This document shows positions 1 through 64,000 of a stretch of DNA of 64,000 nucleotides, piece by piece; positions within the stretch are counted from its first letter, which is position 1, and the number at the start of each line of letters is the position of its first letter. Source of the stretch: a virus; IMG/VR virus record IMGVR_UViG_3300044712_001292, positions 39,000-102,999 of that record; one strand, given 5' to 3'. The notes beneath the pieces were generated by a model. That model was not told the DNA's origin. It worked only from the letters and a program-made list of their open reading frames with translations, and ran no database searches. Both the position numbers and the translations under genes were made by a program.

Positions 1-642
1 TTCGAACAGAGAGCACCAGACGGAGCTCAGACACCTGGCATACGACTCTTTGTAGCACTCGAGGATGACTTTGTCCCCGTCCTGCCGGTGGGTATGAACG
101 AGATATCCATGCCTCGACATGGACGGTTTCCACGCTCCGAGGTTCATAAAGTCCAGTGGCGCCTGCACGGCTTGACGTACATCGTCGATGAAGCGAGGGG
201 CGTGGTCGAATGGGAAGTGTGCGAAGAGCGTGTACTCCGGCAGGGCATCGTAGTGTTCGGCAATGTATCTGCAGTAGACTGTACCAGCGTACGCGCGCCT
301 GTCGTAGATGGTATGTACATGCCGAAGAGGGAGGCAGCCACCGTCGCTGTAGCAGACGGTCCTACCGTTGATCAGGCGGAGCCAATCCCACGTATTGGAC
401 TCTTTGACGGCATAGTTCGCACACAGCGTCCAGTTCTCTGGCAAGTCGATGCGGTCTGTGTCGAGGTCGAAATCCCAGCTTCCGCGGTGGCCGTAAATAG
501 ACTTCTTCGTAAGACGGAGGGGCGTCGGCATGCAGGAAACTACGTACGGTCCGTGATTCGTCAAGGTCTCTCGAAAAGACCACTTGCAGACCCCGGTGGC
601 CTGCATAGTGTTCTCCGCTATGTCAATAACGGTCCTCCGTAG
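1..642 (+). CDS. Hypothetical protein, 5'-truncated by the window edge
   Basis: Frame 1 is open from base 1 to TAG at 640-642; the track start at 88 is probably internal. Confidence 0.6.
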   Translation, partial: FEQRAPDGAQTPGIRLFVALEDDFVPVLPVGMNEISMPRHGRFPRSEVHKVQWRLHGLTYIVDEARGVVEWEVCEERVLRQGIVVFGNVSAVDCTSVRAPVVDGMYMPKREAATVAVADGPTVDQAEPIPRIGLFDGIVRTQRPVLWQVDAVCVEVEIPASAVAVNRLLRKTEGRRHAGNYVRSVIRQGLSKRPLADPGGLHSVLRYVNNGPP

Positions 643-661
643 CCCTGTCATCCCTCGGAAC

Positions 662-1273
662 ATGCAAGCGACACGGATGTCCGGCAGCCCCGTAGAAGAC
701 GCCTCGGTGATTCGTAAAGACGCGCCCATACCTGTCTTGATGCAGGAACACGACGGGTCGTTCCGAAACGCAGGCACGACGGTAGCCGCCGACCTCCCAG
801 AGCCTAAGCTGACCGACCCGCTTCCACAGGATGCTGGTTCGACGAGAGCGAAGCCGGAGTTCGAAGTACCAGTAGGGCAGGCTATGGCGCAAGCCTCCGG
901 ACTGGCGGTACCGGCGCCTGCGCAGCCAGCGCAGTTTAAGCCTTCTGTGTCCAATTATACGCCCCCTCCGACCCCAGCACCGCCAGCTAAACGCGTTCGG
1001 GTACGGATGTCGAATCCGGGCATGGGCAGGGTAACGGTCGGTGTTCGCGCGGTCAGTATCTCGGAAACCGTCGTCATCCTCGCTTACCCGCAGGACGCCG
1101 ACAACATCGTTGAACCCCCTGTCTGTGGTGGAGATAACCCCATCCGTGTCGAATTCGAGGGGAAGAAGTACACGTGCGTATTCGGTGGATGGACAACAGA
1201 ACTCGAGGGGATGTTCCTGGTCGTCCTCTTACGCACCGGAGAAGACGAGGACCCAAGCCCTTCTAAGGCTTGA
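662..1273 (+). CDS. Hypothetical protein with Pro/Ala-rich linker and C-terminal beta domain
   Basis: ORF 584..1273; ATG 662 avoids overlap with the upstream gene. Confidence 0.65.
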   Translation: MQATRMSGSPVEDASVIRKDAPIPVLMQEHDGSFRNAGTTVAADLPEPKLTDPLPQDAGSTRAKPEFEVPVGQAMAQASGLAVPAPAQPAQFKPSVSNYTPPPTPAPPAKRVRVRMSNPGMGRVTVGVRAVSISETVVILAYPQDADNIVEPPVCGGDNPIRVEFEGKKYTCVFGGWTTELEGMFLVVLLRTGEDEDPSPSKA

Positions 1274-1309
1274 ATCCGCTCGTCGTAACACCACAATCGT
1301 GCGAGACCT

Positions 1310-3163
1310 ATGACGACGTTCATTCCTCCCCCGCGGCCTGTGGCCGGAGCCGTCGGCAGCGGAGGCGCAGACAAGCCGGTTATCTCACCGTGGATGGACT
1401 ACGCATCGTTGACGATGCCGGACAGCCACCAGCTGGTGATGTGGTGGGCGCAGTATCTGTGGATGATGGATGGTAACTATAGGACGGCGATGGAGCGGGT
1501 TGCCGCCCACTTCCTGACCATCATCGAGTTCCCCGATCTGGAGCCTGACGAAGAGAGCGAGTGGCGCGACTTCTTCAGCAACCACATGAACTACCGCCGT
1601 GAGCTGCTTGCCTGCGCTCACGAATACCTCTGCTACGGCAACCTCATCGTTGGCTTGTACCTTCCCTTCAAGCGGTTCGCCCGGTGCCGTAACTGCTCCG
1701 TCGAGAACCCGCTGAGCGAAGTCGATTACGAGCTAGAGCTTGTTGATAAGCACCCGTACCTGCACTGGCGCAGGGTGCGCCCCTGCCCGAAGTGTCAGGA
1801 TAAGCAGACATATGAGGTTTTCGACCGCCGGTCGTCCGATCTATCCAAGGTGCGGCTGAACCGGTATTGCCCGCTTGAAATCGAAATCGCGTTCAACCGC
1901 CACAGCCACAGCAAGAATATCTACTGGAATATACCGGACGATGAGGTTCGTGATATTCAGCAGAAAGCACGCATCCATATCGACGAGACACCGCTCGAGG
2001 TGCTGGAGACGGTCGCGGCCGGCGGTAAGCTGCACTTCAACAGCGACCTGATCCTGCATATCGATGAGCCGTGCATCAGCGGTGTTCGCACGCGTGGCTG
2101 GGGCGTGCCGCGTACGATCGCCAACTTCCGTACGGCGTGGATGCAGCAGGTGACGAGTAAGGCGGACCAGACCGCGATGCTCGACTACACACTCGGTATG
2201 CGCTGGATCTCCCCGTCGCCGACACCCGGCGGCACGGATCCGATGATGAATCGTGGCATGCAGGAGTTCGTCGCGCAGATCAGCGCTGCAGTGCGTGAGC
2301 ATCGTCTCAATCCGGCGTCATACCACACGTCACCGTATCCGCTGACGTACCAGTTCATGGGCGGTGAAGGCGGCGCACTCGTGCCTCCGGAGAAGCTCAA
2401 GTTCCGTCAGCAGGAATACCTGAACCAGCTCGGTATTCCTCTGGAATACCATCAGATGAACCTGAGCACGCAGGCCGCTCCCATGGCGCTGCGTCTGTTT
2501 GAGTCGTACTGGCAAGCCCTCCCGGCGTTCTACAACAAGATCCTTACGTGGATCACGGAGATGCTGTCCAAGACGTATAATCTCGAGGCGACATCGGTTC
2601 AGATGCAGAAGACCACCGTTGTCGACGACGCCAACTACAAGGCGCTGTTGCTGCAGCTGATGTCTGGCAACCAGCTTTCTCCCCAGACCGCGCTCGAGCC
2701 GCTTGGCATCAACGCGCACGAGGAGGTCAAGAAGGTCTACCGTCACCAGGACTATGTCAGCCGGGTACAGTCCGAGTTCGACGAGAAGGCCCAGAAGCGG
2801 CAGGAGATGGCGGCGTTCAAGTCGCAGGTACAGCAGCCGACGGCAGCCCAGCTCGCCCAGCAGCAGCAGGGCGGGGCGCCTCCGCCTCCTGGAACTCCGA
2901 TGGGTGGTGTTCCGACCGGAGGCATGCCTGGCGCATCTCCGAATACGCCTCAGACGCTGGCTGGTCTGGCGGATCAGGCGTCTCAGATCGCTCAGCAGCT
3001 CGTGACGCTGCCTGAGTTCGAGCGTAAACAGCAGCTCAAGCAGCTTCGTGAGGGGAACAAGCAGCTGCACGCCCTGGTTATGAGCGATATGGAGGACCTG
3101 CGGGAGGCAGCTGCCAACCAAGGTAAGCAGATGATCCTTCAACAGGGACCCCCGCAGGGCTAG
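1310..3163 (+). CDS. Probable portal protein with Zn-ribbon insertion and Gln/Pro-rich tail
   Basis: 617 aa; portal-like EYLCYGN segment and GWGVP motif; CRNC...CPKC insert; heads the head module. Confidence 0.7.
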   Translation: MTTFIPPPRPVAGAVGSGGADKPVISPWMDYASLTMPDSHQLVMWWAQYLWMMDGNYRTAMERVAAHFLTIIEFPDLEPDEESEWRDFFSNHMNYRRELLACAHEYLCYGNLIVGLYLPFKRFARCRNCSVENPLSEVDYELELVDKHPYLHWRRVRPCPKCQDKQTYEVFDRRSSDLSKVRLNRYCPLEIEIAFNRHSHSKNIYWNIPDDEVRDIQQKARIHIDETPLEVLETVAAGGKLHFNSDLILHIDEPCISGVRTRGWGVPRTIANFRTAWMQQVTSKADQTAMLDYTLGMRWISPSPTPGGTDPMMNRGMQEFVAQISAAVREHRLNPASYHTSPYPLTYQFMGGEGGALVPPEKLKFRQQEYLNQLGIPLEYHQMNLSTQAAPMALRLFESYWQALPAFYNKILTWITEMLSKTYNLEATSVQMQKTTVVDDANYKALLLQLMSGNQLSPQTALEPLGINAHEEVKKVYRHQDYVSRVQSEFDEKAQKRQEMAAFKSQVQQPTAAQLAQQQQGGAPPPPGTPMGGVPTGGMPGASPNTPQTLAGLADQASQIAQQLVTLPEFERKQQLKQLREGNKQLHALVMSDMEDLREAAANQGKQMILQQGPPQG

Positions 3164-3165
3164 TC

Positions 3166-3193
3166 TTGCAGGCTCGAAAAGGACCCATAAGGT
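3166..3193 (+). promoter_or_regulatory. Putative promoter TTGCAG-16-TAAGGT, 6 nt before ATG 3200 (leaderless)
   Basis: Member of a fixed-spacing motif found before many genes here. Confidence 0.6.
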
Positions 3194-3199
3194 ACCCCC

Positions 3200-3718
3200 A
3201 TGCGTACGACTGATATCCTGACCAAGGCTATGTGTAAGGCGGCCGCTGATTCGGGTGAGTCTGCTAGTTATCTCGATCAGCTCCCGTTCCTGGGCAGCAC
3301 GGTTCTCGGCGGTATCATCGGACGCCGCATGGGCGCTTCTGGAAGCGCCCGCCGCGGATTCGGAGCAACGCTTACAGGCGCTACGCTGGGTGGGGTGGCG
3401 GGAGTGAAGGCTCAGGACGCACGCGATTCAGCGTTGCGTGAGATCGATCGCCACGGCGACGCCCCGCTTGTTCAGGGCGCGAACGCAGCTATCGACGCTG
3501 CTGGGGCCGCCACTGAACGCATGCGCGACCCGTTTAAGGATACGCTGGCTCGGAAGCCGGAGCCGACCTTACTCGAGCGCGCTGGTAACGTCGCCGGACA
3601 GTACTGGCGGAATCTCAAGTCAGGGGATCCGCTGACGATTGCGGGAACCGGGGCCGCAGCTATACTCGCAGGCGTGCTAACGCACCAACTCCTCAAGAAG
3701 AAGCGCGCTCGCGCTTAA
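3200..3718 (+). CDS. Gly-zipper membrane-type virion protein
   Basis: GxxxG hydrophobic segments; N-terminal KAA; C-terminal GAAAILAGVLTHQLLKKKR. Confidence 0.7.
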   Translation: MRTTDILTKAMCKAAADSGESASYLDQLPFLGSTVLGGIIGRRMGASGSARRGFGATLTGATLGGVAGVKAQDARDSALREIDRHGDAPLVQGANAAIDAAGAATERMRDPFKDTLARKPEPTLLERAGNVAGQYWRNLKSGDPLTIAGTGAAAILAGVLTHQLLKKKRARA

Positions 3719-3733
3719 TAAAGGAACATCACC

Positions 3734-4510
3734 GTGTCTACGAAGCTCGAGAAGACTGCTCAGTTCCTGAAGAAAGTGGCCGCCGAGGGCGGCTCTATCT
3801 GGAACAAGAGCCTGTACGGTGGCCCAGAGGCCCCCTTCCAGCAGCCGAGTCACTACCCGGCTGAGGTCATACATCGCCTCCTTGCCGAGGCTGATAAGCT
3901 CCCTGAGGGCTCGGACGAGGCTGCCGCAGCTGCGAGTGCTCGGCAGGCGATCACTGAGGCCGGTGGTATGCACAAGCTCGATCAGGCCGGGATTGATCGC
4001 ATTGCGGTTCGCGCCGGTGCGAGCCCCGCCGACAAGAACACTCCGGGCTTCTGGAGCAACTATCGCGCAGCTATGGGCCGTGGCCACCTGGGAGCTACCG
4101 CTGCCACCGTCGGCATTGGCGCTGCAGCCGTTCTGGCCGGTGTGCTGACCTACAATGCGCTGAAGAAGAAGCGTACGCAGACAAAGACCGCCGGACTCTT
4201 CAGCTTCCGGCGGAGTAATTCGCCGAATGCCCAGGGCCCTGCTCCTACCCGCGCCGCAGAACGTACCCAGAAGGTCCGCGATCTCGTAGGCAAGAAGGTT
4301 CGTAATGCGGCGCTGCTGGCAGGTGGCGGTGGCGCCCTCGCCGGCACGGCCGCTGGCGCTGCCCTGGCCTCCCCCGGCGATACCGTCGCGGGCGGCCACG
4401 GTCTCCCCACCACAGGCAGCAACCTGGGGGACGCAGCTGTCCTCGCTGGCGGCCTGGGCCTCGGGGGAGCCGGCCTGTACGCGCTGTACCGCTCCCTGCG
4501 CGACGAGTAA
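3734..4510 (+). CDS. Gly-zipper membrane-type virion protein, partial paralog of 3200..3718
   Basis: SD AAGGA before GTG; GAAAVLAGVLTYNALKKKR; KTA and KVA motifs. Confidence 0.75.
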   Translation: MSTKLEKTAQFLKKVAAEGGSIWNKSLYGGPEAPFQQPSHYPAEVIHRLLAEADKLPEGSDEAAAAASARQAITEAGGMHKLDQAGIDRIAVRAGASPADKNTPGFWSNYRAAMGRGHLGATAATVGIGAAAVLAGVLTYNALKKKRTQTKTAGLFSFRRSNSPNAQGPAPTRAAERTQKVRDLVGKKVRNAALLAGGGGALAGTAAGAALASPGDTVAGGHGLPTTGSNLGDAAVLAGGLGLGGAGLYALYRSLRDE

Positions 4511-4523
4511 GCCAGGGCGCCTC

Positions 4524-4559
4524 GAAAGACCCTCGCTATTGGCGAGGGTCTTTTCGTTT
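4524..4559 (+). terminator. Intrinsic terminator-like hairpin
   Basis: AAAGACCCTCGC-TATTG-GCGAGGGTCTTT followed by TCGTTT. Confidence 0.7.
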
Positions 4560-4566
4560 ATAGGAT
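4539..4566 (+). promoter_or_regulatory. Putative promoter TTGGCG-16-TAGGAT, 6 nt before ATG 4573
   Basis: Fixed-spacing motif. Confidence 0.55.
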
Positions 4567-4572
4567 GTCACC

Positions 4573-6378
4573 ATGCGGATAGACACGCGTAAGTCGTTGA
4601 TGTTGTCAGACTCACAGCAGCTGACGCCGACGACGAACCTATTGAACCCGGCATGGCGTAAGTCATTTCAGGACGCGTTGCTCAAGCTCAGTGGAACAGT
4701 CGATATCGTCGCACCTCCCGCAGTCGACCCTGCAGTATCCGGTGAGGCAGCGGTCGACGCTGCCCGTCTGAACTATTCAAAACTGCCATCGAGCCCGACG
4801 GTACAGAACGCAGGTGAGGGCCGTGTCTATGCAGATAGGCTTGAGCGGTCCGCCCAGCGGATATCGCCACGCGTTTCTGCCGTTGACCGTCCGGGCGAAG
4901 TACCCTACGGGCCAGGACAACGTAGGGGTGTCGATACGTTCGCAGCGTTCGATACCGCAGGAAACACCGTAGCAGCTACGCTAGGAAATAGGCACCCGTT
5001 GATCGCAGGGGCGGCGAACATAGCGCTGCCATTTCTGACCCCGCTATGGTCGAAGTATGTACAGAACCCCGTCGCCGATCTGACGCCGTCAACTCTCACA
5101 GCGTCTCCGGAGCTCCAGGTTGGCGGCGTCCTCGCTCGCGAGGAGGCACGCCGACTGCAGACCCCAGTTGGCCAGTTCTCGAGTTCTCCGGAGCTGTCGG
5201 ACGCATACCGCGTTGGTAATCCGTATGCCGGCATGTTCGCGGGTGACACCATGTCACAGGCGGAACGGAACGCACGTCTTCTCCCAGGTGAAGGCATGTC
5301 GGCGTGGCTCGGACGTGCCAGCCCGCTGTACCCCGTTCTAGGTGCAGCTGTACCGGCCATTGCCGCTACAGGGCAGGATCTCTGGGAAGGTAAAGGCCTT
5401 CGCATTGCAGAAGACCCGGTTTTCTACACCTCATCCGCTCTGACACCGGCAGCAGCCTGGGCGGCGGCTCGCAGCATGTTGCCTCTCAGCGGGGCAGTCA
5501 GCAAGATTCCTTACGTCGGTACCACACTAGCTCGTATACCTGCTGTCGGTACCGCTATGGCTGCCGCAGGTGCTATGCAGTCGGTTGGTGAGATAGCGCG
5601 TGGTGCCCTCTCACCGGAACGCGTCGATGAGGCTCGGAGAGCATCTGGTACGGATACCGGCTGGGGCACAGCGACCGGCAGGGCTGTTGTAGGCGACCCA
5701 TTCGGGGCCGCTACCGCGCTCGATCCTGAGGCTGTTGAGGCTAACAAGCGTGAGTTCCTGCGTGGTCGGCGCGATATCGTGGAAGATGCGTCCGGCACGC
5801 GTATTCCCTTTGACCGGGACATGGTCATACAGCGTCTCTCACGTTCTGCCGAATCCGCCCCGAGTGTCCCAAACTCCATCCTCTCTGAGCTTGTGGCAAA
5901 GGGTCTGTGGACTGATGGCGGTCTGAAGCACATGGCCAAAGAGCGGTACACGCGCGAGACACCAGCCGAGCGCGGAGCGTATCGTATGGCGCAGCGGTTT
6001 GCCGATCAGAAGGGCTTCACCCCAGAGGACCCGCGTCGGATAGAGTTGTTCCATCAGCAACTGAAGAAGATGGGCATCACCCCGTCGGCGGCAGGCGATA
6101 AGCGGCAATGGATCGGTGCGGCTAAGACGATCGCCTCTGCACTAGAGAACCGGTTCCCCGGCGTCCGCATTTCAAAGACAGGTATTGTCGAGCTTGCTAA
6201 CCTCGTTCGTACCAACGGGGTAGAGGCTACGGCTGCTTCGTTTATGCCAACTGGAAGGCCCGACGATGCGCTTGAGTCGCTGCGCCTTCAGGCTATCCTC
6301 AATTCCGCATGGGCCGACCCGTCAACGAAGGCCCAAGCAGGCGCCATCTACCAACAGCATTTCCAGAATCCTCGCTAG
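4573..6378 (+). CDS. Hypothetical protein (possible internal virion/ejection protein)
   Basis: 601 aa, Ala/Gly-rich with hydrophobic stretches. Confidence 0.7.
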   Translation: MRIDTRKSLMLSDSQQLTPTTNLLNPAWRKSFQDALLKLSGTVDIVAPPAVDPAVSGEAAVDAARLNYSKLPSSPTVQNAGEGRVYADRLERSAQRISPRVSAVDRPGEVPYGPGQRRGVDTFAAFDTAGNTVAATLGNRHPLIAGAANIALPFLTPLWSKYVQNPVADLTPSTLTASPELQVGGVLAREEARRLQTPVGQFSSSPELSDAYRVGNPYAGMFAGDTMSQAERNARLLPGEGMSAWLGRASPLYPVLGAAVPAIAATGQDLWEGKGLRIAEDPVFYTSSALTPAAAWAAARSMLPLSGAVSKIPYVGTTLARIPAVGTAMAAAGAMQSVGEIARGALSPERVDEARRASGTDTGWGTATGRAVVGDPFGAATALDPEAVEANKREFLRGRRDIVEDASGTRIPFDRDMVIQRLSRSAESAPSVPNSILSELVAKGLWTDGGLKHMAKERYTRETPAERGAYRMAQRFADQKGFTPEDPRRIELFHQQLKKMGITPSAAGDKRQWIGAAKTIASALENRFPGVRISKTGIVELANLVRTNGVEATAASFMPTGRPDDALESLRLQAILNSAWADPSTKAQAGAIYQQHFQNPR

Positions 6379-6384
6379 GCACCC

Positions 6385-7587
6385 ATGTCTGACACCTATC
6401 AAGCTCTCTGGACTATGTGCCCGACGATCGTCGCGGCTGTACTGAAGACGGCTTCCGCTGACGGGGTTGTTACCGCAGCCGATCTTGACACACCTGCTGC
6501 CGGATCACCCCCTCCCGCAGCCGTGACACCGCCGGCCCCCGCGCCGAAGCCCGTGACCCCTGCTCCTACGACCGGCCAGCTGGCCGAGTCGACCGATAAC
6601 GTCATTGCACCGTTCCATAGCACGTTAACTGAGATCGCCACAGGCAAGAAGTCCCTGATCACTCCGCTGAATTGGGGAAATCTCCAGCCCGAGCAGCTGG
6701 CGGTCGATAAGCTTCTGCGTACGGATGTCGATAAGCTGACGCCGCAAGAGCTGGCGCAGCAGACACGCACGTACCTCGCTCTTCAGAACAGCGGTTTTGA
6801 CAAGGCCATGGGCAACAAGCGCCTGTTTGCCAACCCATTCGCTACCGATCCAGCCGATCAGAAGAGCAGGCTGACGTTCGGCAACCTCTCGTCGCTGTAC
6901 AGTAAGCGCTATGAGCAGCTTAGCCCGGAGGAGGCCAAGGCGTACAGCGATAGCCTCGGAGACGAGGCAGAGAAGATGGGTTTGGCGCTCAAGGCCCCTG
7001 GGTTGATCAAGGAGAAGGTGGGAACCAAACTCGACGAACTGCATAAGGCTATTGCTGAGGTAGACAAGAACCCGGACGCCACGGGCTTCACTGACTGGTT
7101 CACGTCGTCGTGGGCGAATATGGCGGTGCCTGCCGGATTCCTGATGATGATTTTCGGCGGAAACACCGGGGCTATCATCGGTGGCCTGGCTATGGCTGCC
7201 GGCGGATACAACCTCTACAACAGGTACAGCACGTTGATGAAGGATCCTGTTGCGCAGGATGCTATCCACGAGTATGTCGCGAGTAATTTCAGCAAGGAGG
7301 CGCTGAAGAAGGTCGAGGAACAGTACGGCCCGCAGTATGCGCAGGCCGCGAATGATTTCGGCTTCCTCTCCCGGTACGGCTTTTTGTCGTCGGTACAGTC
7401 CGCCTACCAGAATGCCGGTGCCGGGGCTTACAAGTGGCTCGTACCCGGCGCTGATGAGAAGAACGTGAATGCGTTCCGCGCTCAGCTTGCTCCGAAGCCG
7501 AACGGCCCGAACACCTGGATAAATGACTGGTCCGGGAAGGCCTGGGACACGGTATCCGCACCCTTCCGGCAGACAGGGCAGCAGTAA
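6385..7587 (+). CDS. Hypothetical membrane-segment virion protein
   Basis: 400 aa; N-terminal KTA; hydrophobic hairpin AVPAGFLMMIFGGNTGAIIGGLAMAAGG. Confidence 0.75.
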   Translation: MSDTYQALWTMCPTIVAAVLKTASADGVVTAADLDTPAAGSPPPAAVTPPAPAPKPVTPAPTTGQLAESTDNVIAPFHSTLTEIATGKKSLITPLNWGNLQPEQLAVDKLLRTDVDKLTPQELAQQTRTYLALQNSGFDKAMGNKRLFANPFATDPADQKSRLTFGNLSSLYSKRYEQLSPEEAKAYSDSLGDEAEKMGLALKAPGLIKEKVGTKLDELHKAIAEVDKNPDATGFTDWFTSSWANMAVPAGFLMMIFGGNTGAIIGGLAMAAGGYNLYNRYSTLMKDPVAQDAIHEYVASNFSKEALKKVEEQYGPQYAQAANDFGFLSRYGFLSSVQSAYQNAGAGAYKWLVPGADEKNVNAFRAQLAPKPNGPNTWINDWSGKAWDTVSAPFRQTGQQ

Positions 7588-7590
7588 GCC

Positions 7591-8211
7591 ATGGACCTCG
7601 GTGACGCCGCTGACTACGCTGCCGTGCTGACCGCACAAGATCGCGTGGCCTCCGACCCCAGCCGGTCGTGGCTGCAGAAGGTCCGCGACTACATCCCAAC
7701 GACCGGACTGCGTCCGGCATCGCAGCGTTCGTCTGGTACGTTCGGAGACATCCTGCGCGTAGCCATCGGAGGGGCGCTCGGGTACGGCGTTGCCCGAGGG
7801 GCCGCCTCCGTCCTAGGCCTATCCGATAGCTCAACGAACGCTCTTTCTCTCGCAGGCGCATCCGCCGGAGGTCTTATGGGTCTTACCAAGTCTGGTTCAG
7901 ATGAGCGCATCGCCTTCCGGGTGGCGTTTATCAAGTCTGCGATCGACAAGGGGTACTTCACGAAGAAGGCGTTCATCGCACCGCTTATCCTTGCCCCTAT
8001 TAGCGGGTTGACGGGTACGATGAACCGCATCGGCGAGTCCGCGGGCTCAGTCGTCGGTTCGGCGGACGCGCCTGATGACGTCGACAAGGACATTGTCCAG
8101 ACGCAGGTCGAATCGGAGCTTCTGCGCCAAGAGGAAGCGCGCGTCGAGGCACAGCGGCAGAACCAGATCCTGAAACAGGTACTTGCTAAACGTCGACTGA
8201 AGCGTAAGTAA
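7591..8211 (+). CDS. Gly-zipper hypothetical virion protein
   Basis: 206 aa; GGALGYG; KSA and KKA motifs. Confidence 0.7.
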   Translation: MDLGDAADYAAVLTAQDRVASDPSRSWLQKVRDYIPTTGLRPASQRSSGTFGDILRVAIGGALGYGVARGAASVLGLSDSSTNALSLAGASAGGLMGLTKSGSDERIAFRVAFIKSAIDKGYFTKKAFIAPLILAPISGLTGTMNRIGESAGSVVGSADAPDDVDKDIVQTQVESELLRQEEARVEAQRQNQILKQVLAKRRLKRK

Positions 8212-8217
8212 GTTCGC

Positions 8218-8562
8218 ATGACGAACCCGCCGAACGTGACCCCTCGCACACTCGACGTGCCCCGCGGGGTGCCGGTGGCACGTTATAAGCCGCCTGCCAA
8301 GGTCGAGATCGGGCCTGGGGCTGAAATACCGCTGATTCCGAAAGACGGTCCAGACGAGCGTAAGCTTCAGGAAGTCTGGGTAGCTCACGCTCGTGTGTTT
8401 CGTCTGAACAACGCGGAGGACCTTCGGGCGTACGAAGAGGTCTGGCAAAAGGTAACTGACGGCCTGGCAGTCATGTCGGAGTCGCGCGTCGACTTTACAG
8501 ATGGCCAGTACGTAGCTCTATTGCGCTGGGCCGACTTCGTTTATAAGCTTCCTAACGTATGA
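8218..8562 (+). CDS. Hypothetical protein
   Basis: 114 aa, coupled to its neighbours (ATGA overlap downstream). Confidence 0.7.
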   Translation: MTNPPNVTPRTLDVPRGVPVARYKPPAKVEIGPGAEIPLIPKDGPDERKLQEVWVAHARVFRLNNAEDLRAYEEVWQKVTDGLAVMSESRVDFTDGQYVALLRWADFVYKLPNV

Positions 8563-9311
8563 CGCAGTACAAGTCGTTCTGGGAAGCCGCCCCCTTCGTT
8601 GGCGGCGGTGCGCTCTTACTCGGCGGTGGTGCCCGCGTAGGCAAGGGCCTGCTCGATCTGTTGCGTCGTCCGGACCCTGAGGGTGCTCCGGAGAAGATCG
8701 AGAAACAGGAGAACCCAGTTGTCGAGATTCCCGTCCCCGTGACAGCCGAAGAAGCGGCTGAGCTGCGTCGTAAGGGTGTGCGGGTCAAGAAGGCTGGTTT
8801 CCTGGATCGGTTCGATGTCGATGCTGGCGACGCCTTCCTACTGGGCGGTCTGGGCACCGCTGCCGCTATGGGTGGATGGGCGCTTACCGATAAACTGGTG
8901 GATACGTATCGCAAGAATCGTGCGCTGCAGAAGCGTGAGAAGGTGCGCCGACGCATTCAGAGCATGCTCGACGACAAGCCGGCCCCGGAAGACGTGCCTC
9001 TCTACACGCACATGAAGGCGGCCGAGGCGCTGTACTTCATGGAGAAGCGCGGAGCACTCTCGGATCTGTTCAGCGTGCAGCGGTCGGTCATCAATCCGAT
9101 CGCGGCTCTGCTGGGCGGTGCCGCCCTCCTCTCCGGCGTCCGTGCGTATCGTAGCACAGCCGCTGCTGGCGAGACAGACAAGGTCAAGGCTCTGAAGGCC
9201 TACCTGAAGCGCCAGAAGACGCAGCAGCCCATCGTATCGACCGTCCCTGTCGAAGTGTCGGATACGGCAAGTCCCACGCAGCAGTCTACCGCTAACGCTT
9301 TAACATCGTAA
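8559..9311 (+). CDS. Gly-rich hypothetical protein with three hydrophobic segments
   Basis: 250 aa; hydrophobic segments follow KKAG and KRGA. Confidence 0.7.
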   Translation: MTQYKSFWEAAPFVGGGALLLGGGARVGKGLLDLLRRPDPEGAPEKIEKQENPVVEIPVPVTAEEAAELRRKGVRVKKAGFLDRFDVDAGDAFLLGGLGTAAAMGGWALTDKLVDTYRKNRALQKREKVRRRIQSMLDDKPAPEDVPLYTHMKAAEALYFMEKRGALSDLFSVQRSVINPIAALLGGAALLSGVRAYRSTAAAGETDKVKALKAYLKRQKTQQPIVSTVPVEVSDTASPTQQSTANALTS

Positions 9312-9320
9312 GAGGGGTGC

Positions 9321-12300
9321 ATGGACGCACCAGTTACGTACCGCCGCTTCGATGATATCGACGGGCAGCGCCAGGACATCTTCGACCTCGCGAAGCAGTC
9401 CATCGGGTCTATGAAGCCGTTCTCGACGCCGTCACACAGCGTCGAGATAGCTGACGTCGACTACGATGACGACTACAATCCGTCGATCGCTGAGGAGAAG
9501 GACGCCATCCTCAAGAGGAAGTCGTTGCAGCGTGCGCTGAAGGGTACGGTACGGCTGAAAGACGCTCAGGGTAATGTCGTCGAAGAGCAGCGGATGACGC
9601 TGGCCCACGTCCCCTATCTCAACTCACGCGGGCTCTTCATCCGAAACGGCGTGCCCTACGCGGTCCGTAACCAGCTGCGGCTGCGTCCGGGAGTTTATAC
9701 ACGCAAGCAGCGGAGCGGCGGCTACGAGAGCCAGTTCAACGTCCGCCCGGGGACCGGGCGCGGATTCCGTGTAGAGATGGACCCTGAAAGCGGTCTCTTC
9801 AAGATGCGCGTCGACCAGTCGACGACCAAGCTCTATCCTGTCCTCAGGGCGATGGGAGTGTCTGACGACGACATGCGTCAGGCGTGGGGCGACGATCTGT
9901 TTGAGAAGAACGCCGCAACCAGCAAGGGTCGAGACGAGCTAGACCTCTCCAAGCTGGTCCGCAAGCTCAGCGGCAAAGACGAGGATGTCGATCCCGAGAC
10001 AGCAGCGGAAGCCCTTCGTAACATCCTGCAGAAGAGTGAAGTGGATGAGGATACGACGGAGCTGACGCTCGGTGAGCGCGTTGCCCGTATCGAACCGAGG
10101 CACATCCTGGCTGCAACGCGGAAGCAGCTCGCTGTCGCACGCGGAGAGGCGGAGTCCGACAACCGTGACTCACAGGCGTATCAGTCGTTTCATGCCGCCC
10201 AGGACCTGCTGGCAGAACGTATGCGGCGTGACGCTACGGGGGCCGCTCGCAACTCGTTCTGGAAGGCTGCGCGGTTACAGTCGCTGAAGAACCTGCAGCC
10301 GGGGTTCATGAACCCGAACATCGGGTCGTTGTTCGAGGGTAGCGGGCTTGCCCTGACCGTTGAAGACATCAATCCGATCGACGTGTACGACACGCGCCAG
10401 GCAGTTACCCGTCTCGGGGAAGGCGGCATGTCGCGTGATGCGGTCAGTCGTGACGCTCGCAACGTCCAGAGCAGCTACATCGGCGTTATCGACGCTTCGC
10501 GCGCACCCGAGTCGGACGCGATCGGCGTAGACCTGCGCGTAACTGACGCCGCGATGCGCGGAAGTGACGGCCAGCTGTATACAACCGTGCGTAACCTGAA
10601 GACCGGCCAGCTCGAGACGCTGTCCGCGCGAACACTCTCGACAAAGTCCGTTACGTTTCCGGGAGAGATGGGGAACGAGGGAAAGCGCGTGCCTGCCATA
10701 CGGGGTGATCGCATCACCTACGTTCCTAAGAGCGAAGTCGACTACGAGGTCGTGAGCCCGGATGACATGGCGTCGCGCGCATCACGCCTGATTCCTTTCC
10801 CGGAAGGCATCAAGGGACAGCGTCTGCTCATGGGCGCTCGTATGACATCTCAGGCGGTTCCGCTTCAAGAGCCTGAGGCCCCATTCGTTCAGACGGGTAA
10901 CGCGGACGGGTCGTCTCTGCACGCTGCAATGGGCAGGGACGTCGGTGCCCGCATGTCTCCAGCCGACGGCATCGTGACCAAGGTAACACCAGACGTCATT
11001 GAGATGACGGGTAACGACGGACAGAAGCATCAGATTCAGCTCTATAACAACTACCCCACGGCCCGGAAGACCGTGCTGCACAACGACCCCGTCGTGCAGC
11101 CTGGCACGGTTGTGAAGGCCGGTCAGATGCTGGCCAGGTCCAATTTTACCGACGATAAGGGAACCTTCGCTATCGGGCGTAACCTGCGCGTTGGATACAT
11201 GGTTGCCGAGGGCGATAGCATCGAAGACGCCTTCGTCATCTCCGAAAGCGCAGCCAAGAAGCTGGGCGCTCAGGCGATGTACAAGGCGGATCTCGACCTC
11301 GGTCAGATCGCCTCGACAGACAAGTCCTCCTATAACGCGGTGTACGCCGGCAAGTACAGCCCCCAGCAGCTGGATCAGATCGATGACGACGGCGTCATCA
11401 AAGTGGGTGCTACCGTTCAAAAGGGCGACCCGCTGATACTCGCCATCGGCAACAAGCCGCAGTCCCTGGTCGGGGCAGTGACGAAGTCAGCCAAGTCTCA
11501 GGTGTCTGACCAGTCGCAGGTGTGGGAACACGCCGCTCCGGGAATCGTTACCGATATCAGCCGGACGAAGGACGGCATACGTGTGCTGGTCCGTTCGTAC
11601 GATGTCACGCAGGTTGGCGACAAGCTCTCCGGTCGTTACGGCAATAAGGGCGTGGTCAGCGCTCAGATTCGGCCAGACGACCAGATGCCGATCGCTGCCG
11701 ACGGGAAGCCGCTGGAAGCCATCATCAACGCCAATGGCATCATCAGTCGCGTCAATCCGGCAGCCCTAGCAGAGTCGCTGTTGGGTAAGATCGTGGAACG
11801 CACCGGGCGTGATCCGTACATTGTCAAACCGTTCAGCACCCCGGAAGGCATCGCTGATTTTGCGCTGAACGAGGCGGCCAAGCACGGGATCAGCGAGACG
11901 GAGACCGTCGTAGACCCGCGCGACGGCCGTAAGATCCCCAATGTCTTCGTCGGCAACTCCTACATCATGCGCCTTCATCATAAGGCCGAAGGCAAGATCA
12001 GCGGTAGAGATCAGGGCACCTACACGGTCGACGAATACCCAGCCCGTGGCGGCGCTGAAGGCTGCTTCATCGCCGAGCAGCCTGTTCTTACGCGGTTTGG
12101 CAGCATGCCCATCGGAGATATCGTTCATCTGAAGGCGGAGGTCCATGTATTGACGTGGTCTGACGTCGCCGGTAGCTGGGTCTATCGCCCCGTGACGGAC
12201 TGGTTCGAGTACACAGCACGGGCGTCCGACCTGCGAGTTGTCGAGCTAGAGCCTTCGACCGGCATTACGCACAACGTATTCACGGCGACACTAAATCACA

Positions 12301-14114
12301 ATGTCGTCATGTACGATGGTGGAATGAAGACGGTAGCGGAGCTGCATCCCGGAGACCGGCTGACGGCCATGAGCCAGGACGGTGCACGCGTTCCGGTTCG
12401 TATCGCCGATATTACACCCTATCAGGCGGACGAGGAGTTCATTGCTGTCTACGACATCACCGTCGACGACACGCATCTGTACTGCGCGGGCGCAGCCCTG
12501 GTGTCCAACTCCAAGCGTATCAGCCTGCTTGATACCGGAACACTTCTCGCAGCGGGAGCCACGAACTTTCTAAAAGATGCGAAGCTGGTTCGCGGTCAAC
12601 GCAATGACGACTACTGGCGACAGGTGCGGCACGGCGAGACGCCCATGCTGCCTACCGGTGCGTTCGCAGATGAACAGTTCAAGTCGCTTCTGAAGGCTGC
12701 AGGGGTCAACGTCCGTGAGGCGGGAACGAAGGAGCAGCTCAGCCCGCTGCTCGATACCGATGTCGACCGCATGGCGTCACATGAGATTCAGAACGCGGAA
12801 ACGTTCGATTTCGAGACGATGCGTCCGGTCGAGGGCGGCCTCTTCGATACAGGCATCACAGGCGGTGCCGGTGGCAACAAGTTCGCCAAGATCACGCTGC
12901 CGGTGAAGGTCCCGCACCCACTCTTCCTCGATCCGATCCGCCGTATCCTGGGCCTTACTGGCAAGGAGCTTGATGCGGTTCTGATGGGAAAGGAGCAGCT
13001 GAACGGGGAGACAGGACCGGGAGCGGTTGAGAAGGCACTCGGGGAGATCGACGTCCCCCGCGAGATGGAGCTTGCCAAGCAGACCATTCGGACGGGGTCC
13101 GCCACCAAGCGTGATGCGGCCGTCAAGCGCCTGCATTATCTTGCTGGGCTTCAGAAGATGCATGTGAGCCCGCAGGATCTCATGGTCAGCAAGATAGCGG
13201 TCGTCCCTCCGCGGTACCGGCCTATCGTCCGTGGTCGTAACACGGACATGATCCATGATCTGAACTACCTCTACAAGGACCTGCTCGAGGCCCGCAAGAA
13301 CTACCAGGATGCGAAGGGTGTATTCGGTGAGGCCCATGACGAGTATGGCACTCTGATGAAGGCTGTGCAGGCGGTCACAGGCATCGAGGGTCCTGTAAAC
13401 CCCAAGACGGCTGAACAGGGCGTCAAGGGTGTTCTACAGTACGCGATAGGCCTCGGCACGAGCCCGAAGGCAGGCGGTTACCAGCGCAAGGTCATCGGTA
13501 CTGCGGTGGATACAGTCGGGCGTAGCGTCATCACCGCCGACCGCTCGCTCGGGCTGGACGACGTCGGCATCCCCGAAACGATGGCGTGGAAGATGTTCCG
13601 GCCGTACGTCATTCGGAGACTGGTCACGCAGGGCATGCCGCCTGCAGAGGCGCTGCAGGCTGTAGAGGACCGTACCCCTGCAGCGGCAGCCATGCTCGAT
13701 GAGGAGATGAAGGTTCGCCCTGTCGTCTACAATCGGGCACCGGCCCTCCACCGCTACGCGTATCAGGGGGCGTGGGCTCGACGGGTGCCTGACGACTCCA
13801 TCCACGTGCCATACTACACGCTGAAGGCGATTGGTGGGGACTTCGACGGCGACGCTATAAACATCCACGTGCCATCCAGTTACGAGGCTATTGAAGACGT
13901 CAAGGAGAAGCTCATGCCGTCGAAGAACCTGTTCTTTACAGGTAACTTCGAGACGCATTACGAGCCGACGCAGGATTATACGCTCGGGCTGCACCTGGCT
14001 GGTAAGATGGACCCGAGCCAGAAGCCCGTTACCTTTGCTAACGCGCAGGAGGCTAAGGCCGCCTACGCTCGCGGGCTGATCAACGCACGCACCCCGATCA
14101 GGATCCTGTCATGA
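9321..14114 (+). CDS. rpoB: Phage multisubunit RNA polymerase: beta fused to the N-terminal half of beta', with an intein
   Basis: beta motifs RLLMGARMTSQAVPL, GRNLRVGYM..EDAFVISE, GDKLSGRYGNKGVVS, YIMRLHH; beta' motifs VVPPRYRP, DLNYLY, NRAPALHR and catalytic GGDFDGD (13833-13853). Confidence 0.95.
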   Translation: MDAPVTYRRFDDIDGQRQDIFDLAKQSIGSMKPFSTPSHSVEIADVDYDDDYNPSIAEEKDAILKRKSLQRALKGTVRLKDAQGNVVEEQRMTLAHVPYLNSRGLFIRNGVPYAVRNQLRLRPGVYTRKQRSGGYESQFNVRPGTGRGFRVEMDPESGLFKMRVDQSTTKLYPVLRAMGVSDDDMRQAWGDDLFEKNAATSKGRDELDLSKLVRKLSGKDEDVDPETAAEALRNILQKSEVDEDTTELTLGERVARIEPRHILAATRKQLAVARGEAESDNRDSQAYQSFHAAQDLLAERMRRDATGAARNSFWKAARLQSLKNLQPGFMNPNIGSLFEGSGLALTVEDINPIDVYDTRQAVTRLGEGGMSRDAVSRDARNVQSSYIGVIDASRAPESDAIGVDLRVTDAAMRGSDGQLYTTVRNLKTGQLETLSARTLSTKSVTFPGEMGNEGKRVPAIRGDRITYVPKSEVDYEVVSPDDMASRASRLIPFPEGIKGQRLLMGARMTSQAVPLQEPEAPFVQTGNADGSSLHAAMGRDVGARMSPADGIVTKVTPDVIEMTGNDGQKHQIQLYNNYPTARKTVLHNDPVVQPGTVVKAGQMLARSNFTDDKGTFAIGRNLRVGYMVAEGDSIEDAFVISESAAKKLGAQAMYKADLDLGQIASTDKSSYNAVYAGKYSPQQLDQIDDDGVIKVGATVQKGDPLILAIGNKPQSLVGAVTKSAKSQVSDQSQVWEHAAPGIVTDISRTKDGIRVLVRSYDVTQVGDKLSGRYGNKGVVSAQIRPDDQMPIAADGKPLEAIINANGIISRVNPAALAESLLGKIVERTGRDPYIVKPFSTPEGIADFALNEAAKHGISETETVVDPRDGRKIPNVFVGNSYIMRLHHKAEGKISGRDQGTYTVDEYPARGGAEGCFIAEQPVLTRFGSMPIGDIVHLKAEVHVLTWSDVAGSWVYRPVTDWFEYTARASDLRVVELEPSTGITHNVFTATLNHNVVMYDGGMKTVAELHPGDRLTAMSQDGARVPVRIADITPYQADEEFIAVYDITVDDTHLYCAGAALVSNSKRISLLDTGTLLAAGATNFLKDAKLVRGQRNDDYWRQVRHGETPMLPTGAFADEQFKSLLKAAGVNVREAGTKEQLSPLLDTDVDRMASHEIQNAETFDFETMRPVEGGLFDTGITGGAGGNKFAKITLPVKVPHPLFLDPIRRILGLTGKELDAVLMGKEQLNGETGPGAVEKALGEIDVPREMELAKQTIRTGSATKRDAAVKRLHYLAGLQKMHVSPQDLMVSKIAVVPPRYRPIVRGRNTDMIHDLNYLYKDLLEARKNYQDAKGVFGEAHDEYGTLMKAVQAVTGIEGPVNPKTAEQGVKGVLQYAIGLGTSPKAGGYQRKVIGTAVDTVGRSVITADRSLGLDDVGIPETMAWKMFRPYVIRRLVTQGMPPAEALQAVEDRTPAAAAMLDEEMKVRPVVYNRAPALHRYAYQGAWARRVPDDSIHVPYYTLKAIGGDFDGDAINIHVPSSYEAIEDVKEKLMPSKNLFFTGNFETHYEPTQDYTLGLHLAGKMDPSQKPVTFANAQEAKAAYARGLINARTPIRILS
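12063..12509 (+). mobile_element. Mini-intein (149 aa, no homing endonuclease) in the RNAP beta C-terminal region
   Basis: Starts G|CFIAEQPV; block B TLNH; block F VYDITVDDTHLY; ends LVSN|S. Confidence 0.9.
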
Positions 14115-14881
14115 ACTTCTGGAAGCTTGCTCAGGATATACAGCTTGCGAAGCCGCCGCTCGATAGCCTCGGAGGGTTTCAGCAGCCGGCCCTGCTTGGC
14201 ACATACACGCGCAGAGGTGACCTCGTACTCGGCGACCCCGGCGCAGAGGCTATGCGGCATGCGCGTATGCAACCGCATTTCTATAGGTCGCCACACATGG
14301 TGGCCTCCGAACTGAATAGTCGTCGTGTGCCAGCAGCCGCGCTCCCGTATCCGGCGTCCATGCTGCCACCTGGCATGGCAGACACGGCTCCGCCGCAGGA
14401 TCCGACGAAGTCGTACCTGGACGGGTACATGACTAACAACGTCAGGCGCACGGTATCGGCTCCGCGTGACCCGCAGGGGAACGTATCGCTGTTGTCGCTG
14501 TATCACGAAAAGGCGCATCAGAGCGATCCGGCGGAACTCGTTACGCGTGACCTCGAGCGAGAGATTCCAGCAGCGGTAGCAGACACGTCTGCGTACATGC
14601 AGAATGAGCTGCCGTACACCCCAGCAGGCGTTGACAGGGCGCAGACGGTGGTGAACCGTATGGCGCAGTACGATACGTCTATACCACCGTGGGTTTACAG
14701 TCACATGCTCAAGTATGGGCCGAAGGTACGGTTCGACAGTCCGGAGGAGGACGCTAAGTCGGTGCGCGACTGGATACGCTCTCTGCGCAGGAACACGGAG
14801 CTTGGGAACAAGTACCGTGCGTGGGCCGCCTCTCCCGCCGTAGGACCTGTTTTTAAGGCACCGCCCGCCATCGCATGGTAG
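14111..14881 (+). CDS. Hypothetical protein with HExxH zincin-like motif
   Basis: LYHEKAH...E at 14504-14518; N-terminal MNFWKLA. Confidence 0.6.
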   Translation: MNFWKLAQDIQLAKPPLDSLGGFQQPALLGTYTRRGDLVLGDPGAEAMRHARMQPHFYRSPHMVASELNSRRVPAAALPYPASMLPPGMADTAPPQDPTKSYLDGYMTNNVRRTVSAPRDPQGNVSLLSLYHEKAHQSDPAELVTRDLEREIPAAVADTSAYMQNELPYTPAGVDRAQTVVNRMAQYDTSIPPWVYSHMLKYGPKVRFDSPEEDAKSVRDWIRSLRRNTELGNKYRAWAASPAVGPVFKAPPAIAW

Positions 14882-14884
14882 CCG

Positions 14885-14912
14885 TGGACTACCCCGTAAC
14901 TCCCTATAGGAT
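14885..14912 (+). promoter_or_regulatory. Putative promoter TGGACT-16-TAGGAT, 6 nt before ATG 14919
   Basis: Fixed-spacing motif; shares TAACTCCCTATAG with the site at 51968. Confidence 0.55.
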
Positions 14913-14918
14913 CTGACC

Positions 14919-15545
14919 ATGATCTCCGCGCAGCGTCTCTTCAAGCGTGCTCTGGCTGAAAAGCTGGCCTTCACTCCGATGGGTGCCTCTCAGCAGGCCG
15001 CCGGCCCTGGCGGTGCTCCCGTCTCCCCTGGGCAGCCGCCTCCTGCCGGTCCTCCTGGCGCTCCGATGGATCCCGCCGCTATGGGCGGCGCTCCGATGGA
15101 CCCTGCTGCTATGGGTGGAGCTCCTCCGATGGATCCGTCCATGGCCGGAGCCCCTCCGATGGATCCCGCTGCTATGGGTGGAGCTCCTCCGATGGACCCG
15201 TCCGCCATGGGTGGCATGCCGCCCCTGGATCCGTCCATGCTCGGTGCCCCGCCGGAAGCTCCTCCTGTAAACGATCCGTCCACAGACGTGGATAGTGACG
15301 GCAAGCCGGACACGATGGTCCCGCTGGCAGCGATGAAGGACTTCGCCGTCGGTATCATCGAGGCGATGAAGGGCCGCCAGACCGCTCCGGCCAAGGCTGA
15401 GAAGGAGAAGGCGGAGGCAGCCGCAGCCGCCGATTCGATGTCCATGCCTGGCCCTGTGACTGGGCAGCCTGGGTTCGATCCGTCGATGATTTCCGGACCG
15501 CTGAAGACCGCCTCTGTGTTGACAAAGGTCCTGCGGAAGCGCTGA
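14919..15545 (+). CDS. Low-complexity Pro/Gly/Met repeat protein
   Basis: 208 aa; tandem MGGAP(P)MDPAA units; EKLA and KTA motifs. Confidence 0.75.
   Translation: MISAQRLFKRALAEKLAFTPMGASQQAAGPGGAPVSPGQPPPAGPPGAPMDPAAMGGAPMDPAAMGGAPPMDPSMAGAPPMDPAAMGGAPPMDPSAMGGMPPLDPSMLGAPPEAPPVNDPSTDVDSDGKPDTMVPLAAMKDFAVGIIEAMKGRQTAPAKAEKEKAEAAAAADSMSMPGPVTGQPGFDPSMISGPLKTASVLTKVLRKR
15056..15250 (+). repeat. Coding tandem repeat, about six 30-33 nt units (GCTCCGATGGAYCC...ATGGG)
   Basis: Directly visible imperfect repeats. Confidence 0.8.
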
Positions 15546-15546
15546 C

Positions 15547-17268
15547 ATGTTGGGCCTGCTGTACGTGAAGCTCGCTGCTGAAGGCGAGGCCCCGGACTGG
15601 CTCACGCGTATGGGCGTAGGTGCCCCAGCGCCGACCTACGGCGCCGGTCTTCCCGTGACGTCTGGTACGTCGACCATATTCGGCGCTGCAAGCGGTATCA
15701 TAGGTGACGCAGACCCGGACGTCGGGCTCGTCATGAACCTGCTGCAGCCCTTCTTGCGGGATCTACTGCCGAAGGATATCGCCGAGAAGCTGACGCAACA
15801 GCAGCAGCGCATCGCCACTGGCGCAGGCACGTTGGCGCAGTCGTCGCAGATCTCCAACATACTCATGGGCGCGAACCAGTCGCTCATGGACCAGCAGGCA
15901 GAGCGGCTGGGTAGAGTACTGACGGGAAGCGCTGATCAGGTCGAGAACCCGCTCGCGAAGAAGGGCCTGACGTGGCTCGCTAACCTTGCTACGTCGCATC
16001 CTAAAGAGGCTGGTAAGCTGGTGCAGATGGCTCGCACCATGCAGATCCCGGTTCTGTCCCCCGCACTGAACGTGCTGTTCCGTGATGTACCGCTGACGTA
16101 CATGCCGCTTGTGCAGGCGTCGTACGACATGGGTGGTGATGAGCAGTCTCCGCAGGTCCTCGAGGAACTGCTGAACAACTACAACAAGGCGTATAGCGCC
16201 GGTGTATTCAAGGACGCGGAAGGTAACCAGCTTGACGCATCGATGGCGATGGCCGGGTTTGGGCTGGCAGCGCACTCGCTTGGCTCTCGCGCGACACTCA
16301 GCGATAGCGTCAACCTTGCCCGCGCAGCGTCGTACGTCACGACCGCCGGTCTCGCTTCGAACCCGCAGGTCGCCTACGAGATCGTTCGTCAGATGGGCCC
16401 TGAGCAGGTGCTGCGCGACCTGAACGGGTTCGCCACGAAGATGAAGACCATCAGCGCCCGTATGCAGGGGGCGTCGATCGGTGATAAGCAGTCGGCAATG
16501 CTGAAGACTCTCGAGCTGTCCGAGAAGACGGGCCTCCCGTTCGAGCACGGTATCGCCAATACGCTGATGCAGGCGGAACGTGAGAAGGTGTTCCGTCAGA
16601 GCGGTAAGACGCCACAAGAGCTATCGCAGATCGCGTCGCTGCAGCAGGCCCGCCAGCAGGCGGACACGGAGGGTTTCGCCCAGGCGGACACCACGCGTGG
16701 CCTCACCGCATGGGCCATGGAGACCCAGGAAGGCAACGCGGCGCTAAACGAGTTCCTTCGCAACCCGTCAGCAGAAGCCGCCTCGGATATGCTCACGCGA
16801 GCCCGCCAGTCGGGTGCGTGGTATAATCGCAATAACTACAACCCCAGCATCCTGCGTCAGAAGTTCGGGCCGGAGCACTTCGAGGCGTTTGCTACGGGTG
16901 AGCAGCTGGACCTGGCACGTGAGTTGGGCGGTCAGCAGGGCTCGTTCTATCAGATGCTGCAGAACCGCGATCAGTATAAGCAGCTGTTCGAGGACCCGCT
17001 GAGCGCCCCAGCTAGCATGCGTGAACAGTTCGCGAGCATGCCGGGCTATGTTCGTAAGCAGCTCATGAACCCGGCCGTTCGCGCGGCTTTCGTGAATGAC
17101 TACGCTCGACGTCAGGTTCAGGCTCCGCGTCCGGCCGTACTGCCAGACATTCAGCAGTTCTCTCCGGAAGAGATGGAGCAGATGCCGAAGCCAGCCGCGA
17201 CCCCGGCCACACCGACACAGGAGGGGCCTGACAATGTTGGTCCAGCTCCGACACCAGGAAAGCGGTAA
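15547..17268 (+). CDS. Helical Ala/Gln-rich virion protein (tape-measure-like or ejection protein)
   Basis: 573 aa; N-terminal MLGLLYVKLAAE leader. Confidence 0.65.
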   Translation: MLGLLYVKLAAEGEAPDWLTRMGVGAPAPTYGAGLPVTSGTSTIFGAASGIIGDADPDVGLVMNLLQPFLRDLLPKDIAEKLTQQQQRIATGAGTLAQSSQISNILMGANQSLMDQQAERLGRVLTGSADQVENPLAKKGLTWLANLATSHPKEAGKLVQMARTMQIPVLSPALNVLFRDVPLTYMPLVQASYDMGGDEQSPQVLEELLNNYNKAYSAGVFKDAEGNQLDASMAMAGFGLAAHSLGSRATLSDSVNLARAASYVTTAGLASNPQVAYEIVRQMGPEQVLRDLNGFATKMKTISARMQGASIGDKQSAMLKTLELSEKTGLPFEHGIANTLMQAEREKVFRQSGKTPQELSQIASLQQARQQADTEGFAQADTTRGLTAWAMETQEGNAALNEFLRNPSAEAASDMLTRARQSGAWYNRNNYNPSILRQKFGPEHFEAFATGEQLDLARELGGQQGSFYQMLQNRDQYKQLFEDPLSAPASMREQFASMPGYVRKQLMNPAVRAAFVNDYARRQVQAPRPAVLPDIQQFSPEEMEQMPKPAATPATPTQEGPDNVGPAPTPGKR

Positions 17269-17440
17269 AATCTACGTCATACCGGCTTCCCAGGTCGTTG
17301 TATTCAACGATGACGGGGATCCTGTCGACATTACGTACGAGCGCGACCGCCTGATCCTCTGTACTGACGCTGGACAGTCGGATTTCGTCAACACGATAGC
17401 CGCTCTTAAGATATCCAAGCTGGACACGAAACGTGGCTGA
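17234..17440 (+). CDS. Small hypothetical protein (68 aa) just upstream of beta'-C
   Basis: ATG 17234 within ORF 17096..17440; fills the gap and overlaps both neighbours. Confidence 0.55.
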   Translation: MLVQLRHQESGKIYVIPASQVVVFNDDGDPVDITYERDRLILCTDAGQSDFVNTIAALKISKLDTKRG

Positions 17441-19310
17441 AAAGCTGACGAACATCGGTGCGCTATTGATCAGCGAAGCCCTTCCCGAGGAGCTGCGTCA
17501 GGATCAGTACGACCTCAATAAGAAGTCCGTACACGACCTGTTCATGAAAGTGGCCAACACGTACCCTGACCGGTACAAGGATATCCTGCAGAAGCTGTCG
17601 GATGTCGGTGCCACGGCCGCGTGGACAGAGGGGGCGAGTGTTAGCCTCTCGGCGTTAAAGCGTTCAGCTGCGAAGGAGAAGGTGCTGGCTGATGTTCGCC
17701 GTCAGGTACAGTCCATCATCGACGACGATAACCTGACGGACGACCAGCGTGAGAAGGCCATTGTCGAGGCCCTCATCGACAAGATCGAGCCTGTACAGAA
17801 AGCGGTGTACGAAGAATCGAAGCAGGAGGGCAGCCCGTTCGTCATGCAGCTCGACAGCGGTGCGCGTGGAAAGAAGACGGATATCAACAGCCTGAGAGGC
17901 GCAGACCTGCTTGCTACCGACGCACAGGATCGCTTCCTGCCTGTCCCGCTGTGGCGGAGCTATGCTGAAGGCATGACCCCTGCGCAGTATTTCGCGGCAA
18001 GCTACGGACAGCGTAAGGGTGCGGTCGGCGTGAAGCTGGCTACTGCCGACGCAGGCTATATGGCCAAGCGCCTGGCGAATGCGGCACATCGGTTCGTTGT
18101 CAGCCGTGAGACACCTCCTCAGGCACGCCTGCCCGTTGGTCTTCCGGTACCAGTAAAGGACCGGGATAATGTAGGGTCATACCTCGCGCAGGACGCCGGA
18201 CCGTTGAAGGCAGGCACGTTGCTGACAAGCGATCACCTCGATGATCTCGAGGACGCGGGCGTCGACGAGATACTCGTCCACTCACCGATGACCGAGCCGT
18301 CTGAGGACGGCGGCATCAGCCGCCTCGCCGCCGGCAAGCGCCTGAGTTCAGGCCCAGCGCCTATCGGAGAGAACATCGGTCTTCAGTCGGCACAGACCAT
18401 CGGCGAGCGTCTCAGCCAGGGCGCTCTAGGGGCGAAGCACAAAGAGCTGTCGTCAACGACGGTTGACAAGTCCGGTATCGAGTATTTGAACAGACTGCTC
18501 GACGCCCCTGAGAACTTTCCAGAGGCCGGACCCCTTGCTGAGGAGGACGGCGTCGTCGGCAACATCGTGAAGGCTCCGCAGGGCGGCCACCATCTCTCCA
18601 TCGGTAAGCGGACCTATTACATCCCAGAGGGCATAAACCCGGTTGTAAAGTCTGGCGACCATGTGGAAGCCGGAGACGAGTTGACCGACGGAACACCCCA
18701 CCCGGAGCAGCTGGTGCGCCTTCGTGGTGTCGGCGAGGCTCGGCGGGTCTACATGCAGCACTTCCGCGACGCGCTGGCGGCATCCGGTGCGACTACGCAC
18801 CGCCGGAATCTCGAGCCGGTTGTTGCGGGACTGTTGAATTGGGCCCGTGTCACGAACCCCGACGGCATAGGCGATAACGTGTACGACGACGTCGTACCAG
18901 TAAACCGTCTTATAAGTCAATACAAGCCAAGGCCTAATGCGAAGGAAGACTCTCCGGATATGTCGGTAAACCGCTATCTGGAAGAGCCCGTACTGCACTA
19001 CACGCCGGGAACTCGTATTACGAAGCGGGTAGCTAACCATCTGAAGAAGTGGAATATCAAGTCCGTGTTCACGCACGACAGCCCTCCGGACTTCGAACCG
19101 CAGATGGTCAGGTCGATGTATTCCGTCTTCTACGACCCCGACTGGCGTACGAAACTCCTTGGTTTCTACACATCAAACGCGTTTATGCAGTCGCTACACC
19201 GTGGTGCTGAGTCTGACACGGCAAGCACGTCCTACGCCCCCGCCCTCGCCAAGCCGTCCGTTCTTGGCCGTCACCTCTCCTCCCTTGGCAAATACGGACA
19301 TGCCCGTTAG
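17433..19310 (+). CDS. rpoC: RNA polymerase beta' C-terminal subunit
   Basis: SGARG; bridge helix EGMTPAQYFAASYGQRKG...TADAGYMAKRL; trigger loop GENIGLQSAQTIGERLSQGALGAKH. Confidence 0.93.
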   Translation: MAEKLTNIGALLISEALPEELRQDQYDLNKKSVHDLFMKVANTYPDRYKDILQKLSDVGATAAWTEGASVSLSALKRSAAKEKVLADVRRQVQSIIDDDNLTDDQREKAIVEALIDKIEPVQKAVYEESKQEGSPFVMQLDSGARGKKTDINSLRGADLLATDAQDRFLPVPLWRSYAEGMTPAQYFAASYGQRKGAVGVKLATADAGYMAKRLANAAHRFVVSRETPPQARLPVGLPVPVKDRDNVGSYLAQDAGPLKAGTLLTSDHLDDLEDAGVDEILVHSPMTEPSEDGGISRLAAGKRLSSGPAPIGENIGLQSAQTIGERLSQGALGAKHKELSSTTVDKSGIEYLNRLLDAPENFPEAGPLAEEDGVVGNIVKAPQGGHHLSIGKRTYYIPEGINPVVKSGDHVEAGDELTDGTPHPEQLVRLRGVGEARRVYMQHFRDALAASGATTHRRNLEPVVAGLLNWARVTNPDGIGDNVYDDVVPVNRLISQYKPRPNAKEDSPDMSVNRYLEEPVLHYTPGTRITKRVANHLKKWNIKSVFTHDSPPDFEPQMVRSMYSVFYDPDWRTKLLGFYTSNAFMQSLHRGAESDTASTSYAPALAKPSVLGRHLSSLGKYGHAR

Positions 19311-19335
19311 ACTCTGGCACGGATAAGGATACGTC

Positions 19336-21522
19336 ATGCCCGACACCAATGAGACCATGCTGGAGAAGACGTTTTCGGACCTGGCGTATACTACGCTACG
19401 GGATCGGGCTTCGCCGCTGCTGGATTACCTGATCGGTTTCCAGATGCTCAAGCAGGAAGAAGAGGGTCGGCGTGCAGTCGGCATCTTCGGCTTCGAGATC
19501 GACGGCAAGGTCTACTACGGCCCAGTGTTCTTCCTGAACGGTGAGGTACGCGGGCTGGACTCGCTCTACTCCGTCGACGGCGACCTCTTCGTTCCGCTTG
19601 TCGAATCGTGGATCAACGCGATCATCAATAAGCGTCAGCTCGAGGTCGGCAAGGTCGATACACGCAGTGGCAATGAGCGCGGTGTACGTGTTCCGAGCTA
19701 CGTCCGTCTGAAGACGCTTCCGTCGTCGCACGGCACCGTCAACCTCAAGCTGGCCGCCGACCATATGCTGGCTGCCCGCGATTACGACGATGTGATCGAT
19801 GTGCCGGAGGCGCTGAGGCAGGCCGGTGCGGTGACGCTGTTCAAGGAGGCGATGGCTAAGCACCCACGCCTGCGTGAGGCAGTCGAGCAGTTCTACGACA
19901 TGATGGATTTCACGCAGCCACAGGCGCAGGAGAAGAAGGCAGCGGAGACCCGCCCCGTCACCCTGATCAACTCTGTGACGGCTGAAGGCGTGGACGCCCT
20001 GACCGACGAACAGCGCAAGACCATCATGGAAGGTGGAGTCGCTGTCATCGACAAGCGTCCGGAAGTGAATAAGTCGGTGCTCTACGCTACCGAGGCTCGC
20101 CGCGTGCTCGAGAACCCCACTGAGGGCGGCCTCTACGATGTCCTGTGGGCTGACGGTTCCGTCGAGCCTGCGTTCGTCATGCCGACCACCGACGCACTGC
20201 CGACGTTCTTCGTCATGCGTCTCAGCGACGGCAAGCACTGCGAGATCGACGGGCGGCAGATCTACACGCTGCGGCAGTATTCGAAGGCGGAGTACGCCAA
20301 GCAGCTCGACGAGGCCGGCAAGGTCCCGTCCGACGTAACGCCTGGCGACGTGGCTGTGTTCGCGTCCTACGACGGTGTATGCTCGGAAGGCTTCTGCATC
20401 CGTCAGAAGGATTCCGGCCTGAATGGCACGGTGGTGCTGACGCCGCAGGACGTGTACTACTGCAAGTCGAACGGCCTGTTCCGCTCCTCCCCGATCGGTT
20501 ACAGCGAGGCCCCGAGCCGTAACCGGTGGCGCCGCCCCAACCCGAATGATCGCGTTGAGTCCATCATCGTTGGCGGTTTCGGTTCCAAGGAGCCGATCTA
20601 CACCGGCAATAAGCTGGTTGTGAACGACAAGGGCTTCCGCGCCATCATCGTCAACCGTGCGAAGTTCCTATCGAAGGAGACCTACGTTCAGGAGGAGTAC
20701 ACCGAGAACAAGCCGGATGTCCAGCTCGCAGAGACGGATTTCGGGGACTACGACACTGTCATACGTCAGTTGCAGAAGAGCGCACAGGAAGTCGTAACCT
20801 GGCGCACCGACAACCAGATCAACATTCGTGATCAGCGTGGGACAGCGGTTCTGAACAAGACCGCCGCGATCGCACACCTGATCTTCAACCACGGACTGAG
20901 CGAGTCTGATGCTCGGCTGGTCGTTGATGGTGTACGAAACGACACGCAGACGTACTACGTCAAGTACGCCTCGAGCTTCGAAGGCTTCCAGCAGTTCCCG
21001 CCGGACGATATCGACCAGACCTACGGCAACGAGATGACGGCGTACATGCCTGGTCAGGTGCCGATCTCCGTGCAGTCGGTGCAGACACCGCGCGACAACC
21101 GCGAGTTCTACATGTATCAGTCGCCGTTTGCTGGCGGTGGTCATGAGGGTAACGGTATCAACAATCCGCTGAGCGAGGTCATGCAGGCAGCCTCAACGGG
21201 GCAGAAGGAAGTGTTCGACGCCTCCGTGCTCGGCTCCCTGCTGAAGTCGCATGCGCCTGTCGAACTGGTGGATCGGTTTATGCCGACCATCGTTACCGGT
21301 ATGGATCGTCTCGGTCGCATACTCTTCCTGCTCATGTGGCACTACGATGAGTTCGAAGAACGCTACGGCGAGAACGACCTGTCCGAGCTGCTCGACAACC
21401 TGAAGTCGACGTTCAATAACCTCGGCGAGGTCGTGATGTTCCTGAAGAAGCGTACCCTGGCCGGCGACCCCGACGCCTACGGCGTGGGTGTTGGCGAGAG
21501 CAACATTGCAGGAGATGTCTGA
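19336..21522 (+). CDS. Large head-associated hypothetical protein
   Basis: 728 aa; SD AAGGA; KLA, KKA, KSA, KTA and KYA motifs between apparent domains. Confidence 0.8.
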   Translation: MPDTNETMLEKTFSDLAYTTLRDRASPLLDYLIGFQMLKQEEEGRRAVGIFGFEIDGKVYYGPVFFLNGEVRGLDSLYSVDGDLFVPLVESWINAIINKRQLEVGKVDTRSGNERGVRVPSYVRLKTLPSSHGTVNLKLAADHMLAARDYDDVIDVPEALRQAGAVTLFKEAMAKHPRLREAVEQFYDMMDFTQPQAQEKKAAETRPVTLINSVTAEGVDALTDEQRKTIMEGGVAVIDKRPEVNKSVLYATEARRVLENPTEGGLYDVLWADGSVEPAFVMPTTDALPTFFVMRLSDGKHCEIDGRQIYTLRQYSKAEYAKQLDEAGKVPSDVTPGDVAVFASYDGVCSEGFCIRQKDSGLNGTVVLTPQDVYYCKSNGLFRSSPIGYSEAPSRNRWRRPNPNDRVESIIVGGFGSKEPIYTGNKLVVNDKGFRAIIVNRAKFLSKETYVQEEYTENKPDVQLAETDFGDYDTVIRQLQKSAQEVVTWRTDNQINIRDQRGTAVLNKTAAIAHLIFNHGLSESDARLVVDGVRNDTQTYYVKYASSFEGFQQFPPDDIDQTYGNEMTAYMPGQVPISVQSVQTPRDNREFYMYQSPFAGGGHEGNGINNPLSEVMQAASTGQKEVFDASVLGSLLKSHAPVELVDRFMPTIVTGMDRLGRILFLLMWHYDEFEERYGENDLSELLDNLKSTFNNLGEVVMFLKKRTLAGDPDAYGVGVGESNIAGDV

Positions 21523-21523
21523 C

Positions 21524-22009
21524 ATGTCCCTTCGTGAGACCTACGATCGCCAACAGGCTTTCGCCGTCGGCTTCGCTCTGGCAGCCCGTGACTGGGGACT
21601 CAGCGACGCAGAACACGCTGCTATGTGCAAGCTCGCCGCTCAGGCGGCCGCCCCGGTGCCTCCGCTGTCGGAGGACGCTCAGCGGGAGGCACAGCGTCAG
21701 AATTTCGTCAAGCAGCGTGCTGCGCAGGTCGCTAAGGGTGGCAAGCCTGCCCCCGCTCCTGCTGTAAAGCAGGGGGCTGACAATGGTCCTCCGCTCTACT
21801 TCGAGAATGATCCGTATGCTCAGCCGCCTGCTGCCAAGCCGGCCCCGACCCCGGCGCCAGCACCAGCTCCGGCTCCAGCACCAACCCCTGCCGCCCCGCA
21901 GAAGCCCGTAGCTCCCAAGGCTCCGGCCCCACCCGTCGACCCAAAGAAGACGTCGCCCGGGTCGCTGGCCCCGAAACTGCGTGAGTTTCTGAGGAATCCG
22001 TCTCCGTGA
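21524..22009 (+). CDS. Pro/Ala-rich hypothetical virion protein
   Basis: GGAG SD; N-terminal AFAVGFALAARDWGL..KLAA. Confidence 0.7.
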   Translation: MSLRETYDRQQAFAVGFALAARDWGLSDAEHAAMCKLAAQAAAPVPPLSEDAQREAQRQNFVKQRAAQVAKGGKPAPAPAVKQGADNGPPLYFENDPYAQPPAAKPAPTPAPAPAPAPAPTPAAPQKPVAPKAPAPPVDPKKTSPGSLAPKLREFLRNPSP

Positions 22010-22554
22010 AGAGCCCGCAGCGTTTTCTCAGGGACCAGCTCGTCCTTGCTCAGCACCATATTAACGATGCTGAGTCGGCGACGAATCGTGCAACGCTGCA
22101 AAGTAGCTTGTCTGATACGGAAGACATGATCCAGCGTATGGGTAGTGTCCTCCCAGCACGTGACCGCGTCAGTGTGAAAGCCGAGAAGTACCGTAAGGAA
22201 GCGGGGCTTGCTGACTCGGCACATCCTCGTACAGTAGCACCCAAGGATATATCCATGTCTTTCGCCGATCTCCTGAAGAAGGCCCATGAAGCTGAGATCA
22301 TCGACCGCGCCAATGCGTTCGACATCGGCTTCGCCCGTGCCGCTCACGACGCTGGTCTTGACGAGAGTCAGTACCAGGCCATGCGCAAGATCGCCATGGA
22401 TAAGTTGTCCGCGGACATGAAGAACGAGGCCCAGCCCGCCACCAACGAGAAGATGGGACCCGAGGCTCCTCAGCAGGAGAAGCACGAGAAGTCCGTCAAG
22501 AAGGTCAAGGACACCCCGAGCGCGATCGCCGGCTCGGGCCGCGGCTGCAAGTAA
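22006..22554 (+). CDS. Hypothetical virion protein; likely also or instead starts at ATG 22255
   Basis: SD AAGGA before 22255; AFDIGFARAAHDAGL..KIA is paralogous to the previous gene. Confidence 0.65.
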   Translation: MKSPQRFLRDQLVLAQHHINDAESATNRATLQSSLSDTEDMIQRMGSVLPARDRVSVKAEKYRKEAGLADSAHPRTVAPKDISMSFADLLKKAHEAEIIDRANAFDIGFARAAHDAGLDESQYQAMRKIAMDKLSADMKNEAQPATNEKMGPEAPQQEKHEKSVKKVKDTPSAIAGSGRGCK

Positions 22555-22560
22555 ACCTCG

Positions 22561-22606
22561 CGCATACGTAGGCTGTTGATTACTAACAGCCTACGTATAG
22601 TATGCG
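22561..22606 (+). promoter_or_regulatory. Inverted repeat overlapping putative promoter TTGATT-16-TAGTAT, 6 nt before ATG 22610
   Basis: ATACGTAGGCTGTT/AACAGCCTACGTAT arms (22564-22598). Confidence 0.6.
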
Positions 22607-22609
22607 TCT

Positions 22610-23398
22610 ATGCTTGCTCCTGACAAGCCGGATTGGCGCTGGCACGTTGTAACGCCGCTGCTGGAATTTTCCGCGGTACACGCTGCCCCGTATATTCAAA
22701 AGCTCGACCCAGCAACCCAAAAGGTCTACCGGTTCCGCCGGCAATTTCGTGACCGCGCGGTCACAACGCTTGGGGAGTTCGTCAACGCGCACGAAGTGTG
22801 GATGAACCGCCCGTATCAGCGAGCCGTGCTTGAGGGCCTCCTCGTTGGCGGAGCTACTGATGACGTCATTCAAGGGGAGATGGAGATCGGTAAAGACGAC
22901 ATCAGTGCCTACGTATCCATGTTTTTCGATATTCGCGGTCGGAAGCGCGTTGATATCGCTAACATGGTATTCCAGGGTATGCCCCATAAAGGGTTTCATC
23001 CGCAGGATCGCACCGGTTCGCTGCATCGATTGGGTTGGTTCGGGGGCCACAAGTTAATACGCGCTATCCTGGCCCAGGGTCTGAACGCTGACGAAGAACA
23101 GCTGCTGTGCGCCAAGGTCTGCCGTGATATCGTGCGTCGCCAGCTTCCGGAAATCGGCCTCAATACAGGCACGCAGTCGCAGTTCGCCCCCGATGTGCTC
23201 CGTCTGTCCACCGAATGGGATGAGGGCACTAAGACCGATGACGACCCGTTGTCCGAGGTTGCCGGCCACCTGGTTCAGTTGGTGCGCGGCCCGGGTAGCA
23301 GCGGTGGCGTGAGCGTTGCAGACCCCTCAGACCCAGCTAATCTCAACCTGCCGGCCGCTGAGCCGCCCTACGTCGTACCCCATGAGGCTCGCCCATGA
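22610..23398 (+). CDS. Hypothetical protein
   Basis: 262 aa ORF preceded by the promoter motif. Confidence 0.7.
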   Translation: MLAPDKPDWRWHVVTPLLEFSAVHAAPYIQKLDPATQKVYRFRRQFRDRAVTTLGEFVNAHEVWMNRPYQRAVLEGLLVGGATDDVIQGEMEIGKDDISAYVSMFFDIRGRKRVDIANMVFQGMPHKGFHPQDRTGSLHRLGWFGGHKLIRAILAQGLNADEEQLLCAKVCRDIVRRQLPEIGLNTGTQSQFAPDVLRLSTEWDEGTKTDDDPLSEVAGHLVQLVRGPGSSGGVSVADPSDPANLNLPAAEPPYVVPHEARP

Positions 23399-24681
23399 CT
23401 GAACTTATGTCCGACCAGCGTCACGAGCAGCTCGTGAAGGCGGCTGAAGACTGCATCGATCTGATGAACCTGGGTGCCCACCCAGATGCTGCGCTTCGTC
23501 ATGTGAAGCGTGCCTTCGACATGAACGACAACGAAGTTGTGCTTGTCAGCCACGCTGTGAACAACTCGAAGCAGCTCGCCCACCTCCAGACGGCGAGCGA
23601 CAAGACGACCCCGTGCGTGCTGACGAACGCCGACGCCGTCACCGGCGCGAATTCTAAGGCCGACATGGATACGCCGGGGGATCAGGCGGAAGCGAAGGCC
23701 GAGCAGCCCGACGCCGTCGAGATCAAGGACAAGGTGAAGAAGGAAGCCGCAGCTCCGTCCTATACGGAAGAGGCGTCGTATCGCAAGGTGGCTTTCGACG
23801 CTCAGGAGGCCATCGCTACCCTACGGAGCAGCTGGGGCACCCCGTCCGCAGACATGCCAGTGACGGATCTCAGCAACCCCTACGACGGTATCACGCAGGT
23901 GAAGATCGCTGCAGAACAGGCTCGGACCACGGCCTCGCGTCTGCGCGATGCGTCTTGCTCCTGCCTCGACAAGGTGGCGGAGGCTCTCGTTACCTCTGGA
24001 GCTCCCGCGTTCGCCGAGTTCGAGAAGGTGGCTCTTGCTGCCGGAGTGACTCCGGAGCTGATCGACATCATCTACGAGATGGGCCCGGCACATCTCGAGC
24101 TGCCGCGTCTGCAGGAAAAGGTCGCTTCGGAAGGTCGCCTGTACGTGTCGCCTGCGATGGGCGAGCTGCTAAAGAAGGCGGAGTCCGCCGATGCCCTGTG
24201 GCAGGAATCGGCTGACTACGAGGCCGCACGGCAGCATCTGCAGCAGCAGATCGATGAGTTCGAGCGCAAGACGGCTGCAGATGTAACCCAGGCGCTGCAG
24301 GACCTCGAGAAGGCCCCACAGGTAGCCGAGTCCCTCCTGCCGCTAGACCCGGAAAAGGTGACTGCCCTCGGCCCTGCGAAGGCGGCTCCGGTCGACAACG
24401 TCGAGAACCTGATCGACTACAAGACCAAACAGCAGCTGCAGAACACGCGTGCTCGGTCGCAGATCGAGTCGCTAATGCAGGACGATTTCGTCGGCAAGCA
24501 CGAGATTCCTGAAGTCGTCGAGTCGTACAATCGTGCCATGTCGGTAAATCCGAAATTCGGCGACGCTGAGGTGATGGCGTTCGTCCGCCAAGACCTGGCG
24601 AGCAAGAACGCCATTCCGCTGGATCTGATGATTCGCGCCTCGAACGCTCATCAGAAGACCCATGCCGGTGGTGACGCATGA
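23395..24681 (+). CDS. Helical head-associated protein
   Basis: 428 aa; at least eight K-x-A motifs. Confidence 0.75.
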   Translation: MTELMSDQRHEQLVKAAEDCIDLMNLGAHPDAALRHVKRAFDMNDNEVVLVSHAVNNSKQLAHLQTASDKTTPCVLTNADAVTGANSKADMDTPGDQAEAKAEQPDAVEIKDKVKKEAAAPSYTEEASYRKVAFDAQEAIATLRSSWGTPSADMPVTDLSNPYDGITQVKIAAEQARTTASRLRDASCSCLDKVAEALVTSGAPAFAEFEKVALAAGVTPELIDIIYEMGPAHLELPRLQEKVASEGRLYVSPAMGELLKKAESADALWQESADYEAARQHLQQQIDEFERKTAADVTQALQDLEKAPQVAESLLPLDPEKVTALGPAKAAPVDNVENLIDYKTKQQLQNTRARSQIESLMQDDFVGKHEIPEVVESYNRAMSVNPKFGDAEVMAFVRQDLASKNAIPLDLMIRASNAHQKTHAGGDA

Positions 24682-26198
24682 ACACGGCCGACCTCGCTCA
24701 TGGGCTCGTCAAGCACGCCGAAGAGGCTGGGGTGCTTGACGATAGTGAGGACCTCGACGCCGACCCGAGCTCTGCCGATCGTCGGCAGAAGCTGCGCATG
24801 GCCCTGTACGGAGTCGGTCTTCTGGGAGCTGGTGGTCTCGCTGCATGGGGCCTGTCTGGCGACTTGGGCAAGCGTCTCGGGTCGATGTTCGAAAGCGGCA
24901 AGCGTTCGCTGTTCGGAACGAGTTCCACCAGCGAAACGATGATGAACCCGCTGACGCACGGCCTCGCCGCTGGTGCAGCTGCAGCGGTTACGCGTAATGC
25001 TCCGGCCGGAAAAGCGCTGTCGGACATCGACGAGAGTGGACGTGTTAAGGTACGTCCTCTTCCGGAGAAGTCTGGAAGGCTGCCCGGCAAGGTGGAGGAG
25101 TTCGTTTCCGCCACAGGCCTCGTTCCGCGTACGTCTCCTGAGCGTGTTCGCAGCGACTACAACACGCTGTCATCGAAGGAAGCCCCTCAGGACCACTGGT
25201 TCGGGTCCATGCTTCGTACAGAGTCGCACCCGCCGTCGAGCGAGGCTGTTGATAACGTTCGTACGTTTCAGGACGAACTGAAGTCGAACGTAGCACCGCC
25301 CGCAGGAAACCTGACGGAAGTCCATAAGCCTACGCCTCCGAGCCCGTCTGCTGGCGCTAAGGCGATGAAAGACTACCAGAAGGCCCTCGCTGAGTACAAC
25401 ACGTACGTGCAGGCCAAGCAGGATGAGACCGTGCTGGGTAGCGTTCGCGCCGAACGCAACCCGCAGAAGTTCGTTGATGCCATAGCCGAGTACTCGCGCC
25501 TGCCTGCGAACACGCCGATGAACGCGGTCTTCTCCGGGGCCTTCTACCGCACGAAGGACGGCCTTATTCCGGTTGGTGCTACCGGGATGAACGCTGCCGA
25601 ACTGCTGCAGAACAAGAATAACATCGTGTTCCGGTCGCTGGATCCGAAGACAGGTGTTCTCAAGGATATACCCATCGACACGGTCGACACAGGCTTCGCC
25701 GGGTCCGAGATGGGGCGCGTACAGAGCCGCGGTCTTGCCCGCGACGCATCTGAACTCCTTGCCTCGCCGACAGAGAAGACGCGGCAGTTCCTGATTCAGC
25801 AGGCGCACGCTCCCAACGAACTGAGCCTGGCGCTGCAGCTGAAGGCCCTTGGCACCCCTGAGGCGGATACGCTGGGTCGCGCGCTGATGCAGAGCGGACT
25901 GCTTCGGCACTATACGGGGGCATACGCCAGCTCCCGCCATGTCCCTGATATGCGCTTCTCCCCGACGAACGAGGCGAGGCTCATCCAGCTGATTCGCGAC
26001 TACGTCCAGCCCGACACGCAGCAGCGTGCATCAGCAGTCATAGCGCTCGGTAAGGCTATGAACCAGCGCAGGTACCCGTCCGGCGTTCTTCCGCCGATCC
26101 GGCGTGCCGCTGTCGTCGGCGGGGCTACCGCAGCGCTGTCCGCCCTTCTGCAAACAGGCCTCGGGTACGGGGCGACGGGGATCCTCGGTCGTGATTAA
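24678..26198 (+). CDS. Hypothetical virion protein with Gly-rich hydrophobic segments at both ends
   Basis: 506 aa; N-terminal LVKHAEE. Confidence 0.7.
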   Translation: MNTADLAHGLVKHAEEAGVLDDSEDLDADPSSADRRQKLRMALYGVGLLGAGGLAAWGLSGDLGKRLGSMFESGKRSLFGTSSTSETMMNPLTHGLAAGAAAAVTRNAPAGKALSDIDESGRVKVRPLPEKSGRLPGKVEEFVSATGLVPRTSPERVRSDYNTLSSKEAPQDHWFGSMLRTESHPPSSEAVDNVRTFQDELKSNVAPPAGNLTEVHKPTPPSPSAGAKAMKDYQKALAEYNTYVQAKQDETVLGSVRAERNPQKFVDAIAEYSRLPANTPMNAVFSGAFYRTKDGLIPVGATGMNAAELLQNKNNIVFRSLDPKTGVLKDIPIDTVDTGFAGSEMGRVQSRGLARDASELLASPTEKTRQFLIQQAHAPNELSLALQLKALGTPEADTLGRALMQSGLLRHYTGAYASSRHVPDMRFSPTNEARLIQLIRDYVQPDTQQRASAVIALGKAMNQRRYPSGVLPPIRRAAVVGGATAALSALLQTGLGYGATGILGRD

Positions 26199-27486
26199 CA
26201 AACTCGTCACATCCAGTTCGTTCGACTTCGGCGATACGGCGTCACGCCTTGTTCCTCTGCATCGAGGTGGCGTCGACAGCCAGTGGATGCGGAAGCACGC
26301 ATCTGGCGATCTCTTCGCCAAAGAGATAGCCGGCTTACGTCCGAATAGCAAAGAGACGGTTCTGCACATCATCGCCTTAGGCGATGAGGAGACGTTCGGA
26401 CCGAATCGAAATGGTGACGCGTTCAGCAAGTCGGACAACGTGAACGCCCACGGGCTGTTCAAGACCATAGGCCATGTCTTCCGGAACCACAAGAATCAGG
26501 ACCCGGCTAAGTCCATCGGCAGAGTGCTCGCCACCGCTCACAACGATATCATGGATCGTGTCGAGCTGCTGGTAGCCCTCAATAACGATAAGTGCCGGAA
26601 CGAGGTCGAGGCCGTTAATAACGGTGAAGACATTCCGTTCAGCATGGGATCGTCGCAGGAGTTCGACGTCTGCTCCATCTGCAAGCATAAGGCTCCGACC
26701 GCAGCGGACCACTGCAGTCATATACAAAATATGCTCGGCGAGGTTCTCTCCGACGGTCGTAAGGTGTACATGAAGAACCCGAATCCGCGGTTCTTCGACA
26801 TCAGCGTCGTGTACAAGCCTGCCGACCGTATCGCCTATAGCCTGCGTAAGGTGGCGTCACACGGAGCGGCTGTCATCGGTGGTCACGAACTGGCGGAGAT
26901 GTTCGGCGTGTCCGCCGCCCCGTCGACAAAGGTCGCTACGATGCAGGCGCTCGCCGAGATGGTCAAAGAGATCCCCGCTGTCGCGCGTAAGGTAGCCTCT
27001 CCGCGGCGTGTTCGCGCAGACACAAAGCAGGAACTCTGCAAGGCAGCGGCTGCCTACGGTATCGACCAGCTTCTCGGTGCGCTAACCCGTTCCGGATTCA
27101 TGCTCGCCCCAGAAGACTTCGCGGAGATCGCTACCGGGGCTCCGGAATCCGACGCCGCTGTAGACGATGCCTGCGGGTGCGGGCTGCAGGATATTCTGGA
27201 CGACCACCAGCAGATCGAGGCGTTCGATCCGCCGCTCGCCCAGGACGTCATTCCTTTGTCGCAAGGCGCTCTGGACGACCTGTCCTGCTCGTGTGGGATG
27301 CAGCCTGCTGCAGCTCAGCGTCGGGCGCTCATTATTGTTATCCGCCCATCCGTCAAGGTAGCCTCTCACGCAGATCCTGTGGCCGTTCACGGTCTGTCGA
27401 TGCTCTATAAGCACTACAAGGTAGCATTCGCTCACGCCCACGCACACCGTCCTGACATGATCAGGTCAGTTGCGTCCACGTTCTAA
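26191..27486 (+). CDS. Prohead maturation protease (HK97/assemblin-like fold) with Zn-finger insert
   Basis: NRNGDAF, VFRNH..IG, FSMG, FFDISVV..PAD; CSIC..HCSH; lies just upstream of scaffold and MCP; GTG start overlaps the upstream stop. Confidence 0.8.
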   Translation: MINKLVTSSSFDFGDTASRLVPLHRGGVDSQWMRKHASGDLFAKEIAGLRPNSKETVLHIIALGDEETFGPNRNGDAFSKSDNVNAHGLFKTIGHVFRNHKNQDPAKSIGRVLATAHNDIMDRVELLVALNNDKCRNEVEAVNNGEDIPFSMGSSQEFDVCSICKHKAPTAADHCSHIQNMLGEVLSDGRKVYMKNPNPRFFDISVVYKPADRIAYSLRKVASHGAAVIGGHELAEMFGVSAAPSTKVATMQALAEMVKEIPAVARKVASPRRVRADTKQELCKAAAAYGIDQLLGALTRSGFMLAPEDFAEIATGAPESDAAVDDACGCGLQDILDDHQQIEAFDPPLAQDVIPLSQGALDDLSCSCGMQPAAAQRRALIIVIRPSVKVASHADPVAVHGLSMLYKHYKVAFAHAHAHRPDMIRSVASTF

Positions 27487-27489
27487 CTC

Positions 27490-27517
27490 TTGCGGTACGT
27501 AAACCCTACCGTAAGTT
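27490..27517 (+). promoter_or_regulatory. Putative promoter TTGCGG-16-TAAGTT for the scaffold-capsid operon (leadered, SD AAGGA)
   Basis: Same motif family. Confidence 0.55.
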
Positions 27518-27547
27518 AGCCCCCAGTCATCTTCCAAGGAACCGAAC

Positions 27548-28747
27548 ATGTCGAAGAACAAGCTCACCGCTGATCTCGATCGCCTCATCAAGCGGGCCGC
27601 CGAAGTAAAGGCGACCGGCATCAAGAAGGCCGAGGACGTCAGTGCCAAGCTGGACAAGGCCGAGGACGGCACCGTTGCCGCCACCACCGGCGCCCACGCT
27701 GCCGACAACAAGGCTGAGGCCGCCAAGATCACCGCCGGTGCTGTTGACGGTGGTGCCAAGGACAACCAGGCCAACGGCTCTGTCGCCAACAACACGGATG
27801 GCAGCAAGGCCACCGCTACCGACGGCCAGAAGGGCCCGGCTGCTGGCGAGTTCCCCATCAAGGGCGAGGCCGACAACGGCCCCACCAAGGGCGAGGGCAA
27901 GTTCGCTGGCGTCCGCAAGCTGGCGAATGACCTGCGTGCTGCCGCTGACGGTCTGCTGACCGGCTTCGACAAGTTCCTGGTCAAGTCGGCTCGCGCCTCC
28001 GAGGATAAGCAGGTCAAGACTGCTGCCGAGGGCATGGGCGACGACGAGCTGGCTGATCAGGCCTCGGATGCTCTGATGGAGCAGATCGCGGCTGGTCAGG
28101 TCAGCGACGCAGATGCCGAGCAGATCCTGCAGGAGGCGGTCCAGGCCGGCGCTATCACCCCGGACGAGCTGGAGCAGGCTGCTCAGCTCGCTCACGAGGC
28201 CAGCGGCGGTGCTGAGGCCGAGGCCGCTCCTTCTGACGAGGAGCAGATGAAGGTCGCGGCTGCTCAGATCACCCCGGAGCACCCGAAGTACCTCGAGAAG
28301 CTCGCCTCGATCTACGACGAGGATATGCGCGCTGGCTACGCCTTCTTCACCAAGCTCGCGTCGGAACTCGTGGCTGAGGCCGAGAAGGCCCCGGCTGAGG
28401 AGAAGGAAGAGAAGGCTGAGGAGGCCGCTGAGACCCCGGCCGAAGAGAAGGCTGAGGAAAAGGCTGAGGGGAAGGAAAAGGCTGCTCCGCTCGCTGGCGC
28501 TGAGACCCCGGCTGAGGAGAAGAAGGAGCAGGAGATCGTCGACGCTATGTCTGGCGTCGATCTCAAGCCCGCCGACGACGCTGAGAAGCAGGCCCTCGAG
28601 GCCGTCAAGCAGGAGCTCGGCCTGAACGACGGTCAGCTGGCCGAGATCGCTGCCGCCCCGCTGCCTGCCCCTCAGGACAAGGTGGCCGCCGCAAAGGCCA
28701 AGTACCGTTCTGCTATCATGGCCAAGGTTGCGGCCCTGAAGAAGTAA
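27548..28747 (+). CDS. Probable capsid scaffolding protein
   Basis: 399 aa, acidic and Ala-rich, strong codon bias, about ten K-x-A motifs; follows the protease. Confidence 0.75.
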   Translation: MSKNKLTADLDRLIKRAAEVKATGIKKAEDVSAKLDKAEDGTVAATTGAHAADNKAEAAKITAGAVDGGAKDNQANGSVANNTDGSKATATDGQKGPAAGEFPIKGEADNGPTKGEGKFAGVRKLANDLRAAADGLLTGFDKFLVKSARASEDKQVKTAAEGMGDDELADQASDALMEQIAAGQVSDADAEQILQEAVQAGAITPDELEQAAQLAHEASGGAEAEAAPSDEEQMKVAAAQITPEHPKYLEKLASIYDEDMRAGYAFFTKLASELVAEAEKAPAEEKEEKAEEAAETPAEEKAEEKAEGKEKAAPLAGAETPAEEKKEQEIVDAMSGVDLKPADDAEKQALEAVKQELGLNDGQLAEIAAAPLPAPQDKVAAAKAKYRSAIMAKVAALKK

Positions 28748-28772
28748 CATAATCTTCCAACAGGATACACCT

Positions 28773-29192
28773 ATGTCGTACAAGCTCCTCAAGCAGGCTG
28801 CTGACCAGCTCGATAAGCTGGCCTCCGAACTGGAGGCCAGCGAGAAGGCCCTCGCCCAGGCTACCGCCCAGGCGAAGACCGCAGCTGCTACCCCCGCACC
28901 CGTCAAGCCCAGCGAGGACGAGAAGGCTGCTCGCCTGTCTCAGGCCAAGCTCGCTGCTGACAAGCTCCTCGAGGCAGGTCTGCTGAGCAGCGCTGAAAAG
29001 CGTGATCAGTTTGCTGCCGAAATCGTCGACCCGGTCGTGGCGATCCAGAAGATCGCCAAGCTGGCGGAGACGGTCTCTGTTCCTCGGCTGGGACGCGTCG
29101 TTGTCGACGAGACTCAGACCAAGGTCGCTAGCTCCGACGACGTCTGGGCTGGTCACGTGCGTTCCGCCCTGTCCCGTCTCAACCTCAAGTAA
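28773..29192 (+). CDS. Small scaffold/core protein
   Basis: 139 aa coiled coil with many K-x-A motifs; SD AGGA. Confidence 0.75.
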   Translation: MSYKLLKQAADQLDKLASELEASEKALAQATAQAKTAAATPAPVKPSEDEKAARLSQAKLAADKLLEAGLLSSAEKRDQFAAEIVDPVVAIQKIAKLAETVSVPRLGRVVVDETQTKVASSDDVWAGHVRSALSRLNLK

Positions 29193-29224
29193 CCTCGTAG
29201 TCAGTCCTACAAGGAAGGTAAGTT

Positions 29225-29884
29225 ATGATCCAGTCCTCAATGGGAGCCCACAAGCTCGACGTCCGGTACGGCGACCGTAACACGCTGCCGTACTACAACG
29301 GTATCCTCAACAGCGCTCTGCTGTCGGACGCCGACGTCGTGGCGGCCATCTGCGCCGGTGCGGTCTACTCGATCAACACCAGCGGCCTGCTGGTCCCCGG
29401 CGTTCTCGCCGCGGCCGGCGCCAACGGCGGCACCCAGCCCTTCTACGGCTGGTCCGGCCTCGACGCCAACAACTACCCGGACGTCAAGCGTACCGCTGGT
29501 ATGCCTGGCTTCCTGGACAAGCCGCAGCCTGCTCCGGGCGGCTATCCCTCGGGAACCAACGGCTTCCCGTTCCACGGCGTTCCCACCAGTGCTGGCCTTG
29601 TTGGCGCCTTCGCCACCATCGCTCACACCTTCGCGGGCGAGCTCAGCTCGACTGAGTTCAACACCGGCGCGTCCTACACCGTCGGCGCTCCTCTGACCTG
29701 CGTCGCAGCTGACAGCGTCAACAAGACGCTGCGCGGCAAGCTCCGTCCTGTGGCTGCGGCTACCGACACCATCGTCGGCTACGTCGCTCCCGCCGGCAAG
29801 TTCCTGAGCCCGGAGGGTTACAACACCCTGGCCTTCTACCCGGCCTTCGTGCTCGGAACCACCGTTCCCGCGAGCTTCGCCTAA
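29225..29884 (+). CDS. Probable head decoration/cement protein
   Basis: 219 aa Gly-rich beta protein directly upstream of MCP; YTVGAPLT..GKL..IVGYV pattern. Confidence 0.65.
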   Translation: MIQSSMGAHKLDVRYGDRNTLPYYNGILNSALLSDADVVAAICAGAVYSINTSGLLVPGVLAAAGANGGTQPFYGWSGLDANNYPDVKRTAGMPGFLDKPQPAPGGYPSGTNGFPFHGVPTSAGLVGAFATIAHTFAGELSSTEFNTGASYTVGAPLTCVAADSVNKTLRGKLRPVAAATDTIVGYVAPAGKFLSPEGYNTLAFYPAFVLGTTVPASFA

Positions 29885-29913
29885 TCCCTGATAAACACTG
29901 AAAGGTCACTGTC

Positions 29914-30852
29914 ATGTCACAGACGAAGCTCAGCGCTGCTCAGTCCAATAAGGCCTTCTTCGGCCTGCTCGAAGCCGGGCAGACCAAGGAAGCCCAGGAT
30001 ATGGTGTCGGACTTCACCCGCATCCGTATCCGCGAGTCCAGCGCGTTCGAGAAGATCATGCCGGGTGTCAAGATCAGCAATGATCAGCTGACCCCGCAGC
30101 TCGACACCGATAAGAATGTCAAGCTGGTGGAGCGCGAGCCCGGCTCGCCCGCCGCCATCACCATTCCTCTCGGCACCCAGCCCATCCAGTACTACTTCCG
30201 CGGCGACCGCTACCCGGTGTTCTTCGACCGTATCACCACGGTCAAGTTCACCAAGGACGTCTCGGAACTCCGCACCTACTCCATGGACATCCGCCAGGTC
30301 CTCACCGACCAGGCTATCCTGGACATGGACTTCGAGTTCGACCGCAAGATGCTTGCGGCCGTCGACTCGATCGTGGGCGGTGAGGGCAGCACTGTCGCTG
30401 CTACCGGCGTCATCCAGAACCGCAAGATCGTCGACGCGCTCGGCATCACCCGCAACTCGCTCTTCGAGCTGCGCAAGATCCTGCCCTCGACCTTCGCGCA
30501 CCTGGAGACGGTGACCATCCTGGTCAACAGCATCACCATCAACGACGTCGCGAAGTTCGGTCGCGATGAGGTCGGTGGCGATCTGAGCCAGAACATGTTC
30601 ACCAACGGCTTCCAGGAGAAGAACCTCCTGGGCTGCAACTGGATCGTCAGCAACAAGACCGAGCTGATCCCGGACAACACCTTCTACCTGTTCGCCTCGC
30701 CCGAGTTCATCGGCAAGTCGTTCATCCTGGAAGAGGTCACCGTCTTCCTCGACAAGAAGGCCTACAACATCGAGTGGTTCGCCTACTGCGAGCGCGGCGC
30801 CTCGATCGGCAACCCGGCCTCGGTCGCCAAGGCCCGTATCGCGACGTCGTAA
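29914..30852 (+). CDS. Major capsid protein (HK97 fold)
   Basis: 312 aa; strongest codon bias; FTRIRIRESSAFEKIMP start and PEFIGK..IEWFAYCERGASIGN end; followed by a terminator. Confidence 0.8.
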   Translation: MSQTKLSAAQSNKAFFGLLEAGQTKEAQDMVSDFTRIRIRESSAFEKIMPGVKISNDQLTPQLDTDKNVKLVEREPGSPAAITIPLGTQPIQYYFRGDRYPVFFDRITTVKFTKDVSELRTYSMDIRQVLTDQAILDMDFEFDRKMLAAVDSIVGGEGSTVAATGVIQNRKIVDALGITRNSLFELRKILPSTFAHLETVTILVNSITINDVAKFGRDEVGGDLSQNMFTNGFQEKNLLGCNWIVSNKTELIPDNTFYLFASPEFIGKSFILEEVTVFLDKKAYNIEWFAYCERGASIGNPASVAKARIATS

Positions 30853-30875
30853 GTCGTCATACGGTAGTGGTTGTA

Positions 30876-30918
30876 GAAACCGCCCAGGGCTTTCGGCTCT
30901 GGGCGGTTTTCTTGTTTC
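30876..30918 (+). terminator. Intrinsic terminator after MCP
   Basis: GAAACCGCCCAGGGC-TTTCG-GCTCTGGGCGGTTTT then CTTGTTTC. Confidence 0.85.
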
Positions 30919-31003
30919 TGGGCCCCAGTTCATAAGTAGCACATGGCTCTTGCCCTTACTTGTATTTAGCGGAAGCTGACGGCTACTCCTGAAGGATACT
31001 CTC

Positions 31004-31603
31004 ATGCCTCTTCCCCAGCGTGTATCTCAGCCGACGCGTGACGCCCTCGCCGCCACCGTCCCCGCTTCCTATGGCGACGGCATCAGCGCTGTCGTTCTGT
31101 CGAACGCCTCTGCCGACGCTCAGCGTATGCCGCAGTCGCGCGTTCGCGCTATGCTGCGCAAGGTGACTGACCTGTACGCTCCGGCGGCTGTGGTCCTCGA
31201 CGCCGCTGTGAAGCGCGGCGTAGCCACGATCGCCGACGGTGGAACAGACGCTGTCGCCGGGACGGTGCACGGAACCCCCACGGCGCTGACCTATGACATC
31301 ACCAACACCGGCTCCGAGCTGCTGGTGCTGGGCGGTCTGACGCTGGGCACCCCTGTCAACTGCACGGTAGCCGTCGCCACCGTGTGGGCGCTGTCCCAGC
31401 CGGCCATCCTTCAGGACGGCTCGTCTTCGACCGTGTCTGAGTCGGCTCCCTCGGTCGACAACGTGCCGGTCGCTGGCGCTGGCAGCATCGTTGTCACCGT
31501 CACCCCCACCGCCGCCGGTGCGTGGTCGTGCACGATCAGCATTCCGACGAATGCGACGGGAAAGAACCCGTACAACTGGACGATGAGCGGCACAGCGACC
31601 TAA
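31004..31603 (+). CDS. Virion surface protein with C-terminal Ig-like (ASH/choice-of-anchor-D-like) domain
   Basis: ITNTGSELLVL...VTVTPTAAGAWSCTISIPTN..PYNWTMSG; SD AAGGA. Confidence 0.65.
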   Translation: MPLPQRVSQPTRDALAATVPASYGDGISAVVLSNASADAQRMPQSRVRAMLRKVTDLYAPAAVVLDAAVKRGVATIADGGTDAVAGTVHGTPTALTYDITNTGSELLVLGGLTLGTPVNCTVAVATVWALSQPAILQDGSSSTVSESAPSVDNVPVAGAGSIVVTVTPTAAGAWSCTISIPTNATGKNPYNWTMSGTAT

Positions 31604-31610
31604 TAGGTAC

Positions 31611-31647
31611 TTGCAAATCTCATGGCAGCGTGTAGTACGCTGCCATG
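31611..31647 (+). promoter_or_regulatory. Putative promoter TTGCAA-16-TAGTAC inside a hairpin that includes the start codon
   Basis: CATGGCAGCGT-GTAGT-ACGCTGCCATG (31621-31647). Confidence 0.55.
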
Positions 31648-33159
31648 ACGTCGTTTAAGGCCCTGTTCGATCAAGCCGAAGATGCCAAGCGCGCGGGACA
31701 ACACGACCGCGCGCTTGGCATTTACACGTATATTCAGAGCATTTCCGGAAGGTCTGACGCGAACGTCCATGCCGCGATTCAGCTCGGGTCCCTGTGGAAG
31801 GACCTGGGCTGCATGGACACAGCTTTCAAGGTAACGTACGAGGCGGCGCAGTCCCTTGATGCGTTGGGTAAGTACAGCGCTTCCGGCGGTATCTACACGT
31901 CGTTGGCATGTGCGGTCCTCTACGCGCCGGGCGTCACGCTCGAGAGCTATAGCAAGCTGGTACGGCGCGTGACCATGTCGTTGGATATGTCGATGCCGAA
32001 GGTTTCGCATCTGAACCATGATATGACGACACAGCGCCGACTGCGTGTAGGCATCCTCAGCCCAGATATCTGTCTCCACTCATTAGCATATCTGGTGGCG
32101 CAGCCACTGATGCGTTTTACCCGTGTTACGCCGCATGAATTGTACTTATACCACTTACGACCATCCATCGATTCCGTTACGAAGCAGGTAGGGCAGGCGG
32201 CAACGAAGCTCGTCCACGTACACGGCATGACCGACGACGCCATCGTCGACGCCATTACGGCTGACCACATCGACGTTCTCATCGATCTGTCCGGTTACAC
32301 CGCTGAGAGTCGTCTGTCCGTCTTTTGCCGACGCCCGGCCCCGGTACAGATGGGGTGGATCAGCGGAATGATGACGCCGACCGGTCTTCCGTCGCTGCCG
32401 TATTTTATGACGGATTCGTATATGCTGCCCCCGCAGCTACCTACTGGTCTGTGCATACCGATCACCGCAAAGACGGCTCTCACGTATCATACGCTGCGCA
32501 GCCAGGAGCTCGACATCGGACAACTTCCGCGAGATAAGACCGGTGTTATAAACTTCGCGAGCTTCAACAACCCGTGCAAGATCAATAACGATGTCCTGCA
32601 GGCGTGGGCCAGGATCATGCACGGGGTGCCGGGCAGCAGACTGCACCTGAAAACGTACAGTCCCATGGATTCGGCACGTATCGCCGAGTTCATGGCTAAC
32701 GCCAAGGTCGATCCGGGACGACTCGTACTGATGCCCCAGCTGCCGTCATCGACAGACGTGCAGAAGTATTACAGCGAGCGCGTCGATATCTTCCTCGACG
32801 CGTGGCCTTGCAGTGGCTGCCTGACGACAGCGGAAGCTTTATGGATGGGCGTACCCGTCGTTTCGTACTACACTGACGTATTCTGTTCGCGGCAGTCACA
32901 TTCCATCCTCAACACTATCGGTGTTACCGATCTATCACACCCGACGGTCGACGGCTACGTACAAGCAGCCGTGAATTTGGCCCGAGACGTCGGACGCTTA
33001 CGCGAGCTGAGGTCCACCCTGCGCTCACGCATGTCTCAGAGCCCGCTGTGCGACTACGACAGCATGGCTCGTGAAATAGGAAACGCCGTCGTAACTGCGT
33101 GGCAGCACGCCGCTGCCGCACGCAAAGACTCCCTTGACGCCCTGAGAAAGGCAGCCTAG
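31645..33159 (+). CDS. SPINDLY/OGT-family (GT41) protein O-glycosyltransferase with short TPR-like N-terminus
   Basis: LRVGILSPD..HS, IDVLIDLSGYT, RPAPVQ, FASFNNPCKIN, DIFLD.WP.SG..TTAEALWMGVPVV. Confidence 0.92.
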   Translation: MTSFKALFDQAEDAKRAGQHDRALGIYTYIQSISGRSDANVHAAIQLGSLWKDLGCMDTAFKVTYEAAQSLDALGKYSASGGIYTSLACAVLYAPGVTLESYSKLVRRVTMSLDMSMPKVSHLNHDMTTQRRLRVGILSPDICLHSLAYLVAQPLMRFTRVTPHELYLYHLRPSIDSVTKQVGQAATKLVHVHGMTDDAIVDAITADHIDVLIDLSGYTAESRLSVFCRRPAPVQMGWISGMMTPTGLPSLPYFMTDSYMLPPQLPTGLCIPITAKTALTYHTLRSQELDIGQLPRDKTGVINFASFNNPCKINNDVLQAWARIMHGVPGSRLHLKTYSPMDSARIAEFMANAKVDPGRLVLMPQLPSSTDVQKYYSERVDIFLDAWPCSGCLTTAEALWMGVPVVSYYTDVFCSRQSHSILNTIGVTDLSHPTVDGYVQAAVNLARDVGRLRELRSTLRSRMSQSPLCDYDSMAREIGNAVVTAWQHAAAARKDSLDALRKAA

Positions 33160-33162
33160 TAT
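33134..33162 (+). promoter_or_regulatory. Putative promoter TTGACG-17-TAGTAT, 5 nt before ATG 33168
   Basis: Near-consensus sigma70-like; fixed-spacing family. Confidence 0.6.
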
Positions 33163-33167
33163 CCGCC

Positions 33168-33857
33168 ATGATCTTCAACGACGTTGACAAAACGAAGCCC
33201 TATACGGTACTACTCGTATCGACACCCGTACGACTCGCGTGCCTGAGCTTCAGCGGCCTCGCCCGTGGTGTGTACTACATCCAGGGTGACTTTCGAAGCA
33301 AGATTTCGAAGCCGCATGATAAGCGCCTCATACAAGTCGGGGCTGTAGCCCTGCGCTACGTCGTCGGTTCCGAGGAGTTCTCCATGGGCAAGCTGGTGAG
33401 CTCGGAAGACCTCCCGGACCGGACGAGCGCACTTCCCGCTTTCAGCGATATTCCCGAACAGAAAGAGGGATCCAACGCGACAGGTATCACCGTGGCTGGC
33501 CCCACGCTGCCCCCAGTGCGCGTGGTGGAGTACAGCGCCCCGGCCCCTCTCGAGTCCATCCCTGTCGTTCAGGAAGTGGCTGCACCCGTTGTACGCGTGG
33601 CACCCGAACCTCCCGTTACCCCCGAGCTCCCGCAGGCGGTGGTTGGCGCTCTTCCGAAACTGTCCGACGATGAGCCTATCGTTGTGCTGGATGACAAGCC
33701 AAAGAAGCGCCGTGGTCGTAAGCCCAAGTCCGCCCAATCCGTTGCCTCAGCGGCAGTAGAGGCTAAGCTCGATGGGCATGATCAAGACAGCGCAACTGCT
33801 GACGAGGGCGTTCCAGCAGCGCCTAGTGAAGACCGCGTCGATCACCAAGACAGCTAA
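33168..33857 (+). CDS. Hypothetical protein with disordered C-terminus (KKRRGRKPK)
   Basis: 229 aa ORF. Confidence 0.65.
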   Translation: MIFNDVDKTKPYTVLLVSTPVRLACLSFSGLARGVYYIQGDFRSKISKPHDKRLIQVGAVALRYVVGSEEFSMGKLVSSEDLPDRTSALPAFSDIPEQKEGSNATGITVAGPTLPPVRVVEYSAPAPLESIPVVQEVAAPVVRVAPEPPVTPELPQAVVGALPKLSDDEPIVVLDDKPKKRRGRKPKSAQSVASAAVEAKLDGHDQDSATADEGVPAAPSEDRVDHQDS

Positions 33858-33918
33858 GCGCTGGCTCGACGACCAGACCCTGGTCAAGCTGTGCGCTCGT
33901 ACCAGGAAGAGGAAGTAA
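33826..33918 (+). CDS. Putative 30-aa basic micropeptide MKTASITKTAKRWLDDQTLVKLCARTRKRK (below the ORF-track cutoff)
   Basis: GTG..TAA fills the intergenic gap, ends 3 nt before the next ATG and has two KTA motifs. Confidence 0.45.
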   Translation: MKTASITKTAKRWLDDQTLVKLCARTRKRK

Positions 33919-33921
33919 GCC

Positions 33922-34950
33922 ATGAGCGTTCCTACTCGTATCACCCTGGAGCGCTCTGCGAGTCAGGTGTTCCTGGCCTTTGACCAGGATATTACACGTG
34001 TGAGCGGCATCCTGCCGTGGGACAATGGGTTCACGCTGACCGTGAACGCTGCGCCCACGGCTATCACTGTCGTCACAAAAGTCGCGAACGGCATCTGGTT
34101 TCAGACGGCGTCGCCCTTCCTCGATTCAGACACCGTTCAACTGACGTATGCCGGTAGCAACCTCGTCGACGCAGCTACATCCACCGATCCCGTAGCTGCG
34201 TTTGCTGCCACGACCGCGCCTCCCTTCTGGCTGAACGGCAACCTGGTTCGCTCGGCCCTCGTGCCGCTGGCAGCACCGGATACGATCGTCATCACGCTGC
34301 GCGACCCCGTCGCATCGCTGACCAACAACCTCAAGAATGGCCTGGCAGTCACCATCAACGCCGTGGCTGTATCGCTGACGTCAGCTGTGGTGACAGGCAC
34401 GGGCCGAACAGTTACCATCGATTTGACGAATGACGTGTCGTATAACGACACTGTTGTCGTGACGTATACGTCGGGTTCTGGCGACTGGTACGCTGTCGAA
34501 GCGAATACGGCGGTCGCCTCGTTCACTGTCACGGCAGACAACGCCAGCGTGGTCGGTACCCCTGAGTCTGAGTATCCGCTCAGCACCGTCATCGCAGAAC
34601 CGCTGGCTATCACCGATAATGTGGTGACGGCGAAGCTCACGGTGTCGCTGAATAGCGTCGATCGCGAGATCGCATCCCGGTATGCTCCGACGTTCGATCA
34701 GGGCGGCTACTACGGCCTCCCTACCGTCAATCCGCCGACGGGCTTCTTCGTCCCGAGCAAGCAGCTGCCTATCCGCGACGGTCAGGTCTACGCTTACGCG
34801 TTCTCCATCCCCGGCAACCCTCAGTGGGCGTCGCTCGCTGCGGCCGAGTGGCTGTCGACCATGGTCGCCCGCATCGGCATCTCCCTGAACACTGCTAGGG
34901 CAACCGACCAGAGCATTACACTCGGCAACCGCACGATCACACAGGTGTAA
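33922..34950 (+). CDS. Ser/Thr-rich virion protein with two SwmB-like beta repeats
   Basis: DTVQLTY..VAAF and DTVVVTY..VASF repeats. Confidence 0.65.
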   Translation: MSVPTRITLERSASQVFLAFDQDITRVSGILPWDNGFTLTVNAAPTAITVVTKVANGIWFQTASPFLDSDTVQLTYAGSNLVDAATSTDPVAAFAATTAPPFWLNGNLVRSALVPLAAPDTIVITLRDPVASLTNNLKNGLAVTINAVAVSLTSAVVTGTGRTVTIDLTNDVSYNDTVVVTYTSGSGDWYAVEANTAVASFTVTADNASVVGTPESEYPLSTVIAEPLAITDNVVTAKLTVSLNSVDREIASRYAPTFDQGGYYGLPTVNPPTGFFVPSKQLPIRDGQVYAYAFSIPGNPQWASLAAAEWLSTMVARIGISLNTARATDQSITLGNRTITQV

Positions 34951-34953
34951 GCC

Positions 34954-36237
34954 ATGGAACACCCGAAGCTGGGGATCATGTACGTAAAGGTGGCGGCAGA
35001 GTTACCTTTCAATTGGTTGCGGCCTTTCGATTCTGCCCTCAACTCCGCCACGTTACAGTGGCTGACGCCCTATATCGCCACTAAGTCATCTGAGGGTGAG
35101 TCCCCAAGAGCCGCGCCGACACAGCAAGCTCCGACGCCCGCGCCAGCCCCTCGGCAGGCACAGCCGGCACCGACTCCTCCGGCGGCACCGGCTTCGCAGG
35201 CTGCGCCTACACCACCAGCCGCTCCGGCTGGTCCAGTGGCCCCGCCGCAGGCTCCCGCAGAAAGCCCAGTGCAGACGCTGCTGAACGGCGGTCGTACGGT
35301 GGACGGTACGTTCGTCCCGTTGACACTGCAGGAACGTACACGGCTGTGGAACAGCCTTGGACCGCCGGCTACTCCAGGCAAGCGTCCCGGCCTGTCTCCG
35401 GCACAGCGCGATATACTGCGTGCACGCGAGCAGGAGCGCCTCGACACAGATAGGATGATCGCTACAGAGGTAGCTCGTCAGAAGATCAACCGTTCGATCG
35501 CGAAGTCACGCGGTGAAGCCTATACCGGCCGGGATGACCAGTTCGGCATCTTTAATGACACTGACCCGAGAACCGGTAACCGTAAATTCGAGATAGACCC
35601 GAAAACGGGTAGGCCCGTGTCTGTTTACGGTGGGCTTTTACCACAGGCACCGTTGACGACCCCACAGCAGGTGCAGAGCTACGCGCTGAAGCGACTTGCC
35701 CCTCAGACAGCTACCCCAACCGCCGGTGCCGACGCTCGCGCTGTTGCCGGCATGATTCAGAAGGACTTCGAACAGAAGCAAGACGAGCGCCGCGCCCGGC
35801 TGTTGGCAAATTCGCGACGGTCGCCCTACGGCCCTGGTGCAGCACAGTGGACGCCGGGTGGCACGAACCTGACGAGGACGCAGGAAGCGAACGCCATAAA
35901 CCGCTACCTCGATAGCGAGCGCCGCCGCACAGACGGATGGGATCCGGACGAGGCTTGGCTCCAGTCGTCAGACGCACGGGAGCTAGGCAATCGGGCCCGT
36001 GTCGTGCGGCAGGGTGATCCGTCGATGACTGAGTATGACTCCATCCGTCAGGTCCAGGGTGCGCCAGCCCGCTTCGACGCGTATAAGGAGGAAGCCGCTC
36101 GTCGTATGGCTGGTCCTGCCGAATATCCCGCCCAGCCGCCTGTAGCAACTCAGCAGCTGCCTGCTGCGAAGCCTATGGCACCCACCCCGTTGGCGAAGCC
36201 GCCGCAGATCTCTCGTGCTGGATTCCGTCGTCAGTGA
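34954..36237 (+). CDS. Pro-rich hypothetical virion protein
   Basis: 427 aa; N-terminal LGIMYVKVAAE leader. Confidence 0.7.
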   Translation: MEHPKLGIMYVKVAAELPFNWLRPFDSALNSATLQWLTPYIATKSSEGESPRAAPTQQAPTPAPAPRQAQPAPTPPAAPASQAAPTPPAAPAGPVAPPQAPAESPVQTLLNGGRTVDGTFVPLTLQERTRLWNSLGPPATPGKRPGLSPAQRDILRAREQERLDTDRMIATEVARQKINRSIAKSRGEAYTGRDDQFGIFNDTDPRTGNRKFEIDPKTGRPVSVYGGLLPQAPLTTPQQVQSYALKRLAPQTATPTAGADARAVAGMIQKDFEQKQDERRARLLANSRRSPYGPGAAQWTPGGTNLTRTQEANAINRYLDSERRRTDGWDPDEAWLQSSDARELGNRARVVRQGDPSMTEYDSIRQVQGAPARFDAYKEEAARRMAGPAEYPAQPPVATQQLPAAKPMAPTPLAKPPQISRAGFRRQ

Positions 36238-36267
36238 CGAGAGTATGCATGGCACGTAAGGCCATCT

Positions 36268-37131
36268 ATGATCACCCCTATCGAAGTAACTCCGTCATCC
36301 ATAAGTAACCCGGTTAAGGTTACAAGGACTGCGGCTACCTCGCGCAAGCAGTTGGTCTTCAAACTCCTGGATGCAGAGGGTCGCCCTATCGATCTGCGGG
36401 AAGAAGTTCCGAACCCGCCGGCACGGAAGCCGACCTTCGGCACAGAACCGCCTGCGCAGGGGTCGAACGTCACCGTCCGGCTGCGTGCTCGCGATGGCGA
36501 ACTTTACGGACCAGTGCAGTTCGATGTCACCGGGCAGCTGCTTGACGAGCGTGGTTTCGTCGAGTTCCTGTTGACTGAGACCGAGACAAGCAAACCGGGT
36601 GTCTATCAGGCTGAGATCGGCCGATTCGCAGGTTCATGGCTCGTTGATACCTGGCCCGTCCTCGTCGTCGTCGAACCGTCCGTCTTTCAGACACTGAGCG
36701 GCAACGGTCCTATCACGATCCCGGAAATCCGGCTGGCCCTTCTGGACAATAACAACGGAGCTGACGGTGCCCCCTTCAACAACCTGCTGACAGACGTCGA
36801 ATTCTCTGACGTCGAGATCGCAAACGCGATTCGTCGTGTTGTCGACATGTGGAACGAGACGCCGCCCAACGTGATGTACTTCAGTACAAACGACTTCCCT
36901 TACCGCTACTGGTGGATTATGGGGACGTCGGCCATCTTGCTGCGGGCTGGGGCTGCCCGGTACCGCCGTAACAGGCTGGCGTACTCGGCAGGCGGCGTGT
37001 CTATAGACGACCAGTCGAAGGCTGAGGAATACGAGCAGGTCGGCGAGGCCCGTATGCGCGAGTTCAAGGAGTGGATGATGTCGGAGAAGGTCCGCATCAA
37101 TATGGGCTACTGCTGGGGCAACGGGATCTGA
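36268..37131 (+). CDS. Probable head-tail adaptor/neck protein
   Basis: N-terminal beta domain plus helical C-terminal domain (RNRLAYSAGGVSIDD); position between head and tail genes. Confidence 0.6.
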   Translation: MITPIEVTPSSISNPVKVTRTAATSRKQLVFKLLDAEGRPIDLREEVPNPPARKPTFGTEPPAQGSNVTVRLRARDGELYGPVQFDVTGQLLDERGFVEFLLTETETSKPGVYQAEIGRFAGSWLVDTWPVLVVVEPSVFQTLSGNGPITIPEIRLALLDNNNGADGAPFNNLLTDVEFSDVEIANAIRRVVDMWNETPPNVMYFSTNDFPYRYWWIMGTSAILLRAGAARYRRNRLAYSAGGVSIDDQSKAEEYEQVGEARMREFKEWMMSEKVRINMGYCWGNGI

Positions 37132-37136
37132 CCTTC

Positions 37137-37946
37137 ATGCCCGAACGCGTATTCCTTCGCATCAATGTCGACACGCACTTCAGCGTGCTGACGACTCAGC
37201 GGGTGACCGTTTCCTGGGCGATGGAGCCGTCGTTCGTAGAGCCCGGCCCGTGGACGTTTACGCTGCAGCGCGGGTACGCGCCGACGGAAGACGCGTGGGA
37301 GGACATCGCAACCACCGTAGACCAGCCCTGGCTCTACGACAACAGGCCGACAGTCAATGTCGTCGGTACGTCGGTCTACTACCGGATCAAGCTGGTCGAC
37401 GGCAACGGGGTCGTCTACTATTCGCAGGTACAGACGACGTCAGCGTACTGGACGAGGTACGACTGGTCGCTGGCGAAAGAGATCATCCGCAAGGAGACGC
37501 TGCTGCTTCGGAAGAAGACGGGCGTACGCGGCGTCCTGCTGAAGCGCCGTTACTTCGGCGAGCGCTGCCCCGTATGCACGAACCCGACGACTGGGCAAGT
37601 GGAGTCCAGCACCTGCACGACATGCTATGGCACGGGGATCGTCGGCGGCTATTACCCGCCGTTTGAGTACTGGGTCACAATGAATGCTACGCAACGCATG
37701 CGTAAGCTAACGGCGGAGCAGGGCGTCATCGCCTCCACCATCGAAAGCGTCCGTGCGCTCGCGTACCCCGTCCCCGAAGGGAACGATGTGTGGGTGAACG
37801 GTGAGACAAATCAGCGGTATTATGTGACACCGGATATTAAGGTTATCGCCCGTCACCGTGGCATCAGCCTTGTCCTCGATCTGGTGCTGAACGAGGTACC
37901 GACCGACCACGTCATCTACCAGTTCCCGACGCTATGCGCCCCATAA
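37137..37946 (+). CDS. Probable neck/head-closure protein with Zn finger
   Basis: CPVC...CTTCYGTGIVGGY; position. Confidence 0.6.
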   Translation: MPERVFLRINVDTHFSVLTTQRVTVSWAMEPSFVEPGPWTFTLQRGYAPTEDAWEDIATTVDQPWLYDNRPTVNVVGTSVYYRIKLVDGNGVVYYSQVQTTSAYWTRYDWSLAKEIIRKETLLLRKKTGVRGVLLKRRYFGERCPVCTNPTTGQVESSTCTTCYGTGIVGGYYPPFEYWVTMNATQRMRKLTAEQGVIASTIESVRALAYPVPEGNDVWVNGETNQRYYVTPDIKVIARHRGISLVLDLVLNEVPTDHVIYQFPTLCAP

Positions 37947-38043
37947 TTCGGAAGCCGAAGGTGCAGCCCGCACAGGCGCCTCCGAGCGAGGCTTCACGGG
38001 TGGTATTAGCCAAGCCTGCGCCTAAGCTGGTACCTAAGCTACC

Positions 38044-38856
38044 ATGCCGCTGACGAACGACGGAAATGAGCGCGACGTCAGGCTGCGTCCTGACTCGGCC
38101 CCTATTCCGGGTGCCGACGAGAACCTGAATGGTCCTATACCGCCGGGTGCTCCGTGCGACACGGTTGGCACGCAGACAGACCTGCCGGCGAGCGGATACA
38201 CCGTTCAGACGCCATCTGCAACGTTCGAGCAGCAGTACGACTGGTCCGCCCTGGCTGACGTGTGCCCGCGCGGATTCGACATGAGGACGGTAGAGACGGT
38301 CCTCTTCAAGATCGTTGTTTCGCACTTCTCAAACCCCGACCGCATCATCAACCCAGACCTCAAGTCGCTGATCTACACGCCGAACCCGACCACCACCAAG
38401 CTGCGTGTTGCGCTCAATACCGCTTTTGATCTGCCGACGTCGACGAAGCTACCTGCAGTCATCCTGAAGCGCGGACAACAGGAGTTCGAGCGTATTGGCA
38501 TCAACGACAGCAGTGAACAGCGCGTACTTGAGCCCGAGATCATACCGTTCGTCAGGCGCGTGAAGGGTACGCATCTGCTGATGTCGGTATCTTCGGTGCC
38601 CGGGGAGACCGAGAACCTGGCGAACGAGCTCGTCGACGCCTTTACATGCCTATCGCCCGTCCTTCGTTCCGAGCTGCCCTTCGCCGACTTTGAAGTCGCC
38701 GGAGTTACCGAGCTTCAGATCTCGGATGAGCTCGGTAATAGATCAGTCGTAGCCGTGCAACTCGTTTACAAATATGAGCTTGGGTGGACTCTGCGCAAGT
38801 CTACGCCCCTTGCAAGCCGACTTGCGCTTCGTACACTCTTTAACGTCCAGAGCTAG
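38044..38856 (+). CDS. Probable tail terminator/completion protein
   Basis: LPAVILKRG motif; immediately upstream of the sheath. Confidence 0.55.
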   Translation: MPLTNDGNERDVRLRPDSAPIPGADENLNGPIPPGAPCDTVGTQTDLPASGYTVQTPSATFEQQYDWSALADVCPRGFDMRTVETVLFKIVVSHFSNPDRIINPDLKSLIYTPNPTTTKLRVALNTAFDLPTSTKLPAVILKRGQQEFERIGINDSSEQRVLEPEIIPFVRRVKGTHLLMSVSSVPGETENLANELVDAFTCLSPVLRSELPFADFEVAGVTELQISDELGNRSVVAVQLVYKYELGWTLRKSTPLASRLALRTLFNVQS

Positions 38857-38864
38857 AGGTAGGC

Positions 38865-40862
38865 ATGACCGAGCCCGTTACTACAGTACTGCCGACGACG
38901 CTCTTCCGGCGTTTCCGCGAAGTGCCGGCCACACTGTCGTCGCAAAACGGCGTCCTCCTCGCCGGTATGGCCTACGTCGAGCACGGATACAAGCGTGCAG
39001 CCGGTACGGGCGGCATCGGTCAGTACGTCGGCTCGACGCTGACAGCTGCGTGGCCGAATCTAGGTGTGAACGAAACGGTTCGTACATCGACGGCTGTCGC
39101 CACCATCGTTTCTGCCATCGTCCGTTACTATACGGAGACCGGCGCTCCCGGTGCTACCAAGGGCACACAGTACGGTACGGCGCCGAATAAGATCACACAT
39201 AACGGTACCGCGACCATCTGGACCGGAGCCGGGTTCACTCCGTCGCTGAACGTGCCTCTGGCTGTCGGTGACTATGTACGGCTGGACAATAACGGGGTGA
39301 CAGTTCTTCACACCCGTGTGACTGGTTTCGAGGCTATCGGCGGTCAGCTGAAGGTTCTTGTTCTCGCGGACAACATCCCGGCCGCGCTGACCGGCGTTGG
39401 CGTATACTTCAACGTCAGTGTCGGTCAGGTAGCGACTCTGGATCTGCTGAACAGCCAGCTGACCACGACTTCCAGCCAGGTCACGATTCCGGCCGCGCTG
39501 ACGGCCGCAACGTCGCGCACGGGCAGTGCCTACCCGGTTATAGGCGCCACGCTGCCGGATGGCACCGTCCTCGGCCAGGCCTATGTCGACTACTTCGCGA
39601 CACTGACGGGCGCCTTCACAGGCAACGTGGTGAAGTTGAAGACCGCCACCGACGTTTATGCGACGTTCCCGGATACCGGCGTAGGTTCGGGACTCGGCTT
39701 CGCCGCGCTCAACGCCCTATCGCCGACGGTTACGGGGCTTCAGCCTGCGCCGGTTGGCGTCATAGCTCCGACGAGCGATACGCTGGGTGGCTATCAGGCA
39801 CTCATCGACGTCATCCGTTTCCGGTCTGACTACAGCGCGATTGCCGTACTCAGCGAGGACTCGAGCGTCATAGCTGCGTTCGCTGATCTGCTGAACTCTC
39901 GCGCATCCAACTATCAGCCCGCTCAGCTGTTCGTCGGCATGTCGTTCACGAAGGACGAGGAAATCGGCTCGTCGACAGCCGTAACGATCAACGACTCGCA
40001 GACCCCAGGTGAGCAACGCACGTTCCTGGTTACGGCCGGAGCTCCGTTCGCAACCGCGGTAAGCGGTGACACCATCCGTCACTACACGTCTCCGACGGTT
40101 TATGTGACGTATGTTATCCAGTCCGTCATCAGCACCCAGACGGCTATCGTCACGTCTGCGGTGCCCGGCGGCCCCCTGGCTGCCCAGACCATCGAAGTCT
40201 GGCACCACCTGACGACGGCTGAGCAGGTCGCTTCGGCGATCGGCGAAGCACAGTCGTTTGCGAACGACTCGGTGAACCTGATCTACCCCGACACCTTCAC
40301 CTACGGCGGTGTATCGGTTCCGCCGTACATGATGGCTGCTTACGCTGCTGCGCTGCAGTCATGGTCCGCCCCGCAGCAGATGCTGTCGTACGTGGTACCG
40401 TCCTCCCCCTGGAGCGCACCGACGCAGGCGGCTGTGTCGGGCTATCAGGATGAGCTGGCGTCCGGCGGTCTGTTCGTGTTCGACGTATCGACGTCCGGTG
40501 TCCTCTACGTCCGCTTCCCGCGTACGACGGACCCGTCGTCTGATCAGACGTCTCAGTCTGTCGTTGTGGCGACGGAGCAGTTCGTTACGCGGTATATCGC
40601 CAGCCAGCTGACTCCGCTGCTGGGTCTGTACCGGACGTCGACGGAACTGTACGCTCAGCTGCGTACGAAGGCCTCCGCAGCACTGGCGTCGTTGCGGAAC
40701 GCGTCCGTCAGCGGTCTCGGTTCCATCATCATCTCTGGCACTGTCGGCGACATAGGCCAGAGCACGACAAACGCCAACACTGTCGTCGTTCCTATTACCG
40801 TATCGATTGCCGGCGTCGCTGAAGACATCCTCCAGCTCGATATCACGGTCACGCTAGGGTAA
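38865..40862 (+). CDS. Tail sheath protein
   Basis: 665 aa; sheath-like C-terminus (ELASGG..VRFPRTTD..VVVPITVSI..LQLDITV); followed by a tube-sized gene. Confidence 0.75.
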   Translation: MTEPVTTVLPTTLFRRFREVPATLSSQNGVLLAGMAYVEHGYKRAAGTGGIGQYVGSTLTAAWPNLGVNETVRTSTAVATIVSAIVRYYTETGAPGATKGTQYGTAPNKITHNGTATIWTGAGFTPSLNVPLAVGDYVRLDNNGVTVLHTRVTGFEAIGGQLKVLVLADNIPAALTGVGVYFNVSVGQVATLDLLNSQLTTTSSQVTIPAALTAATSRTGSAYPVIGATLPDGTVLGQAYVDYFATLTGAFTGNVVKLKTATDVYATFPDTGVGSGLGFAALNALSPTVTGLQPAPVGVIAPTSDTLGGYQALIDVIRFRSDYSAIAVLSEDSSVIAAFADLLNSRASNYQPAQLFVGMSFTKDEEIGSSTAVTINDSQTPGEQRTFLVTAGAPFATAVSGDTIRHYTSPTVYVTYVIQSVISTQTAIVTSAVPGGPLAAQTIEVWHHLTTAEQVASAIGEAQSFANDSVNLIYPDTFTYGGVSVPPYMMAAYAAALQSWSAPQQMLSYVVPSSPWSAPTQAAVSGYQDELASGGLFVFDVSTSGVLYVRFPRTTDPSSDQTSQSVVVATEQFVTRYIASQLTPLLGLYRTSTELYAQLRTKASAALASLRNASVSGLGSIIISGTVGDIGQSTTNANTVVVPITVSIAGVAEDILQLDITVTLG

Positions 40863-40865
40863 TAT

Positions 40866-41291
40866 ATGGCCAATACCTCATGCAACAGTCGTTCCCTTCA
40901 GGGCGTATTCCGCGGAAGCTCAGCTGTCATCGCTACGGACGATAGCGACTTCAAGGGCATCGTGCAGGGGTACGAGATCACGTTCCAGGTCGACAAGAAG
41001 CAGGTATTCGATCTCGTCTCACCCGGCTTCTACTACCTCGAGCAGCCACCTGTCGGGGCGGCCTCCTTCTCGAAGATCGTCGGACCCAAGGGCCTGCAGA
41101 AGAACCTCTGCTCCTGTGTTCCGAAGACCATCACCATCGACGCCTCCGCTGCAAACTGCTACCCTGGAACCGGGGTGCAGGCGCAGTACGTTCTTGTAAA
41201 CGCTCTTCCAACTGGCCTGAAGGTCAGCAGCACCGTCCAGGACTGGCTCATCGCTTTCTCTGTTTCGTATATATTCAGTGATCTGCAGTGA
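40866..41291 (+). CDS. Tail tube protein
   Basis: 141 aa beta protein after the sheath (GIVQGYEITF..VFDL..YY..G). Confidence 0.7.
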   Translation: MANTSCNSRSLQGVFRGSSAVIATDDSDFKGIVQGYEITFQVDKKQVFDLVSPGFYYLEQPPVGAASFSKIVGPKGLQKNLCSCVPKTITIDASAANCYPGTGVQAQYVLVNALPTGLKVSSTVQDWLIAFSVSYIFSDLQ

Positions 41292-43804
41292 ACCCTCCGG
41301 TAAAGCCGCCCTCTGTTCAGCAGCTTGACCCTCAGCAAGCCGGCTTGGGGGCACCGAATCTATCGCAACTCCCTCAGCCATTGGTGGTACCGGAGCCGAT
41401 AGCGTCACAGACGCGTTTACCGGACCCTGGTCGTGGAGCCGTACTGCCCTCGTACATCGTACGGGGCCAGATCAAGATGGCGCTTCCGGCGCTGAACATG
41501 TACGACGTCTATGTCGCGTCGATGGGGCTCGTCGTTGCCCAGGTGATCTCGACGACAGGTGGCAGCAACGTCTTCCGACCGGCGACAACGGCCCAGGCTT
41601 CGATGGTTCCTGGTACCGAGGTGTGGGTGGCGCTGGACCCGGTGAATAACCAGCACGGCTTCATCCTGGGAGCAGCAAACACCAGCGCCCCGCTGCAATC
41701 GTATTCGCAGAACCTGTCGCAGTACCCTCAGGTATCCGGGCTCGAATTCGATCCGAAGACATCGGCTGCGCGGCAGCTGGATGCCAAGGTGGCTGCGGGT
41801 GTTCCGGCAGAAAGCGCCCCGAACACCGTCCACTCCGTCCGAGACGTCGTACCCGGTGACTGGTCCGTAACAAACGCCCAAGGTGGTGGCGTCGGTGTTG
41901 AGTCGTATCGCGTGTGGATTGGTGGCGGACCTATGGTTGGCATTACGTTCTTCTGCGATGAGCAGACGACGCGTATTGCTGGCTCAGGTCTTGAGCTCAT
42001 CACCATGGCCGAGGAGTACGAGGATCGGCTGATGGGCCGTTCACTCGTATCCATCCGTCGCCGCGTCGACTTCCCATCTGACGCGCTATTCGACAACCCG
42101 CCAAACCTTCTTGAGGTACGCGGTCAGACCTACGCTGGCCAGAGCAGCTTTCAGTCGTATCGACCGAAGGACAACCCGGCGCAGAAGAATGACGCCGCAC
42201 AGTGGCCTGATCCGCAGCGGTTTGCGCTGATCCATGAATACCGTGGTGTAGACGGAACCTACGCCCTGACATCCGCAGCGAGCCTGACGCTGCAGAAGTG
42301 GGTGGGCGTACTCATGCCCATCGAGGTCGTCTCGCGCCCTGACGCAGCACCGGTAACAGATTTCCCGGGTGTGGTGCAGCCGAAGGAACAGCCGGAAGAC
42401 CCGAATACGTTCCCGGCCCCAGAGTACACGATTCCCGACCGCAAGGTCATCACAGGCGATAAAGACCTGGAACTGATCTCTGGCGAAGCGATCATGTCCC
42501 GGAACCGCAGCGAGGCCTCTCCGCTGCCTGGAATGACGAACGCCGGAAACATCATAGCATCCATCATCGGATGGCAGTCCGCCCGAGCGTTTGCCAAGAC
42601 CGACATGTGGAAGCTGCTCACGGGGCAGATGCCGAAGTTCATGATGGACGGCTCTCGGCCACGTGAAATCGATGAAATCAACACCGACGCTGGATCATGG
42701 AAGCGCGTCCCGAAGTTCTTCGCCGTAAACCTGAACTCCTATGGTGCGTCCAAGCGGCTGTACATGGGCCGTGCCATGATATCGATAACCGACGAGGGCG
42801 GCATTGTTCTGCAGGATGCCTGGGGTAGCCAGATCATCATGGCTGGCGGTAATATCTACATCACCGCGGAGCACGGCATCATCAGGAACGCGGGTAAGGA
42901 CAACGTCGATCTGAGCGGCCGTGATCACACGATGACGGCTGGTCGCAATACCGATATTTTCGCAAGCGGCGGCAGTGCGACGCTGTCGGCCGGCGCCCAG
43001 CTGTCGCTTATCGGTGGTGTCAGTGGTGACCACGGCGTGCTGATCCACTCGAAGGGTACCGGATCGGCCATGCTGATGAACGGCGACACGGAGACCTACG
43101 CCGCTGCCAACGGTGGCATCGCGCTGCGGTCTGAGGGTGGTATCACAGCTGACGGTAAAGCGATCCGTCTCAAGGCTGCGAAGGGGGCCGTCGGCATCAA
43201 GTCCGAGCTCGGTGTCCTCGTCGAGGCCGGCAAGCTGAGCTCCGCCTTCACGCCGACTGGCATGTGGCTCTCCGACACAGAGGGCGGAACCGACCGTGGC
43301 GTCATGCTCAGCCCGTACGGCTCCTACATGCCGTTGCTGACGGTCACAGTGAATCTCGTTACGTTCGGCATGAGCAACATGCTGACGAACAGCAATTCCC
43401 AGTACGCCGTATACAAAGGCGCACCGACGGACACGCTGCGTAGTTCGCTGAACAGCCTCAAGGTCGGCTCGACGACGCCTGACGCCAAGGAAGAGCTGTA
43501 CCCTGGCTACCTGTCCTCGAGCGACTACGGTGCTGAGACAGAAGCCTTCAAGCTACCGGAACCGGCGTGGCAGACTCGCATCATGACGGCTGGAAATGCC
43601 AACCAGATGCAGAAGAAGTACACGTGGAAGATCAACATGTCCGTTAACGGGCAGATGCCGTTCCCCGGCAAGAAGTACTGGGAGAGCGATAAGAGCGGCG
43701 TGAAGAGCATCGCTAACTACGTCGGATACGGTGAGAACTACGATCACGAGGCCGAGATCGCCGTCCGAGACATGCCTCTTCAGAAGATGTTGCGTGGCCT
43801 ATGA
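41288..43804 (+). CDS. Baseplate central spike (gp5/VgrG-like: OB fold plus beta-helix repeats)
   Basis: PGTEVWV..GFILG; ISITDEGGIVLQDAWGSQIIMAGGNIYITA. Confidence 0.65.
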   Translation: MNPPVKPPSVQQLDPQQAGLGAPNLSQLPQPLVVPEPIASQTRLPDPGRGAVLPSYIVRGQIKMALPALNMYDVYVASMGLVVAQVISTTGGSNVFRPATTAQASMVPGTEVWVALDPVNNQHGFILGAANTSAPLQSYSQNLSQYPQVSGLEFDPKTSAARQLDAKVAAGVPAESAPNTVHSVRDVVPGDWSVTNAQGGGVGVESYRVWIGGGPMVGITFFCDEQTTRIAGSGLELITMAEEYEDRLMGRSLVSIRRRVDFPSDALFDNPPNLLEVRGQTYAGQSSFQSYRPKDNPAQKNDAAQWPDPQRFALIHEYRGVDGTYALTSAASLTLQKWVGVLMPIEVVSRPDAAPVTDFPGVVQPKEQPEDPNTFPAPEYTIPDRKVITGDKDLELISGEAIMSRNRSEASPLPGMTNAGNIIASIIGWQSARAFAKTDMWKLLTGQMPKFMMDGSRPREIDEINTDAGSWKRVPKFFAVNLNSYGASKRLYMGRAMISITDEGGIVLQDAWGSQIIMAGGNIYITAEHGIIRNAGKDNVDLSGRDHTMTAGRNTDIFASGGSATLSAGAQLSLIGGVSGDHGVLIHSKGTGSAMLMNGDTETYAAANGGIALRSEGGITADGKAIRLKAAKGAVGIKSELGVLVEAGKLSSAFTPTGMWLSDTEGGTDRGVMLSPYGSYMPLLTVTVNLVTFGMSNMLTNSNSQYAVYKGAPTDTLRSSLNSLKVGSTTPDAKEELYPGYLSSSDYGAETEAFKLPEPAWQTRIMTAGNANQMQKKYTWKINMSVNGQMPFPGKKYWESDKSGVKSIANYVGYGENYDHEAEIAVRDMPLQKMLRGL

Positions 43805-44295
43805 CACCTGAAGCAGATCTCGAGCAGTTTCAGCAGGCCGCCGCAGCAGCTCCCGTGGAGACTCCTCCGCAGGATGCACGGGTCGTGTCCGACGAGGATA
43901 AGCTTGCGTTTCTGGCGCACATCATGACCGGCGCACCGTTCATCAAGCAGTACAACTTTGGTGTCGACGGGCTCATCGAACTGACGACCGTGCCGTCAGA
44001 CGAGCTGTTTCGGATACGTCTGTGCGTTCAGAACACTTTCGACAAGACCGCATGGGAGTACATGGTCCGCAGCATGACCATCGCAGCGTCCGTACGTCGT
44101 TGTGAGGTCGGCGGTAAGATCATCGCCCCCGTCATTGACAGGTCCTGGGCTGGTACGGACGCTTACTCTGGCTTCCTTGAGCGTGTCCCGCAAGGGCTGC
44201 TCAGTATCATCGAGTCGCTCTATCTCGACTTCAGCTCGACACTGTCGACGCTCATCGATAAGGTATCAGACCGAAGTTTTTGGCCGACCCCGTGA
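43801..44295 (+). CDS. Probable tail assembly chaperone
   Basis: 164 aa; position and size. Confidence 0.5.
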   Translation: MTPEADLEQFQQAAAAAPVETPPQDARVVSDEDKLAFLAHIMTGAPFIKQYNFGVDGLIELTTVPSDELFRIRLCVQNTFDKTAWEYMVRSMTIAASVRRCEVGGKIIAPVIDRSWAGTDAYSGFLERVPQGLLSIIESLYLDFSSTLSTLIDKVSDRSFWPTP

Positions 44296-44480
44296 CCGCC
44301 AGCGCCTGCGCAGCGGTATCACGGGGTCTCCTCCAGCTGGACAGGTTCGACAATTCAGCTCGGTGGTGGATGGGGGCGTCCGTAGCGCTCGCGCAGTCCG
44401 GCTTCACGTCCTCCGGCTCTACAAGCGATGCGGAACTGGCCACGTTGTGGACCCAGCTGCACGCGCAGGGTAAGGTATGA
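44292..44480 (+). CDS. Small ORF in the -1 frame after the chaperone (GTG start or frameshift extension)
   Basis: GTGA overlap; T5 run at 44277-44281. Confidence 0.45.
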   Translation: MTASACAAVSRGLLQLDRFDNSARWWMGASVALAQSGFTSSGSTSDAELATLWTQLHAQGKV

Positions 44481-44860
44481 CCATGAGAGATCCTCAGCTC
44501 GACCTCGCTCGGCCTGGAAAGCTGATAGCCCAGCCTGCAGAGCCGACTGCCTCTGATTCCAGCGCTACTGCCACCGCTATCCTTACCGGAGGTGTTCCGG
44601 CTGCTAAGCCGGTCGCAGCCTCCTCTCAGGGAGCTCCGCTTCACGAGAACGTGGTAGCGCTGACGCCTCCTGCCCAGGCGCTCCGCCAGCAGGTCATGCC
44701 GATCGTTCGTGAGATCGGAACTCCGAGCACAACGGTGCCTCAGCCAGTTACTAAGCCCGACATGTCGTATGTCAATAGGCTTGCTGAGACGGTGGCATCT
44801 CTAAGATCCGCTATGGCTCGTCAACGTCAGCAACCCCTGTATATAAAGGCGTTTCGCTAG
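44477..44860 (+). CDS. Short hypothetical protein in the usual tape-measure position
   Basis: 127 aa, Ala/Pro-rich. Confidence 0.55.
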   Translation: MTMRDPQLDLARPGKLIAQPAEPTASDSSATATAILTGGVPAAKPVAASSQGAPLHENVVALTPPAQALRQQVMPIVREIGTPSTTVPQPVTKPDMSYVNRLAETVASLRSAMARQRQQPLYIKAFR

Positions 44861-45351
44861 TGGCAACCGTCACATCGAGCACCTGCGGATCCCCGCTCGG
44901 ACGGATGGTCGCCGTGAAAACCGGAGCGACCGCTCCGCTGAGCCTGACCTTCGACGGCAAGCCGTTGATGAATATGGGCCTCTGTGTCGGCATGGAGGTC
45001 CATCAGTCGGTTATCGCACAGTTTCAGAACACCTTCGGCAACTACATCTATATCACGCCGTTCGGCGACAAGCCGGGCGAGATCTCCCTGTCGTTCATCA
45101 TCAACAGCACGTGTGATACGTCGGTACAGGCCCTCAACGTCGTTGACTTCTATATCAAGTCCCGCCTGCAGCCGACACAGATCCTCGGAGGAGACGGGAC
45201 GTACCTATACTTGCAGAAGAACGTACCTATCATCGTCGCGGTCGGCAGCCTGTCGCTACGTGGGTTCGTGACGGGACTCGACATGCGCGGGTCTACTGAC
45301 GGAAGCGCCATCATCAGCGCTACACTTCGCATGACGGGATGGCCGGCATGA
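44860..45351 (+). CDS. Tube-like baseplate (tube initiator) protein
   Basis: QFQNTFGNYIYITPFGDKPGEISLS. Confidence 0.6.
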   Translation: MATVTSSTCGSPLGRMVAVKTGATAPLSLTFDGKPLMNMGLCVGMEVHQSVIAQFQNTFGNYIYITPFGDKPGEISLSFIINSTCDTSVQALNVVDFYIKSRLQPTQILGGDGTYLYLQKNVPIIVAVGSLSLRGFVTGLDMRGSTDGSAIISATLRMTGWPA

Positions 45352-45803
45352 ACGGGTTTCTCGCAGCGTTGGACAACATCTCGTCAGCCCCGGTAAACGG
45401 GCTATCGACGACAGGAAATGTCGTGTGGCCATCGCCGTTTCTGGTGAGGTCCTACTCGATCGCCGAAAACGAAGTACGTGTCCGCCTGTTCGGTGACTGT
45501 CCGACACGCTTCATCCATTTCGTCAAGTCCATCCAGCTTCTGTGGCTGGTCGAAGACAGCGTACTGTCCGCAGCTATCGCGCAGACGGACCCTTCGATAA
45601 CGTATACGAGGGCGCAGCTGGTGGGTCAGTTCGAGGGTATTGCTACGGACTACCGCTACGCTGTTCGAGACGCTCTCGCTCAGCTTCCCGGCATAAACCC
45701 GGATATACTCGAAGAAGACCTCCGCCGCGTCTGGGATGCATCGATAACGCCGGCAGACAAGCTCGCAGCGTGTGTCGTTCATTTTGGTCGCATGTATGCC
45801 TAA
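45348..45803 (+). CDS. Hypothetical baseplate protein
   Basis: ATGA-coupled ORF. Confidence 0.6.
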   Translation: MNGFLAALDNISSAPVNGLSTTGNVVWPSPFLVRSYSIAENEVRVRLFGDCPTRFIHFVKSIQLLWLVEDSVLSAAIAQTDPSITYTRAQLVGQFEGIATDYRYAVRDALAQLPGINPDILEEDLRRVWDASITPADKLAACVVHFGRMYA

Positions 45804-47268
45804 CAGTTACGTCGACGGGTTCGTCTGCTCCCTGCACGTCGTCAACGGCGGCGACATTCCGCTCGTCGAGGCGAACATCTCGTATGCCGTCGATGGGCTG
45901 AACAAGGCCGTTCTGAAGGCAGCTGTCGGTAATTGGGAGATCAACAGCCTACCGAACGATATCACGCTGACGCGCGGTGCTACCGCGTGGGTCACGATTT
46001 CGTACCCAGGACAGGGGTCGGTACGGATATTCACGGGCGTGCTGTTCGACTACGCACCGTCGACGTCGCTTAGCGGCGGTAACGGTCAGATGTCGTTGGA
46101 GATCATCCTTTACGGCAGGCTGTATCATCTAACGACTGGCACACTGCACTCCAGCATGACGACGCCGCAGGCGTATCTGGACTCGGCTGGCTACTGGTCT
46201 ACCGCTCGTCGCTCCACTGGCCCGGTAACACGCCCAGCGACGATGAACCCTGCCGTAGCACTCGGCAACTTCGGCGTAGCCTACCTGAATATGCTCAGCG
46301 AGATCGCTTCGTCGGCATACGCGCCGACCGACAGCGTTTCTGAGTTCATCAAGAAGGTGTTTGGCGACAACATCAACGGACCTGCGCTCAACGTCCTCAA
46401 CGACATCGAGTCGTTCCTCGTCTTCGACAACTTCGGTCAGGGTAAGCGTAAGGCCATCATTACCGGCATATGCTCCAAGATCGATGAGCTCACGACGGGC
46501 GATTGGGGTGTCAACTCGTTTATGAAGCGCATCGAAGAACTCGGTGTGCTGCTCTATTTCTCTGCTGTCGAGGACGGTTCTACCGTCCGCCTGGTGCCGT
46601 TCAGCCCGTTCTTCAGGACGAACCAGGCTTTCAAGGTGATACCGGAGACGTACTACAACATTACGTCGGGGCAGTCGCCAGACGGTATCGCCATCAACTA
46701 CCAGGGCGCTGTTCTGACAACTGCTACCGGAGCAGCGTTGAGCGGCAGCTCCGCACCCGTGGCCGGTTATTACAGGTCAGCCGACGCAGCGAAGATAGGC
46801 GGCCAGGTATTCACGACTCCTATGCCGTCTATTTTCGTCATGTCGACGAGTGTCACAACCGACGTCGCCGACGCCGCTGTGAACGGCCCTCGCGCATTCG
46901 TCGACGTTACGCCTGATCTCGGTGCTGGCATTGCCAAATACAAGTACTGGGAGCAGCGCTTCCGTAATCGCGTCTACTATGTTGGGTGCCCGTATCTGCG
47001 GCTCGATATCGCCCCGCTGACCCCCGTATGCATCGTAACTCCGTCCTCCGACGAGATACAGTCGACCATAGGCGCTACCAGCATCTATGGTCTCGTAACA
47101 CGTGTTAGCATCCATCTCGACTCAACACAAGGGGTTGCAGATACGCAGATTGAAGTAGGCTACGCGCGAAATCAGGTCGACCAGCAGCGGTTGATCGACC
47201 GCGAGGCGTCTCACCCCATCTGGTCGGGAAACTGGACAGGAAGCACGCTTTATGGAAACCGACACTGA
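45796..47268 (+). CDS. Baseplate hub protein (gp27/GpD-like)
   Basis: RIFTG..D near the N-terminus; PYLRLDIAP..GLVTRVSIHLD near the C-terminus. Confidence 0.6.
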   Translation: MPNSYVDGFVCSLHVVNGGDIPLVEANISYAVDGLNKAVLKAAVGNWEINSLPNDITLTRGATAWVTISYPGQGSVRIFTGVLFDYAPSTSLSGGNGQMSLEIILYGRLYHLTTGTLHSSMTTPQAYLDSAGYWSTARRSTGPVTRPATMNPAVALGNFGVAYLNMLSEIASSAYAPTDSVSEFIKKVFGDNINGPALNVLNDIESFLVFDNFGQGKRKAIITGICSKIDELTTGDWGVNSFMKRIEELGVLLYFSAVEDGSTVRLVPFSPFFRTNQAFKVIPETYYNITSGQSPDGIAINYQGAVLTTATGAALSGSSAPVAGYYRSADAAKIGGQVFTTPMPSIFVMSTSVTTDVADAAVNGPRAFVDVTPDLGAGIAKYKYWEQRFRNRVYYVGCPYLRLDIAPLTPVCIVTPSSDEIQSTIGATSIYGLVTRVSIHLDSTQGVADTQIEVGYARNQVDQQRLIDREASHPIWSGNWTGSTLYGNRH

Positions 47269-47977
47269 GCCGGACCTCGACGCGGAGTGGCAGTCCTGGA
47301 AGAAGAGCCAGGACCCGCAGCGTCTTCGTCAGCTTGTGACAAAGCTGCAGCCAACCATCGGCAAAACGCTCGCTGCCTCCGGCATCCGCAGCCCAGTCGT
47401 CATCGACCGGGCCAAGCTGGTCGCTGCCAAGGCGCTGCACTCGTTCGACCCGACCAAAGGGGCCAAGATCAAGACGTACGTGGCATCACAGCTTCGTTCG
47501 ATCGTACGTGACGCTCCCCAGATCCAGGAGCCCCTGGTGCCGGGTCAGCGTTACCGCTCGGAGATGGCTGAACTCCACAAGGCTCACGCGCAGTTTGCTG
47601 ATGCCTTCGGCCGAGACCCGACCGATGAGGAGCTGTCAGAGACGACGAACATCCCGTTACGCAAGGTCGTACGTCTCCGGTCTGCTTCGCGTGCACGTAT
47701 CCCCATGTCCATGGTGGAGGAGGCTGACGACGACGAGGATGCCCCGGACGTCATCGGCAGCACACGCACGAAGTACGATGACTGGGCCGACGCCGTCTAC
47801 TACGGCTTGGGCGATATAGATCGCTTGATCATGTCACACAAGACCGGGTATCGCAATTATGAGGTACTCGATAACCAGCAAATCGCTCAGCGCCTGAATC
47901 TGACACCGGATACGGTGCAGCGGCGGGCGCAGCGCATTCAACAGCAGCTCGATGCCTTTCAGGAGCGTCGGGTATGA
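47252..47977 (+). CDS. Group-3 (FliA/SigF-like) sigma factor
   Basis: Region 2 FDPTKGAKIKTY; region 3 GRDPTDEELSE; region 4 HTH NQQIAQRLNLTPDTVQR. Confidence 0.9.
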   Translation: METDTEPDLDAEWQSWKKSQDPQRLRQLVTKLQPTIGKTLAASGIRSPVVIDRAKLVAAKALHSFDPTKGAKIKTYVASQLRSIVRDAPQIQEPLVPGQRYRSEMAELHKAHAQFADAFGRDPTDEELSETTNIPLRKVVRLRSASRARIPMSMVEEADDDEDAPDVIGSTRTKYDDWADAVYYGLGDIDRLIMSHKTGYRNYEVLDNQQIAQRLNLTPDTVQRRAQRIQQQLDAFQERRV

Positions 47978-48495
47978 GCAACCAGAACATCAATAACGCG
48001 GAGTACCAGGAGTGGGTACGGCGTCGGTCGAGTGTGCAGACCAAGCAGGATGCTGCGGTACTCGGTAGTTCGACAGCAGCTATCGGCGGCTCCTCCACAG
48101 GCGCCGTTTCATCAGCGTACAAGAACCAGCAGGCGGCAGACGGCGAGTTCGCGAAAGAGCTCAAGGTAGACGCCGGCTATGGGAGCGTGCCTTACGACAT
48201 GTACGTCGGCGCAGACCAGGGCGACATGGGATACCCGGTCACCGCGGGCATGGAGCAGCGCCTGCTTGAGGCTGCTACAAAGGCATCCTACGCCTATACA
48301 GACACCATCCCGACACAGGTGCAGGTGGCGATACTTCTGGCGGCGCGTAAGGCACATAACAATTGGAAGCAGCGGAGACAGCAGCTTCTTACGCACGCGC
48401 AGATGCGCTCGGCCAATCGACTGGCTATTGACGCCGATATGGCGAAGATGGCCGCCGGCATACCGCTTGACGGTGTAGAACGAACCAATGTCTAA
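47974..48495 (+). CDS. Hypothetical protein
   Basis: 173 aa coupled ORF. Confidence 0.65.
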   Translation: MSNQNINNAEYQEWVRRRSSVQTKQDAAVLGSSTAAIGGSSTGAVSSAYKNQQAADGEFAKELKVDAGYGSVPYDMYVGADQGDMGYPVTAGMEQRLLEAATKASYAYTDTIPTQVQVAILLAARKAHNNWKQRRQQLLTHAQMRSANRLAIDADMAKMAAGIPLDGVERTNV

Positions 48496-48871
48496 AGACA
48501 TCATACTCGACGTGACCCCAGATGGGCAGATGTACAGCCTAGGCGCTACGACCGAGAGCCCCCTCGATCGGACGCGCGGGAGGTTTACGACGCAGTTCCT
48601 GAGCACGCGAAATGAAGTGACCGGACGCGGTTCGGTGTTCATGGACAACCTCCTGCAAGGGAGCGTCCGTACGAACGCTGACATTCTGACGCTTGTAGCT
48701 ACTGCCACGGCTCAGATACGCAGTCTGGAACGGGAACTGTCCCGCGACGTCACGCTTCAGAGCGTAGACTTGCTTTCCATAGAGTTCATTGACAATAACG
48801 CCATAAAAGTAGGAGTTCGTCTGAACTCTACTGAGGGCAGTACGACCTCTGATATCGTGGTGAACACATGA
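48488..48871 (+). CDS. Baseplate wedge gp25-like protein
   Basis: 127 aa directly before baseplate J; FTTQFLS..GRGS..LQSVDL. Confidence 0.6.
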   Translation: MSKDIILDVTPDGQMYSLGATTESPLDRTRGRFTTQFLSTRNEVTGRGSVFMDNLLQGSVRTNADILTLVATATAQIRSLERELSRDVTLQSVDLLSIEFIDNNAIKVGVRLNSTEGSTTSDIVVNT

Positions 48872-50511
48872 GTATCAATACGACCGTCACCACTGAAGAC
48901 CGGGATACCGCACGGACTACGATCCGTGCCATCCTAACAGAGTCGCAGCCCGACCTCGACATCAGCACGGGCGGTGTCGTCGACTCGGTCATCGTCGAGG
49001 GCAATGTCGATGTCGCCGTACAGAACAAGGCGAACGTCGACAGCGCCTACCTCCTGCAGCAGATGCAGGCTATCGCCAATGGGACCGTGACCATCAGTGA
49101 TGAGCAGATGGACTCGCTGGCGTCGAACTACTACGTGACCCGGTACACGGACGATCCTGCACACGGTACGGCTGACTTCATCGTCCAGAGCGAGACGACC
49201 TATACCATCCCGAAAGGGTACCGTGTACGTTACGGGGACAGCTCGTACGTCACGGAGAGCGTCTACGTCATCTACCCATCCGGCACCCCCGGAGTGGACT
49301 TCAGCAACCCGACGAACGTCATGCTGCAGGCCATCTACGACGAAGTGACCGGGTACGGTTACCGGTTTACGCTTCCGATCGTCTGCGAGCAGACTGGGCC
49401 TGCCGGCGTGCGCGTCTCCGGCGATGCGCTGACCGCTGATATCGGGTTCACCGGCCTTGGCCGTATTATGGCTGCGGAGACGTTTGCTGGCGGTACAACC
49501 GCCGAAACAAACGCACAGCTCGCGACGCGAGTCATGTCGGGCCTGATAACGAAGACGCTGGGTGGCGGCCAAGACCAGATCAACGCTTTGGCCTCGAGCA
49601 TCTATTCGTCGGCGAAGGTCAGCGCTGTCGGTGTTGAAAGCGCCATGCAGACGCGTGGTCGCCTCAATCCATTCGGTATCAACACCGGTGGTAAGCTCGA
49701 TGTCTACATGAAGTCTGGCGCACTCAGCAGCACGATCCGTGTGGCGAGTGCGATCGTGACAAACGTCGGTCTACGGCAGGTGACCCTGACGCTGACCCGC
49801 GAGCAGGCTGCGGGGGCGTACACCTTTGCCGCAGTCGGACTAACCGGTGTATCCGGTATGACTGGCTCGATCACGACGGTCAGCACGTCGTTTGCCCAGG
49901 CAACCATGTCCGGTTTCAACCCGGAGATGGCAGCCATAGATCTACGCGGTTCAGCGAATACGACCGTGACGATCGTCATCACGGATAACCGTCAGAAGCC
50001 GGACCTGAGCTACGTTGTACCGATCACCACGCTGGGCCAGTCGCTTGCGGATACCTACGGCGTGCTTGTCAGCTACATGCCGGGCGTGCTGGACATCGCT
50101 GATGCGTTCTACAGCGACGACAACCGTCCTCCCGGCATCGACGTACTCGTCAAGTCCGCGCTCCCGTGTTCAGTGACCATGAACATATCGGCGGCCAAGC
50201 CTGTCAACTACAACGGACCGTCCGCCTCAGACCTCGCTGCTCAGATCGCGTTCGCCGTCAACCAGCTGCCTATGCGGCAAAAGTACCTCGATTCGTTCAC
50301 AATCAGCCAGATCATCAAGGATGCTGCTCCGCAGCTGACGATGGTAGGGCTGACGATGTCCGGGGGTATCACCGACGTGCAGGGTACGACAGTGCCTGTC
50401 TGGCAGACCGGAAACAAGCTGGTCATACCCACGCAGGTAACCGGCAAGGTGTCGTACGAGACGGTGTTCTTCACGACAAACCCGTCTCAGGTGGTGGTGT
50501 CTCTTGTATAA
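48868..50511 (+). CDS. Baseplate J-like (gp6) protein
   Basis: PDLDISTGG, IPKG, GPAG, AGGTTAETNAQL, GGKLDVY. Confidence 0.85.
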   Translation: MSINTTVTTEDRDTARTTIRAILTESQPDLDISTGGVVDSVIVEGNVDVAVQNKANVDSAYLLQQMQAIANGTVTISDEQMDSLASNYYVTRYTDDPAHGTADFIVQSETTYTIPKGYRVRYGDSSYVTESVYVIYPSGTPGVDFSNPTNVMLQAIYDEVTGYGYRFTLPIVCEQTGPAGVRVSGDALTADIGFTGLGRIMAAETFAGGTTAETNAQLATRVMSGLITKTLGGGQDQINALASSIYSSAKVSAVGVESAMQTRGRLNPFGINTGGKLDVYMKSGALSSTIRVASAIVTNVGLRQVTLTLTREQAAGAYTFAAVGLTGVSGMTGSITTVSTSFAQATMSGFNPEMAAIDLRGSANTTVTIVITDNRQKPDLSYVVPITTLGQSLADTYGVLVSYMPGVLDIADAFYSDDNRPPGIDVLVKSALPCSVTMNISAAKPVNYNGPSASDLAAQIAFAVNQLPMRQKYLDSFTISQIIKDAAPQLTMVGLTMSGGITDVQGTTVPVWQTGNKLVIPTQVTGKVSYETVFFTTNPSQVVVSLV

Positions 50512-51946
50512 ATACAGTGACGTAACCGACTCCGTCACGCTTCAGCCACAGCAAGTGTGGGAGGGGCTGGATTCGTTCTGGAGGACGAAGGTCGTCAAGT
50601 CCGATGCTGACCTCGTCAAGTATCAGACATTCGCCACACTTGTCGTCTGCGCGGACACGGTTTCACGGTCGAAGCACTTCATCGACGCACAGGGCATCGC
50701 GACGCTCGAGCCCTATAATATCGTGCCCTGGTATCCGCTGATACTCTATAGGGATCAGCTCGCCAATCTGTCGTACGTCGTCTACGGTGGCCCGTACGTC
50801 TACGATAGCCCACCTGACATCGTGTACGGCGAAGCTGGAGACCCGACATTCACGTACCCCGTACTGCCGACGTTTGCCGAGATACCGACCCTCTACGATA
50901 GCGTCACTTCGACGTCGCTTGTGCTCGACGGATCGATGTTCTCGTACGACCGTTCCCGGCAGACACTGACATTCCGTGTCGACCCGTTCACGTTGCTGCC
51001 GGCCCGCAAGACGGCTTCTGGTCGTGACTACCTTGTTCTGTGGATGCGTAACCCGGCCCTCGATCTGCAGGTCCCCTTCGACTGGACCGGGTGGGTCGTC
51101 AAGATGAGCGGAACGTCGACGCCTGCGTATGTCCGCACGCTGCAGGAGCTCTGGAGCCTCGACGTACGTGCCCCGGCCCTCGGTCCCTATAAGGTTGGTG
51201 CGTGTGCCGGCGGCGGGTTCCCTGTCGCGAAGAAGGCCGGTACGGTACTCGACATCCGCACAGACGGCTACCAGCGCATCGTCGTCATCGACGAGCTGGT
51301 GTATACCTTCCCTCAGGCGCTCGCTGCCTCTGTCAGCATCGGCGACCGAGTTGTTGCAAACCAGCCCCTCTGCGCAGGCATTACGTTCTACGCTGGTATC
51401 GAAGCTGCTTCCGCCCCACAGCAGCGGCTACCCGGCATCGCGTTTGTCGTACCTCTCTCGAACGGCGGCATCGCCACACTGTTCGCCCCCAATGAGACGC
51501 TCGCCTGGTCGTTCGACGCCATGCGGCCGTCACCGTGGCGGTTCCCGTTGGGCGGTGAGGTATCTGACGTCGAGGCATACTGGACCGACCGGAACGTCGA
51601 TCTATCAACGTACTACCCCGGCCTCGTGAACGGCCAGCCTGTCAACCCCATGCAGTTGCTGGTCTCCGATCTCTGGAAGAACGCGCTGACCGTCGCTTCT
51701 GTCGATCTGACCGCTGTGACCGGGGAGGCTATCGGGTTCGTCGATAGAGCCGTGCTGGCGCTCTCACCGTCGACGTATCTCATCGTTCAGCAAGACGTTG
51801 GAGATGTAGAGGACAGCATCGACATGGGCTCGAGCCCCGAGAACGTCGGATACGGGTACCACACGTCGGCCCCTTCAGACACCATCTCCGTTGTCGGTAC
51901 AGACCTCATCCTATCTGACTACGCTCCGATCGTGACCCTATCCTAG
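50504..51946 (+). CDS. Baseplate wedge (gp7-like) protein
   Basis: 480 aa following baseplate J; TTG start. Confidence 0.6.
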   Translation: MYKYSDVTDSVTLQPQQVWEGLDSFWRTKVVKSDADLVKYQTFATLVVCADTVSRSKHFIDAQGIATLEPYNIVPWYPLILYRDQLANLSYVVYGGPYVYDSPPDIVYGEAGDPTFTYPVLPTFAEIPTLYDSVTSTSLVLDGSMFSYDRSRQTLTFRVDPFTLLPARKTASGRDYLVLWMRNPALDLQVPFDWTGWVVKMSGTSTPAYVRTLQELWSLDVRAPALGPYKVGACAGGGFPVAKKAGTVLDIRTDGYQRIVVIDELVYTFPQALAASVSIGDRVVANQPLCAGITFYAGIEAASAPQQRLPGIAFVVPLSNGGIATLFAPNETLAWSFDAMRPSPWRFPLGGEVSDVEAYWTDRNVDLSTYYPGLVNGQPVNPMQLLVSDLWKNALTVASVDLTAVTGEAIGFVDRAVLALSPSTYLIVQQDVGDVEDSIDMGSSPENVGYGYHTSAPSDTISVVGTDLILSDYAPIVTLS

Positions 51947-51955
51947 CCCTTGCGA

Positions 51956-51983
51956 TGGCGTAACCACTAACTCCCTATAGACT
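51956..51983 (+). promoter_or_regulatory. Putative promoter TGGCGT-16-TAGACT, 6 nt before ATG 51990
   Basis: Fixed-spacing motif. Confidence 0.55.
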
Positions 51984-51989
51984 TCTATC

Positions 51990-52526
51990 ATGCGTGACAG
52001 CACTCCTACGCTCCGTGGCTATGTCGAGGTACGCAACGAGAGGGGCGACGTCGTTCGCGCCAAGAACCTCGTCGTTTACACGGGTGGCGACATCATCGCC
52101 AAGCTGCTCGGCGGGTCGCCCGAGTACCGGATCTCGCACATCTATTTCGCCTACGAGAACACGGCAGGCGCTCCAGTGCCGCCGGTTCCGGCTCGAACCG
52201 ACACGGCCGCCATCTTCCACTCGCTGGCAGCGCCGTTCGACTATCTGCGCGCACCTGTACTCGTGCCTCCGGCGTTCTCAGCTTCCGACGTCAACCATAA
52301 CTACAATCAAGCTGCCTTCACCGCGATAGCGTCCGCGGTATCGGGTATGCACGGCGTTCCGTTCGGCGCGATCAACAACAGCAAGGTTTACGCGCTTGGG
52401 CTCGTCGCGGCACCTACTGGCGCTGCTGCTGGCGACATCCTCTACGCGCATTTCGCGCTTCCGGCGGCCCTTCCTGCGGCTGGAAGCGGCCAGATCTCTG
52501 CTACGTGGATGACGGAGGCTGACTAA
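51990..52526 (+). CDS. Baseplate/fiber attachment protein
   Basis: LRGYVEV..KNLVVYTG..IAKLLGG. Confidence 0.6.
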   Translation: MRDSTPTLRGYVEVRNERGDVVRAKNLVVYTGGDIIAKLLGGSPEYRISHIYFAYENTAGAPVPPVPARTDTAAIFHSLAAPFDYLRAPVLVPPAFSASDVNHNYNQAAFTAIASAVSGMHGVPFGAINNSKVYALGLVAAPTGAAAGDILYAHFALPAALPAAGSGQISATWMTEAD

Positions 52527-54265
52527 TGGCTATCTACCCGCCGGTTATCCCGGGCGTTGTAAACGGTGGGCCGGTCGAGGCCTCCTATACGAATCAGGCT
52601 GCGGTAGCGCTCGCTCAGCGGACCGACTGGCTGCGTGAGCAGCTGCTGGCGTTAACGACGTCCACGTCGACGTGGCTGCGTGGGCAGGCCATCCAACCCG
52701 GTGTTGTCGACGGCACTCCGGTCTACTTCGACAACGTCACCTCAACCTACAAGCCAGCTCAGGCAGCGGTCGACAACAACGACTTCGTGACTGCGGCCGC
52801 ATCTGCTGTCGTCGAGGGCATCGCTGTCAACGTGTCCGGTGGCGTAGCGGACATCGTTCTGGGAGGGCGCGTCTCGCTGACAACGCTGCAGTGGGCGGCG
52901 GTCTTCGATACTGCTATTTTCGGAACCGGTGAGGTGTTCCTCAGCACCGTAGCAGGCAAGATTTCGCTGGAGCCAGGCTCCCTCGGCATCTCTCTGGGCA
53001 ACATGCGTGCAGACGGCACGCTGATCCTGCGTGTACCGAACAGCGGTCCCTTCCTGGGGCACATCCACCTGCAGCGGTTCCTGTCAGGCAACCCGGCTGG
53101 TACCGTTGTAGATCCGCCGCCCGCTACCCCGCAGACGATCGCCGTACCGAATCCGGCTGTGCAGGGATGGCTGCCGGCTACAAACGTCTACTTCCCGGGG
53201 TACGTGGTCGGCGTGCAGATCCCTGTGGGCGCTGTGTTCGGCTATAATATCCAGCACCCCTCCGAGTCTGCGCTGCGCGACATCTTCCCGATGATTCCGC
53301 CGACGAACGCACAGTTCTCGCAGTCAGGTCTCATCCTCGGAGACAGCAAGGTTGTCGTCAACCAGTACGGCGTCTGGTGGATGGATAACAGCTACGGCAA
53401 CGCCCCGTGGCCGACCAACTACACTGCCAATCTGCCAGCGCCGGCTCCGGAGATAACGCTCTGGACGTCGCGGCTGACTGCCGACGTTTCGCTGTCTGAG
53501 ACGATCATATCCGAGCTCGTCAACGAACTCGCAAACGGTCTTCTCGCTTCACTCGGCGTAACCCGTATCATACCCGGTGACAATACACTTACGGTGTCAG
53601 GTCAGAATGGCGACAACACCAATGGGTGGTACGGGGCAGTGTCCATCTTCAACTCTGGCGTGAAGACAGCGCAGCCCAGCGGTGGTATCGGCATAAGCGG
53701 CTCGCTGGGCGCGGCCCCGCAGCTGCGTGGAAACGTCGTGCTTCGGAGCATCGCCTCGAGGCCTGCTCAGTTCCTCTACAACAAGTTCACCGCGCCCCAG
53801 ACGACCGATATGGTGCTGGCGACGACAAACGGTGTTCCGATTGGCGTGGATATGGGCCTCTACGCCCATGGTCTTGGCGCAAACGCAGCTGACTACATCG
53901 ACTTCATTCTGACGTCAGGGTCTGAGTTTGCTGTGGCCGAAGAGCTGTCGTTCACCCTGGACATCGCGCTTCTGGTCGACCGCCCCGTTGCCGCGCCGAC
54001 CAGCAAGACCTTCCAGCTGCTGTTCTATAGCGTGGATAACGGATCCCCGACCAGCTCGACTTCCCTGGTGCGGACGGAGGACATCACCGTCACCGACGGC
54101 ACGCCGGGCCAAGTGCAGCGGATCACGGTGTCTTCCTTCGCCGACGTCAAGTTGGGGGACAAAAAGGGCTGGATCCTGCGCATTCAGAACGGCATCGGCA
54201 TCAGCGCCCTGGCTGCTGGTAAGCTGCGGGTGCTGAGCGTGACCGCCAACCTGGTGGCGCCGTGA
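52526..54265 (+). CDS. Tail fiber/baseplate-associated protein
   Basis: NQAAVALAQRTDWLRE fiber-type N-terminus; FLSTVAGKI cement-like domain. Confidence 0.65.
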   Translation: MAIYPPVIPGVVNGGPVEASYTNQAAVALAQRTDWLREQLLALTTSTSTWLRGQAIQPGVVDGTPVYFDNVTSTYKPAQAAVDNNDFVTAAASAVVEGIAVNVSGGVADIVLGGRVSLTTLQWAAVFDTAIFGTGEVFLSTVAGKISLEPGSLGISLGNMRADGTLILRVPNSGPFLGHIHLQRFLSGNPAGTVVDPPPATPQTIAVPNPAVQGWLPATNVYFPGYVVGVQIPVGAVFGYNIQHPSESALRDIFPMIPPTNAQFSQSGLILGDSKVVVNQYGVWWMDNSYGNAPWPTNYTANLPAPAPEITLWTSRLTADVSLSETIISELVNELANGLLASLGVTRIIPGDNTLTVSGQNGDNTNGWYGAVSIFNSGVKTAQPSGGIGISGSLGAAPQLRGNVVLRSIASRPAQFLYNKFTAPQTTDMVLATTNGVPIGVDMGLYAHGLGANAADYIDFILTSGSEFAVAEELSFTLDIALLVDRPVAAPTSKTFQLLFYSVDNGSPTSSTSLVRTEDITVTDGTPGQVQRITVSSFADVKLGDKKGWILRIQNGIGISALAAGKLRVLSVTANLVAP

Positions 54266-54639
54266 CGTACTCAGCTACCATCCAGAAACAGGTAACGGCG
54301 TCGTACACGAGCTGTCCGACACTACCGGCCATCCTGCAGATGTCGGTTCAGAGCGTTGTCGGTTTCTTGGACCTCGGCCTGTTCGTCTACCGGATAGACC
54401 CTGATACGGGATCGGAAGCGTTCAGCCACGTAGCGACCGCCTGCGACCTGCAGGACTACCTCTATAATGGCACATCTGGTACGTTCGTCCGTAGAGCGTC
54501 GATGAGCAAGACCTACTTCGACGCCTCGGCCGCTAACGCCGGCATCGCGGAGATCGAGCTCGCGATTCAGAGCCTATGCAGCATCATGGAACAGATCAGC
54601 GTTCTATCGGCTCCGACAACCGTAACCATCAGTTCGTAG
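54262..54639 (+). CDS. Hypothetical virion protein
   Basis: 125 aa, GTGA-coupled. Confidence 0.6.
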   Translation: MTYSATIQKQVTASYTSCPTLPAILQMSVQSVVGFLDLGLFVYRIDPDTGSEAFSHVATACDLQDYLYNGTSGTFVRRASMSKTYFDASAANAGIAEIELAIQSLCSIMEQISVLSAPTTVTISS

Positions 54640-54896
54640 CCGTAGACCACGCGTACCTCGTCCGTCTAGCGCAGGATGATCGGTACGCGTGGATGTCATC
54701 GATACGGGCTCTTGCGACGTTCAGACCCGCGTCGACAGGCTGCTGCGGGAAAACGGCTATGCCACCTATACCGAACGAGGTGTTCGGTCGCATCGCCAAT
54801 AACCCGGCATTCGTAGATGAGCTGCTGGTCTTGAAGGCCAAGCTCGGGGCTGATCGCCTGATCGTCAACGTATCTGGCTATCGAGACACCTTGTAG
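54576..54896 (+). CDS. Hypothetical protein (GCCG motif), start uncertain
   Basis: Fills the space up to the convergent gene. Confidence 0.45.
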   Translation: MQHHGTDQRSIGSDNRNHQFVAVDHAYLVRLAQDDRYAWMSSIRALATFRPASTGCCGKTAMPPIPNEVFGRIANNPAFVDELLVLKAKLGADRLIVNVSGYRDTL

Positions 54897-56074
54897 AGCG
54901 TCACCGTACGCCCGTCAGCCAGGCGCTTGACGTGCAGAGTCCCGCGAGACGGCGAGTAGTACGACATCGTGCACGACGGCGCCCCGCTCTCCGTCAGCTT
55001 GCAGCGGATATCCTGAGCGATCTCATCTCCAGCAGGTGCGGCCGCGTGCTCCTCTTCAGCACGCAGATAATCGTCCGGTGTTCCGAACTCCGGAGCATGC
55101 TTGACGACATGCGTGTCGCGGTTTTCGGGCGACGTCCACTCCGCAGACTTGTCCTGCTTACGAGCCTTCGCCTCCATCTCGTTGGCTATCTCGTGAGCCT
55201 GTGCGTACGGCATGCCTTGTGCCCGCATGAGAGACCGTTCCACGATCTCATGAAGGACGATCTTCCGCTTGTCGCTCTCTTGCAGGTCTTTCTCGACCCA
55301 GATCTGCTTCTTGGGGACGTAGTCGTTGGCCTCGCTGTTGCTACCGCCGATGAAATCGATGTCCTTCTTGTTACGGATCTGGTTGCCATCGACCTCGACG
55401 ATCTCGGTGCCATCGGGAAGCAGTTCTTTGGCAGACTTGACGAAAGGCACCTGTATGCCGATATCGCGTAGCTGGCCCAGCATGACCTGGGTTATCTCTT
55501 CGACGCGGTTATCGATCTCGTTAGACGACTCCTGCTTGCTCATCCACGACGCCGCGAACAACGCCGGATCGGAGGTCTCCTTCGTATTCGGAGGGATGTC
55601 CTTGACGAAGGAGAGGGTCTGTGGCGCGAATGAAATGCCTTCGTCATTGAGAACGACGCGGATGTACCGCTTGATCGGATCCGCCCAGCGGTCCTGCAGG
55701 CGGCTCACTGGAGCCGGGTCTGCCATCTCGATCTCGGTTACAGCCCACGCCACGTCGATAGCCGGTGGGATGTCACGGTACGACCCGACGCCACGACGGC
55801 AGAGCGCGTTGCAGACCTCATCGAACACCTCGACGTCCGTGTAAACCAGATCGGTCGTCAGAGCCGTTATCATCCCCATAAGCTGATCGTAGACACGACG
55901 GGGCATCTCCACGTCGTAGTCCTGCTTGATCTGCATCTGAATGGTCTCGCCCTCCCAATTGAGAGCCTCCGTACCATACGAACGCAGCAACAGGCTGACG
56001 AGAACGGTACCGAACGTCGGCTTTTCGCCGGTCAGGTACGGAGCAGCACGCCTCTTGTAAGTCGCGAGGATCAT
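54878..56074 (-). CDS. Three-domain protein: N-terminal domain, HExxE-H metal-binding domain and toxin/RNase-like C-terminal domain, separated by KSA
   Basis: KSA at 55438-55430 and 55150-55142; IVLHEIVERSLM..AH; HVVKHAPEFG..YY..G..VTLYK. Confidence 0.7.
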   Translation of the reverse strand: MILATYKRRAAPYLTGEKPTFGTVLVSLLLRSYGTEALNWEGETIQMQIKQDYDVEMPRRVYDQLMGMITALTTDLVYTDVEVFDEVCNALCRRGVGSYRDIPPAIDVAWAVTEIEMADPAPVSRLQDRWADPIKRYIRVVLNDEGISFAPQTLSFVKDIPPNTKETSDPALFAASWMSKQESSNEIDNRVEEITQVMLGQLRDIGIQVPFVKSAKELLPDGTEIVEVDGNQIRNKKDIDFIGGSNSEANDYVPKKQIWVEKDLQESDKRKIVLHEIVERSLMRAQGMPYAQAHEIANEMEAKARKQDKSAEWTSPENRDTHVVKHAPEFGTPDDYLRAEEEHAAAPAGDEIAQDIRCKLTESGAPSCTMSYYSPSRGTLHVKRLADGRTVTLYKVSR

Positions 56075-56090
56075 GTCCGCGCGGACAGAC

Positions 56091-57044
56091 TTAGCTGAGG
56101 ATCTTGGACAGGACGTCCGCGTCCGTGCGGGGCAGCGTCGGCAGTACGTCGATCAGCTCGTCGGTCGACATGGTCGACAGCGCAGGGGATACCGCCGCGA
56201 GGGCTTCCTTCCGCAGTTGACGTACGTCGAGCTCGTGACCGTTGACCAGCGACACGGTGTACCGCTGCTCGTGAGCCACCTTGGTCAGCTCGCTGGCGAT
56301 GAGGGCGTCACCGATGGCTTCTTCGGGCAGGGTGCCCGTGAAGCCGGCTAGGGTGTCGTAGGTGTCGACCGCAGCACAGGCCACCTTGACGAAGTCAGGG
56401 TTCGACCGGAGAGACGGGTCGCTGTACGCACTCTCGATGACCTGAGCGACCTTCGCGAACGCCTCCGAGTTATCCGCCTGCAGCGACTGCTCACGCTCGA
56501 TCAGCAGGTTGTCGAGGCCATCCTCGTCGAAGGCACCGAGGGCGGCGGCCTTCTCGAGGTAGCGCTGGACGTACTCGGGCAGCACCACGTGGTGCTGAGC
56601 CGCCTTATGCAGCAGGTGCTGGGCGGCATCGTGCCGGATGTCGTAGGGGAAGCTCGTACGGCTGTCATAGAAGGCTATGGCAGCCGTTGTCGTCGAAGCC
56701 GGATCATAGGCAGCGAACTTACGCACGGTACGCGCGCCCTTGGCGTCATTGATGTCGATGCAGACCGCGTAATCCGAGTCGGTCAGCTCAGGTACCGTCA
56801 TCAGCTCCGCGTACTTGCTCTTCACACGCGCACACTCGTTCTCGATCTTCCAGAACCGGGCGTGGTGGATGACGTCTTCCATCTCCGATCCAGACGCCTG
56901 CTTGATCAGGGCCTTGACGAAGGAGACATAGGTTGACTCCTTGGTGCGGAAGTCATAGTTGCCATCCTCCGAGATCGAAGCGGACTTGACGAAGTCCGGC
57001 GCACCGGTAGCGCGAATGACCTTGGCGACAGAGGGAGTTATCAT
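56091..57044 (-). CDS. K-x-A-rich hypothetical (head-associated) protein
   Basis: Likely start MITPSV at 57044; KSA, KQA, KAA and KVA motifs. Confidence 0.7.
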   Translation of the reverse strand: MITPSVAKVIRATGAPDFVKSASISEDGNYDFRTKESTYVSFVKALIKQASGSEMEDVIHHARFWKIENECARVKSKYAELMTVPELTDSDYAVCIDINDAKGARTVRKFAAYDPASTTTAAIAFYDSRTSFPYDIRHDAAQHLLHKAAQHHVVLPEYVQRYLEKAAALGAFDEDGLDNLLIEREQSLQADNSEAFAKVAQVIESAYSDPSLRSNPDFVKVACAAVDTYDTLAGFTGTLPEEAIGDALIASELTKVAHEQRYTVSLVNGHELDVRQLRKEALAAVSPALSTMSTDELIDVLPTLPRTDADVLSKILS

Positions 57045-59412
57045 GAGGCTAGACCCTAAGGCTATAGCTGCCCGTGTGGGGTTGAATGGCGAACGTCCTG
57101 TGCCTAGCATCGTAGATTGCCCGCTATGCCATTCCAGTGGGAAGTTCGAGATACGCTCTGTCAACTATGTCCAGTGCCGTGCCTGCGGATTCATCGGGGA
57201 CTTCCTCCAGATGCATGCCGCGGTTCGAAACGAGAGCCTTTCGGCGACGATAGCCTCCCTGACGTCATCCGGGCTGCTCGACATGCAGGGGACCGAAAAG
57301 GCGTACCTGGGGAACGAGGTCGTACAGAGTTGGCTTCGGGCGGTCGTTGAAGACGGGGCCGCTACCCTCAAGAACGGGGCGCCAGGCAGCTTTCTAGCCA
57401 TCCTGAGCCATTATAACTGCCGCCTGGGGGTTCAGATACCTGAATCGCTGTATCGGCACGCTATACCCCTGCTGCAGTCGCGATTCGATAATATCGAGTT
57501 CCCGCTCCCCGCCGAAGCCGATCCGGTCTTCCGGTGGTGGGGCAAGAACGGGGCTATCGCTCTGCCAACTTATGACGGGTCTCGTATTATAGGGTTCTGG
57601 TTAATCACCGTAAAAGGCAACAACTACCTCCCCATCGTCACAAGCAAGACAGGCGCTGCACTCGGCCGCATACCGTCGTTAGGGGACGACGCCGTCTTCG
57701 TGATCGATAACGCTATCGAGGCTCTGCGGCTGACCGTGTGGTCCTCAGTCCACTGCTCTCGGCCGTACGGGTTCGTCGTACCGGTGGGCCTGCAGGACGC
57801 TCTCGAGCACTATGCTGCCAAACGCGTCATCTACTGGAGCATGACCGACGACACGCGCTGGATCATGCGCTCGCGTCACTGCGCACATAACCTGGTTCTG
57901 CTGAACAGCTCCGTGGGTCGAGGGTCCGGTCCTTTCCCCTGCAATGGCGATTTCCCGCACTTCATGGATATCGTCAAGAACTCTGCGGTAAGCACCTATC
58001 ACGGTATTGCCAAGCACCTGCTCACCATCCCTCGTCGACAGGCAGGTGAGGCCATAGCCACAGAGCCGATCGAGCCTACGGACAGGGCCCGCATCATCGC
58101 GCAGGCTACAGGTGAAGATGCAAGGTTTCTGCAGCAACTGTTTTCATCGCAGTCGCAGACGGTCGTCGACTGGTGCGGTACGCCGGTCACCGAGACGACG
58201 CGCGGATGGGTTACAAAAGGCAAGCTGATCAGCGCGGTGATGTTCTATATGGACGAAGTGCGCCCGCACGACACGGGTACGGACGCCACGGTGACCGGGT
58301 CGGTCGTCTACGACGGAAAGTCGGTGGCCTTCCAGGAGAAGCTTTCGACGTTACGTAAGAACACGGCGCAGTGGCTTGAGAGCTTCGTCGTCAAGAAGTT
58401 TGGAGCTATCTGTTTCATAGAACGCGCATGGCGCCCAAGGCTGCTCGAACTGTCGCAGCGTTTCAGAAAACCGAACGCCGTTATGCCGGAACAGCGGTAC
58501 GGCTGGTCAGGCAAGACGCTGCGTATGCCGTTCTTCATCGTCGACGACAAGGACGTTACGCCATCATACGAGATTGTGGACGGTCCGCGCATACCGCTAC
58601 CGTCACCGCTGTCGGCCGCCGAGCGTGACGCCTTCCAGAGCGAGTCGTTCTGTAAGATATTCCTGATGCTGCTACGCAATATGTTGAAGGCCAGAGACGG
58701 GGCTTCACACGGGTGGCTCCTCGTGAATCAGCCAACGCTGATAGACCGCGTAGCCTACGCGCTTGGTATGGACATTCAGTTCAACCCGTCGGATGCGGTA
58801 CTGCTGATGCAGCGGACTGAGCCAGTCATTCGCCCAACCTCGTTGACCGATAGCGTCACGCGCGTACTAGCACAGCGGCCGACGCACGCGTTGATCAGCG
58901 TCGACACGGCTACAGCGAAGATAGCCCACATATTTCACAGCTGGCCTATCATGTCCGTCACATCAGCGGTCGAGTACCAGCCCCTGCGTGGTGTGTTCTT
59001 TGCCGTGCACCACAGCTTATCGCAGCCACGGACGATCAGAAACCACCGTGACTGCGCTGTACTCGTGTCAGAGTGCTTCGATGTGAAAGGCGCTCTGAAC
59101 TACGCTGGACTCGAACTCGATCGCGAGGTCCTGGAATCCGAACAAAGCACGGCGACTAAATTGATGCGGTTTCTCGTAGAGCAGCACCTGGCAGGGGAGC
59201 TGGAGGCTGTGCCTACTGCGGACGGCATACGGGTGCGTACCTCGGATGTCGTAACATGCGTGACTGGCACACAGGTTGAGGTGCCCCCTCTGAAGGACAT
59301 CACCCGTCAGCTGGCATCCGGGGAGTTCCTTGTTGGAAATACCGAGTCGGAGTGGGAGCTGAAGACCGCCATGTGGTCTTTCTACACCTCCCTCGTCATG
59401 GCTGCGCGTTAA
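57043..59412 (+). CDS. Primase-like protein with N-terminal CHC2-type Zn finger
   Basis: CPLC..C.AC.GD; degenerate Toprim-like VFVIDNAIEAL; SD GGAG before ATG 57043. Confidence 0.6.
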   Translation: MRLDPKAIAARVGLNGERPVPSIVDCPLCHSSGKFEIRSVNYVQCRACGFIGDFLQMHAAVRNESLSATIASLTSSGLLDMQGTEKAYLGNEVVQSWLRAVVEDGAATLKNGAPGSFLAILSHYNCRLGVQIPESLYRHAIPLLQSRFDNIEFPLPAEADPVFRWWGKNGAIALPTYDGSRIIGFWLITVKGNNYLPIVTSKTGAALGRIPSLGDDAVFVIDNAIEALRLTVWSSVHCSRPYGFVVPVGLQDALEHYAAKRVIYWSMTDDTRWIMRSRHCAHNLVLLNSSVGRGSGPFPCNGDFPHFMDIVKNSAVSTYHGIAKHLLTIPRRQAGEAIATEPIEPTDRARIIAQATGEDARFLQQLFSSQSQTVVDWCGTPVTETTRGWVTKGKLISAVMFYMDEVRPHDTGTDATVTGSVVYDGKSVAFQEKLSTLRKNTAQWLESFVVKKFGAICFIERAWRPRLLELSQRFRKPNAVMPEQRYGWSGKTLRMPFFIVDDKDVTPSYEIVDGPRIPLPSPLSAAERDAFQSESFCKIFLMLLRNMLKARDGASHGWLLVNQPTLIDRVAYALGMDIQFNPSDAVLLMQRTEPVIRPTSLTDSVTRVLAQRPTHALISVDTATAKIAHIFHSWPIMSVTSAVEYQPLRGVFFAVHHSLSQPRTIRNHRDCAVLVSECFDVKGALNYAGLELDREVLESEQSTATKLMRFLVEQHLAGELEAVPTADGIRVRTSDVVTCVTGTQVEVPPLKDITRQLASGEFLVGNTESEWELKTAMWSFYTSLVMAAR

Positions 59413-60409
59413 ACAGCGCTTTCATGAGCGACCGTGTAAACACTTCCGGGGTTCTGGCAGCGAAGGCTTCAGCGCCAAGGCATGTGCGTGTCGTATGACC
59501 CGGGACGTCTGATAGGAACGTTTGCAGCGCAAGCAGTATGTCGGTGGAGTTCGCCCTATAGCAGAGTGGGCCGTCCATCACAGCGTCATATGCCGACATC
59601 CCTATGGTGCAGTTGTACTGATCGGAGAATACCTCGTAGACATGCGCCTTGAGCGTAGCCGTCACCAGGTGTCTCGACAGAGCATATGCGACGTCCCAGG
59701 GCCAGTAGGTGCATGGCTTCAGGGAGAGGTATATGTCAGCGGCATCCCAGGCCAGCCGAGAGGTCGTGAAGGCGACGCGAGACGAATCGATGTTATGCAT
59801 GCCGATACGGGTCGCATGGCGCTGGTCCTCCGAACCCAACAGTAGCGCGTTCATATGCTGCGTACGTGCCAGCGCAGCACAGACACTATCAGCGTATTCC
59901 GCTTCAGCGAGAACGACGGGGGCTCGGTGATCCCAGTGAGGCGCGAGTAGCTGGCGTATCTCCGTGCGGTTTATGGTTGTATCGTGCGCCTCCGGATAAC
60001 CCCATGGTACGACCGTCGCAGCTTCCACCGTCGTACCGTAAGCTATGCCGAGAGCGGCACCCGTGAGCTTCGTAGGGACCGCAACGCGTTCCACCTTCCC
60101 CGGGCCGTACCAGCTCATGTGTTCAACGGCGACGAAGTTGGAACTGCATAGGACGTAGGCACCATACACGAGACTGGGGACAATGGGCTGCCGGTGCAGG
60201 AAGTCCGGGTCGCCAATAAGCAGAATATGTGATACCCCCTCCACGGGCTCTCCAGACTGTCGGCGTGAGCAGCCTTGGATACCAAGATCCTCACCGTTGG
60301 TGACGTACGATACTGACGAGAAGTACCCCCGTAGGTGGGGAGCGATGGCACGAGTGAAAACATGCCCCAGTGCGGGGGCCTCTACGATGCATACGGCGGG
60401 TGACGTCAT
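59396..60409 (-). CDS. Hypothetical protein, weak resemblance to a degenerate GT-B glycosyltransferase
   Basis: ADIYLSL..WPWDVAYAL..V; ATG 60409 matches the promoter spacing. Confidence 0.5.
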   Translation of the reverse strand: MTSPAVCIVEAPALGHVFTRAIAPHLRGYFSSVSYVTNGEDLGIQGCSRRQSGEPVEGVSHILLIGDPDFLHRQPIVPSLVYGAYVLCSSNFVAVEHMSWYGPGKVERVAVPTKLTGAALGIAYGTTVEAATVVPWGYPEAHDTTINRTEIRQLLAPHWDHRAPVVLAEAEYADSVCAALARTQHMNALLLGSEDQRHATRIGMHNIDSSRVAFTTSRLAWDAADIYLSLKPCTYWPWDVAYALSRHLVTATLKAHVYEVFSDQYNCTIGMSAYDAVMDGPLCYRANSTDILLALQTFLSDVPGHTTRTCLGAEAFAARTPEVFTRSLMKALFNAQP

Positions 60410-60414
60410 ACGCT

Positions 60415-60443
60415 TTACTAACCCCCACACGGGGTATAGTCAA
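60415..60443 (-). promoter_or_regulatory. Putative promoter TTGACT-17-TAGTAA, 5 nt before ATG 60409
   Basis: Same family on the minus strand. Confidence 0.55.
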
Positions 60444-60581
60444 GCAGTGTAATACGGGGGCGTTTTTGCACATGGCGGGGTACGGCGGAGAAACCGTACC
60501 CTCTTAGGGGGCTGTAGCCCATCCCCACCTCCCCCTGGGGTCTGGCAGCCGCGCGTAGGCCCACACCAGCCTACGGCAACA

Positions 60582-60629
60582 GTATACCCCTAGGAGGGGG
60601 TATACAATATAACCCCTCCTAGGGGGTAC
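60582..60629. repeat. Long imperfect palindrome with a nested alternative hairpin
   Basis: CCCCTAGGAGGGG (60587-60599) / CCCCTCCTAGGGG (60613-60625); GTATACCCC / GGGGTATAC. Confidence 0.8.
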
Positions 60630-60679
60630 CGTCGGGAAACAGCGAAATTGCTGCATATATAGATGAGGGTTGTACTAGG

Positions 60680-61440
60680 TATGACCTCTCACCGGGAAGA
60701 GACCCGGGCTGGCCTACCCCAGTAGGTTCCACAATCATGTGGCTAGGCTGCCTGCCTAGAGTTGTCCACAAGAGCGATGTGGAGTCGCCACCTTCCCAGG
60801 TATCGCAGGGTGCAACCCCCTGCTGGACCAGTATCTCGAAAGGGGTACTCACCGAGCCATCCGTCATGGTGGTCCCCCTGGCAGGGGCATACGTCGGTAG
60901 ATGTGAGGCGGTGCGATCCCGCTATACGAGGGGACGGGTGTGTCCCTCGCGTACATGGTACACCAGAACACGTTGTAGACGGGTTGAACGGCGTTGGCGT
61001 CCTGAGTGGCGACTTCGCTCTGAGACCATCTACTTCGAGGCTCCGGACGGAAGACTCCGTCTGACCTCTGTCCGATGTCGTAAGGTGTCGGCCAGGTTCT
61101 TCCAATCCGCAGCGGGTCATGCCTCTGCGGGGCGGACTCCCTTTAGGGACAGCAGACCTCGGCGAAAGATACGAGGCGGGCGCCATTGAGAGATATGGCT
61201 CCTGGCGGCTAAAGCCGTGCTAACTAAAGATGTAGCCTGCGTAGCGAGTCTACGGCACGCAGGTATTTCACGACAGAGACGGGCCACGCAAGATGCCTCC
61301 GCATGCGTGGGATGTGGTCGCGGATGCCGGTTCTGTGAAGACGCCGGAAACGTGCGCCGAGAGCACGTACTTCACTTGGCAGCGCACCGACCGCTCCGGA
61401 GGTGCTGTGACGTGGGTAGCCTAGAAACTACCCTGAGCGG
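60680..61440 (+). ncRNA. Candidate large structured non-coding RNA or leader (strand inferred)
   Basis: About 760 nt with no credible CDS and many short hairpins. Confidence 0.35.
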
Positions 61441-61463
61441 AATTCACTAAAAAGGAGTCCGAC

Positions 61464-61733
61464 GTGAAACACGTCACCAGAGCTATGGCCGTCGCCAGGG
61501 CGGCCCGGTGGGGCGTAGACCCCACCAACCTGACCGCCGCTCAGATTCTGGTGGCGGTCGACACTGCGAAGAACCGCTGGACGGTACTTCGCAGCGTGGC
61601 CCCCATGTCCCCGGAAAGCGGCGGCGACAGTCGCCCCGGGGATAGGACATTTAACTGGCGTGGTAGATCGTACCGCGTCAGTTACTTCCACAGCGGCGAT
61701 GTCGCGGGCATCACCGCTGTGGATGGGGATTGA
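61464..61733 (+). CDS. Hypothetical protein
   Basis: Strong SD AAGGAG, GTG start, 89 aa. Confidence 0.7.
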   Translation: MKHVTRAMAVARAARWGVDPTNLTAAQILVAVDTAKNRWTVLRSVAPMSPESGGDSRPGDRTFNWRGRSYRVSYFHSGDVAGITAVDGD

Positions 61734-61738
61734 CGACA

Positions 61739-61768
61739 CCCGGAGCCTGCCCGGGTTACCAACAGGCG
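61739..61768 (+). repeat. 30-nt pseudoknot-forming element, copy 1
   Basis: CCCGGAGCCTGCCCGGGTTACCAACAGGCG, 5 nt after a stop codon. Confidence 0.8.
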
Positions 61769-61931
61769 GTCCGTCGGGGGACCTTAAACCGTGTTAGGCC
61801 CGACGCGTCCGCCATCTGGCGGGGTCACATGACTGACTGTGGGGTGTACCCGCGGGTCGGTGAGGCGCCGGTACCGTAACACCGGGTTTCGCAGGCTCTC
61901 GGAACCTGCATGTTCTCGAAAGGAACATACC

Positions 61932-62957
61932 ATGCTGCAGATCGTCGGAATCAATACGGCCCGCGCTTGCGCCAAGGAGGGCAGCCTCCTAATCGGTACC
62001 CACTCGGGGCCGTTCCACGCCGACGAGGCCGGGGCCATCGGCCTCGTCGAAATGTACCGGGAGGCGTTCGCCCTCGGCGCCGTCGCCGCGGTGCGTACCC
62101 GCAATCCCGCGGAGCTCGCCTCCATCAAGGAGGCCGGTGGCGTCCTGGTGGACGTCGGCGGCGAGTATGTCCGCCCCAAGGGACCGGATCTCCGCGGTCT
62201 CCTGGCGGACCACCACCAGAAGGGTGGGGCGTGCCCGCCGCGCCCCAATGGGGTCCCCTACTCCAGCTTCGGGCTGGTGTGGCGGGAGATCGGCCCCGCC
62301 ATCTGCCGCCACACCATGGCCCAGCTTGGGGTCCCCGAGCTCGACGAGGCGGTCGTCGTCGATACGGTGGACGAGGGGCTCGTAAGCGCCATCGACGCCA
62401 CGGACAATGGAGCGGTCGATACGGTTGCGACCGTGAAGTCGACGGGGCGCCCCATGGCCCACTGGGGTGTCAGCCTGGTGGTGCACCAGATGAACCCGCC
62501 GGCGATCCCGGGCCTGGAGCAGAACTTTGACGAGGCCTTCATGAAGGCCGTCAAGTTCATGCAGACCTGCGTGGCAGCGGCGGTGGTCTCGGCCATCGCT
62601 GAGGAGGCCGCGAAGGCCACTGTCCGCAAGGCCATCTCCATCTCCACGGGACCGGTCCTCCAGCTCGACACCTATGTCGACTGGCAGGACACCGTGGCGC
62701 GTGAAACGACCGACGTGCTGTACGTGATCTTCCGGAACCCCGAGGGGACCTGGATGGTCCAGCAGGTGCCCAAGGCCCTGGGATCATTCGAGGGCCGCAA
62801 GCCCTTGCCGGCCGCGTGGGCCGGGCTGCGCGACACGGCGCTGCAGGCCGTCACCGGCGTGCAGGACGCGGTGTTCTGCCACAACGGCAGGTTCATCGCC
62901 GGGGCCAAGAGCCGTGAGGGTGCCCTGCGCCTCGCCAGGCTCGCCGTGGAGGCGTAA
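61932..62957 (+). CDS. myg1: MYG1-family (UPF0160, DHH-like) exonuclease
   Basis: THSGPFHADE, RTR, DVGGEY, DHHQ, SSFGLVW, IDATDNG, PLPAAWAGLRD, FCHNGRFI; SD before ATG 61932. Confidence 0.93.
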   Translation: MLQIVGINTARACAKEGSLLIGTHSGPFHADEAGAIGLVEMYREAFALGAVAAVRTRNPAELASIKEAGGVLVDVGGEYVRPKGPDLRGLLADHHQKGGACPPRPNGVPYSSFGLVWREIGPAICRHTMAQLGVPELDEAVVVDTVDEGLVSAIDATDNGAVDTVATVKSTGRPMAHWGVSLVVHQMNPPAIPGLEQNFDEAFMKAVKFMQTCVAAAVVSAIAEEAAKATVRKAISISTGPVLQLDTYVDWQDTVARETTDVLYVIFRNPEGTWMVQQVPKALGSFEGRKPLPAAWAGLRDTALQAVTGVQDAVFCHNGRFIAGAKSREGALRLARLAVEA

Positions 62958-62962
62958 CCCCG

Positions 62963-62992
62963 CCCGGAGCCTGTCCGGGTTACCAACAGGCG
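62963..62992 (+). repeat. 30-nt pseudoknot-forming element, copy 2
   Basis: CCCGGAGCCTGTCCGGGTTACCAACAGGCG, 5 nt after the MYG1 stop; 29/30 identical to copy 1. Confidence 0.8.
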
Positions 62993-63426
62993 ACCAGGAA
63001 AGCCAGGGTGCGACACACCCTGGTTGCCCACCACGGGAAGGTCCAGCTTCGCGAGCTGGCTGCATAACCTGCAGATCATAGCGCATAGGGCGTCAGCTCC
63101 CCGGTCACAGCTGACAAGGACTGTTATGAAGGCGGGAAACCTGCACCGGGGTTCTCAACCCCCGGTGCCGCCGTCAGGTCATACCTGGCGGCAGTTAGCA
63201 CCCCGTCTCTGGCGCCTTGAGCGCCAGTAATGGGGTGCGAAGAAACCAGGGTGGCAACGGCCCTGGTTTCTACACCAATACGTTGCACTTTTCACCTCCC
63301 CTACCAGATAGGTTGGGCCGGTGTAACAATCGTGAATCACGCGCCTTCGGGTTGCGTGGTCACACTGTTACACTGGCTCAGCGTATCTGGTAGGGTCGGT
63401 GTGTTGTGGGTTCGGCCGTTTTTTTT
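62963..63426 (+). ncRNA. Candidate ~460-nt structured ncRNA ending in a U8 tract
   Basis: Consecutive stems at 63001-25, 63043-59, 63092-115, 63143-68, 63170-92, 63198-238, 63241-71 and 63299-395, many with G-U pairs on the + strand. Confidence 0.55.
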
Positions 63427-63436
63427 ACCTATGAAC

Positions 63437-63524
63437 GCGGAATGCGCCTAGCAGCCGACTCATAATCGGTCCTCGTTAAACGCTGGGTCGGTCGAGAGAG
63501 GTTCGATTCCTCCATTCCGCACCA
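63437..63524 (+). tRNA. Atypical tRNA, anticodon CAT (Ile2/Met type), lacking a D arm and with a long variable region
   Basis: Acceptor GCGGAAT(G)/(C)ATTCCGC-A-CCA; anticodon arm GCCGA-CTCATAA-TCGGT; T arm GAGG-TTCGATT-CCTC. Confidence 0.75.
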
Positions 63525-63536
63525 CCAAGGACAACC

Positions 63537-64000
63537 ATGACAACCTACATCCAGCACCTGCTCATCCTGCTGACCGAGGCGCTCGCTATCCTCGGCAGCA
63601 AGAACAAGGCCTACGGCCTGTTCAGCAAGCTCATAGAGTATATCACCTCGGAGGTGACGGTGCTCGAGAACCGCCTCGACGCCCGGACGCAAGAGGTCGA
63701 AAACCTGGAGCGACGGCTGCGTGAGCAGCAGGAGACCATCCGCGACCTCGAGCGGCGGTATGCCGTGGCCATGGAAGAACATAAGCGACTGGCTACGTGT
63801 AACAGAGATTTAACCGACCCCATGGTAGAGATGCACGTGAGCTGCCATTCAAACGGCATCTCACGTATCTTCGAGGGTCAGTTCATCGACGCCATCAAGG
63901 TACTCCGGTCGATGTCGGAGCTTGGCCTGGCTGAGGCAAAGGGGTGCGTGTCCCAGCTCGCGTCGTACACCCCGAATCTCGGCGGTCCCGAGAAGGAAGC
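63537..64000 (+). CDS. Coiled-coil protein with ribosomal L7/L12 C-terminal-domain motif, 3'-truncated by the window (absent from the ORF track)
   Basis: SD AAGGA; open frame MTTYIQHLL...FIDAIKVLRSMSELGLAEAKGCV. Confidence 0.75.
   Translation, partial: MTTYIQHLLILLTEALAILGSKNKAYGLFSKLIEYITSEVTVLENRLDARTQEVENLERRLREQQETIRDLERRYAVAMEEHKRLATCNRDLTDPMVEMHVSCHSNGISRIFEGQFIDAIKVLRSMSELGLAEAKGCVSQLASYTPNLGGPEKE

Follow-up and report, generated by a model that had tools for sequence, protein, structure and literature searches.

The 64,000-nt stretch analysed here (the window; positions 39,000 to 102,999 of IMG/VR record IMGVR_UViG_3300044712_001292, from a large uncultured phage) encodes an enzyme that, judged by its sequence, is a bacterial-type RNA polymerase (RNAP) made of two chains: beta together with beta' to just past the DFDGD loop, and the remainder of beta'. 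The best explanation, which as a whole we consider probable, is that this is the only RNAP of a phage that measures roughly 190 kb and resembles Salmonella phage Arash, a distant cultured relative. Packaging in the virion and early, host-independent transcription are its most likely fate and function, by analogy with Arash, whose homologue is only 32% identical.

Table 1. Features of the head module and the sigma gene (window positions)
Feature	Size	Position	Strand	Basis or remark
Portal protein	617 aa	1310..3163	+	Arash portal gp204, 22% identity, E 7e-44
RNAP fusion chain (complete beta joined directly to beta' N-part)	1597 aa	9321..14114	+	Pfam; PDB phmmer; Arash gp206 homologue
Mini-intein (fusion residues 915-1063)	149 aa	12063..12509	+	Splice motifs; TIGR01443; alignment
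Head-module protein	256 aa	14111..14881	+	N-terminal K-L-A at residues 5-7
Pro/Ala/Met-rich repeat protein	208 aa	14919..15545	+	Conserved K-x-A near both ends
Head-module protein	573 aa	15547..17268	+	N-terminal K-L-A at residues 8-10
Newly recognised small gene	68 aa	17234..17440	+	Profile match E 6e-9; end overlaps beta'C start
RNAP beta' C-part (beta'C)	625 aa	17433..19310	+	Pfam Rpb1_5; PDB; Arash gp216
Conserved partner protein	728 aa	19336..21522	+	Directly after beta'C; in 62 of 81 loci
Prohead maturation protease	460 aa	26104..27486	+	phrog_18299 E 3e-10; Arash gp222, 39% identity, E 2e-38
Two K-x-A-rich proteins	399 and 139 aa	27548..29192	+	14 and 8 K-x-A sites
Major capsid protein	312 aa	29914..30852	+	phrog_2522 E 4e-7; Arash capsid protein gp226 E 1e-24
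Strong intrinsic terminator		30876..30910	+	16-bp stem then T run; ends head transcription unit
Sigma-70-family factor	241 aa	47252..47977	+	Sigma70_r3 E 1e-9 (above cut-off); no cysteine; in tail-gene string

The portal gene, the major capsid gene and three RNAP elements between them are all on the + strand, and the Pfam domains Rpb2_6 (E 1e-46), Rpb1_2 (E 3e-18) and Rpb1_5 (E 9e-11) are found on that strand. The junctions are tight: only 9 nt separate the fusion gene from its upstream neighbour, an ATGA overlap joins its stop to the start of the gene for the 256-aa protein, and the end of the 68-aa gene overlaps the start of the beta'C gene by 8 nt. The first-pass annotation had described two co-oriented, coupled RNAP genes in this interval; the location, strand and tight junctions stand, but the gene identities do not, as the presumed rpoB and rpoC are an intein-bearing fusion of beta with the N-part of beta' and a separate beta'C gene. 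The cassette order (fusion, Pro/Ala/Met-rich protein, protein of about 70 aa, beta'C, protein of about 730 aa) is shared by about 70 of 81 related IMG/VR loci, and the portal-to-capsid location of the RNAP is kept in about 70 loci despite only about 40% identity.

In the fusion chain, beta occupies residues 1 to about 1140 (intein counted in) and is followed by the N-terminal ~40% of beta', which runs to residue 1597. Rpb1_1 and Rpb2_3 are matched in addition to Rpb2_6 and Rpb1_2, and a phmmer search of the PDB retrieves bacterial beta at 8e-64 and aligns residues 1216-1595 to E. coli beta' 165-552. The motifs ED, GDK..GNKG and DFDGD are retained, with the catalytic GGDFDGD at residues 1505-1511; in comparison with bacterial beta', the zinc-binding domain is absent from the fusion and both beta' zinc sites are gone. 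The second chain, found 3' of the fusion in 70 of the 81 loci, comprises the bridge helix and a trigger loop that lacks SI3, and its C-terminus is divergent. It matches Thermus beta' 890-1385 (2e-38), E. coli beta' 681-954 and Arash gp216 (E 3e-46), and the split point corresponds to about E. coli beta' 566/567. The rifampicin pocket of the phage beta carries the substitutions Q513L, F514T, D516E, H526T, R529A and S531T, at positions that are classical resistance sites.

The first chain would mature by splicing-out of the mini-intein, which lacks an endonuclease domain and sits in a conserved beta motif (E. coli equivalent GG|QRFGEME, between G1267 and Q1268). It begins with CFIAEQ, has TLNH as block B and ends in LVSN followed by Ser; it scores 18.1 bits with TIGR01443 intein_Cterm, above the cut-off of that model, and only weakly with Pfam PT-HINT. 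It is a clean insertion in the alignment with Arash, and the fusions of the nearest relatives measure 1448 aa (1597 minus 149), with Ala at the +1 position.

Between the two chains lie both variable and family-wide genes. The 256-aa and 573-aa proteins, devoid of cysteine and with homologues in only two related loci and in four close relatives, respectively, are probably head-processed proteins, as suggested by their N-terminal K-L-A. The 208-aa protein groups with the ORF that follows the fusion in 66 loci, and thus represents a family-wide gene between the RNAP chains, a similarity that may be partly compositional; the N-terminal K and A are kept in at least 80% of the aligned sequences, and a K-x-A near the C-terminus occurs in most of the alignment rows listed. 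The 68-aa protein is matched by a profile that combines sequences from 25 relatives, 20 of them distinct, and this profile detects the gene in 68 of the 81 loci, invariably between the two RNAP chains. The AlphaFold2 model of this protein (pLDDT 94) has five strands and one helix and found no structural matches (Foldseek E at least 1, VIA Z at most 2.8); we regard it as a candidate small RNAP-associated protein. The 728-aa protein, weakly homologous to Arash gp218, gave a model with pLDDT 70 and no fold match. Most of its relatives carry an N-terminal extension terminating in an aligned K-x-A, and the presence/absence polymorphism of this extension marks the K-x-A as a propeptide boundary.

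Such signals pervade the head module: an N-terminal K-x-A occurs in 12 of 25 head-module genes versus 2 of 45 others (p 2.8e-5), and the major capsid protein itself carries K-E-A at residues 25-27. The 399- and 139-aa proteins, free of cysteine and with K-x-A z-scores of 1.6 and 3.4, N-terminal sites included, probably belong to the scaffold or core and serve as substrates of the protease. The description of the genes around the RNAP as probable internal head proteins is thus upheld for the neighbours; both RNAP chains lack the N-terminal K-x-A. The portal protein escaped Pfam and PHROG searches, and in the ESM Atlas it resembles portal clusters (feature score 0.94) and Portal_Mu clusters (structure TM 0.58-0.61). 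A hairpin scan of the + strand from 4573 to 30876 revealed no convincing terminator upstream of the one behind the capsid gene, only three weak 5-6-bp hairpins (at 5786, 17283 and 27317), with hairpin totals no higher than in shuffles.

A sigma-70-family factor, overlooked in the first-pass annotation, is encoded 38 kb downstream of the RNAP genes. It matches NCBIfam sigma families at about 1e-8 and phrog_351 at E 2e-10, and its orthologue is Arash Gp10 (27% identity, E 6e-15). Five complete relatives of 179-216 kb, three of them with terminal repeats, are available for comparison: in four, a sigma ORF follows the fusion at a distance of 36-44 kb and shares its strand, and the fifth has only a weak sigma match at about 58 kb from the fusion. 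Each of the five has one Rpb2_6 gene and hence a single RNAP set. The first-pass annotation had recognised neither alpha nor omega in the window and had suggested looking further for rpoA. The former observation holds, as PF01193 finds no match on the contig and PF01000, PF01193 and PF01192 find none in the five complete relatives; rpoA came to light neither on the contig nor in these genomes.

Evidence for packaging comes from Arash. In mass spectrometry of sucrose-gradient-purified virions, Gp206 has 3516 spectra, the highest count of all proteins; the counts are 1210 for Gp216, 1149 for Gp218 and 467 for Gp10, with 877 for the portal and 1333 for the capsid protein as references (PMC10585845). 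Per residue, the counts of Gp206, Gp216 and Gp218 in these data exceed that of the 12-copy portal. Cysteine provides a second clue. None is present in the 2073 residues of the mature enzyme, nor in sigma, which at a background of 0.56% has a probability of about 1e-5, and cysteine is likewise missing from 15 of 15 fusions of the family and from 48 of the 52 homologues of beta'C; this would fit an ejected protein, although it is no proof. The virion RNAP proposed at first sight is therefore supported, indirectly, by the spectra of Gp206, Gp216 and Gp10, the conserved head-module location and the absence of cysteine; the K-x-A signals of neighbouring proteins and the lack of a convincing terminator ahead of the one behind the capsid gene are further indirect support.

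The same Arash preparation contained 116 proteins, ribonucleotide reductases and RNA ligases among them, and the authors consider carry-over of abundant proteins possible (PMC10585845). This speaks for a different reading, which we judge unlikely: synthesis of the RNAP would follow infection, from internal promoters that escaped recognition, and the enzyme would transcribe middle or late genes, early genes would be left to the host RNAP, perhaps with a phage sigma, the location in the head module would be functionally meaningless, and the Arash signal would reflect carry-over of a very abundant protein. The missing K-x-A of the RNAP chains agrees with it, as do a second sigma, gp196, in Arash and the occurrence of sigma, beta' and beta in the replication modules of Cobetia phage Carin-5 and Rhizobium phage RHph_Y65. 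However, it does not sit well with the top rank of Gp206 and the per-residue excess over the portal, with the sigma orthologue being likewise present in the Arash virions, with a location retained at such low identity, or with the family-wide lack of cysteine in enzyme and sigma.

According to the packaging explanation, the two RNAP chains would be transcribed with the head genes, probably late; late co-expression is read from the operon layout only. Both chains would be built into the capsid alongside neighbours whose short N-terminal K-x-A signals are cut by the prohead protease; the RNAP chains have no such signal, which counts against the explanation. Upon infection, the RNAP would be ejected with the DNA and transcribe early genes without host RNAP, in a promoter-specific and presumably rifampicin-insensitive manner, with the phage sigma-70-family factor. 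With a single RNAP set in the genome, later stages are probably served by newly made enzyme too.

It could also be imagined that the enzyme is packaged mainly as a DNA-entry motor or as structural cargo, the genome being pulled in by transcription. T7 RNAP drives genome entry, and N4 vRNAP has a role in genome injection, but the argument is by analogy only. The high copy number suggested by the Arash spectral counts would agree with such a role; a dedicated sigma factor argues instead for promoter-specific initiation. As the main function we hold this to be highly improbable; it complements the packaging explanation more than it competes with it, and no evidence separates the two.

The sequence clearly marks the enzyme as bacterial-type, and the phiKZ-type enzymes stand much farther from bacterial RNAP than it does. 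Among solved structures, its best matches are without exception bacterial beta and beta', tblastn retrieves bacterial rpoBC records at 1e-30 to 1e-48 (no Pseudomonas records in the summary counts or among the 25 matches listed), and a sigma-70-family factor accompanies the enzyme. These observations would suit a recent or lineage-specific capture of a host rpoB-rpoC pair, yielding a lightly modified bacterial core enzyme, but we consider this improbable. The beta part shows 24-30% identity and 212-245 bits to Salmonella, Staphylococcus, a Cytophagia MAG and a Planctomycete MAG, from which it is about equidistant, whereas the bacterial phyla share 46-58% identity and about 1100-1290 bits among themselves. 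The close, gap-free match to bacterial RpoB/RpoC reported at first was thus overstated, and the independent capture from bacteria deduced from it is unsupported as stated. In a maximum-likelihood tree with bacterial RNAPs, a phylogeny that had been advised, the phage family and Arash make up one clade and the bacteria another, tight one; the two are separate with 100% support, and the long branches that join them measure 2.3 and 1.5 changes per site. Moreover, the best 150 of the 50%-identity representative clusters are all phage-type fusions, and the 'bacterial' records with the gene are only MAGs of mixed phyla, with no isolate genome among them. Derived features are common to the whole family: beta and beta' are fused, beta' is split, and the zinc domain and cysteine are missing. 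Since the enzyme is of bacterial type and nearer to bacterial RNAP than the phiKZ-type, it plausibly arose separately from the phiKZ lineage; donor, timing and direction are not readable from the data.

The closest known systems are Arash (OQ632216; PMC10585845) and the Vibrio phages D69, D148 and D181, which share the two-chain design of beta+beta'N fusion and separate beta'C, and the order portal, fusion, beta'C, protease, capsid gene. Arash also has the orthologous sigma, Gp10, in a structural gene string, and Gp206, Gp216 and Gp10 were all detected in its purified virions. Arash differs in that identity is only 32% for the fusion and 26% for beta'C, the intein is absent at the equivalent site, the intervening genes are different and partly on the other strand, the Pro/Ala/Met-rich and ~70-aa proteins are undetectable, and a helicase adjoins beta'C. 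The accessible text of the Arash report annotates 'beta' and 'beta-prime' and contains no description of fusion, split or missing alpha and omega (PMC10585845).

The virion RNAPs of phiKZ-like (Chimalliviridae) and AR9/PBS-type jumbo phages are packaged, injected and responsible for rifampicin-resistant early transcription (PMC7598289, PMC7824862, PMC13282480). Like the present enzyme, they belong to the multisubunit two-barrel class, lack alpha and omega, and have beta' split into N and C parts. However, they consist of four to five chains with beta also split, while beta here is whole and fused; they use no sigma-family factor; and two paralogous sets, virion and non-virion, occur per genome instead of one. 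Their chains are far more divergent, and none is among the best 60 solved-structure matches to the phage chains described here. The genes for the single-chain virion RNAPs of N4 (vRNAP), crAss-like phages (gp66-type) and P23-45 (tape-measure-fused) lie among those for structural proteins, and the packaged enzymes are delivered to carry out pre-early transcription (PMC10770324; 10.1101/2020.03.07.982082). They share the strategy proposed here, but are either unrelated, as is the N4 enzyme with its T7-like fold, or extremely diverged polypeptides without sigma, in contrast to a recognisable bacterial-type beta/beta' with sigma.

With the bacterial RNAP core the phage enzyme shares the full set of beta and beta' catalytic motifs, the trigger loop and bridge helix, a region of clamp helices that matches Rpb1_1, and the use of a sigma-70-family factor; it differs in the lack of alpha, omega, both beta' zinc sites and cysteine, in the altered rifampicin pocket, in the combination of fusion and split, and in an identity of 24-30%. 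Natural rpoB-rpoC fusions exist in Helicobacter and Wolbachia, where, as here, beta continues at its C-terminus straight into the N-terminus of beta', and an rpoC1-rpoC2 split is found in cyanobacteria and plastids. Finally, Cobetia phage Carin-5 and the Kleczkowskaviridae (Rhizobium phage RHph_Y65) also encode bacterial-type RNAP subunits, with a sigma gene adjoining them in Carin-5. Their beta' and beta are separate, unfused and located beside DNA polymerase genes and not in the head module, and Carin-5 beta, at 126 bits to the present family versus 212-245 for bacterial beta, forms its own long branch in the tree.

To judge from its sequence, the multisubunit RNA polymerase (RNAP) encoded in this probable head operon is a real and conserved enzyme of two chains, with its catalytic motifs intact and a predicted sigma factor of its own. 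Its two genes do not correspond to an rpoB and an rpoC: a complete beta subunit is fused to the N-terminal part of beta' (the fusion), and a separate chain carries the C-terminal part (beta'C). In the fusion, Pfam finds the beta domains first (Rpb2_3; Rpb2_6, E 1e-46) and then those of beta' (Rpb1_1; Rpb1_2, E 3e-18). Against solved structures, fusion residues 77-912 align with a cyanobacterial beta (86-980), and E. coli beta' 165-552 corresponds to residues 1216-1595; the C-terminal motifs of beta run on to about residue 1140. The beta'C chain contains the bridge helix and trigger-loop region (Rpb1_5, E 9e-11), aligns over residues 12-477 with Thermus beta' 890-1385 (E 2e-38) and also matches E. 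coli 681-954. When aligned with RpoC from four bacteria, the chains show a split in beta' at about E. coli 566/567, a trigger loop without the SI3 insertion and a short Gly-rich loop in place of the beta' zinc-binding domain (four Cys, E. coli C70-C88). The second zinc site of beta' is absent too, the mature chains both being free of cysteine.

The catalytic loop GGDFDGD occupies fusion residues 1505-1511, and 16 family members all have its three aspartates (D1507, D1509, D1511). When the beta motifs are aligned with RpoB of Salmonella, Staphylococcus, a Cytophagia and a Planctomycete, the barrel motifs GDKLSGRYGNKGV (GDK..GNKGV, with two Lys), SIEDA (with the ED pair) and RLHHKAEGK (the LHH/K region) are all present and intact. 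Substitutions are found at six positions that contact rifampicin (Q513L, F514T, D516E, H526T, R529A and S531T); because of these substitutions and the known genetics of rpoB resistance, the enzyme is predicted to be insensitive to rifampicin.

Features of the RNAP locus and head module, in window coordinates (Arash, a Salmonella phage, is a distant cultured relative)
Feature	Position	Strand	Length	Evidence or remark
Portal	1310-3163	+		Arash gp204, E 7e-44; ESM Atlas model TM ~0.6 to Portal_Mu-bearing clusters
Fusion, beta + beta' N-terminal part	9321-14114	+	1597 aa
Predicted mini-intein (fusion residues 915-1063)	12063-12509	+	149 aa	Clean insertion relative to Arash
Pro/Ala/Met-rich protein	14919-15545
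68-aa gene	17234-17440		68 aa	Profile E 6e-9; unlisted in the window annotation; overlaps the beta'C start by 8 nt
beta'C	17433-19310	+	625 aa
728-aa protein	19336-21522		728 aa
Prohead protease	26104-27486	+		phrog_18299, E 3e-10; Arash gp222, E 2e-38
Major capsid protein	29914-30852	+		phrog_2522, E 4e-7; Arash gp226, E 1e-24
Sigma-70-family factor	47252-47977		241 aa	Sigma70_r3, E 1e-9, above the cut-off

The source, a viral contig from IMG/VR, is linear, with a length of 102,999 bp, an estimated completeness of 53% (CheckV) and a G+C content of about 0.60; the window covers its bases 39000-102999. Its plus-strand genes form an almost continuous run from about 1.3 kb to 54.6 kb of the window. 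The earlier observation that the RNAP genes are co-oriented within the portal-to-capsid interval (the head module) was borne out, as the RNAP domains lie there on the same strand. Pfam and PHROG searches gave no match for the portal ORF, and Pfam, PHROG and NCBIfam gave none for the majority of the head-module ORFs. The junctions of the RNAP genes are tight, and a strong terminator (30876-30910) lies 3' of the capsid gene; a terminator scan from 4573 to 30876 found only weak plus-strand hairpins, at shuffle level. Immediately 3' of the gene at 3734-4510, a 12-bp hairpin with a T-rich tail (4525-4561, +), missed by the consensus scan, looks like an intrinsic terminator or attenuator within the head module. 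The whole 55-nt spacer 5' of the gene at 22610-23398 is taken up by a long palindrome (22555-22609, +) that is nearly perfect. A promoter scan with the sigma-70 consensus gave counts no higher than chance, and the intergenic spacers inspected contain AGGA-type ribosome sites and two hairpins only, with no phage promoter motif. Upstream of the window, a 999-aa protein (contig 28418-31417) with a NUDIX domain (residues 737-841, E 6.5e-8) might decap RNA or cleanse nucleotides for a phage with an RNAP of its own.

The fusion architecture is the mark of a very large family in uncultured phages, which numbers at least 757 clusters when grouped at 90% identity and more than 150 at 50% (E below 1e-182), and which occurs on 324 or more IMG/VR contigs, the longest of them 235 kb. 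Among the matches listed, the only sequenced isolates that share it are Arash and the Vibrio phages D69, D148 and D181. A search of bacterial genome contigs for the family gene returned MAG contigs of mixed phyla only, with no isolate genome and no prophage. These contigs, of 12-123 kb, occur in MAGs labelled Cytophagia, Aquaspirillum, Thermoanaerobaculaceae, Planctomycetota and Moraxellaceae, and one MAG holds two phage-type RNAP copies; they are probably mis-binned phage DNA and unreliable as host evidence. The "moraphage" lineage was considered as a relative and rejected, as it is without RNAP and unrelated (PMC12619734).

Gene order around the polymerase is largely conserved. In 70 of 81 related IMG/VR loci the fusion is followed, on its own strand, by beta'C, and in 62 a homologue of the 728-aa protein comes after beta'C. 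Between the two RNAP chains, a Pro/Ala/Met-rich repeat protein is found in 66 of the 81 loci and an ORF of about 70-80 aa in 68. The 68-aa protein has a confidently predicted, beta-rich fold (pLDDT 94) that matches no solved fold (Foldseek E at least 1; VIA best Z 2.8); omega, a helical protein, is unlike it. For the 728-aa protein the model (pLDDT 70) gave no fold match and ESM Atlas was uninformative. Both the Pro/Ala/Met-rich and the 68-aa protein are undetectable in Arash.

The sigma ORF is also matched by NCBIfam sigma families (about 1e-8) and by phrog_351 (E 2e-10). It lies downstream of the tail sheath gene (38865-40862), and its orthologue in Arash is Gp10 (27% identity, E 6e-15). In four of five complete relatives a sigma ORF follows the fusion, on its strand, at a distance of 36-44 kb; the fifth gave only a weak sigma match. 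Elsewhere on the contig (778-1413), a 211-aa ORF with weak matches to HTH_58 (E 6e-5) and Sigma70_r4 (E 2e-4) is possibly a second sigma-like or transcription factor. No alpha or omega subunit had been recognised in the window, and by profile search this extends to the complete relatives: PF01193 (alpha) found no match in the contig, nor did PF01000, PF01193 and PF01192 in the five complete relatives (179-216 kb), while the alpha and omega profiles were positive in all 14 control genomes. The phage enzyme may use host alpha. Each of the five complete relatives has one Rpb2_6 gene, and by gene content the two-chain enzyme is the sole RNAP that these phages encode.

The fusion gene is interrupted by an insertion that begins with C915, contains the block B motif TLNH and ends with N1063, followed by S1064; its penultimate residue is Ser, not the usual His. 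The TIGR01443 score exceeds the cut-off, and in E. coli beta numbering the insertion point falls between G1267 and Q1268. The nearest relatives of the fusion (74% identity) are intein-free proteins of 1448 aa, exactly 149 aa shorter, with Ala at +1. On account of the terminal residues, the TLNH block, the TIGR01443 score and the exact insertion relative to these proteins, the element is classified as a mini-intein. Across the family the fusion gene is a hot spot for inteins: 125 of 246 family representatives have between one and four insertions of 100 aa or more. The insertions recur at about ten sites, most of them in the context of a conserved motif (examples are the sites next to IGVID/ASR.PES, GNKGV, GGAEG/S and the catalytic GGDFDGD), and many family fusion proteins contain LAGLIDADG or intein Pfam domains.

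As to the origin of the enzyme, the statement that it aligns closely to bacterial RpoB and RpoC was too strong. Its beta part shows 24-30% identity (212-245 bits) when compared with the RpoB proteins from Salmonella, Staphylococcus, a Cytophagia MAG and a Planctomycete MAG, and those four are mutually 46-58% identical. A maximum-likelihood tree (LG+C20, 1006 columns) separates a bacterial clade, with all four sequences, from a clade of the family and Arash, each with 100% support, the branches joining the two clades measuring 2.3 and 1.5 changes per site. The beta of Cobetia phage Carin-5 forms a third long branch. This tree covers four bacterial phyla without an archaeal outgroup, phiKZ or AR9, so that the date and direction of a transfer are unreadable from it. 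A search of representative clusters returned family members for all of the best 150 matches, with no outgroup among them. Since the identities are low and similar and the clades are separate, no recent or identifiable bacterial donor is in sight, and the proposed independent capture from bacteria is not supported. There are no phiKZ or AR9 chains among the best 60 solved-structure matches, and no Pseudomonas phage among the tblastn matches listed (summary and 25 rows). The enzyme appears, in these comparisons, much nearer to bacterial RNAP than the phiKZ- and AR9-type enzymes are. An origin separate from the phiKZ lineage is plausible but unproven, given thin sampling and no outgroup.

Packaging of the polymerase in the virion and its delivery are the best explanation of the locus and seem fairly probable, judging from the proteomics of a distant homologue and from signs in the sequence. 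The Arash paper reports, for virions from a sucrose gradient, 3516 spectra for the fusion homologue Gp206, the highest of all proteins, about 1150-1210 each for the beta'C homologue Gp216, the helicase Gp217 and Gp218 (a weak homologue of the 728-aa protein), 467 for the sigma factor Gp10, 1333 for the capsid protein and 877 for the portal, in a preparation with 116 proteins in total (PMC10585845). Per residue, the RNAP chains give more spectra than the portal. Its authors offer both early transcription and carry-over as explanations of the virion RNAP (PMC10585845).

The position of the RNAP genes between the portal and capsid genes is kept in about 70 loci, and many of their neighbours carry the motif K-x-A, which is read as a prohead-protease signal. 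It occurs within the first 32 residues of 12 of 25 head-module proteins and of 2 of 45 others (Fisher p 2.8e-5), in most cases with a hydrophobic residue before it and an acidic or small one after it. Among the carriers are the capsid protein, the protease and three ORFs between the RNAP genes, and the density of the motif is raised in scaffold-like proteins and the protease. Relatives of the 728-aa protein mostly begin with an N-terminal extension, whose length varies from a few to about 45 aa, with an aligned K-x-A at its end and then (D/A/E)-(L/I)-G-G; the subfamily of the window has no extension and begins just past that point. The presence or absence of the extension across these relatives argues that K-x-A marks a propeptide boundary. 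Neither RNAP chain, here or in relatives, has an N-terminal K-x-A, which counts against packaging; a capsid-targeting or protease-processed signal on the polymerase is not universal among virion RNAPs. An invariant K60-x-A62 in the fusion was rejected as a cleavage site because it lies inside a conserved structural motif of beta.

A further sign is the lack of cysteine. There is none in the mature fusion (1448 aa), in beta'C (625 aa) or in the sigma factor (241 aa), the only two cysteines of the fusion ORF being located in the intein. With a background of 0.56% cysteine in the other genes, this has a probability of about 1e-5 for the two RNAP chains, and the same lack is seen in 15 of 15 further fusions of the family and in 48 of 52 beta'C homologues. 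Besides the RNAP chains, 11 head-module proteins are cysteine-free (those at 3734, 4573, 7591, 8218, 8559, 14111, 14919, 15547, 24678, 27548 and 28773); the portal has 8 cysteines and the protease 11.

It is quite possible, rather than probable, that in this widespread clade, whose phages are about 180-235 kb in size and account for at least 324 IMG/VR contigs, the capsid contains a complete two-chain holoenzyme of bacterial type, with sigma and without alpha, omega, zinc or cysteine, which as sole polymerase would make transcription independent of the host from injection on, and that the Pro/Ala/Met-rich, ~70-aa and ~730-aa proteins serve as its assembly or packaging partners. If true, there would be a path to a virion multisubunit RNAP unlike the phiKZ type in every architectural respect. 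If packaged and active, the enzyme would be a minimal, naturally re-engineered bacterial-type holoenzyme, a model for RNAP assembly without alpha, and a second, independent model for loading a large polymerase into a capsid and delivering it through a tail. It would also explain how very common uncultured large phages escape from host transcription, and from drugs or defences directed at host RNAP. Arash provides a cultured system open to direct testing.

Reviews of jumbo-phage RNAPs deal only with the sigma-less enzymes of the phiKZ and AR9 types (PMC7598289, PMC7824862, PMC13282480), and neither a marine jumbo-phage survey (PMC9123017) nor the "moraphage" paper (PMC12619734) treats the present type. 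Of this literature only the Arash paper, as far as its available text goes, touches on it, annotating the genes as beta and beta-prime and remarking on their abundance in virions, with no description of the architecture in that text (PMC10585845). In Cobetia phage Carin-5, genes for sigma, beta' and beta lie in a row beside DNA polymerase I in the replication module, and the bacterial-type RNAP subunits of Rhizobium phage RHph_Y65 are likewise encoded in the replication and not the head module.

To our knowledge, virion-delivered multisubunit RNAPs have so far been understood only from jumbo phages of the phiKZ and AR9 types, whose enzymes are very divergent and sigma-less. In those enzymes beta is divided over two or three chains, whereas here it is whole and fused; they have no sigma-family factor, while a sigma gene is present here; and they come as paired virion and non-virion sets, in contrast to the one Rpb2_6 gene per complete genome found here. 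In comparison with bacterial RNAP, the present enzyme is without alpha and omega, has lost both zinc sites and every cysteine, and has kept a sigma-70-type factor; beta is joined to beta', and beta' is cut elsewhere. It is still readily alignable.

Follow-up and report, generated by a model that had tools for sequence, protein, structure and literature searches.

Head-module genes and their Lys-x-Ala sites

The window analysed here is a 64,000-nucleotide stretch of the record IMGVR_UViG_3300044712_001292 of a large uncultured phage (positions 39,000 to 102,999), and it contains a head-gene module in which the short motif Lys-x-Ala (K-x-A) recurs; coordinates are those of the window, and genes lie on the plus strand unless stated otherwise. 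The prohead protease (26191..27486, 431 aa) matches the head maturation protease family phrog_18299 (2.9e-10) and has its catalytic domain at about residues 46-223, with a helical tail of 210 residues behind it. It carries eight K-x-A in total, including one before the catalytic domain (K35, 26293-26301), one directly after it (K220, 26848-26856, in the context SLRKVASHG at residues 220-222) and four in the tail (K247, 26929-26937; K284, 27040-27048; K389, 27355-27363; K410, 27418-27426), and these six sites are kept in seven or eight of eight orthologues. The adjacent Ala/Lys-rich, scaffold-like protein of 399 aa (27548..28747) matches no PHROG or Pfam family, and its position and composition suggest that it is the scaffold. 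Among its 14 K-x-A, the conserved sites are K15 (27590-27598), K146 (27983-27991), K235 (28250-28258), K269 (28352-28360), K378 (28679-28687) and K393 (28724-28732), which are kept in seven or eight of eight orthologues at 29-45% identity; the N-terminal site reads KRAAE, KRASA, KRAGA or KKASA across orthologues, while the K393 site, four residues from the C-terminus, reads IMAKVA↓ALKK (arrow, predicted cut).

Two further helical proteins of the module are similarly rich in the motif. The small protein encoded at 28773..29192 (139 aa) has eight copies, with K7 (28791-28799) and K59 (28947-28955) both present in 8/8 orthologues, and the all-helical protein encoded at 23395..24681 (428 aa) has 12, with conserved sites at K15 (23437-23445), K38, K242 (24118-24126) and K292 (24268-24276). 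Among 33 homologues of the latter, K15 is invariant and A17, K242, A244 and A294 are at least 90% conserved, with K15, K242 and A244 ranking among the most conserved columns; the AF2 model places K242 in a loop, in what is a variable, gapped linker across the family, and K15 and K292 inside confident helices. The scaffold-like proteins carry 8-14 copies each at irregular, non-heptad spacing. The major capsid protein (MCP; 29914..30852, 312 aa, phrog_2522 major head protein) has K25-E-A27 (29986-29994) in the context GQTKEAQDM, and a K-x-A occurs at the same place in 7/7 relatives. A 728-aa head-module protein (19336..21522) contains seven copies, including the internal sites K201 (19936-19944) and K481 (20776-20784), both kept in 8/8. 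Outside the module, on the minus strand, a protein of 317 aa read from the ATG at 57044 (56091..57044, within the ORF 56091-57164) has 11 copies, the first at residue 20 (56979-56987); its orthologue in G001, a complete 191-kb relative, is 36% identical and keeps nine of the 11 sites, with K20-T-A22 at the same place. The neighbouring two-part protein (54878..56074, minus strand) has a conserved 215-aa N-domain ending at FVKSA (55430-55438), and its G001 counterpart has EKTAA at the aligned spot, followed by unrelated sequence.

The motif also occurs as a short N-terminal leader. Within residues 1-28, hydrophobic-x-K-x-A is found in 10 of 24 head-module proteins against 1.23 expected, in one of 22 tail proteins (the gene at 34954, on the head-tail border) and in none of 27 upstream proteins. 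Leader sites lie in orphan proteins encoded at 3200..3718 (K13-A-A15, 3236-3244), 3734..4510 (K7-T-A9, 3752-3760, and K14-V-A16, 3773-3781), 14111..14881 (K5-L-A7, 14123-14131), 15547..17268 (573 aa; K8-L-A10, 15568-15576) and 24678..26198 (506 aa; K12-H-A14, 24711-24719), in the head-module protein at 6385..7587 (K21-T-A23, 6445-6453), in the protein at 14919..15545 (K9-R-A11, 14943-14951, and K15-L-A17) and in the border protein at 34954..36237 (K12-V-A14, 34987-34995). The N-terminal strings quoted in the preceding sequence-only reading (MNFWKLA, LEKTAQFLKKVAA, VLKTAS, LAEKLA and LVKHA) are all present. BLAST searches of the relatives found no homologue of the 3200..3718 or 24678..26198 proteins, and unrelated genes at matching positions in relatives also bear a K-x-A leader. 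At the position of 14111..14881, an unrelated G001 gene starts MLGHLYMTKVAV; the G001 positional counterpart of 15547..17268 starts MPKLGRLAFRKVAEAAE; unrelated genes at the position of 24678..26198 start MSFAKQASE (G001) and ..HDAFAKQAAE (G007); and the counterparts of 34954..36237 read RLYYKLAAEAAA (G001) and ALKKVAQ (G003). This replacement of leader-bearing genes by unrelated leader-bearing genes fits the earlier description of the gene set as swappable.

Enrichment and conservation of the motif

In per-protein shuffles, only the head module is enriched in K-x-A (93 seen vs 66.8±7.2 expected, z 3.6), whereas the tail genes (23 vs 18.5±3.9) and the upstream half of the contig (29 vs 29.4±5.1) are at expectation. 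The excess persists under 15-residue block shuffles, a null that preserves local Lys/Ala richness (z 3.7). Under the same null, hydrophobic-x-K-x-A occurs 49 times in the head module against 18.0±4.1 (z 7.6, a value that is inflated because the extended motif was derived from the same data), and the result was replicated independently in G001, where the head module has 46 against 18.4 and the other 183 genes have 92 against 70.5. The head-module enrichment itself also recurs in G001, with z 4.9 for the head module and z 0.7 for the remaining genome. The hydrophobic residue at -2 from the Lys, which the first reading overlooked, is as informative as the residue after the Ala, so that the fuller motif is hydrophobic-x-K-x-A-(A/S/G/E); only K and A are near-invariant, with a small residue (A/S/G) or Glu after the Ala. 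Glu/Asp is enriched at +3/+4, and the AE dipeptide is over-represented. The tail sheath, tube and baseplate block (38865..54639, with the sheath at 38865-40862 by phrog_279) served as an internal negative control and shows K-x-A at expectation without flanking preferences; the motif, previously called sparse there, is therefore at background level in these proteins but not depleted. Earlier copy numbers for individual proteins were all at or below the actual figures (14 in the scaffold, 12 in the 23395 protein, eight in the protease), and about 20 is a reasonable estimate of how many proteins carry a site, about 13 of which are backed by conservation or N-terminal position.

As a positive control, the same test was run on T4 gp67/68/21/22, where it finds the established L/I-x-E motif (31 vs 12.8, z 6.0). 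Applied to the five scaffold-like proteins here, it returns K-x-A at 53 vs 22.3 (z 7.7), with no enrichment of L/I-x-E (16 vs 15.7, z 0.1) or A/S/G-x-E (37 vs 39.5, z -0.5). A Glu-ending code of the T4/phiKZ type was accordingly rejected for this phage, neither form being enriched and the acidic residue after K-x-A not being conserved.

Among orthologues of 25-60% identity, the K..A pair at the motif spacing is jointly conserved in 45% of comparisons, ranking third of 180 spaced pairs; singly, K and A rank among the less conserved residues. Conservation of K is 0.56 within the motif vs 0.43 outside, and that of A is 0.60 vs 0.41 (p 7e-6). Of all sites, 25 are retained by 75% or more of the orthologues, and together they give the logo L(-2) K(0) A(+2) A/S/E(+3) A/D/E(+4). 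These comparisons indicate purifying selection on the K..A pair and, together with the shuffle tests, support K-x-A as a real, selected signal specific to the head module.

The protease and its structural relatives

The AF2 model of the protease (pLDDT 82-94 over residues 50-210) aligns best by VIA-align with VZV protease (Z 11.0, rmsd 2.8, 114 aligned) and T4 gp21 (Z 10.7, rmsd 2.9, 129 aligned), followed by HCMV protease (Z 8.3), with the next unrelated match at 6.2; its modelled fold is thus that of herpesvirus assemblin and T4 gp21. Sequence searches returned far less: hhalign gave no match to T4 gp21, no Pfam family matched any of 30 protease members at E<=1, a PDB profile search found no protease, and no profile of MEROPS S77 (T4 gp21) or S21 (assemblin) matched, PHROG 18299 being the only hit. 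Thirty homologues, with identities as low as 30%, all share S151 and H100, and H87 and H177 are at least 90% conserved among them. The spacing is similar to that of the SPN3US triad H77/S153/D178 (PMC5694885), while sequence comparison (hhalign, Pfam) gave no mapping of the catalytic residues onto those of T4 or herpesvirus. Every member of the same set also has K35 and A37, with K220 and A222 at least 90% conserved, the sites across relatives reading KVASH, KVATM or KVAFA. Both K35-A37 and K220-A222 adjoin segments with pLDDT below 50, and K284 and K410 fall inside confidently predicted helices. An intein in one relative splits the protease gene a few residues after S151.

The system resembles T4 in its protease fold, in the shared neighbourhood of portal, protease, scaffold and MCP, in a two-residue i/i+2 code with many scaffold sites and one near the MCP N-terminus, and in having unrelated proteins that begin with a short leader ending in the motif, as in the T4 capsid-targeting sequence, a feature that the non-homologous positional counterparts in relatives share. 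It differs in that the motif is K-x-A rather than L/I-x-E, that the protease lacks detectable similarity to gp21 (hhalign, Pfam) and has the 210-residue helical tail and a conserved CxxC...CxH cluster, and that cleavage and targeting, proven in T4, are predictions here. With phiKZ gp175 and SPN3US gp245 it shares a large phage genome encoding a multisubunit RNA polymerase among the head genes, many head proteins with the motif, mostly as N-terminal propeptides, and protease self-processing (predicted here). SPN3US gp245 cuts after A-X-E (P3-P2-P1), mostly in N-terminal propeptides, with Ser preferred at P1' (PMC10052503), and a small residue is likewise preferred at the predicted P1' here; in contrast, A-x-E is not enriched (z -0.5), the small MCP (312 aa) has no sequence relationship to theirs, and the leaders are short, at 7-37 residues against more than 100 in several SPN3US propeptides (PMC5694885).

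Herpesvirus assemblin, which provides the best structural match, cuts YLQA-T and VQA-S with Ala at P1 (PMC4498786), and Ala followed by Ser or Ala is the predicted P1 here. The site SLRKVA↓SHG (predicted cut), at the end of the catalytic domain and the start of the helical extension, recalls the assemblin R-site, and the scaffold site a few residues from the C-terminus recalls the M-site (PMC4498786). Unlike the assemblin R- and M-sites, where the second fixed residue is aliphatic (V/L/I-x-Ala↓Ser), the motif here has Lys at the predicted P3; moreover, the scaffold (27548..28747) is encoded by a gene of its own and shows no detectable similarity to the protease tail, and the virion proteome contains dozens of sites rather than two to four.

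A predicted maturation and head-loading signal

The i/i+2 layout of K-x-A matches the P3-x-P1 layout of the T4 (L/I-x-E), SPN3US (A-x-E) and herpesvirus (V/L-x-A↓S) sites, and the presence of K-x-A on leaders, scaffold, MCP N-terminus and the protease itself is as the first reading described. Hydrophobic-x-Lys-x-Ala-(Ala/Ser/Gly/Glu) is probably the recognition motif of the phage's own prohead protease, a predicted serine protease; the motif is predicted to be cut during maturation and probably also used in head loading; on sequence grounds, a mark of this kind on about 20 head-module proteins is the most likely reading. The novelty would lie in a new specificity within a known protease system. 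During prohead maturation, the protease would cut most likely after Ala, with Lys as P3, Ala as P1 and a small P1' residue, releasing itself from a 37-residue N-terminal piece and the 210-residue helical tail, chopping the scaffold-like proteins (27548, 28773, 23395 and 56091) to short pieces, trimming the capsid protein by 27 residues and removing leaders of 7-23 residues from some ten proteins that are otherwise unrelated. Like the T4 capsid-targeting sequence, the leaders would probably also bring these proteins into the prohead, in which case the tag would be transferable to new genes. Reading of the motif by the protease, the bond cut and packaging of the tagged proteins are the predicted elements of this scheme.

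The first interpretation is borne out in part: its head-module signal and swappable genes are retained, and its Ala-P1/Lys-P3 geometry is favoured from the sequence patterns. Its proposal that the tagged proteins are internal cargo injected into the host is a conjecture, for which the sole indirect hint is the detection of homologues of five of the phage's proteins (portal, RNA polymerase, 19336 protein, protease and MCP) in virions of Salmonella phage Arash. The protease might instead read K-x-A and cut another bond, either after Lys as in HK97 or one to two residues past the Ala at Glu/Asp as in T4/phiKZ. Such a shift would accommodate the acidic enrichment at +3/+4 and the excess of AE, and the phage enzymes of the gp21/assemblin fold characterised to date all cut after Glu (PMC10052503, PMC5694885). 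We regard it as unlikely, as the conserved scaffold and protease sites do not keep an acidic residue (KRAAE/KRASA/KRAGA/KKASA; KVASH/KVATM/KVAFA), Glu-ending motifs lack enrichment, and the information at -2, 0, +2 and +3 fits P5-P1' around the Ala-X bond better than around Lys-X.

It is comparably improbable that K-x-A is an uncut core of a short amphipathic-helix docking motif for scaffold, portal or shell, serving prohead incorporation, with proteolysis elsewhere or absent. Several of the best-conserved sites do lie within confident helices (in the 23395 protein K15 and K292, in the protease K284 and K410), where they suit a binding motif at least equally to a cut site; the hydrophobics at -2 and +1/+2 are compatible with an amphipathic face, and a PDB sequence search matched the protease tail to nothing but designed coiled coils, which contain LKKIAQ repeats. 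Docking leaves unexplained, however, the invariant sites flanking the catalytic domain at disordered boundaries, those in linkers of variable, gapped sequence (for example K242 in the 23395 family), and the irregularly spaced copies in each scaffold, and no other motif here fills the statistical place of the T4 L/I-x-E. That the excess merely reflects the Lys/Ala-rich helical composition and helix periodicity of scaffold-type proteins is disfavoured as highly improbable. The scaffold-like proteins are indeed 20-23% Ala and 10% Lys, and the mild K-x-A excess of T4 core proteins (z 2.1) indicates that helix background accounts for some of the raw enrichment. Against this explanation, the excess survives block shuffling, the spacing and order controls KA, K-xx-A, K-xxx-A and A-x-K show none, 51 non-head K-x-A lack the flanking preferences of head sites, and both the joint conservation rank and the N-terminal placement would be unaccounted for.

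The preferred reading, recognition by the phage's own protease, bears on a wider group. The protease clade has more than 600 homologues, none of them named in the sources searched. K-x-A before and just after the catalytic domain is kept in Salmonella phage Arash, Vibrio phage D69, Bacillus phage G and mycobacteriophage Flabslab, and the motif is present in the first three of these cultured phages and in cluster C mycobacteriophages. It accompanies the protease clade in phages whose hosts belong to three phyla, which favours a phage-encoded rather than a host-encoded reader. The Arash MCP (gp226, 27% identical) has GLVKEAGAA at residue 27, and the Vibrio D69 MCP also has K-x-A there. Homologues of the portal, RNA polymerase, 19336 protein (gp218), protease and MCP were detected in Arash virions (PMC10585845), detections that are reported as coverage percentages, not peptides. 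More tentatively, and with slightly less than even confidence, these proteases may form a widespread clade of the gp21/assemblin fold with a herpes-like rule of cutting after Ala and Lys at P3, in which a K-x-A leader of 7-37 residues acts as a portable capsid-loading tag; the clade would span uncultured phages of 150-216 kb, Arash, D69-type Vibrio phages, Bacillus phage G and cluster C mycobacteriophages. If true, it would supply a missing link between the specificities of the phage and the herpesvirus maturation enzymes and would offer a programmable packaging tag in cultivable phages.

A Lys-x-Ala motif enriched in the head module

The sequence-only reading had proposed Lys-any-Ala (K-x-A) as a capsid-targeting and maturation signal of about 20 head proteins. 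The strings and counts it quoted were all found in the sequence, and comparison of head, tail and other open reading frames with a shuffle null confined the K-x-A excess to the head module. With each protein shuffled separately, the 24 head-module proteins (3200-31603) contain 93 K-x-A against 66.8±7.2 expected, whereas the 22 tail proteins contain 23 (18.5±3.9 expected) and the 27 proteins of the upstream 38 kb contain 29 (29.4±5.1 expected). In a ranking of all 400 spaced pairs by z, K-x-A is 4th and L-x-K, which proved to belong to the same motif, is 2nd; the spaced-pair test gave no excess of KA, K-xx-A, K-xxx-A or A-x-K. Leu or Phe occupies position -2 from the Lys at 39 of the 108 head-module K-x-A (12 expected), with further preferences for Val at -1 and +1, Ala, Ser or Glu at +3 and Glu or Asp at +4; none of these flank preferences is seen for the 51 K-x-A located in tail or upstream proteins. 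Under a null that preserves local Lys/Ala richness by shuffling inside 15-residue blocks, K-x-A has a z of 3.7 and hydrophobic-x-K-x-A is found 49 times against 18.0±4.1 expected. The most striking property of the motif is its N-terminal placement: hydrophobic-x-K-x-A falls within residues 1-28 of 10 of the 24 head-module proteins, where 1.2 are expected, of a single one of the 22 tail proteins (the product of a head-tail border gene) and of none of the 27 upstream proteins. Five head-module proteins (1310-3163, 4573-6378, 22610-23398, 29225-29884 and 31004-31603) have zero K-x-A, where composition predicts ~6.8 together; this may reflect avoidance in proteins that must remain intact, although the five were selected post hoc and the portal of the cultured Salmonella phage Arash has four.

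The window covers positions 39000-102999 of a virus contig of 103 kb, with a GC content of 60% and nearly all genes on the + strand. A DNA-level search against 50,697 phage records returned zero matches, so that relatives could be found only via proteins. Recognisable genes include a portal homologue (1310-3163; 22% identity to Arash gp204, 3e-44), the head maturation protease (26191-27486; phrog_18299), the major capsid protein (MCP; 29914-30852; phrog_2522) and the tail sheath (38865-40862). Genes for a multisubunit RNA polymerase, encoding a large beta/beta' protein (9321-14114) and a beta' C-terminal piece (17433-19310; Pfam Rpb1_5), sit between the portal and capsid genes. Directly 3' of the capsid gene, and kept in three relatives, lies a gene for a GT41-family (O-GlcNAc-transferase-like) glycosyltransferase (31645-33159; Pfam 8.4e-39), whose product could possibly glycosylate virion proteins. 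The remainder of the head module consists of orphans in PHROG and Pfam searches, and the proteins bearing the motif in a short N-terminal leader match no PHROG or Pfam family. Further downstream, the open reading frames 56091-57164(-) and 56959-59412(+) overlap head to head (56959-57164); both the alignment with a related genome (G001) and the end coordinate in the sequence-only reading favour the ATG at 57044 for the true start of the minus-strand gene.

Conservation and exchange of motif-bearing genes

A search with the MCP identified seven IMG/VR contigs of 73-216 kb that share gene order with the window, with identities of 71-82% for the MCP and 25-60% for other head proteins. Across 15 orthologue alignments, Lys (0.45) and Ala (0.43) are singly among the less conserved residues, whereas within the motif their conservation is clearly higher than outside it; K..A is jointly kept in 45% of comparisons, ranking 3rd of 180 spaced pairs, after G-x-P and F-x-G. 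Twenty-five K-x-A sites recur in 75% or more of the orthologues, and their informative positions are Leu (40%) at -2, Lys at 0, Val, Leu or Thr at +1, Ala at +2, Ala, Ser or Glu at +3 and Ala, Asp or Glu at +4. Several of these sites form islands amid gapped, unalignable linkers, such as K-[VTLI]-A-[SG] at residue 242 in the family of the all-helical head protein 23395-24681. The pattern was also found in G001, whose genome (191.5 kb, with terminal repeats) is complete and was used in full: its head module (21 genes) contains 105 K-x-A against 69.1±7.4 expected, versus 246 against 235.9±13.8 in the other 183 genes, and an extended form of the motif occurs 27 times (6.2 expected) in the head module and 34 times (21.4 expected) elsewhere. 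The few outliers beyond the module are the 56091 orthologue and genes at its borders.

BLAST identified no counterpart in the relatives for eight window genes (3200, 3734, 4573, 14111, 15547, 24678, 31004 and 34954); six of them carry the leader, and the other two, 4573 and 31004, are without any K-x-A. Unrelated genes in the same slots nevertheless start with the motif (MLGHLYMTKVAV, MPKLGRLAFRKVAEAAE, ..AVIKTAETW and MSFAKQASE in G001, ..ALKKVAQ in the related contig G003 and ..AFAKQAAE in the related contig G007). The conserved 215-residue domain of 54878-56074(-) terminates at a K-x-A that G001 shares, and the sequence behind the site is replaced. Retention of the leader by unrelated genes, together with the exchange of the 54878 segment behind K-x-A, indicates that the tag outlives the genes carrying it. 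Gene fusions or splits at K-x-A were sought as markers of mature ends, and the 22006/22610 fusion in G007 proved only apparent.

K-x-A also accompanies the protease clade into cultured phages. In Arash (181 kb), whose protease is 39% identical to that of the window, K-x-A counts reach 10 in gp220 (2.9 expected), 8 in gp223 (2.9) and 7 in gp225 (1.8); the protease gp222 carries GLTKQAAAA at residue 30 and VLEKVANHQ at 218, and the MCP gp226 carries GLVKEAGAA at residue 27. Vibrio phage D69 has an Arash-like pattern with approximately zero sites in tail genes. Bacillus phage G gp19 carries GLVKTAAKV at residue 43 and ILEKVASKS at 248, and K-x-A is enriched in its gp7, gp11, gp14 and gp21. In gp92 of mycobacteriophage Flabslab (Bixzunavirus), a 1369-residue protease fusion, K28-H-A and K219-T-A occupy the corresponding places and K-x-A is the most over-represented spaced pair. 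The hosts of these phages span three phyla, which argues for a phage-encoded reader of K-x-A. In cluster C mycobacteriophages, the protease domain forms the first 220 residues of this 1369-residue protein, which is annotated as hypothetical, and the K-x-A at residue 219 would be the release point of the domain.

The virion proteome of Arash detects homologues of the portal, both RNA polymerase proteins, gp218, the protease and the MCP, as well as gp220-225, the virion table and supplement reporting only coverage and annotation (PMC10585845). The beta-subunit homologue ranks first in abundance among the proteins detected in particles, with 3516 spectra (PMC10585845). This abundance is consistent with packaging of the RNA polymerase (9321-14114 and 17433-19310; Arash gp206 and gp216) in the virion. 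The Arash and D69 beta proteins begin with MPK[SK]AS, placing K-x-A at residues 3-5, and the window beta protein is without such a start.

The head protease and the predicted cleavage site

The protease (26191-27486) has more than 600 homologues, none functionally named in its source. Across 30 diverse members with identities as low as 30%, K35 and A37 never vary, and conservation reaches at least 90% at K220 and A222, at S151 and H100, in a CxxC...CxH cluster and in a YxxYK[VL]AF block at the C-terminus; six of its K-x-A sites are present in 7-8 of 8 orthologues. The confident domain of the AlphaFold model (residues 46-223) matched VZV protease (Z 11.0), T4 gp21 (Z 10.7) and HCMV protease (Z 8.3) in an exhaustive structural search, the next match having Z 6.2, and Foldseek gave weak results, the best protease rows having E ~0.5. 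Segments with pLDDT below 50 (1-38, 222-235, 242-244 and 382-386) adjoin the K-x-A sites K35, K220, K247 and K389. Pfam returned no protease match for the clade, the matches of a PDB sequence-profile search were confined to designed coiled coils and BAG domains, with no protease among them, hhalign found no match to T4 gp21, and no sequence profile ties the clade to Peptidase S77 or S21. On the modelled structure, the clade has the assemblin/gp21 fold, but it lies outside the curated families. A herpes-like nested protease/scaffold arrangement was rejected, the protease tail and the scaffold-like protein (27548-28747) having nothing alike beyond K-x-A strings.

The G003 protease (IMGVR_UViG_3300023202_000336; 634 aa) contains an intein (PF14890; ...YVINGIAVHN|S) inside the conserved SMGS-SQ block, a few residues past the invariant Ser151, and a second homologue bears a LAGLIDADG domain (PF14528). 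The usual location of inteins within active-site motifs lends support to Ser151 being the catalytic serine. The cluster C161-x2-C164...C175-x-H177 (residues 161-177; window 26671-26721) is invariant or nearly so in 30 homologues and looks like a zinc-binding knuckle inserted into the assemblin-like fold; no counterpart is known to us from T4 gp21 or the herpes proteases.

With regard to the bond that is cut, K-x-A could have been the front half of K-x-A-x-E, cleaved after Glu as in phiKZ and SPN3US, where the SPN3US motif is A-X-E (PMC10052503). This candidate was rejected, as the acidic residue is unconserved (KRAAE, KRASA, KRAGA and KKASA at conserved scaffold sites; KVASH, KVATM and KVAFA in the protease) and A-x-E is unenriched. 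In five scaffold-like proteins, neither [ASG]-x-E (37 vs 39.5 expected) nor [LI]-x-E (16 vs 15.7) is enriched, whereas K-x-A occurs 53 times against 22.3±4.0. The same test on T4 gp67, gp68, gp21 and gp22, as a positive control, recovered the known [LI]-x-E (31 vs 12.8, z 6.0), with K-x-A at a z of only 2.1; K-x-A thus holds here the statistical place of the T4 cleavage motif. Its i/i+2 spacing agrees with the P3-x-P1 layout of T4, SPN3US and herpesvirus sites, and a small residue follows the Ala, comparable to the Ser preferred at P1' by SPN3US gp245 and assemblin (assemblin sites YLQA-T and VQA-S; PMC4498786). The shared layout and small P1' residue make a cut after Ala the best reading, and by this analogy the predicted cut likely falls there. 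The interpretation given in the sequence-only reading is supported in part: its head-module motif and its protease stand, its Ala at P1 is likely, and its cargo injected into the host is conjectural.

Alone or alongside cleavage, K-x-A may possibly act in docking. The model of the 23395 protein places K15 and K292 within confident helices and K242 in a loop, some protease-tail sites are likewise helical in the AlphaFold model, and the hydrophobic positions around K-x-A are compatible with an amphipathic face; designed coiled coils with LKKIAQ repeats are the only PDB sequence matches of the protease tail. The T4 capsid-targeting sequence serves both docking and cleavage.

T4 and the phiKZ group are the textbook cases of head maturation by a protease and of cleavable capsid-targeting leaders, and all of their mapped cleavage sites, to our knowledge, end in Glu. 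The K-x-A system is of this known kind and new in its predicted specificity; a literature search for Lys-x-Ala or an Ala-P1 phage prohead protease found none, which is weak evidence of novelty given that the search covered few subscription journals. Existing stocks of Arash, D69, phage G and cluster C mycobacteriophages, all of which carry the motif, make the prediction directly testable. If true, Lys-x-Ala would represent a second rule, in a large and almost wholly unannotated protease clade, by which sequence alone would predict, for many large phages, the termini of mature proteins and the proteins loaded into the head. In cultivable phages, the motif would also offer a short tag by which foreign proteins could be loaded into capsids, and it would link phage and herpesvirus maturation proteases through specificity besides fold.

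Follow-up and report, generated by a model that had tools for sequence, protein, structure and literature searches.

A three-module phage protein with K-x-A joints, a zincin-like module and a colicin-like RNase fold, probably processed by the head protease

In T4, capsid-targeting sequences go together with the protease gp21, and a three-residue protease motif recurs in propeptides, core proteins and the tail of the protease. The herpesvirus assemblin site is (V/L)-x-A↓S, and the K-x-A motif described here can be likened to it as a small residue followed by Ser or Ala. Head proteases remove N-terminal propeptides, cleave propeptides in several places and, in SPN3US, trim themselves; in phages of the phiKZ/SPN3US type, packaged enzymes are trimmed within the head. 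Fusions in which a MuF/portal protein bears a PBECR or other toxin domain were reportedly described in temperate phages by Jamet and colleagues in 2017. BECR-Tox3/DUF6883 is a MuF-toxin fusion (2026 preprint). A Ser or Thr on strand 4 belongs to the BECR configuration, and in the colicin-like group of this fold a Lys-His pair is found in the first helix. For polyvalent proteins that bear MPTase and PBECR domains, both packaging and injection have been predicted (Iyer et al. 2017, PMC5512222).

The protein described here is encoded by an uncultured phage that is known from metagenomes alone and has a genome of 103 kb. The window, by which we mean the whole stretch of DNA analysed, comprises 64,000 nucleotides (positions 39,000 to 102,999 of IMG/VR virus record IMGVR_UViG_3300044712_001292). 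The gene product comprises an N-terminal domain (N), a middle module (M) and a C-terminal module (C), joined at two KSA sequences (Table 1).

Gene, domain borders and carrier

The open reading frame 54878-56074 on the minus strand encodes three parts, residues 1-215, 216-311 and 312-398, the first two with KSA at their C-terminal end, as FVKSA at 211-215 and DKSA at 308-311. The initial annotation had read these three segments with their KSA ends from the letters, and the translation of the 398-residue frame bears them out exactly; the pattern VDG..IR..DF.GG..IWVE..LHEIVER..LM..Y.AH that it gave for the middle segment is present in residues 216-311, and the 87-residue pattern W...HVVKHAPEFG...TVTLYK is present at 312-398 (nucleotides 55141-54881). 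The frame is a real gene, supported by a GC3 of 0.76, a length conserved in 21 homologues and conserved synteny. It is present in a single copy, with no paralogue of N, M or C detected in the 103-kb genome in an HMM search at E up to 1. The AlphaFold2 model of the whole protein has a mean pLDDT of 79.7, with values below 50 confined to residues 210-216 and 306-314, the two KSA sites. Because these sole segments of very low confidence coincide with KSA, the sites are, as judged from the model, true domain borders, and the predicted borders fall where the annotation had placed them.

Table 1. Positions in the window of the three-module gene, its parts and the associated K-x-A-bearing genes
Feature	Position	Strand	Basis
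Whole gene: N carrier, K-S-A, M module, K-S-A, C module (398 aa)	54878..56074	-	ORF and translation
N domain, residues 1-215, all-alpha "carrier"	55430..56074	-	Model and family comparison
First joint K213-S214-A215, context PFV-KSA-KE	55430..55438	-	pLDDT below 50 at 210-216
M module, residues 216-311, zincin-like, three strands and two long helices	55142..55429	-	VIA-align, DSSP
Candidate metal/active site H275-E276-x-x-E279-R280 ... A293-H294 ... E301	55172..55252	-	Conservation, two C-terminal helices
Second joint K309-S310-A311, context QD-KSA-EW	55142..55150	-	pLDDT below 50 at 306-314
C module, residues 312-398, colicin-like BECR-fold RNase domain (predicted)	54881..55141	-	VIA, Foldseek
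Invariant Lys-His dyad K325-H326, first helix of C, candidate catalytic His	55097..55102	-	Alignment
T390-V-T392-L-Y394-K395, last β-strand of C	54890..54907	-	Alignment
Upstream neighbour, 317 aa from M41, two-gene minus-strand unit with the three-module gene	56091..57044	-	N-terminal ...DFV-KSA-S tag
Head maturation protease, catalytic part followed by a K-V-A-S/T-studded tail	26104..27486	+	phrog_18299, E 2.9e-10, residues 100-245
Scaffold-like K/A-rich proteins	27548-28747, 28773-29192	+	K-x-A counts
Major capsid protein, TKEA at residue 25	29914-30852	+	phrog_2522, E 3.7e-7

Searches with the whole 398-residue protein against Pfam and PHROGs, and a profile search of PDB sequences with it, returned nothing usable or chance matches only. 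Comparison by blastn and tblastn with 50,697 phage records gave a single match, of the M module in virus Rctr197k, and none was obtained in the same records for two N-only homologues (P0047 and P0100) and an M-M homologue (P0046). No relative was recovered when IMG/VR was scanned with the alignment of the three-module protein or with an N-only protein, and a scan of 54400-57500 for sigma-70 promoters and terminators gave no signal above chance.

When modelled alone, the N domain reached a pLDDT of 94.9 and a pTM of 0.90. Its family, which is large and widespread in phages, consists of stand-alone proteins of about 210-250 residues, and N-only proteins account for 95 of 166 (150 matches listed together with the first homologue set). 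None of 64 family members matched Pfam or PHROGs, and a profile search of the N alignment against PDB sequences gave no matches or chance matches only. Against solved folds, the best Foldseek hit in the PDB had an E of 1.1 and the best VIA-align hit a Z of 4.6; RNA polymerase epsilon/delta-like small helical proteins, considered as the fold of N, had this best Z of 4.6 and were rejected as not credible. One uncharacterised phage protein was matched in BFVD (E 9e-7). The N domain is thus a new carrier family with no detectable match to a solved fold.

The same gene in syntenic relatives encodes N only (L006 and L007), N-C, N-M-C or N-M-X-C, where X is an extra module, and M and C are therefore accessory cargo. 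The suggestion that homologues of N would carry different C-terminal cargo holds insofar as N stands alone or bears variable cargo at one syntenic place; the diversity of the cargo is low, C always being the partner, to which M and an extra module may or may not be added.

K-x-A motifs in the joints and in head proteins

At the border between N and M, K-x-A is found in 15 of 16 N-M-C homologues, the exception being P0008 with KLG. At the second joint, Lys309 and Ala311 are invariant in all 22 aligned homologues, and also in P0023 and P0024, within a linker that is otherwise variable and disordered. Taking 24 homologues together, K-x-A is present in 39 of 40 inter-module linkers, compared with 26% of composition-matched shuffled linkers, and its density is 14 times higher in linkers than within domains (Fisher p 2e-30, with the kinship of the homologues ignored, so that the counts overstate independence because the homologues are related). 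The occurrence of K-x-A in the linkers is beyond chance. In P0005, KTA borders the module X at both ends, towards M and towards C, and the long spacers of P0020 and P0023 contain four to five copies of K-x-A. The three-module protein has no K-x-A in its first 30 residues; KRRA is present at 7-10, and in some homologues KRA or KKA occupies 7-9, although this lies within a confidently predicted helix. Most N-terminal K-x-A tags are preceded by hydrophobic residues, which are missing from the second joint.

A head protease had been invoked in the initial annotation as the releasing enzyme, and a gene for such a protease was indeed found in the window, where K-x-A also marks the head proteins. The protease itself has nine K-x-A motifs compared with 3.2 expected, including those at residues 238, 249, 276, 296, 313, 418 and 439. 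Among the scaffold-like proteins, 28773-29192 has eight compared with 2.8 expected (p <0.004), and 27548-28747 has 14 compared with 10.2, which is not significant; an excess is seen as well at gene 23395 (12 compared with 4.2 expected) and gene 19336 (seven compared with 2.4). Within the first 30 residues, K-x-A occurs in 12 of 22 head-module proteins and in three of 62 others (p 1.7e-6). From this enrichment we infer that the phage's own head maturation protease most likely recognises K-x-A as its site. That the same motif marks head proteins suggests that the three-module protein is probably cut apart by this protease and, judging from the sequence pattern, probably delivered with the DNA.

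The gene for the three-module protein is not part of the head module; it is on the opposite strand and divergent from a primase-like gene. Its syntenic place is next to tail-fibre genes, and the synteny is conserved in seven loci (L001-L007). The upstream neighbour contains 11 K-x-A compared with 2.2 expected, one of them at residue 20, and its homologues have 12-14 compared with about three expected, with seven invariant K/A pairs. It is syntenic with the three-module gene in five of the seven loci (L001-L004 and L006), including the N-only locus L006. Complex prediction for the neighbour protein and the N domain gave a score of 0.00; no control runs accompany this score, and it counts neither way. 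The neighbour is one of the three non-head proteins with an early K-x-A, and it likewise occurs in N-only loci.

Placement outside the head module, divergence from the primase-like gene and an N terminus without a tag would also fit an uncut, multi-domain cytoplasmic protein, such as an early host-takeover or RNA-processing factor, in which K-x-A served as a docking or targeting motif or reflected a linker habit of the lineage; the N4 virion RNA polymerase, moreover, is a polyvalent protein that is packaged unprocessed (PMC5512222). This alternative appears quite unlikely, as it sits poorly with two residues that stay invariant in disordered and otherwise variable linkers, with their presence at all but one of the joints and with the multiplication of K-x-A in long spacers. 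The concentration of the motif in the protease tail, in the scaffold-like protein and at the N termini of head proteins is likewise how head-protease sites are distributed in phages resembling T4 and phiKZ. Processing by the head protease is thus the reading preferred here.

The M and C modules and their proposed release

The M module is predicted to consist of strands 224-228, 244-246 and 257-261 followed by helices 266-286 and 290-305 (AlphaFold2 model), an arrangement that corresponds to the three-stranded sheet and two C-terminal helices of zincins, with the helices at the places of the metal ligands. VIA-align matches over residues 214-310 include PprI/IrrE (Z 5.5), SPRTN (5.0) and abylysin (4.7), as well as lugdulysin, Wss1, CapP and anthrax LF; about a dozen zincin families match at Z 3.9-5.5, all under the tool's caution line. 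An Atlas score of 0.75 to an IrrE-like cluster is a lead only, and the Atlas neighbours of M are phage proteins without a Pfam family. Searches of the M alignment against PDB sequences (profile) and Pfam, and of M-M proteins against Pfam and PHROGs, returned nothing usable.

The candidate site of M comprises an HExxE motif (H275-E276-I-V-E279), with His294 and Glu301 on the next helix, and the combination that defines zincins, HEXXH on the first helix with Glu (or His/Asp) as third ligand, is not present. Its residues are invariant in all 18 single copies. Elsewhere the family is found mostly as tandem M-M proteins, in which the candidate site is degenerate in the first copies, whereas in the second copies (n = 44) Glu276, Glu279, His294 and Glu301 are invariant and His275 is present in 43. 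Over the 62 active-type copies, Glu279, His294 and Glu301 are thus invariant and His275 is found in 61. M also occurs within a 2039-residue polyvalent protein of virus Rctr197k, beside InPase and 2H domains. As modelled, M is a large, unnamed phage family of small zincin-like fold with a non-canonical H-E-x-x-E...H...E set, and a His/Glu/His metal site is conceivable from the conserved residues. The earlier designation of this segment as a metallo-domain finds support in the zincin-like fold and invariant His/Glu residues and is weakened by low fold scores (Z up to 5.5) and the non-canonical HExxE.

A zincin-like module with an invariant His/Glu set could itself be thought to cut the joints, and Iyer et al. 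proposed that MPTase domains free other domains of polyvalent proteins (PMC5512222). Cleavage of the joints by M itself, or by a protease of the host, is nevertheless very unlikely, given that N-C homologues lacking M retain the K-x-A-E-W joint, that the neighbour is still K-x-A-rich in L006 (a 10.8-kb fragment, in which the absence of M refers to the target gene alone), that many head proteins carry K-x-A and that no second copy of M was detected in the genome (HMM search, E up to 1). Since the N-C forms and N-only L006 keep K-x-A linkers or a K-x-A-rich neighbour, processing would be independent of M. M was rejected as the K-x-A protease on the persistence of the motif in loci whose target gene is without M.

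The C module is predicted to fold into helices 316-330 and 333-345 and strands 352-360, 366-374, 379-384 and 390-395 (DSSP of the model). This topology of a pre-alpha helix, an alpha helix and a four-stranded antiparallel sheet agrees, in the model, with the description of colicin-like BECR domains. The closest solved structure is a CdiA-CT toxin (8ey4_A), with a VIA Z of 8.0, which is just at the tool's caution line and heads a homogeneous match list, and an r.m.s. deviation of 2.8 over 77 of 88 residues. It is followed by the colicin D tRNase (5znm_B and 1tfk_A, Z 5.8 each), BrnT (5.5) and RelE, YafQ and CdiA-CT NC101 (4-4.9); the Foldseek probabilities for C are 1.00, 0.95 and 0.97. Lys325 and His326 lie in helix 316-330 and Thr390 in strand 390-395, so that by their secondary-structure positions these residues occupy the places expected in BECR domains. 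Lys325, His326 and Thr390 are invariant in 22 sequences, and Thr392, Tyr394 and Lys395 are at least 90% conserved. The C-terminal pattern had been likened to small RNase toxin tips, and the fold search on this segment points the same way, recovering a nuclease fold of the colicin-D/CdiA-CT BECR type with the expected Lys-His and Thr.

No match was found between C and the Pfam models Colicin_D, PBECR1-5, Ntox and EndoU_bacteria at E up to 1, or in a profile search of its alignment against PDB sequences. Its Atlas feature scores to Colicin_D, Ntox35 and EndoU, at 0.80-0.81, fall short of the range that carries meaning, and PAAR and PT-HINT toxin tips among the Atlas structural neighbours are a lead only. 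As no named sequence model matches it, C represents a new sequence family of the BECR fold. This family was recovered only on the N carrier (region-restricted and profile searches, which are word-dependent and weak evidence). Literature on PDB 8EY4 yielded no description of the toxin's substrate.

Comparison of the loci revealed no immunity gene confined to those that bear C. A small convergent open reading frame was rejected in this role because it occurs in N-only loci too. The lack of an adjoining immunity gene is one of several points in favour of a reading in which processing holds and C, instead of killing the host as a toxin, is a specific RNase or RNA-binding module for the phage's own programme, with M structural or regulatory and non-catalytic; T4 RegB and the inactive MuF-C domain are phage precedents for such use of the BECR fold, M departs from HExxH, and the C family is seen in this phage lineage only. 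On the other hand, the closest solved structures of C are toxins (CdiA-CT, colicin D and BrnT), the residues that catalysis would require, the Lys-His dyad and Thr, are invariant, and the His/Glu set of M is invariant and lost in the first copies of M-M proteins, as for a real active site. We consider this alternative unlikely, though it carries real weight.

In the preferred reading, the protein would be a "polyvalent" phage protein, with M and C attached as effectors to an N carrier. The precursor would enter the prohead, possibly with its K-x-A-studded neighbour, and the head protease would cut at K213-S-A215 and K309-S-A311, the presumed cut positions. The freed modules would remain in the head and reach the host together with the DNA, where the RNase module, activated by its release and toxic to the host, would cut host RNA, most likely tRNA by the precedent of its family. 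We give about equal weight to this whole course of packaging, K-x-A cleavage, injection and RNase action and to its failing at some step. If it holds, several effectors would be delivered as one small polyprotein, released and perhaps activated by the capsid maturation protease and not by a built-in peptidase, which would account for the safe production of an RNase toxin in the absence of an immunity protein, and the K-x-A joints would provide a simple sequence rule for packaged cargo in this lineage.

Immediately upstream of the window lie at least 27 tRNA genes detected by ARAGORN, three of them for tRNA-Arg. A more specific version, and a long shot, is that freed C is a virion-delivered anticodon nuclease that destroys host tRNAs upon entry while the phage's large tRNA set sustains phage translation, released from an inactive precursor by a head protease of a new, assemblin-like K-x-A specificity in company with a new HExxE...H class of mini-metalloprotease. 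If true, this would amount to a built-in "deplete and replace" take-over of translation. The analysis also defines three unnamed families, namely an all-alpha carrier, a mini-zincin-like HExxE...H...E family that is very common in phages and usually found as an active/inactive tandem, and a family of colicin-like RNases.

Comparison with known systems

The protein shares with polyvalent proteins (PMC5512222) the presence of several unrelated effector-type domains in one chain, a position beside virion genes and a fast turnover of architecture, with three modules and N, N-C, N-M-C and N-M-X-C variants at one syntenic place; the M module, moreover, is itself part of the polyvalent protein of Rctr197k. 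It differs from them in its small size (398 residues) and in matching no Pfam MPTase, PBECR or LPD model. Its motif is HExxE...H, as opposed to HExxH...E, its carrier is a new family, and its joints have their motif in common with the head proteins, an indication of processing by the head protease rather than by autoproteolysis.

The C module resembles colicin D and CdiA-CT (1tfk, 5znm and 8ey4) in fold, in the pre-alpha, alpha and four-strand topology and in the Lys-His pair of the first helix. Unlike these toxins, it has no detectable sequence similarity to them, no adjoining immunity gene was found, and it is carried by a phage protein. With MuF-toxin fusions the three-module protein has in common a conserved, presumably head-associated phage carrier that bears a variable C-terminal RNase toxin-type domain; however, Phage_Mu_F was not matched by this protein or by 64 members of the N family (Pfam), there is no DUF4926-type immunity gene downstream, and a zincin-like module and protease-type joints are present.

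With regard to the head proteases of T4 (gp21) and of phiKZ/SPN3US (the latter with the motif A-X-E and acting on ejection proteins), the likeness lies in the places where a three-residue motif recurs, namely N-terminal propeptides, scaffold or core proteins and the protease's tail. K-x-A, by comparison, does not end in Glu, and the N-terminal propeptide ending in the motif that characterises packaged proteins processed by a head protease is absent from the three-module protein, which has no N-terminal tag. Its sites lie instead between folded modules and not only at a propeptide.

K-x-A joints and domain borders

The AlphaFold2 model of the target protein (modules N, residues 1–215; M, 216–311; and C, 312–398), which rests on 22 homologues and has a mean pLDDT of 79.7, falls below a pLDDT of 50 only at residues 210–216 and 306–314, the positions of the two KSA sites. 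The initial annotation had placed the domain borders at these sites, with which the model agrees, and its description of the sequence was exact, with FVKSA at residues 211–215, DKSA at 308–311, and the quoted C-terminal pattern at 312–398 (nt 55141–54881).

A word-indexed search recovered 21 homologues, with P0023, P0024, and P0168 added by later searches. In the 24 domain-mapped C-bearing proteins (the target counted), a K-x-A motif is present in 39 of the 40 inter-module linkers, the single exception being KLG, compared with 26% of shuffled linkers of matched composition. The density of the motif is 14 times greater in linkers than inside domains (p 2e-30, relatedness ignored), and in the homologue alignment its Lys and Ala are invariant amid freely varying residues (RKQD-KSA-EW, GNP-KEA-EW, VQP-KTA-EW, LYS-KTA-EW, and FPQ-KEA-DW). 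The homologue P0005 has KTA on either side of an additional module located between M and C, for which no Pfam match was found, and the spacers of P0020 (long and of low complexity) and P0023 contain four and five K-x-A motifs, respectively. Given the excess over shuffled linkers, the invariant Lys and Ala, and these extra copies, K-x-A in the linkers appears to behave as a recognition site, and not as a product of linker composition.

Carrier, zincin-like, and RNase-fold modules

An exhaustive HMMER search gave 2,478 related cluster representatives, and domain mapping covered 166 proteins, comprising the 150 HMMER matches listed and the first homologue set. Among these 166 (the HMMER part being the matches listed), 95 are N-only proteins of ~210–250 aa, eight are N-C, 16 are N-M-C, and 46 contain M without N, 44 of them as a tandem M-M. 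N homologues thus carry differing C-terminal cargo (none, C, M-C, or the additional module of P0005), a point that the initial annotation had proposed to check. In the metagenome loci L006 and L007 an N-only protein, ending directly after the N domain, occupies the syntenic place of the target, and P0011 shows an apparent internal deletion of M in the homologue alignment. The C sequence family was recovered on the N carrier only, within reach of the searches. On the architecture counts, the N-only loci, and this restriction of C, N is, within the same reach, the probable conserved core, with M, C, and the P0005 module as accessories that would have been gained and lost. Modelled alone, N is a ten-helix domain (pLDDT 94.9, pTM 0.90) with no convincing match among solved structures and a sole BFVD match to one uncharacterised phage protein; none of 64 N-family members matched Pfam or PHROGs. 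We infer its role as a "carrier" from architecture and synteny alone.

For the C module, the top Foldseek matches were the CdiA-CT toxin 8ey4 and the colicin D tRNase (probabilities 1.00, 0.95, and 0.97), with E values (0.012–0.17) that are modest because the whole protein served as the query. An independent all-against-representatives structural alignment gave Z 8.0 with 8ey4 (rmsd 2.8, 77 of 88 residues, model residues 312–398), 5.8 with colicin D, 5.5 with BrnT, and 4–5 with RelE, YafQ, and NC101 CdiA-CT. The predicted topology, helices 316–330 and 333–345 followed by four strands, agrees with the "pre-alpha + alpha-beta1-4" arrangement described for colicin-like BECR domains. In these the active site usually combines a first-helix His, often after Lys, with a hydroxyl-bearing residue in the final strand; Lys325-His326 and Thr390 are invariant at these positions. 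As no curated sequence model matches, the modelled C module most probably represents a new sequence family within the known colicin-like BECR fold, and the earlier comparison with small RNase-type toxin tips holds at the level of the fold. Two nearly invariant cysteines, Cys358 and Cys368 (54968–55006, minus strand), bracket the first β-hairpin of this module and might be linked by a disulfide or act as a metal clip, an uncommon feature for a cytoplasmic RNase domain.

Every structural match over residues 214–310 is a small zincin-type metallopeptidase, including PprI/IrrE (5.5), SPRTN (5.0), abylysin (4.7), lugdulysin, Wss1, CapP, jannalysin, anthrax LF, and two "predicted zincin" structures, all of them below the tool's caution line. 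In the model, M consists of three strands and, C-terminally, two long helices, an arrangement that fits the MPTase description from polyvalent proteins. Its signature, His275-Glu276-x-x-Glu279-Arg280 on the first helix with Ala293-His294 and Glu301 on the second, departs from the canonical one of zincin-type metallopeptidases. The proposed metallo-domain is therefore favoured by the type of its matches and weakened by their scores and by this HExxE...H...E site.

In the 44 tandem M-M proteins, the second copies retain Glu276, Glu279, His294, and Glu301 in all cases and His275 in 43, whereas the first copies have lost the signature, with mostly Leu or Met at Glu276 and the second His replaced, mostly by Leu, Tyr, or Val. 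In N-M-C proteins the single M invariably has the full signature. A true catalytic or metal site is favoured by this pattern of intact and lost copies. Outside the window, M occurs in a family (P0044–P0162) of ~215–250 aa proteins, usually in tandem, which would constitute active/inactive pseudo-dimers of a large unnamed phage family. Phage proteins without a Pfam family make up the nearest Atlas clusters, one of which has 597 members (87% viral). M-M units elsewhere are fused to KTSC, NUDIX, kinase-like, and peptidase domains, company typical of polyvalent-protein modules. Rctr197k_173 combines InPase (E 7e-30), DUF7178 (E 6e-64), and 2H phosphoesterase domains with an M-type module (residues ~714–800) and is by its domain content a polyvalent protein.

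Genomic setting and the candidate releasing protease

The window is the final 64 kb of one 102,999-bp contig from an uncultured tailed phage (G+C ~60%) with myovirus-type sheath and HK97-type major capsid genes. The two-gene unit holding the target converges with the tail-fibre operon on one side and diverges on the other from a primase-like gene with a zinc ribbon; the order tail-fibre genes, small ORF, target, neighbour, and primase-like gene is common to the window and loci L001–L007.

Coordinates of the features discussed (window positions unless indicated; K-x-A expectation from shuffles of each protein)
Feature	Location	Strand	Description	K-x-A, observed/expected
Target	54878-56074	-	398 aa; second gene of two-gene unit 57044 to 54878	
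Neighbour	56091-57044	-	first gene upstream of target	11/2.2
Small conserved ORF	~54630-54896	+	~90 aa; last gene of tail-fibre operon; VNHPYL..LA.DP.Y.WM.SL.PLR...CCGQ...LK..L.AD.LIVN..G.R	
Head maturation protease	26104-27486		PHROG match over residues 100-245	9/3.2
Head-module protein	28773-29192	+	no family match	8/2.8
Head-module protein	23395-24681	+	no family match	12/4.2
Head-module protein	19336-21522	+	no family match	7/2.4
P0005 additional module	residues 305-393 of P0005 (193-kb JGI contig)		~90 residues; reads …DPVHAWRAKEGLELIHEEP…YANWQLMTAEQK…	
Rctr197k_173	L009 4859-10978 (virus Rctr197k, KX853510.1)		2039 aa, "hypothetical protein", beside structural-protein gene	
Additional gene of N-only locus	L006 4940-6055		371 aa, Pro/Ala-rich, low-complexity; C-terminal transmembrane helix and poly-Lys/Arg tail; between neighbour and N gene	

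The small ORF overlaps the target 3' end convergently by 19 nt; as a cargo-specific immunity gene it was rejected, being found in all of L001–L007, N-only loci included. For the divergent pair 56091–57164 (minus) and 56959–59412 (plus), the likeliest starts are 57044 (Met41, neighbour) and ~57016 (primase-like), with which the 5' ends of the genes would overlap by ~29 nt, each promoter then falling within the other gene.

Region 100–245 of the protease is followed directly by seven K-x-A sites, mostly [RK]-K-V-A-[ST], reminiscent of SPN3US gp245, which trims off its own C-terminal propeptide. The three K-x-A-rich head-module proteins are candidate degraded core or scaffold proteins, or further multi-part cargo. 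A hydrophobic-x-K-x-A-[AS]-[ED] tag lies within the first 30 residues in 12 of the 22 genes within 3200–30852, the capsid protein among them (TKEA at residue 25), and in three of the 62 remaining genome genes (p 1.7e-6). One of the three is the neighbour, which from Met41 reads MITPSVAKVIRATGAPDFV-KSA-S; its homologues contain 12–14 K-x-A against ~3 expected, with seven K/A pairs invariant, and it looks like a scaffold/core-type protein that would be chopped up. The target has no N-terminal K-x-A tag and lies outside the head module. Herpesvirus assemblins, structural relatives of phage prohead proteases, cleave (V/L)-x-A|S, a site that K-x-A resembles in its small residue with Ser or Ala next to it; that the cut falls behind the Ala is our guess by analogy.

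The target's joints share their motif with the head proteins, an indication that release is the work of the capsid protease: the phage's head maturation protease would cut the K-x-A joints and free the modules. Autoprocessing by M, an alternative, is argued against by sequence comparison. The K-x-A joint persists in N-C proteins, which have no M, and in L006 the target gene, the part of the fragment in which M was sought, lacks it and the neighbour is still K-x-A-rich; the motif can thus be accounted for without M. No immunity gene for the C module was identified at the target locus or L001–L007; release by the capsid protease therefore presupposes either that the precursor is inactive until cut or that the RNase is tolerated late in infection. 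Characterised colicin-like BECR members are mostly tRNA cutters, and ARAGORN found 27 tRNA genes (41 in the initial annotation) at genome positions 32243–38441, just upstream of the window start, including three each for Arg, Leu, and Ala. That the C module is a delivered anticodon nuclease paired with this tRNA set seems improbable, and any link between the array and a possible delivered tRNase is speculation.

Comparison with known systems

Among described concepts, phage-type polyvalent proteins come closest; for their MPTase, PBECR, and other domains, packaging, injection, and autoproteolytic release have been predicted (PMC5512222). Next are MuF-toxin fusions and the ejection proteins that head proteases trim in T4 and SPN3US-type phages. 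The target differs from the described systems in its new carrier family, in two effector modules of which neither belongs to any curated family, and in the non-canonical site of M. Unlike polyvalent proteins, with their predicted autoproteolytic release, its joints bear the head-protein motif, pointing to the capsid protease.
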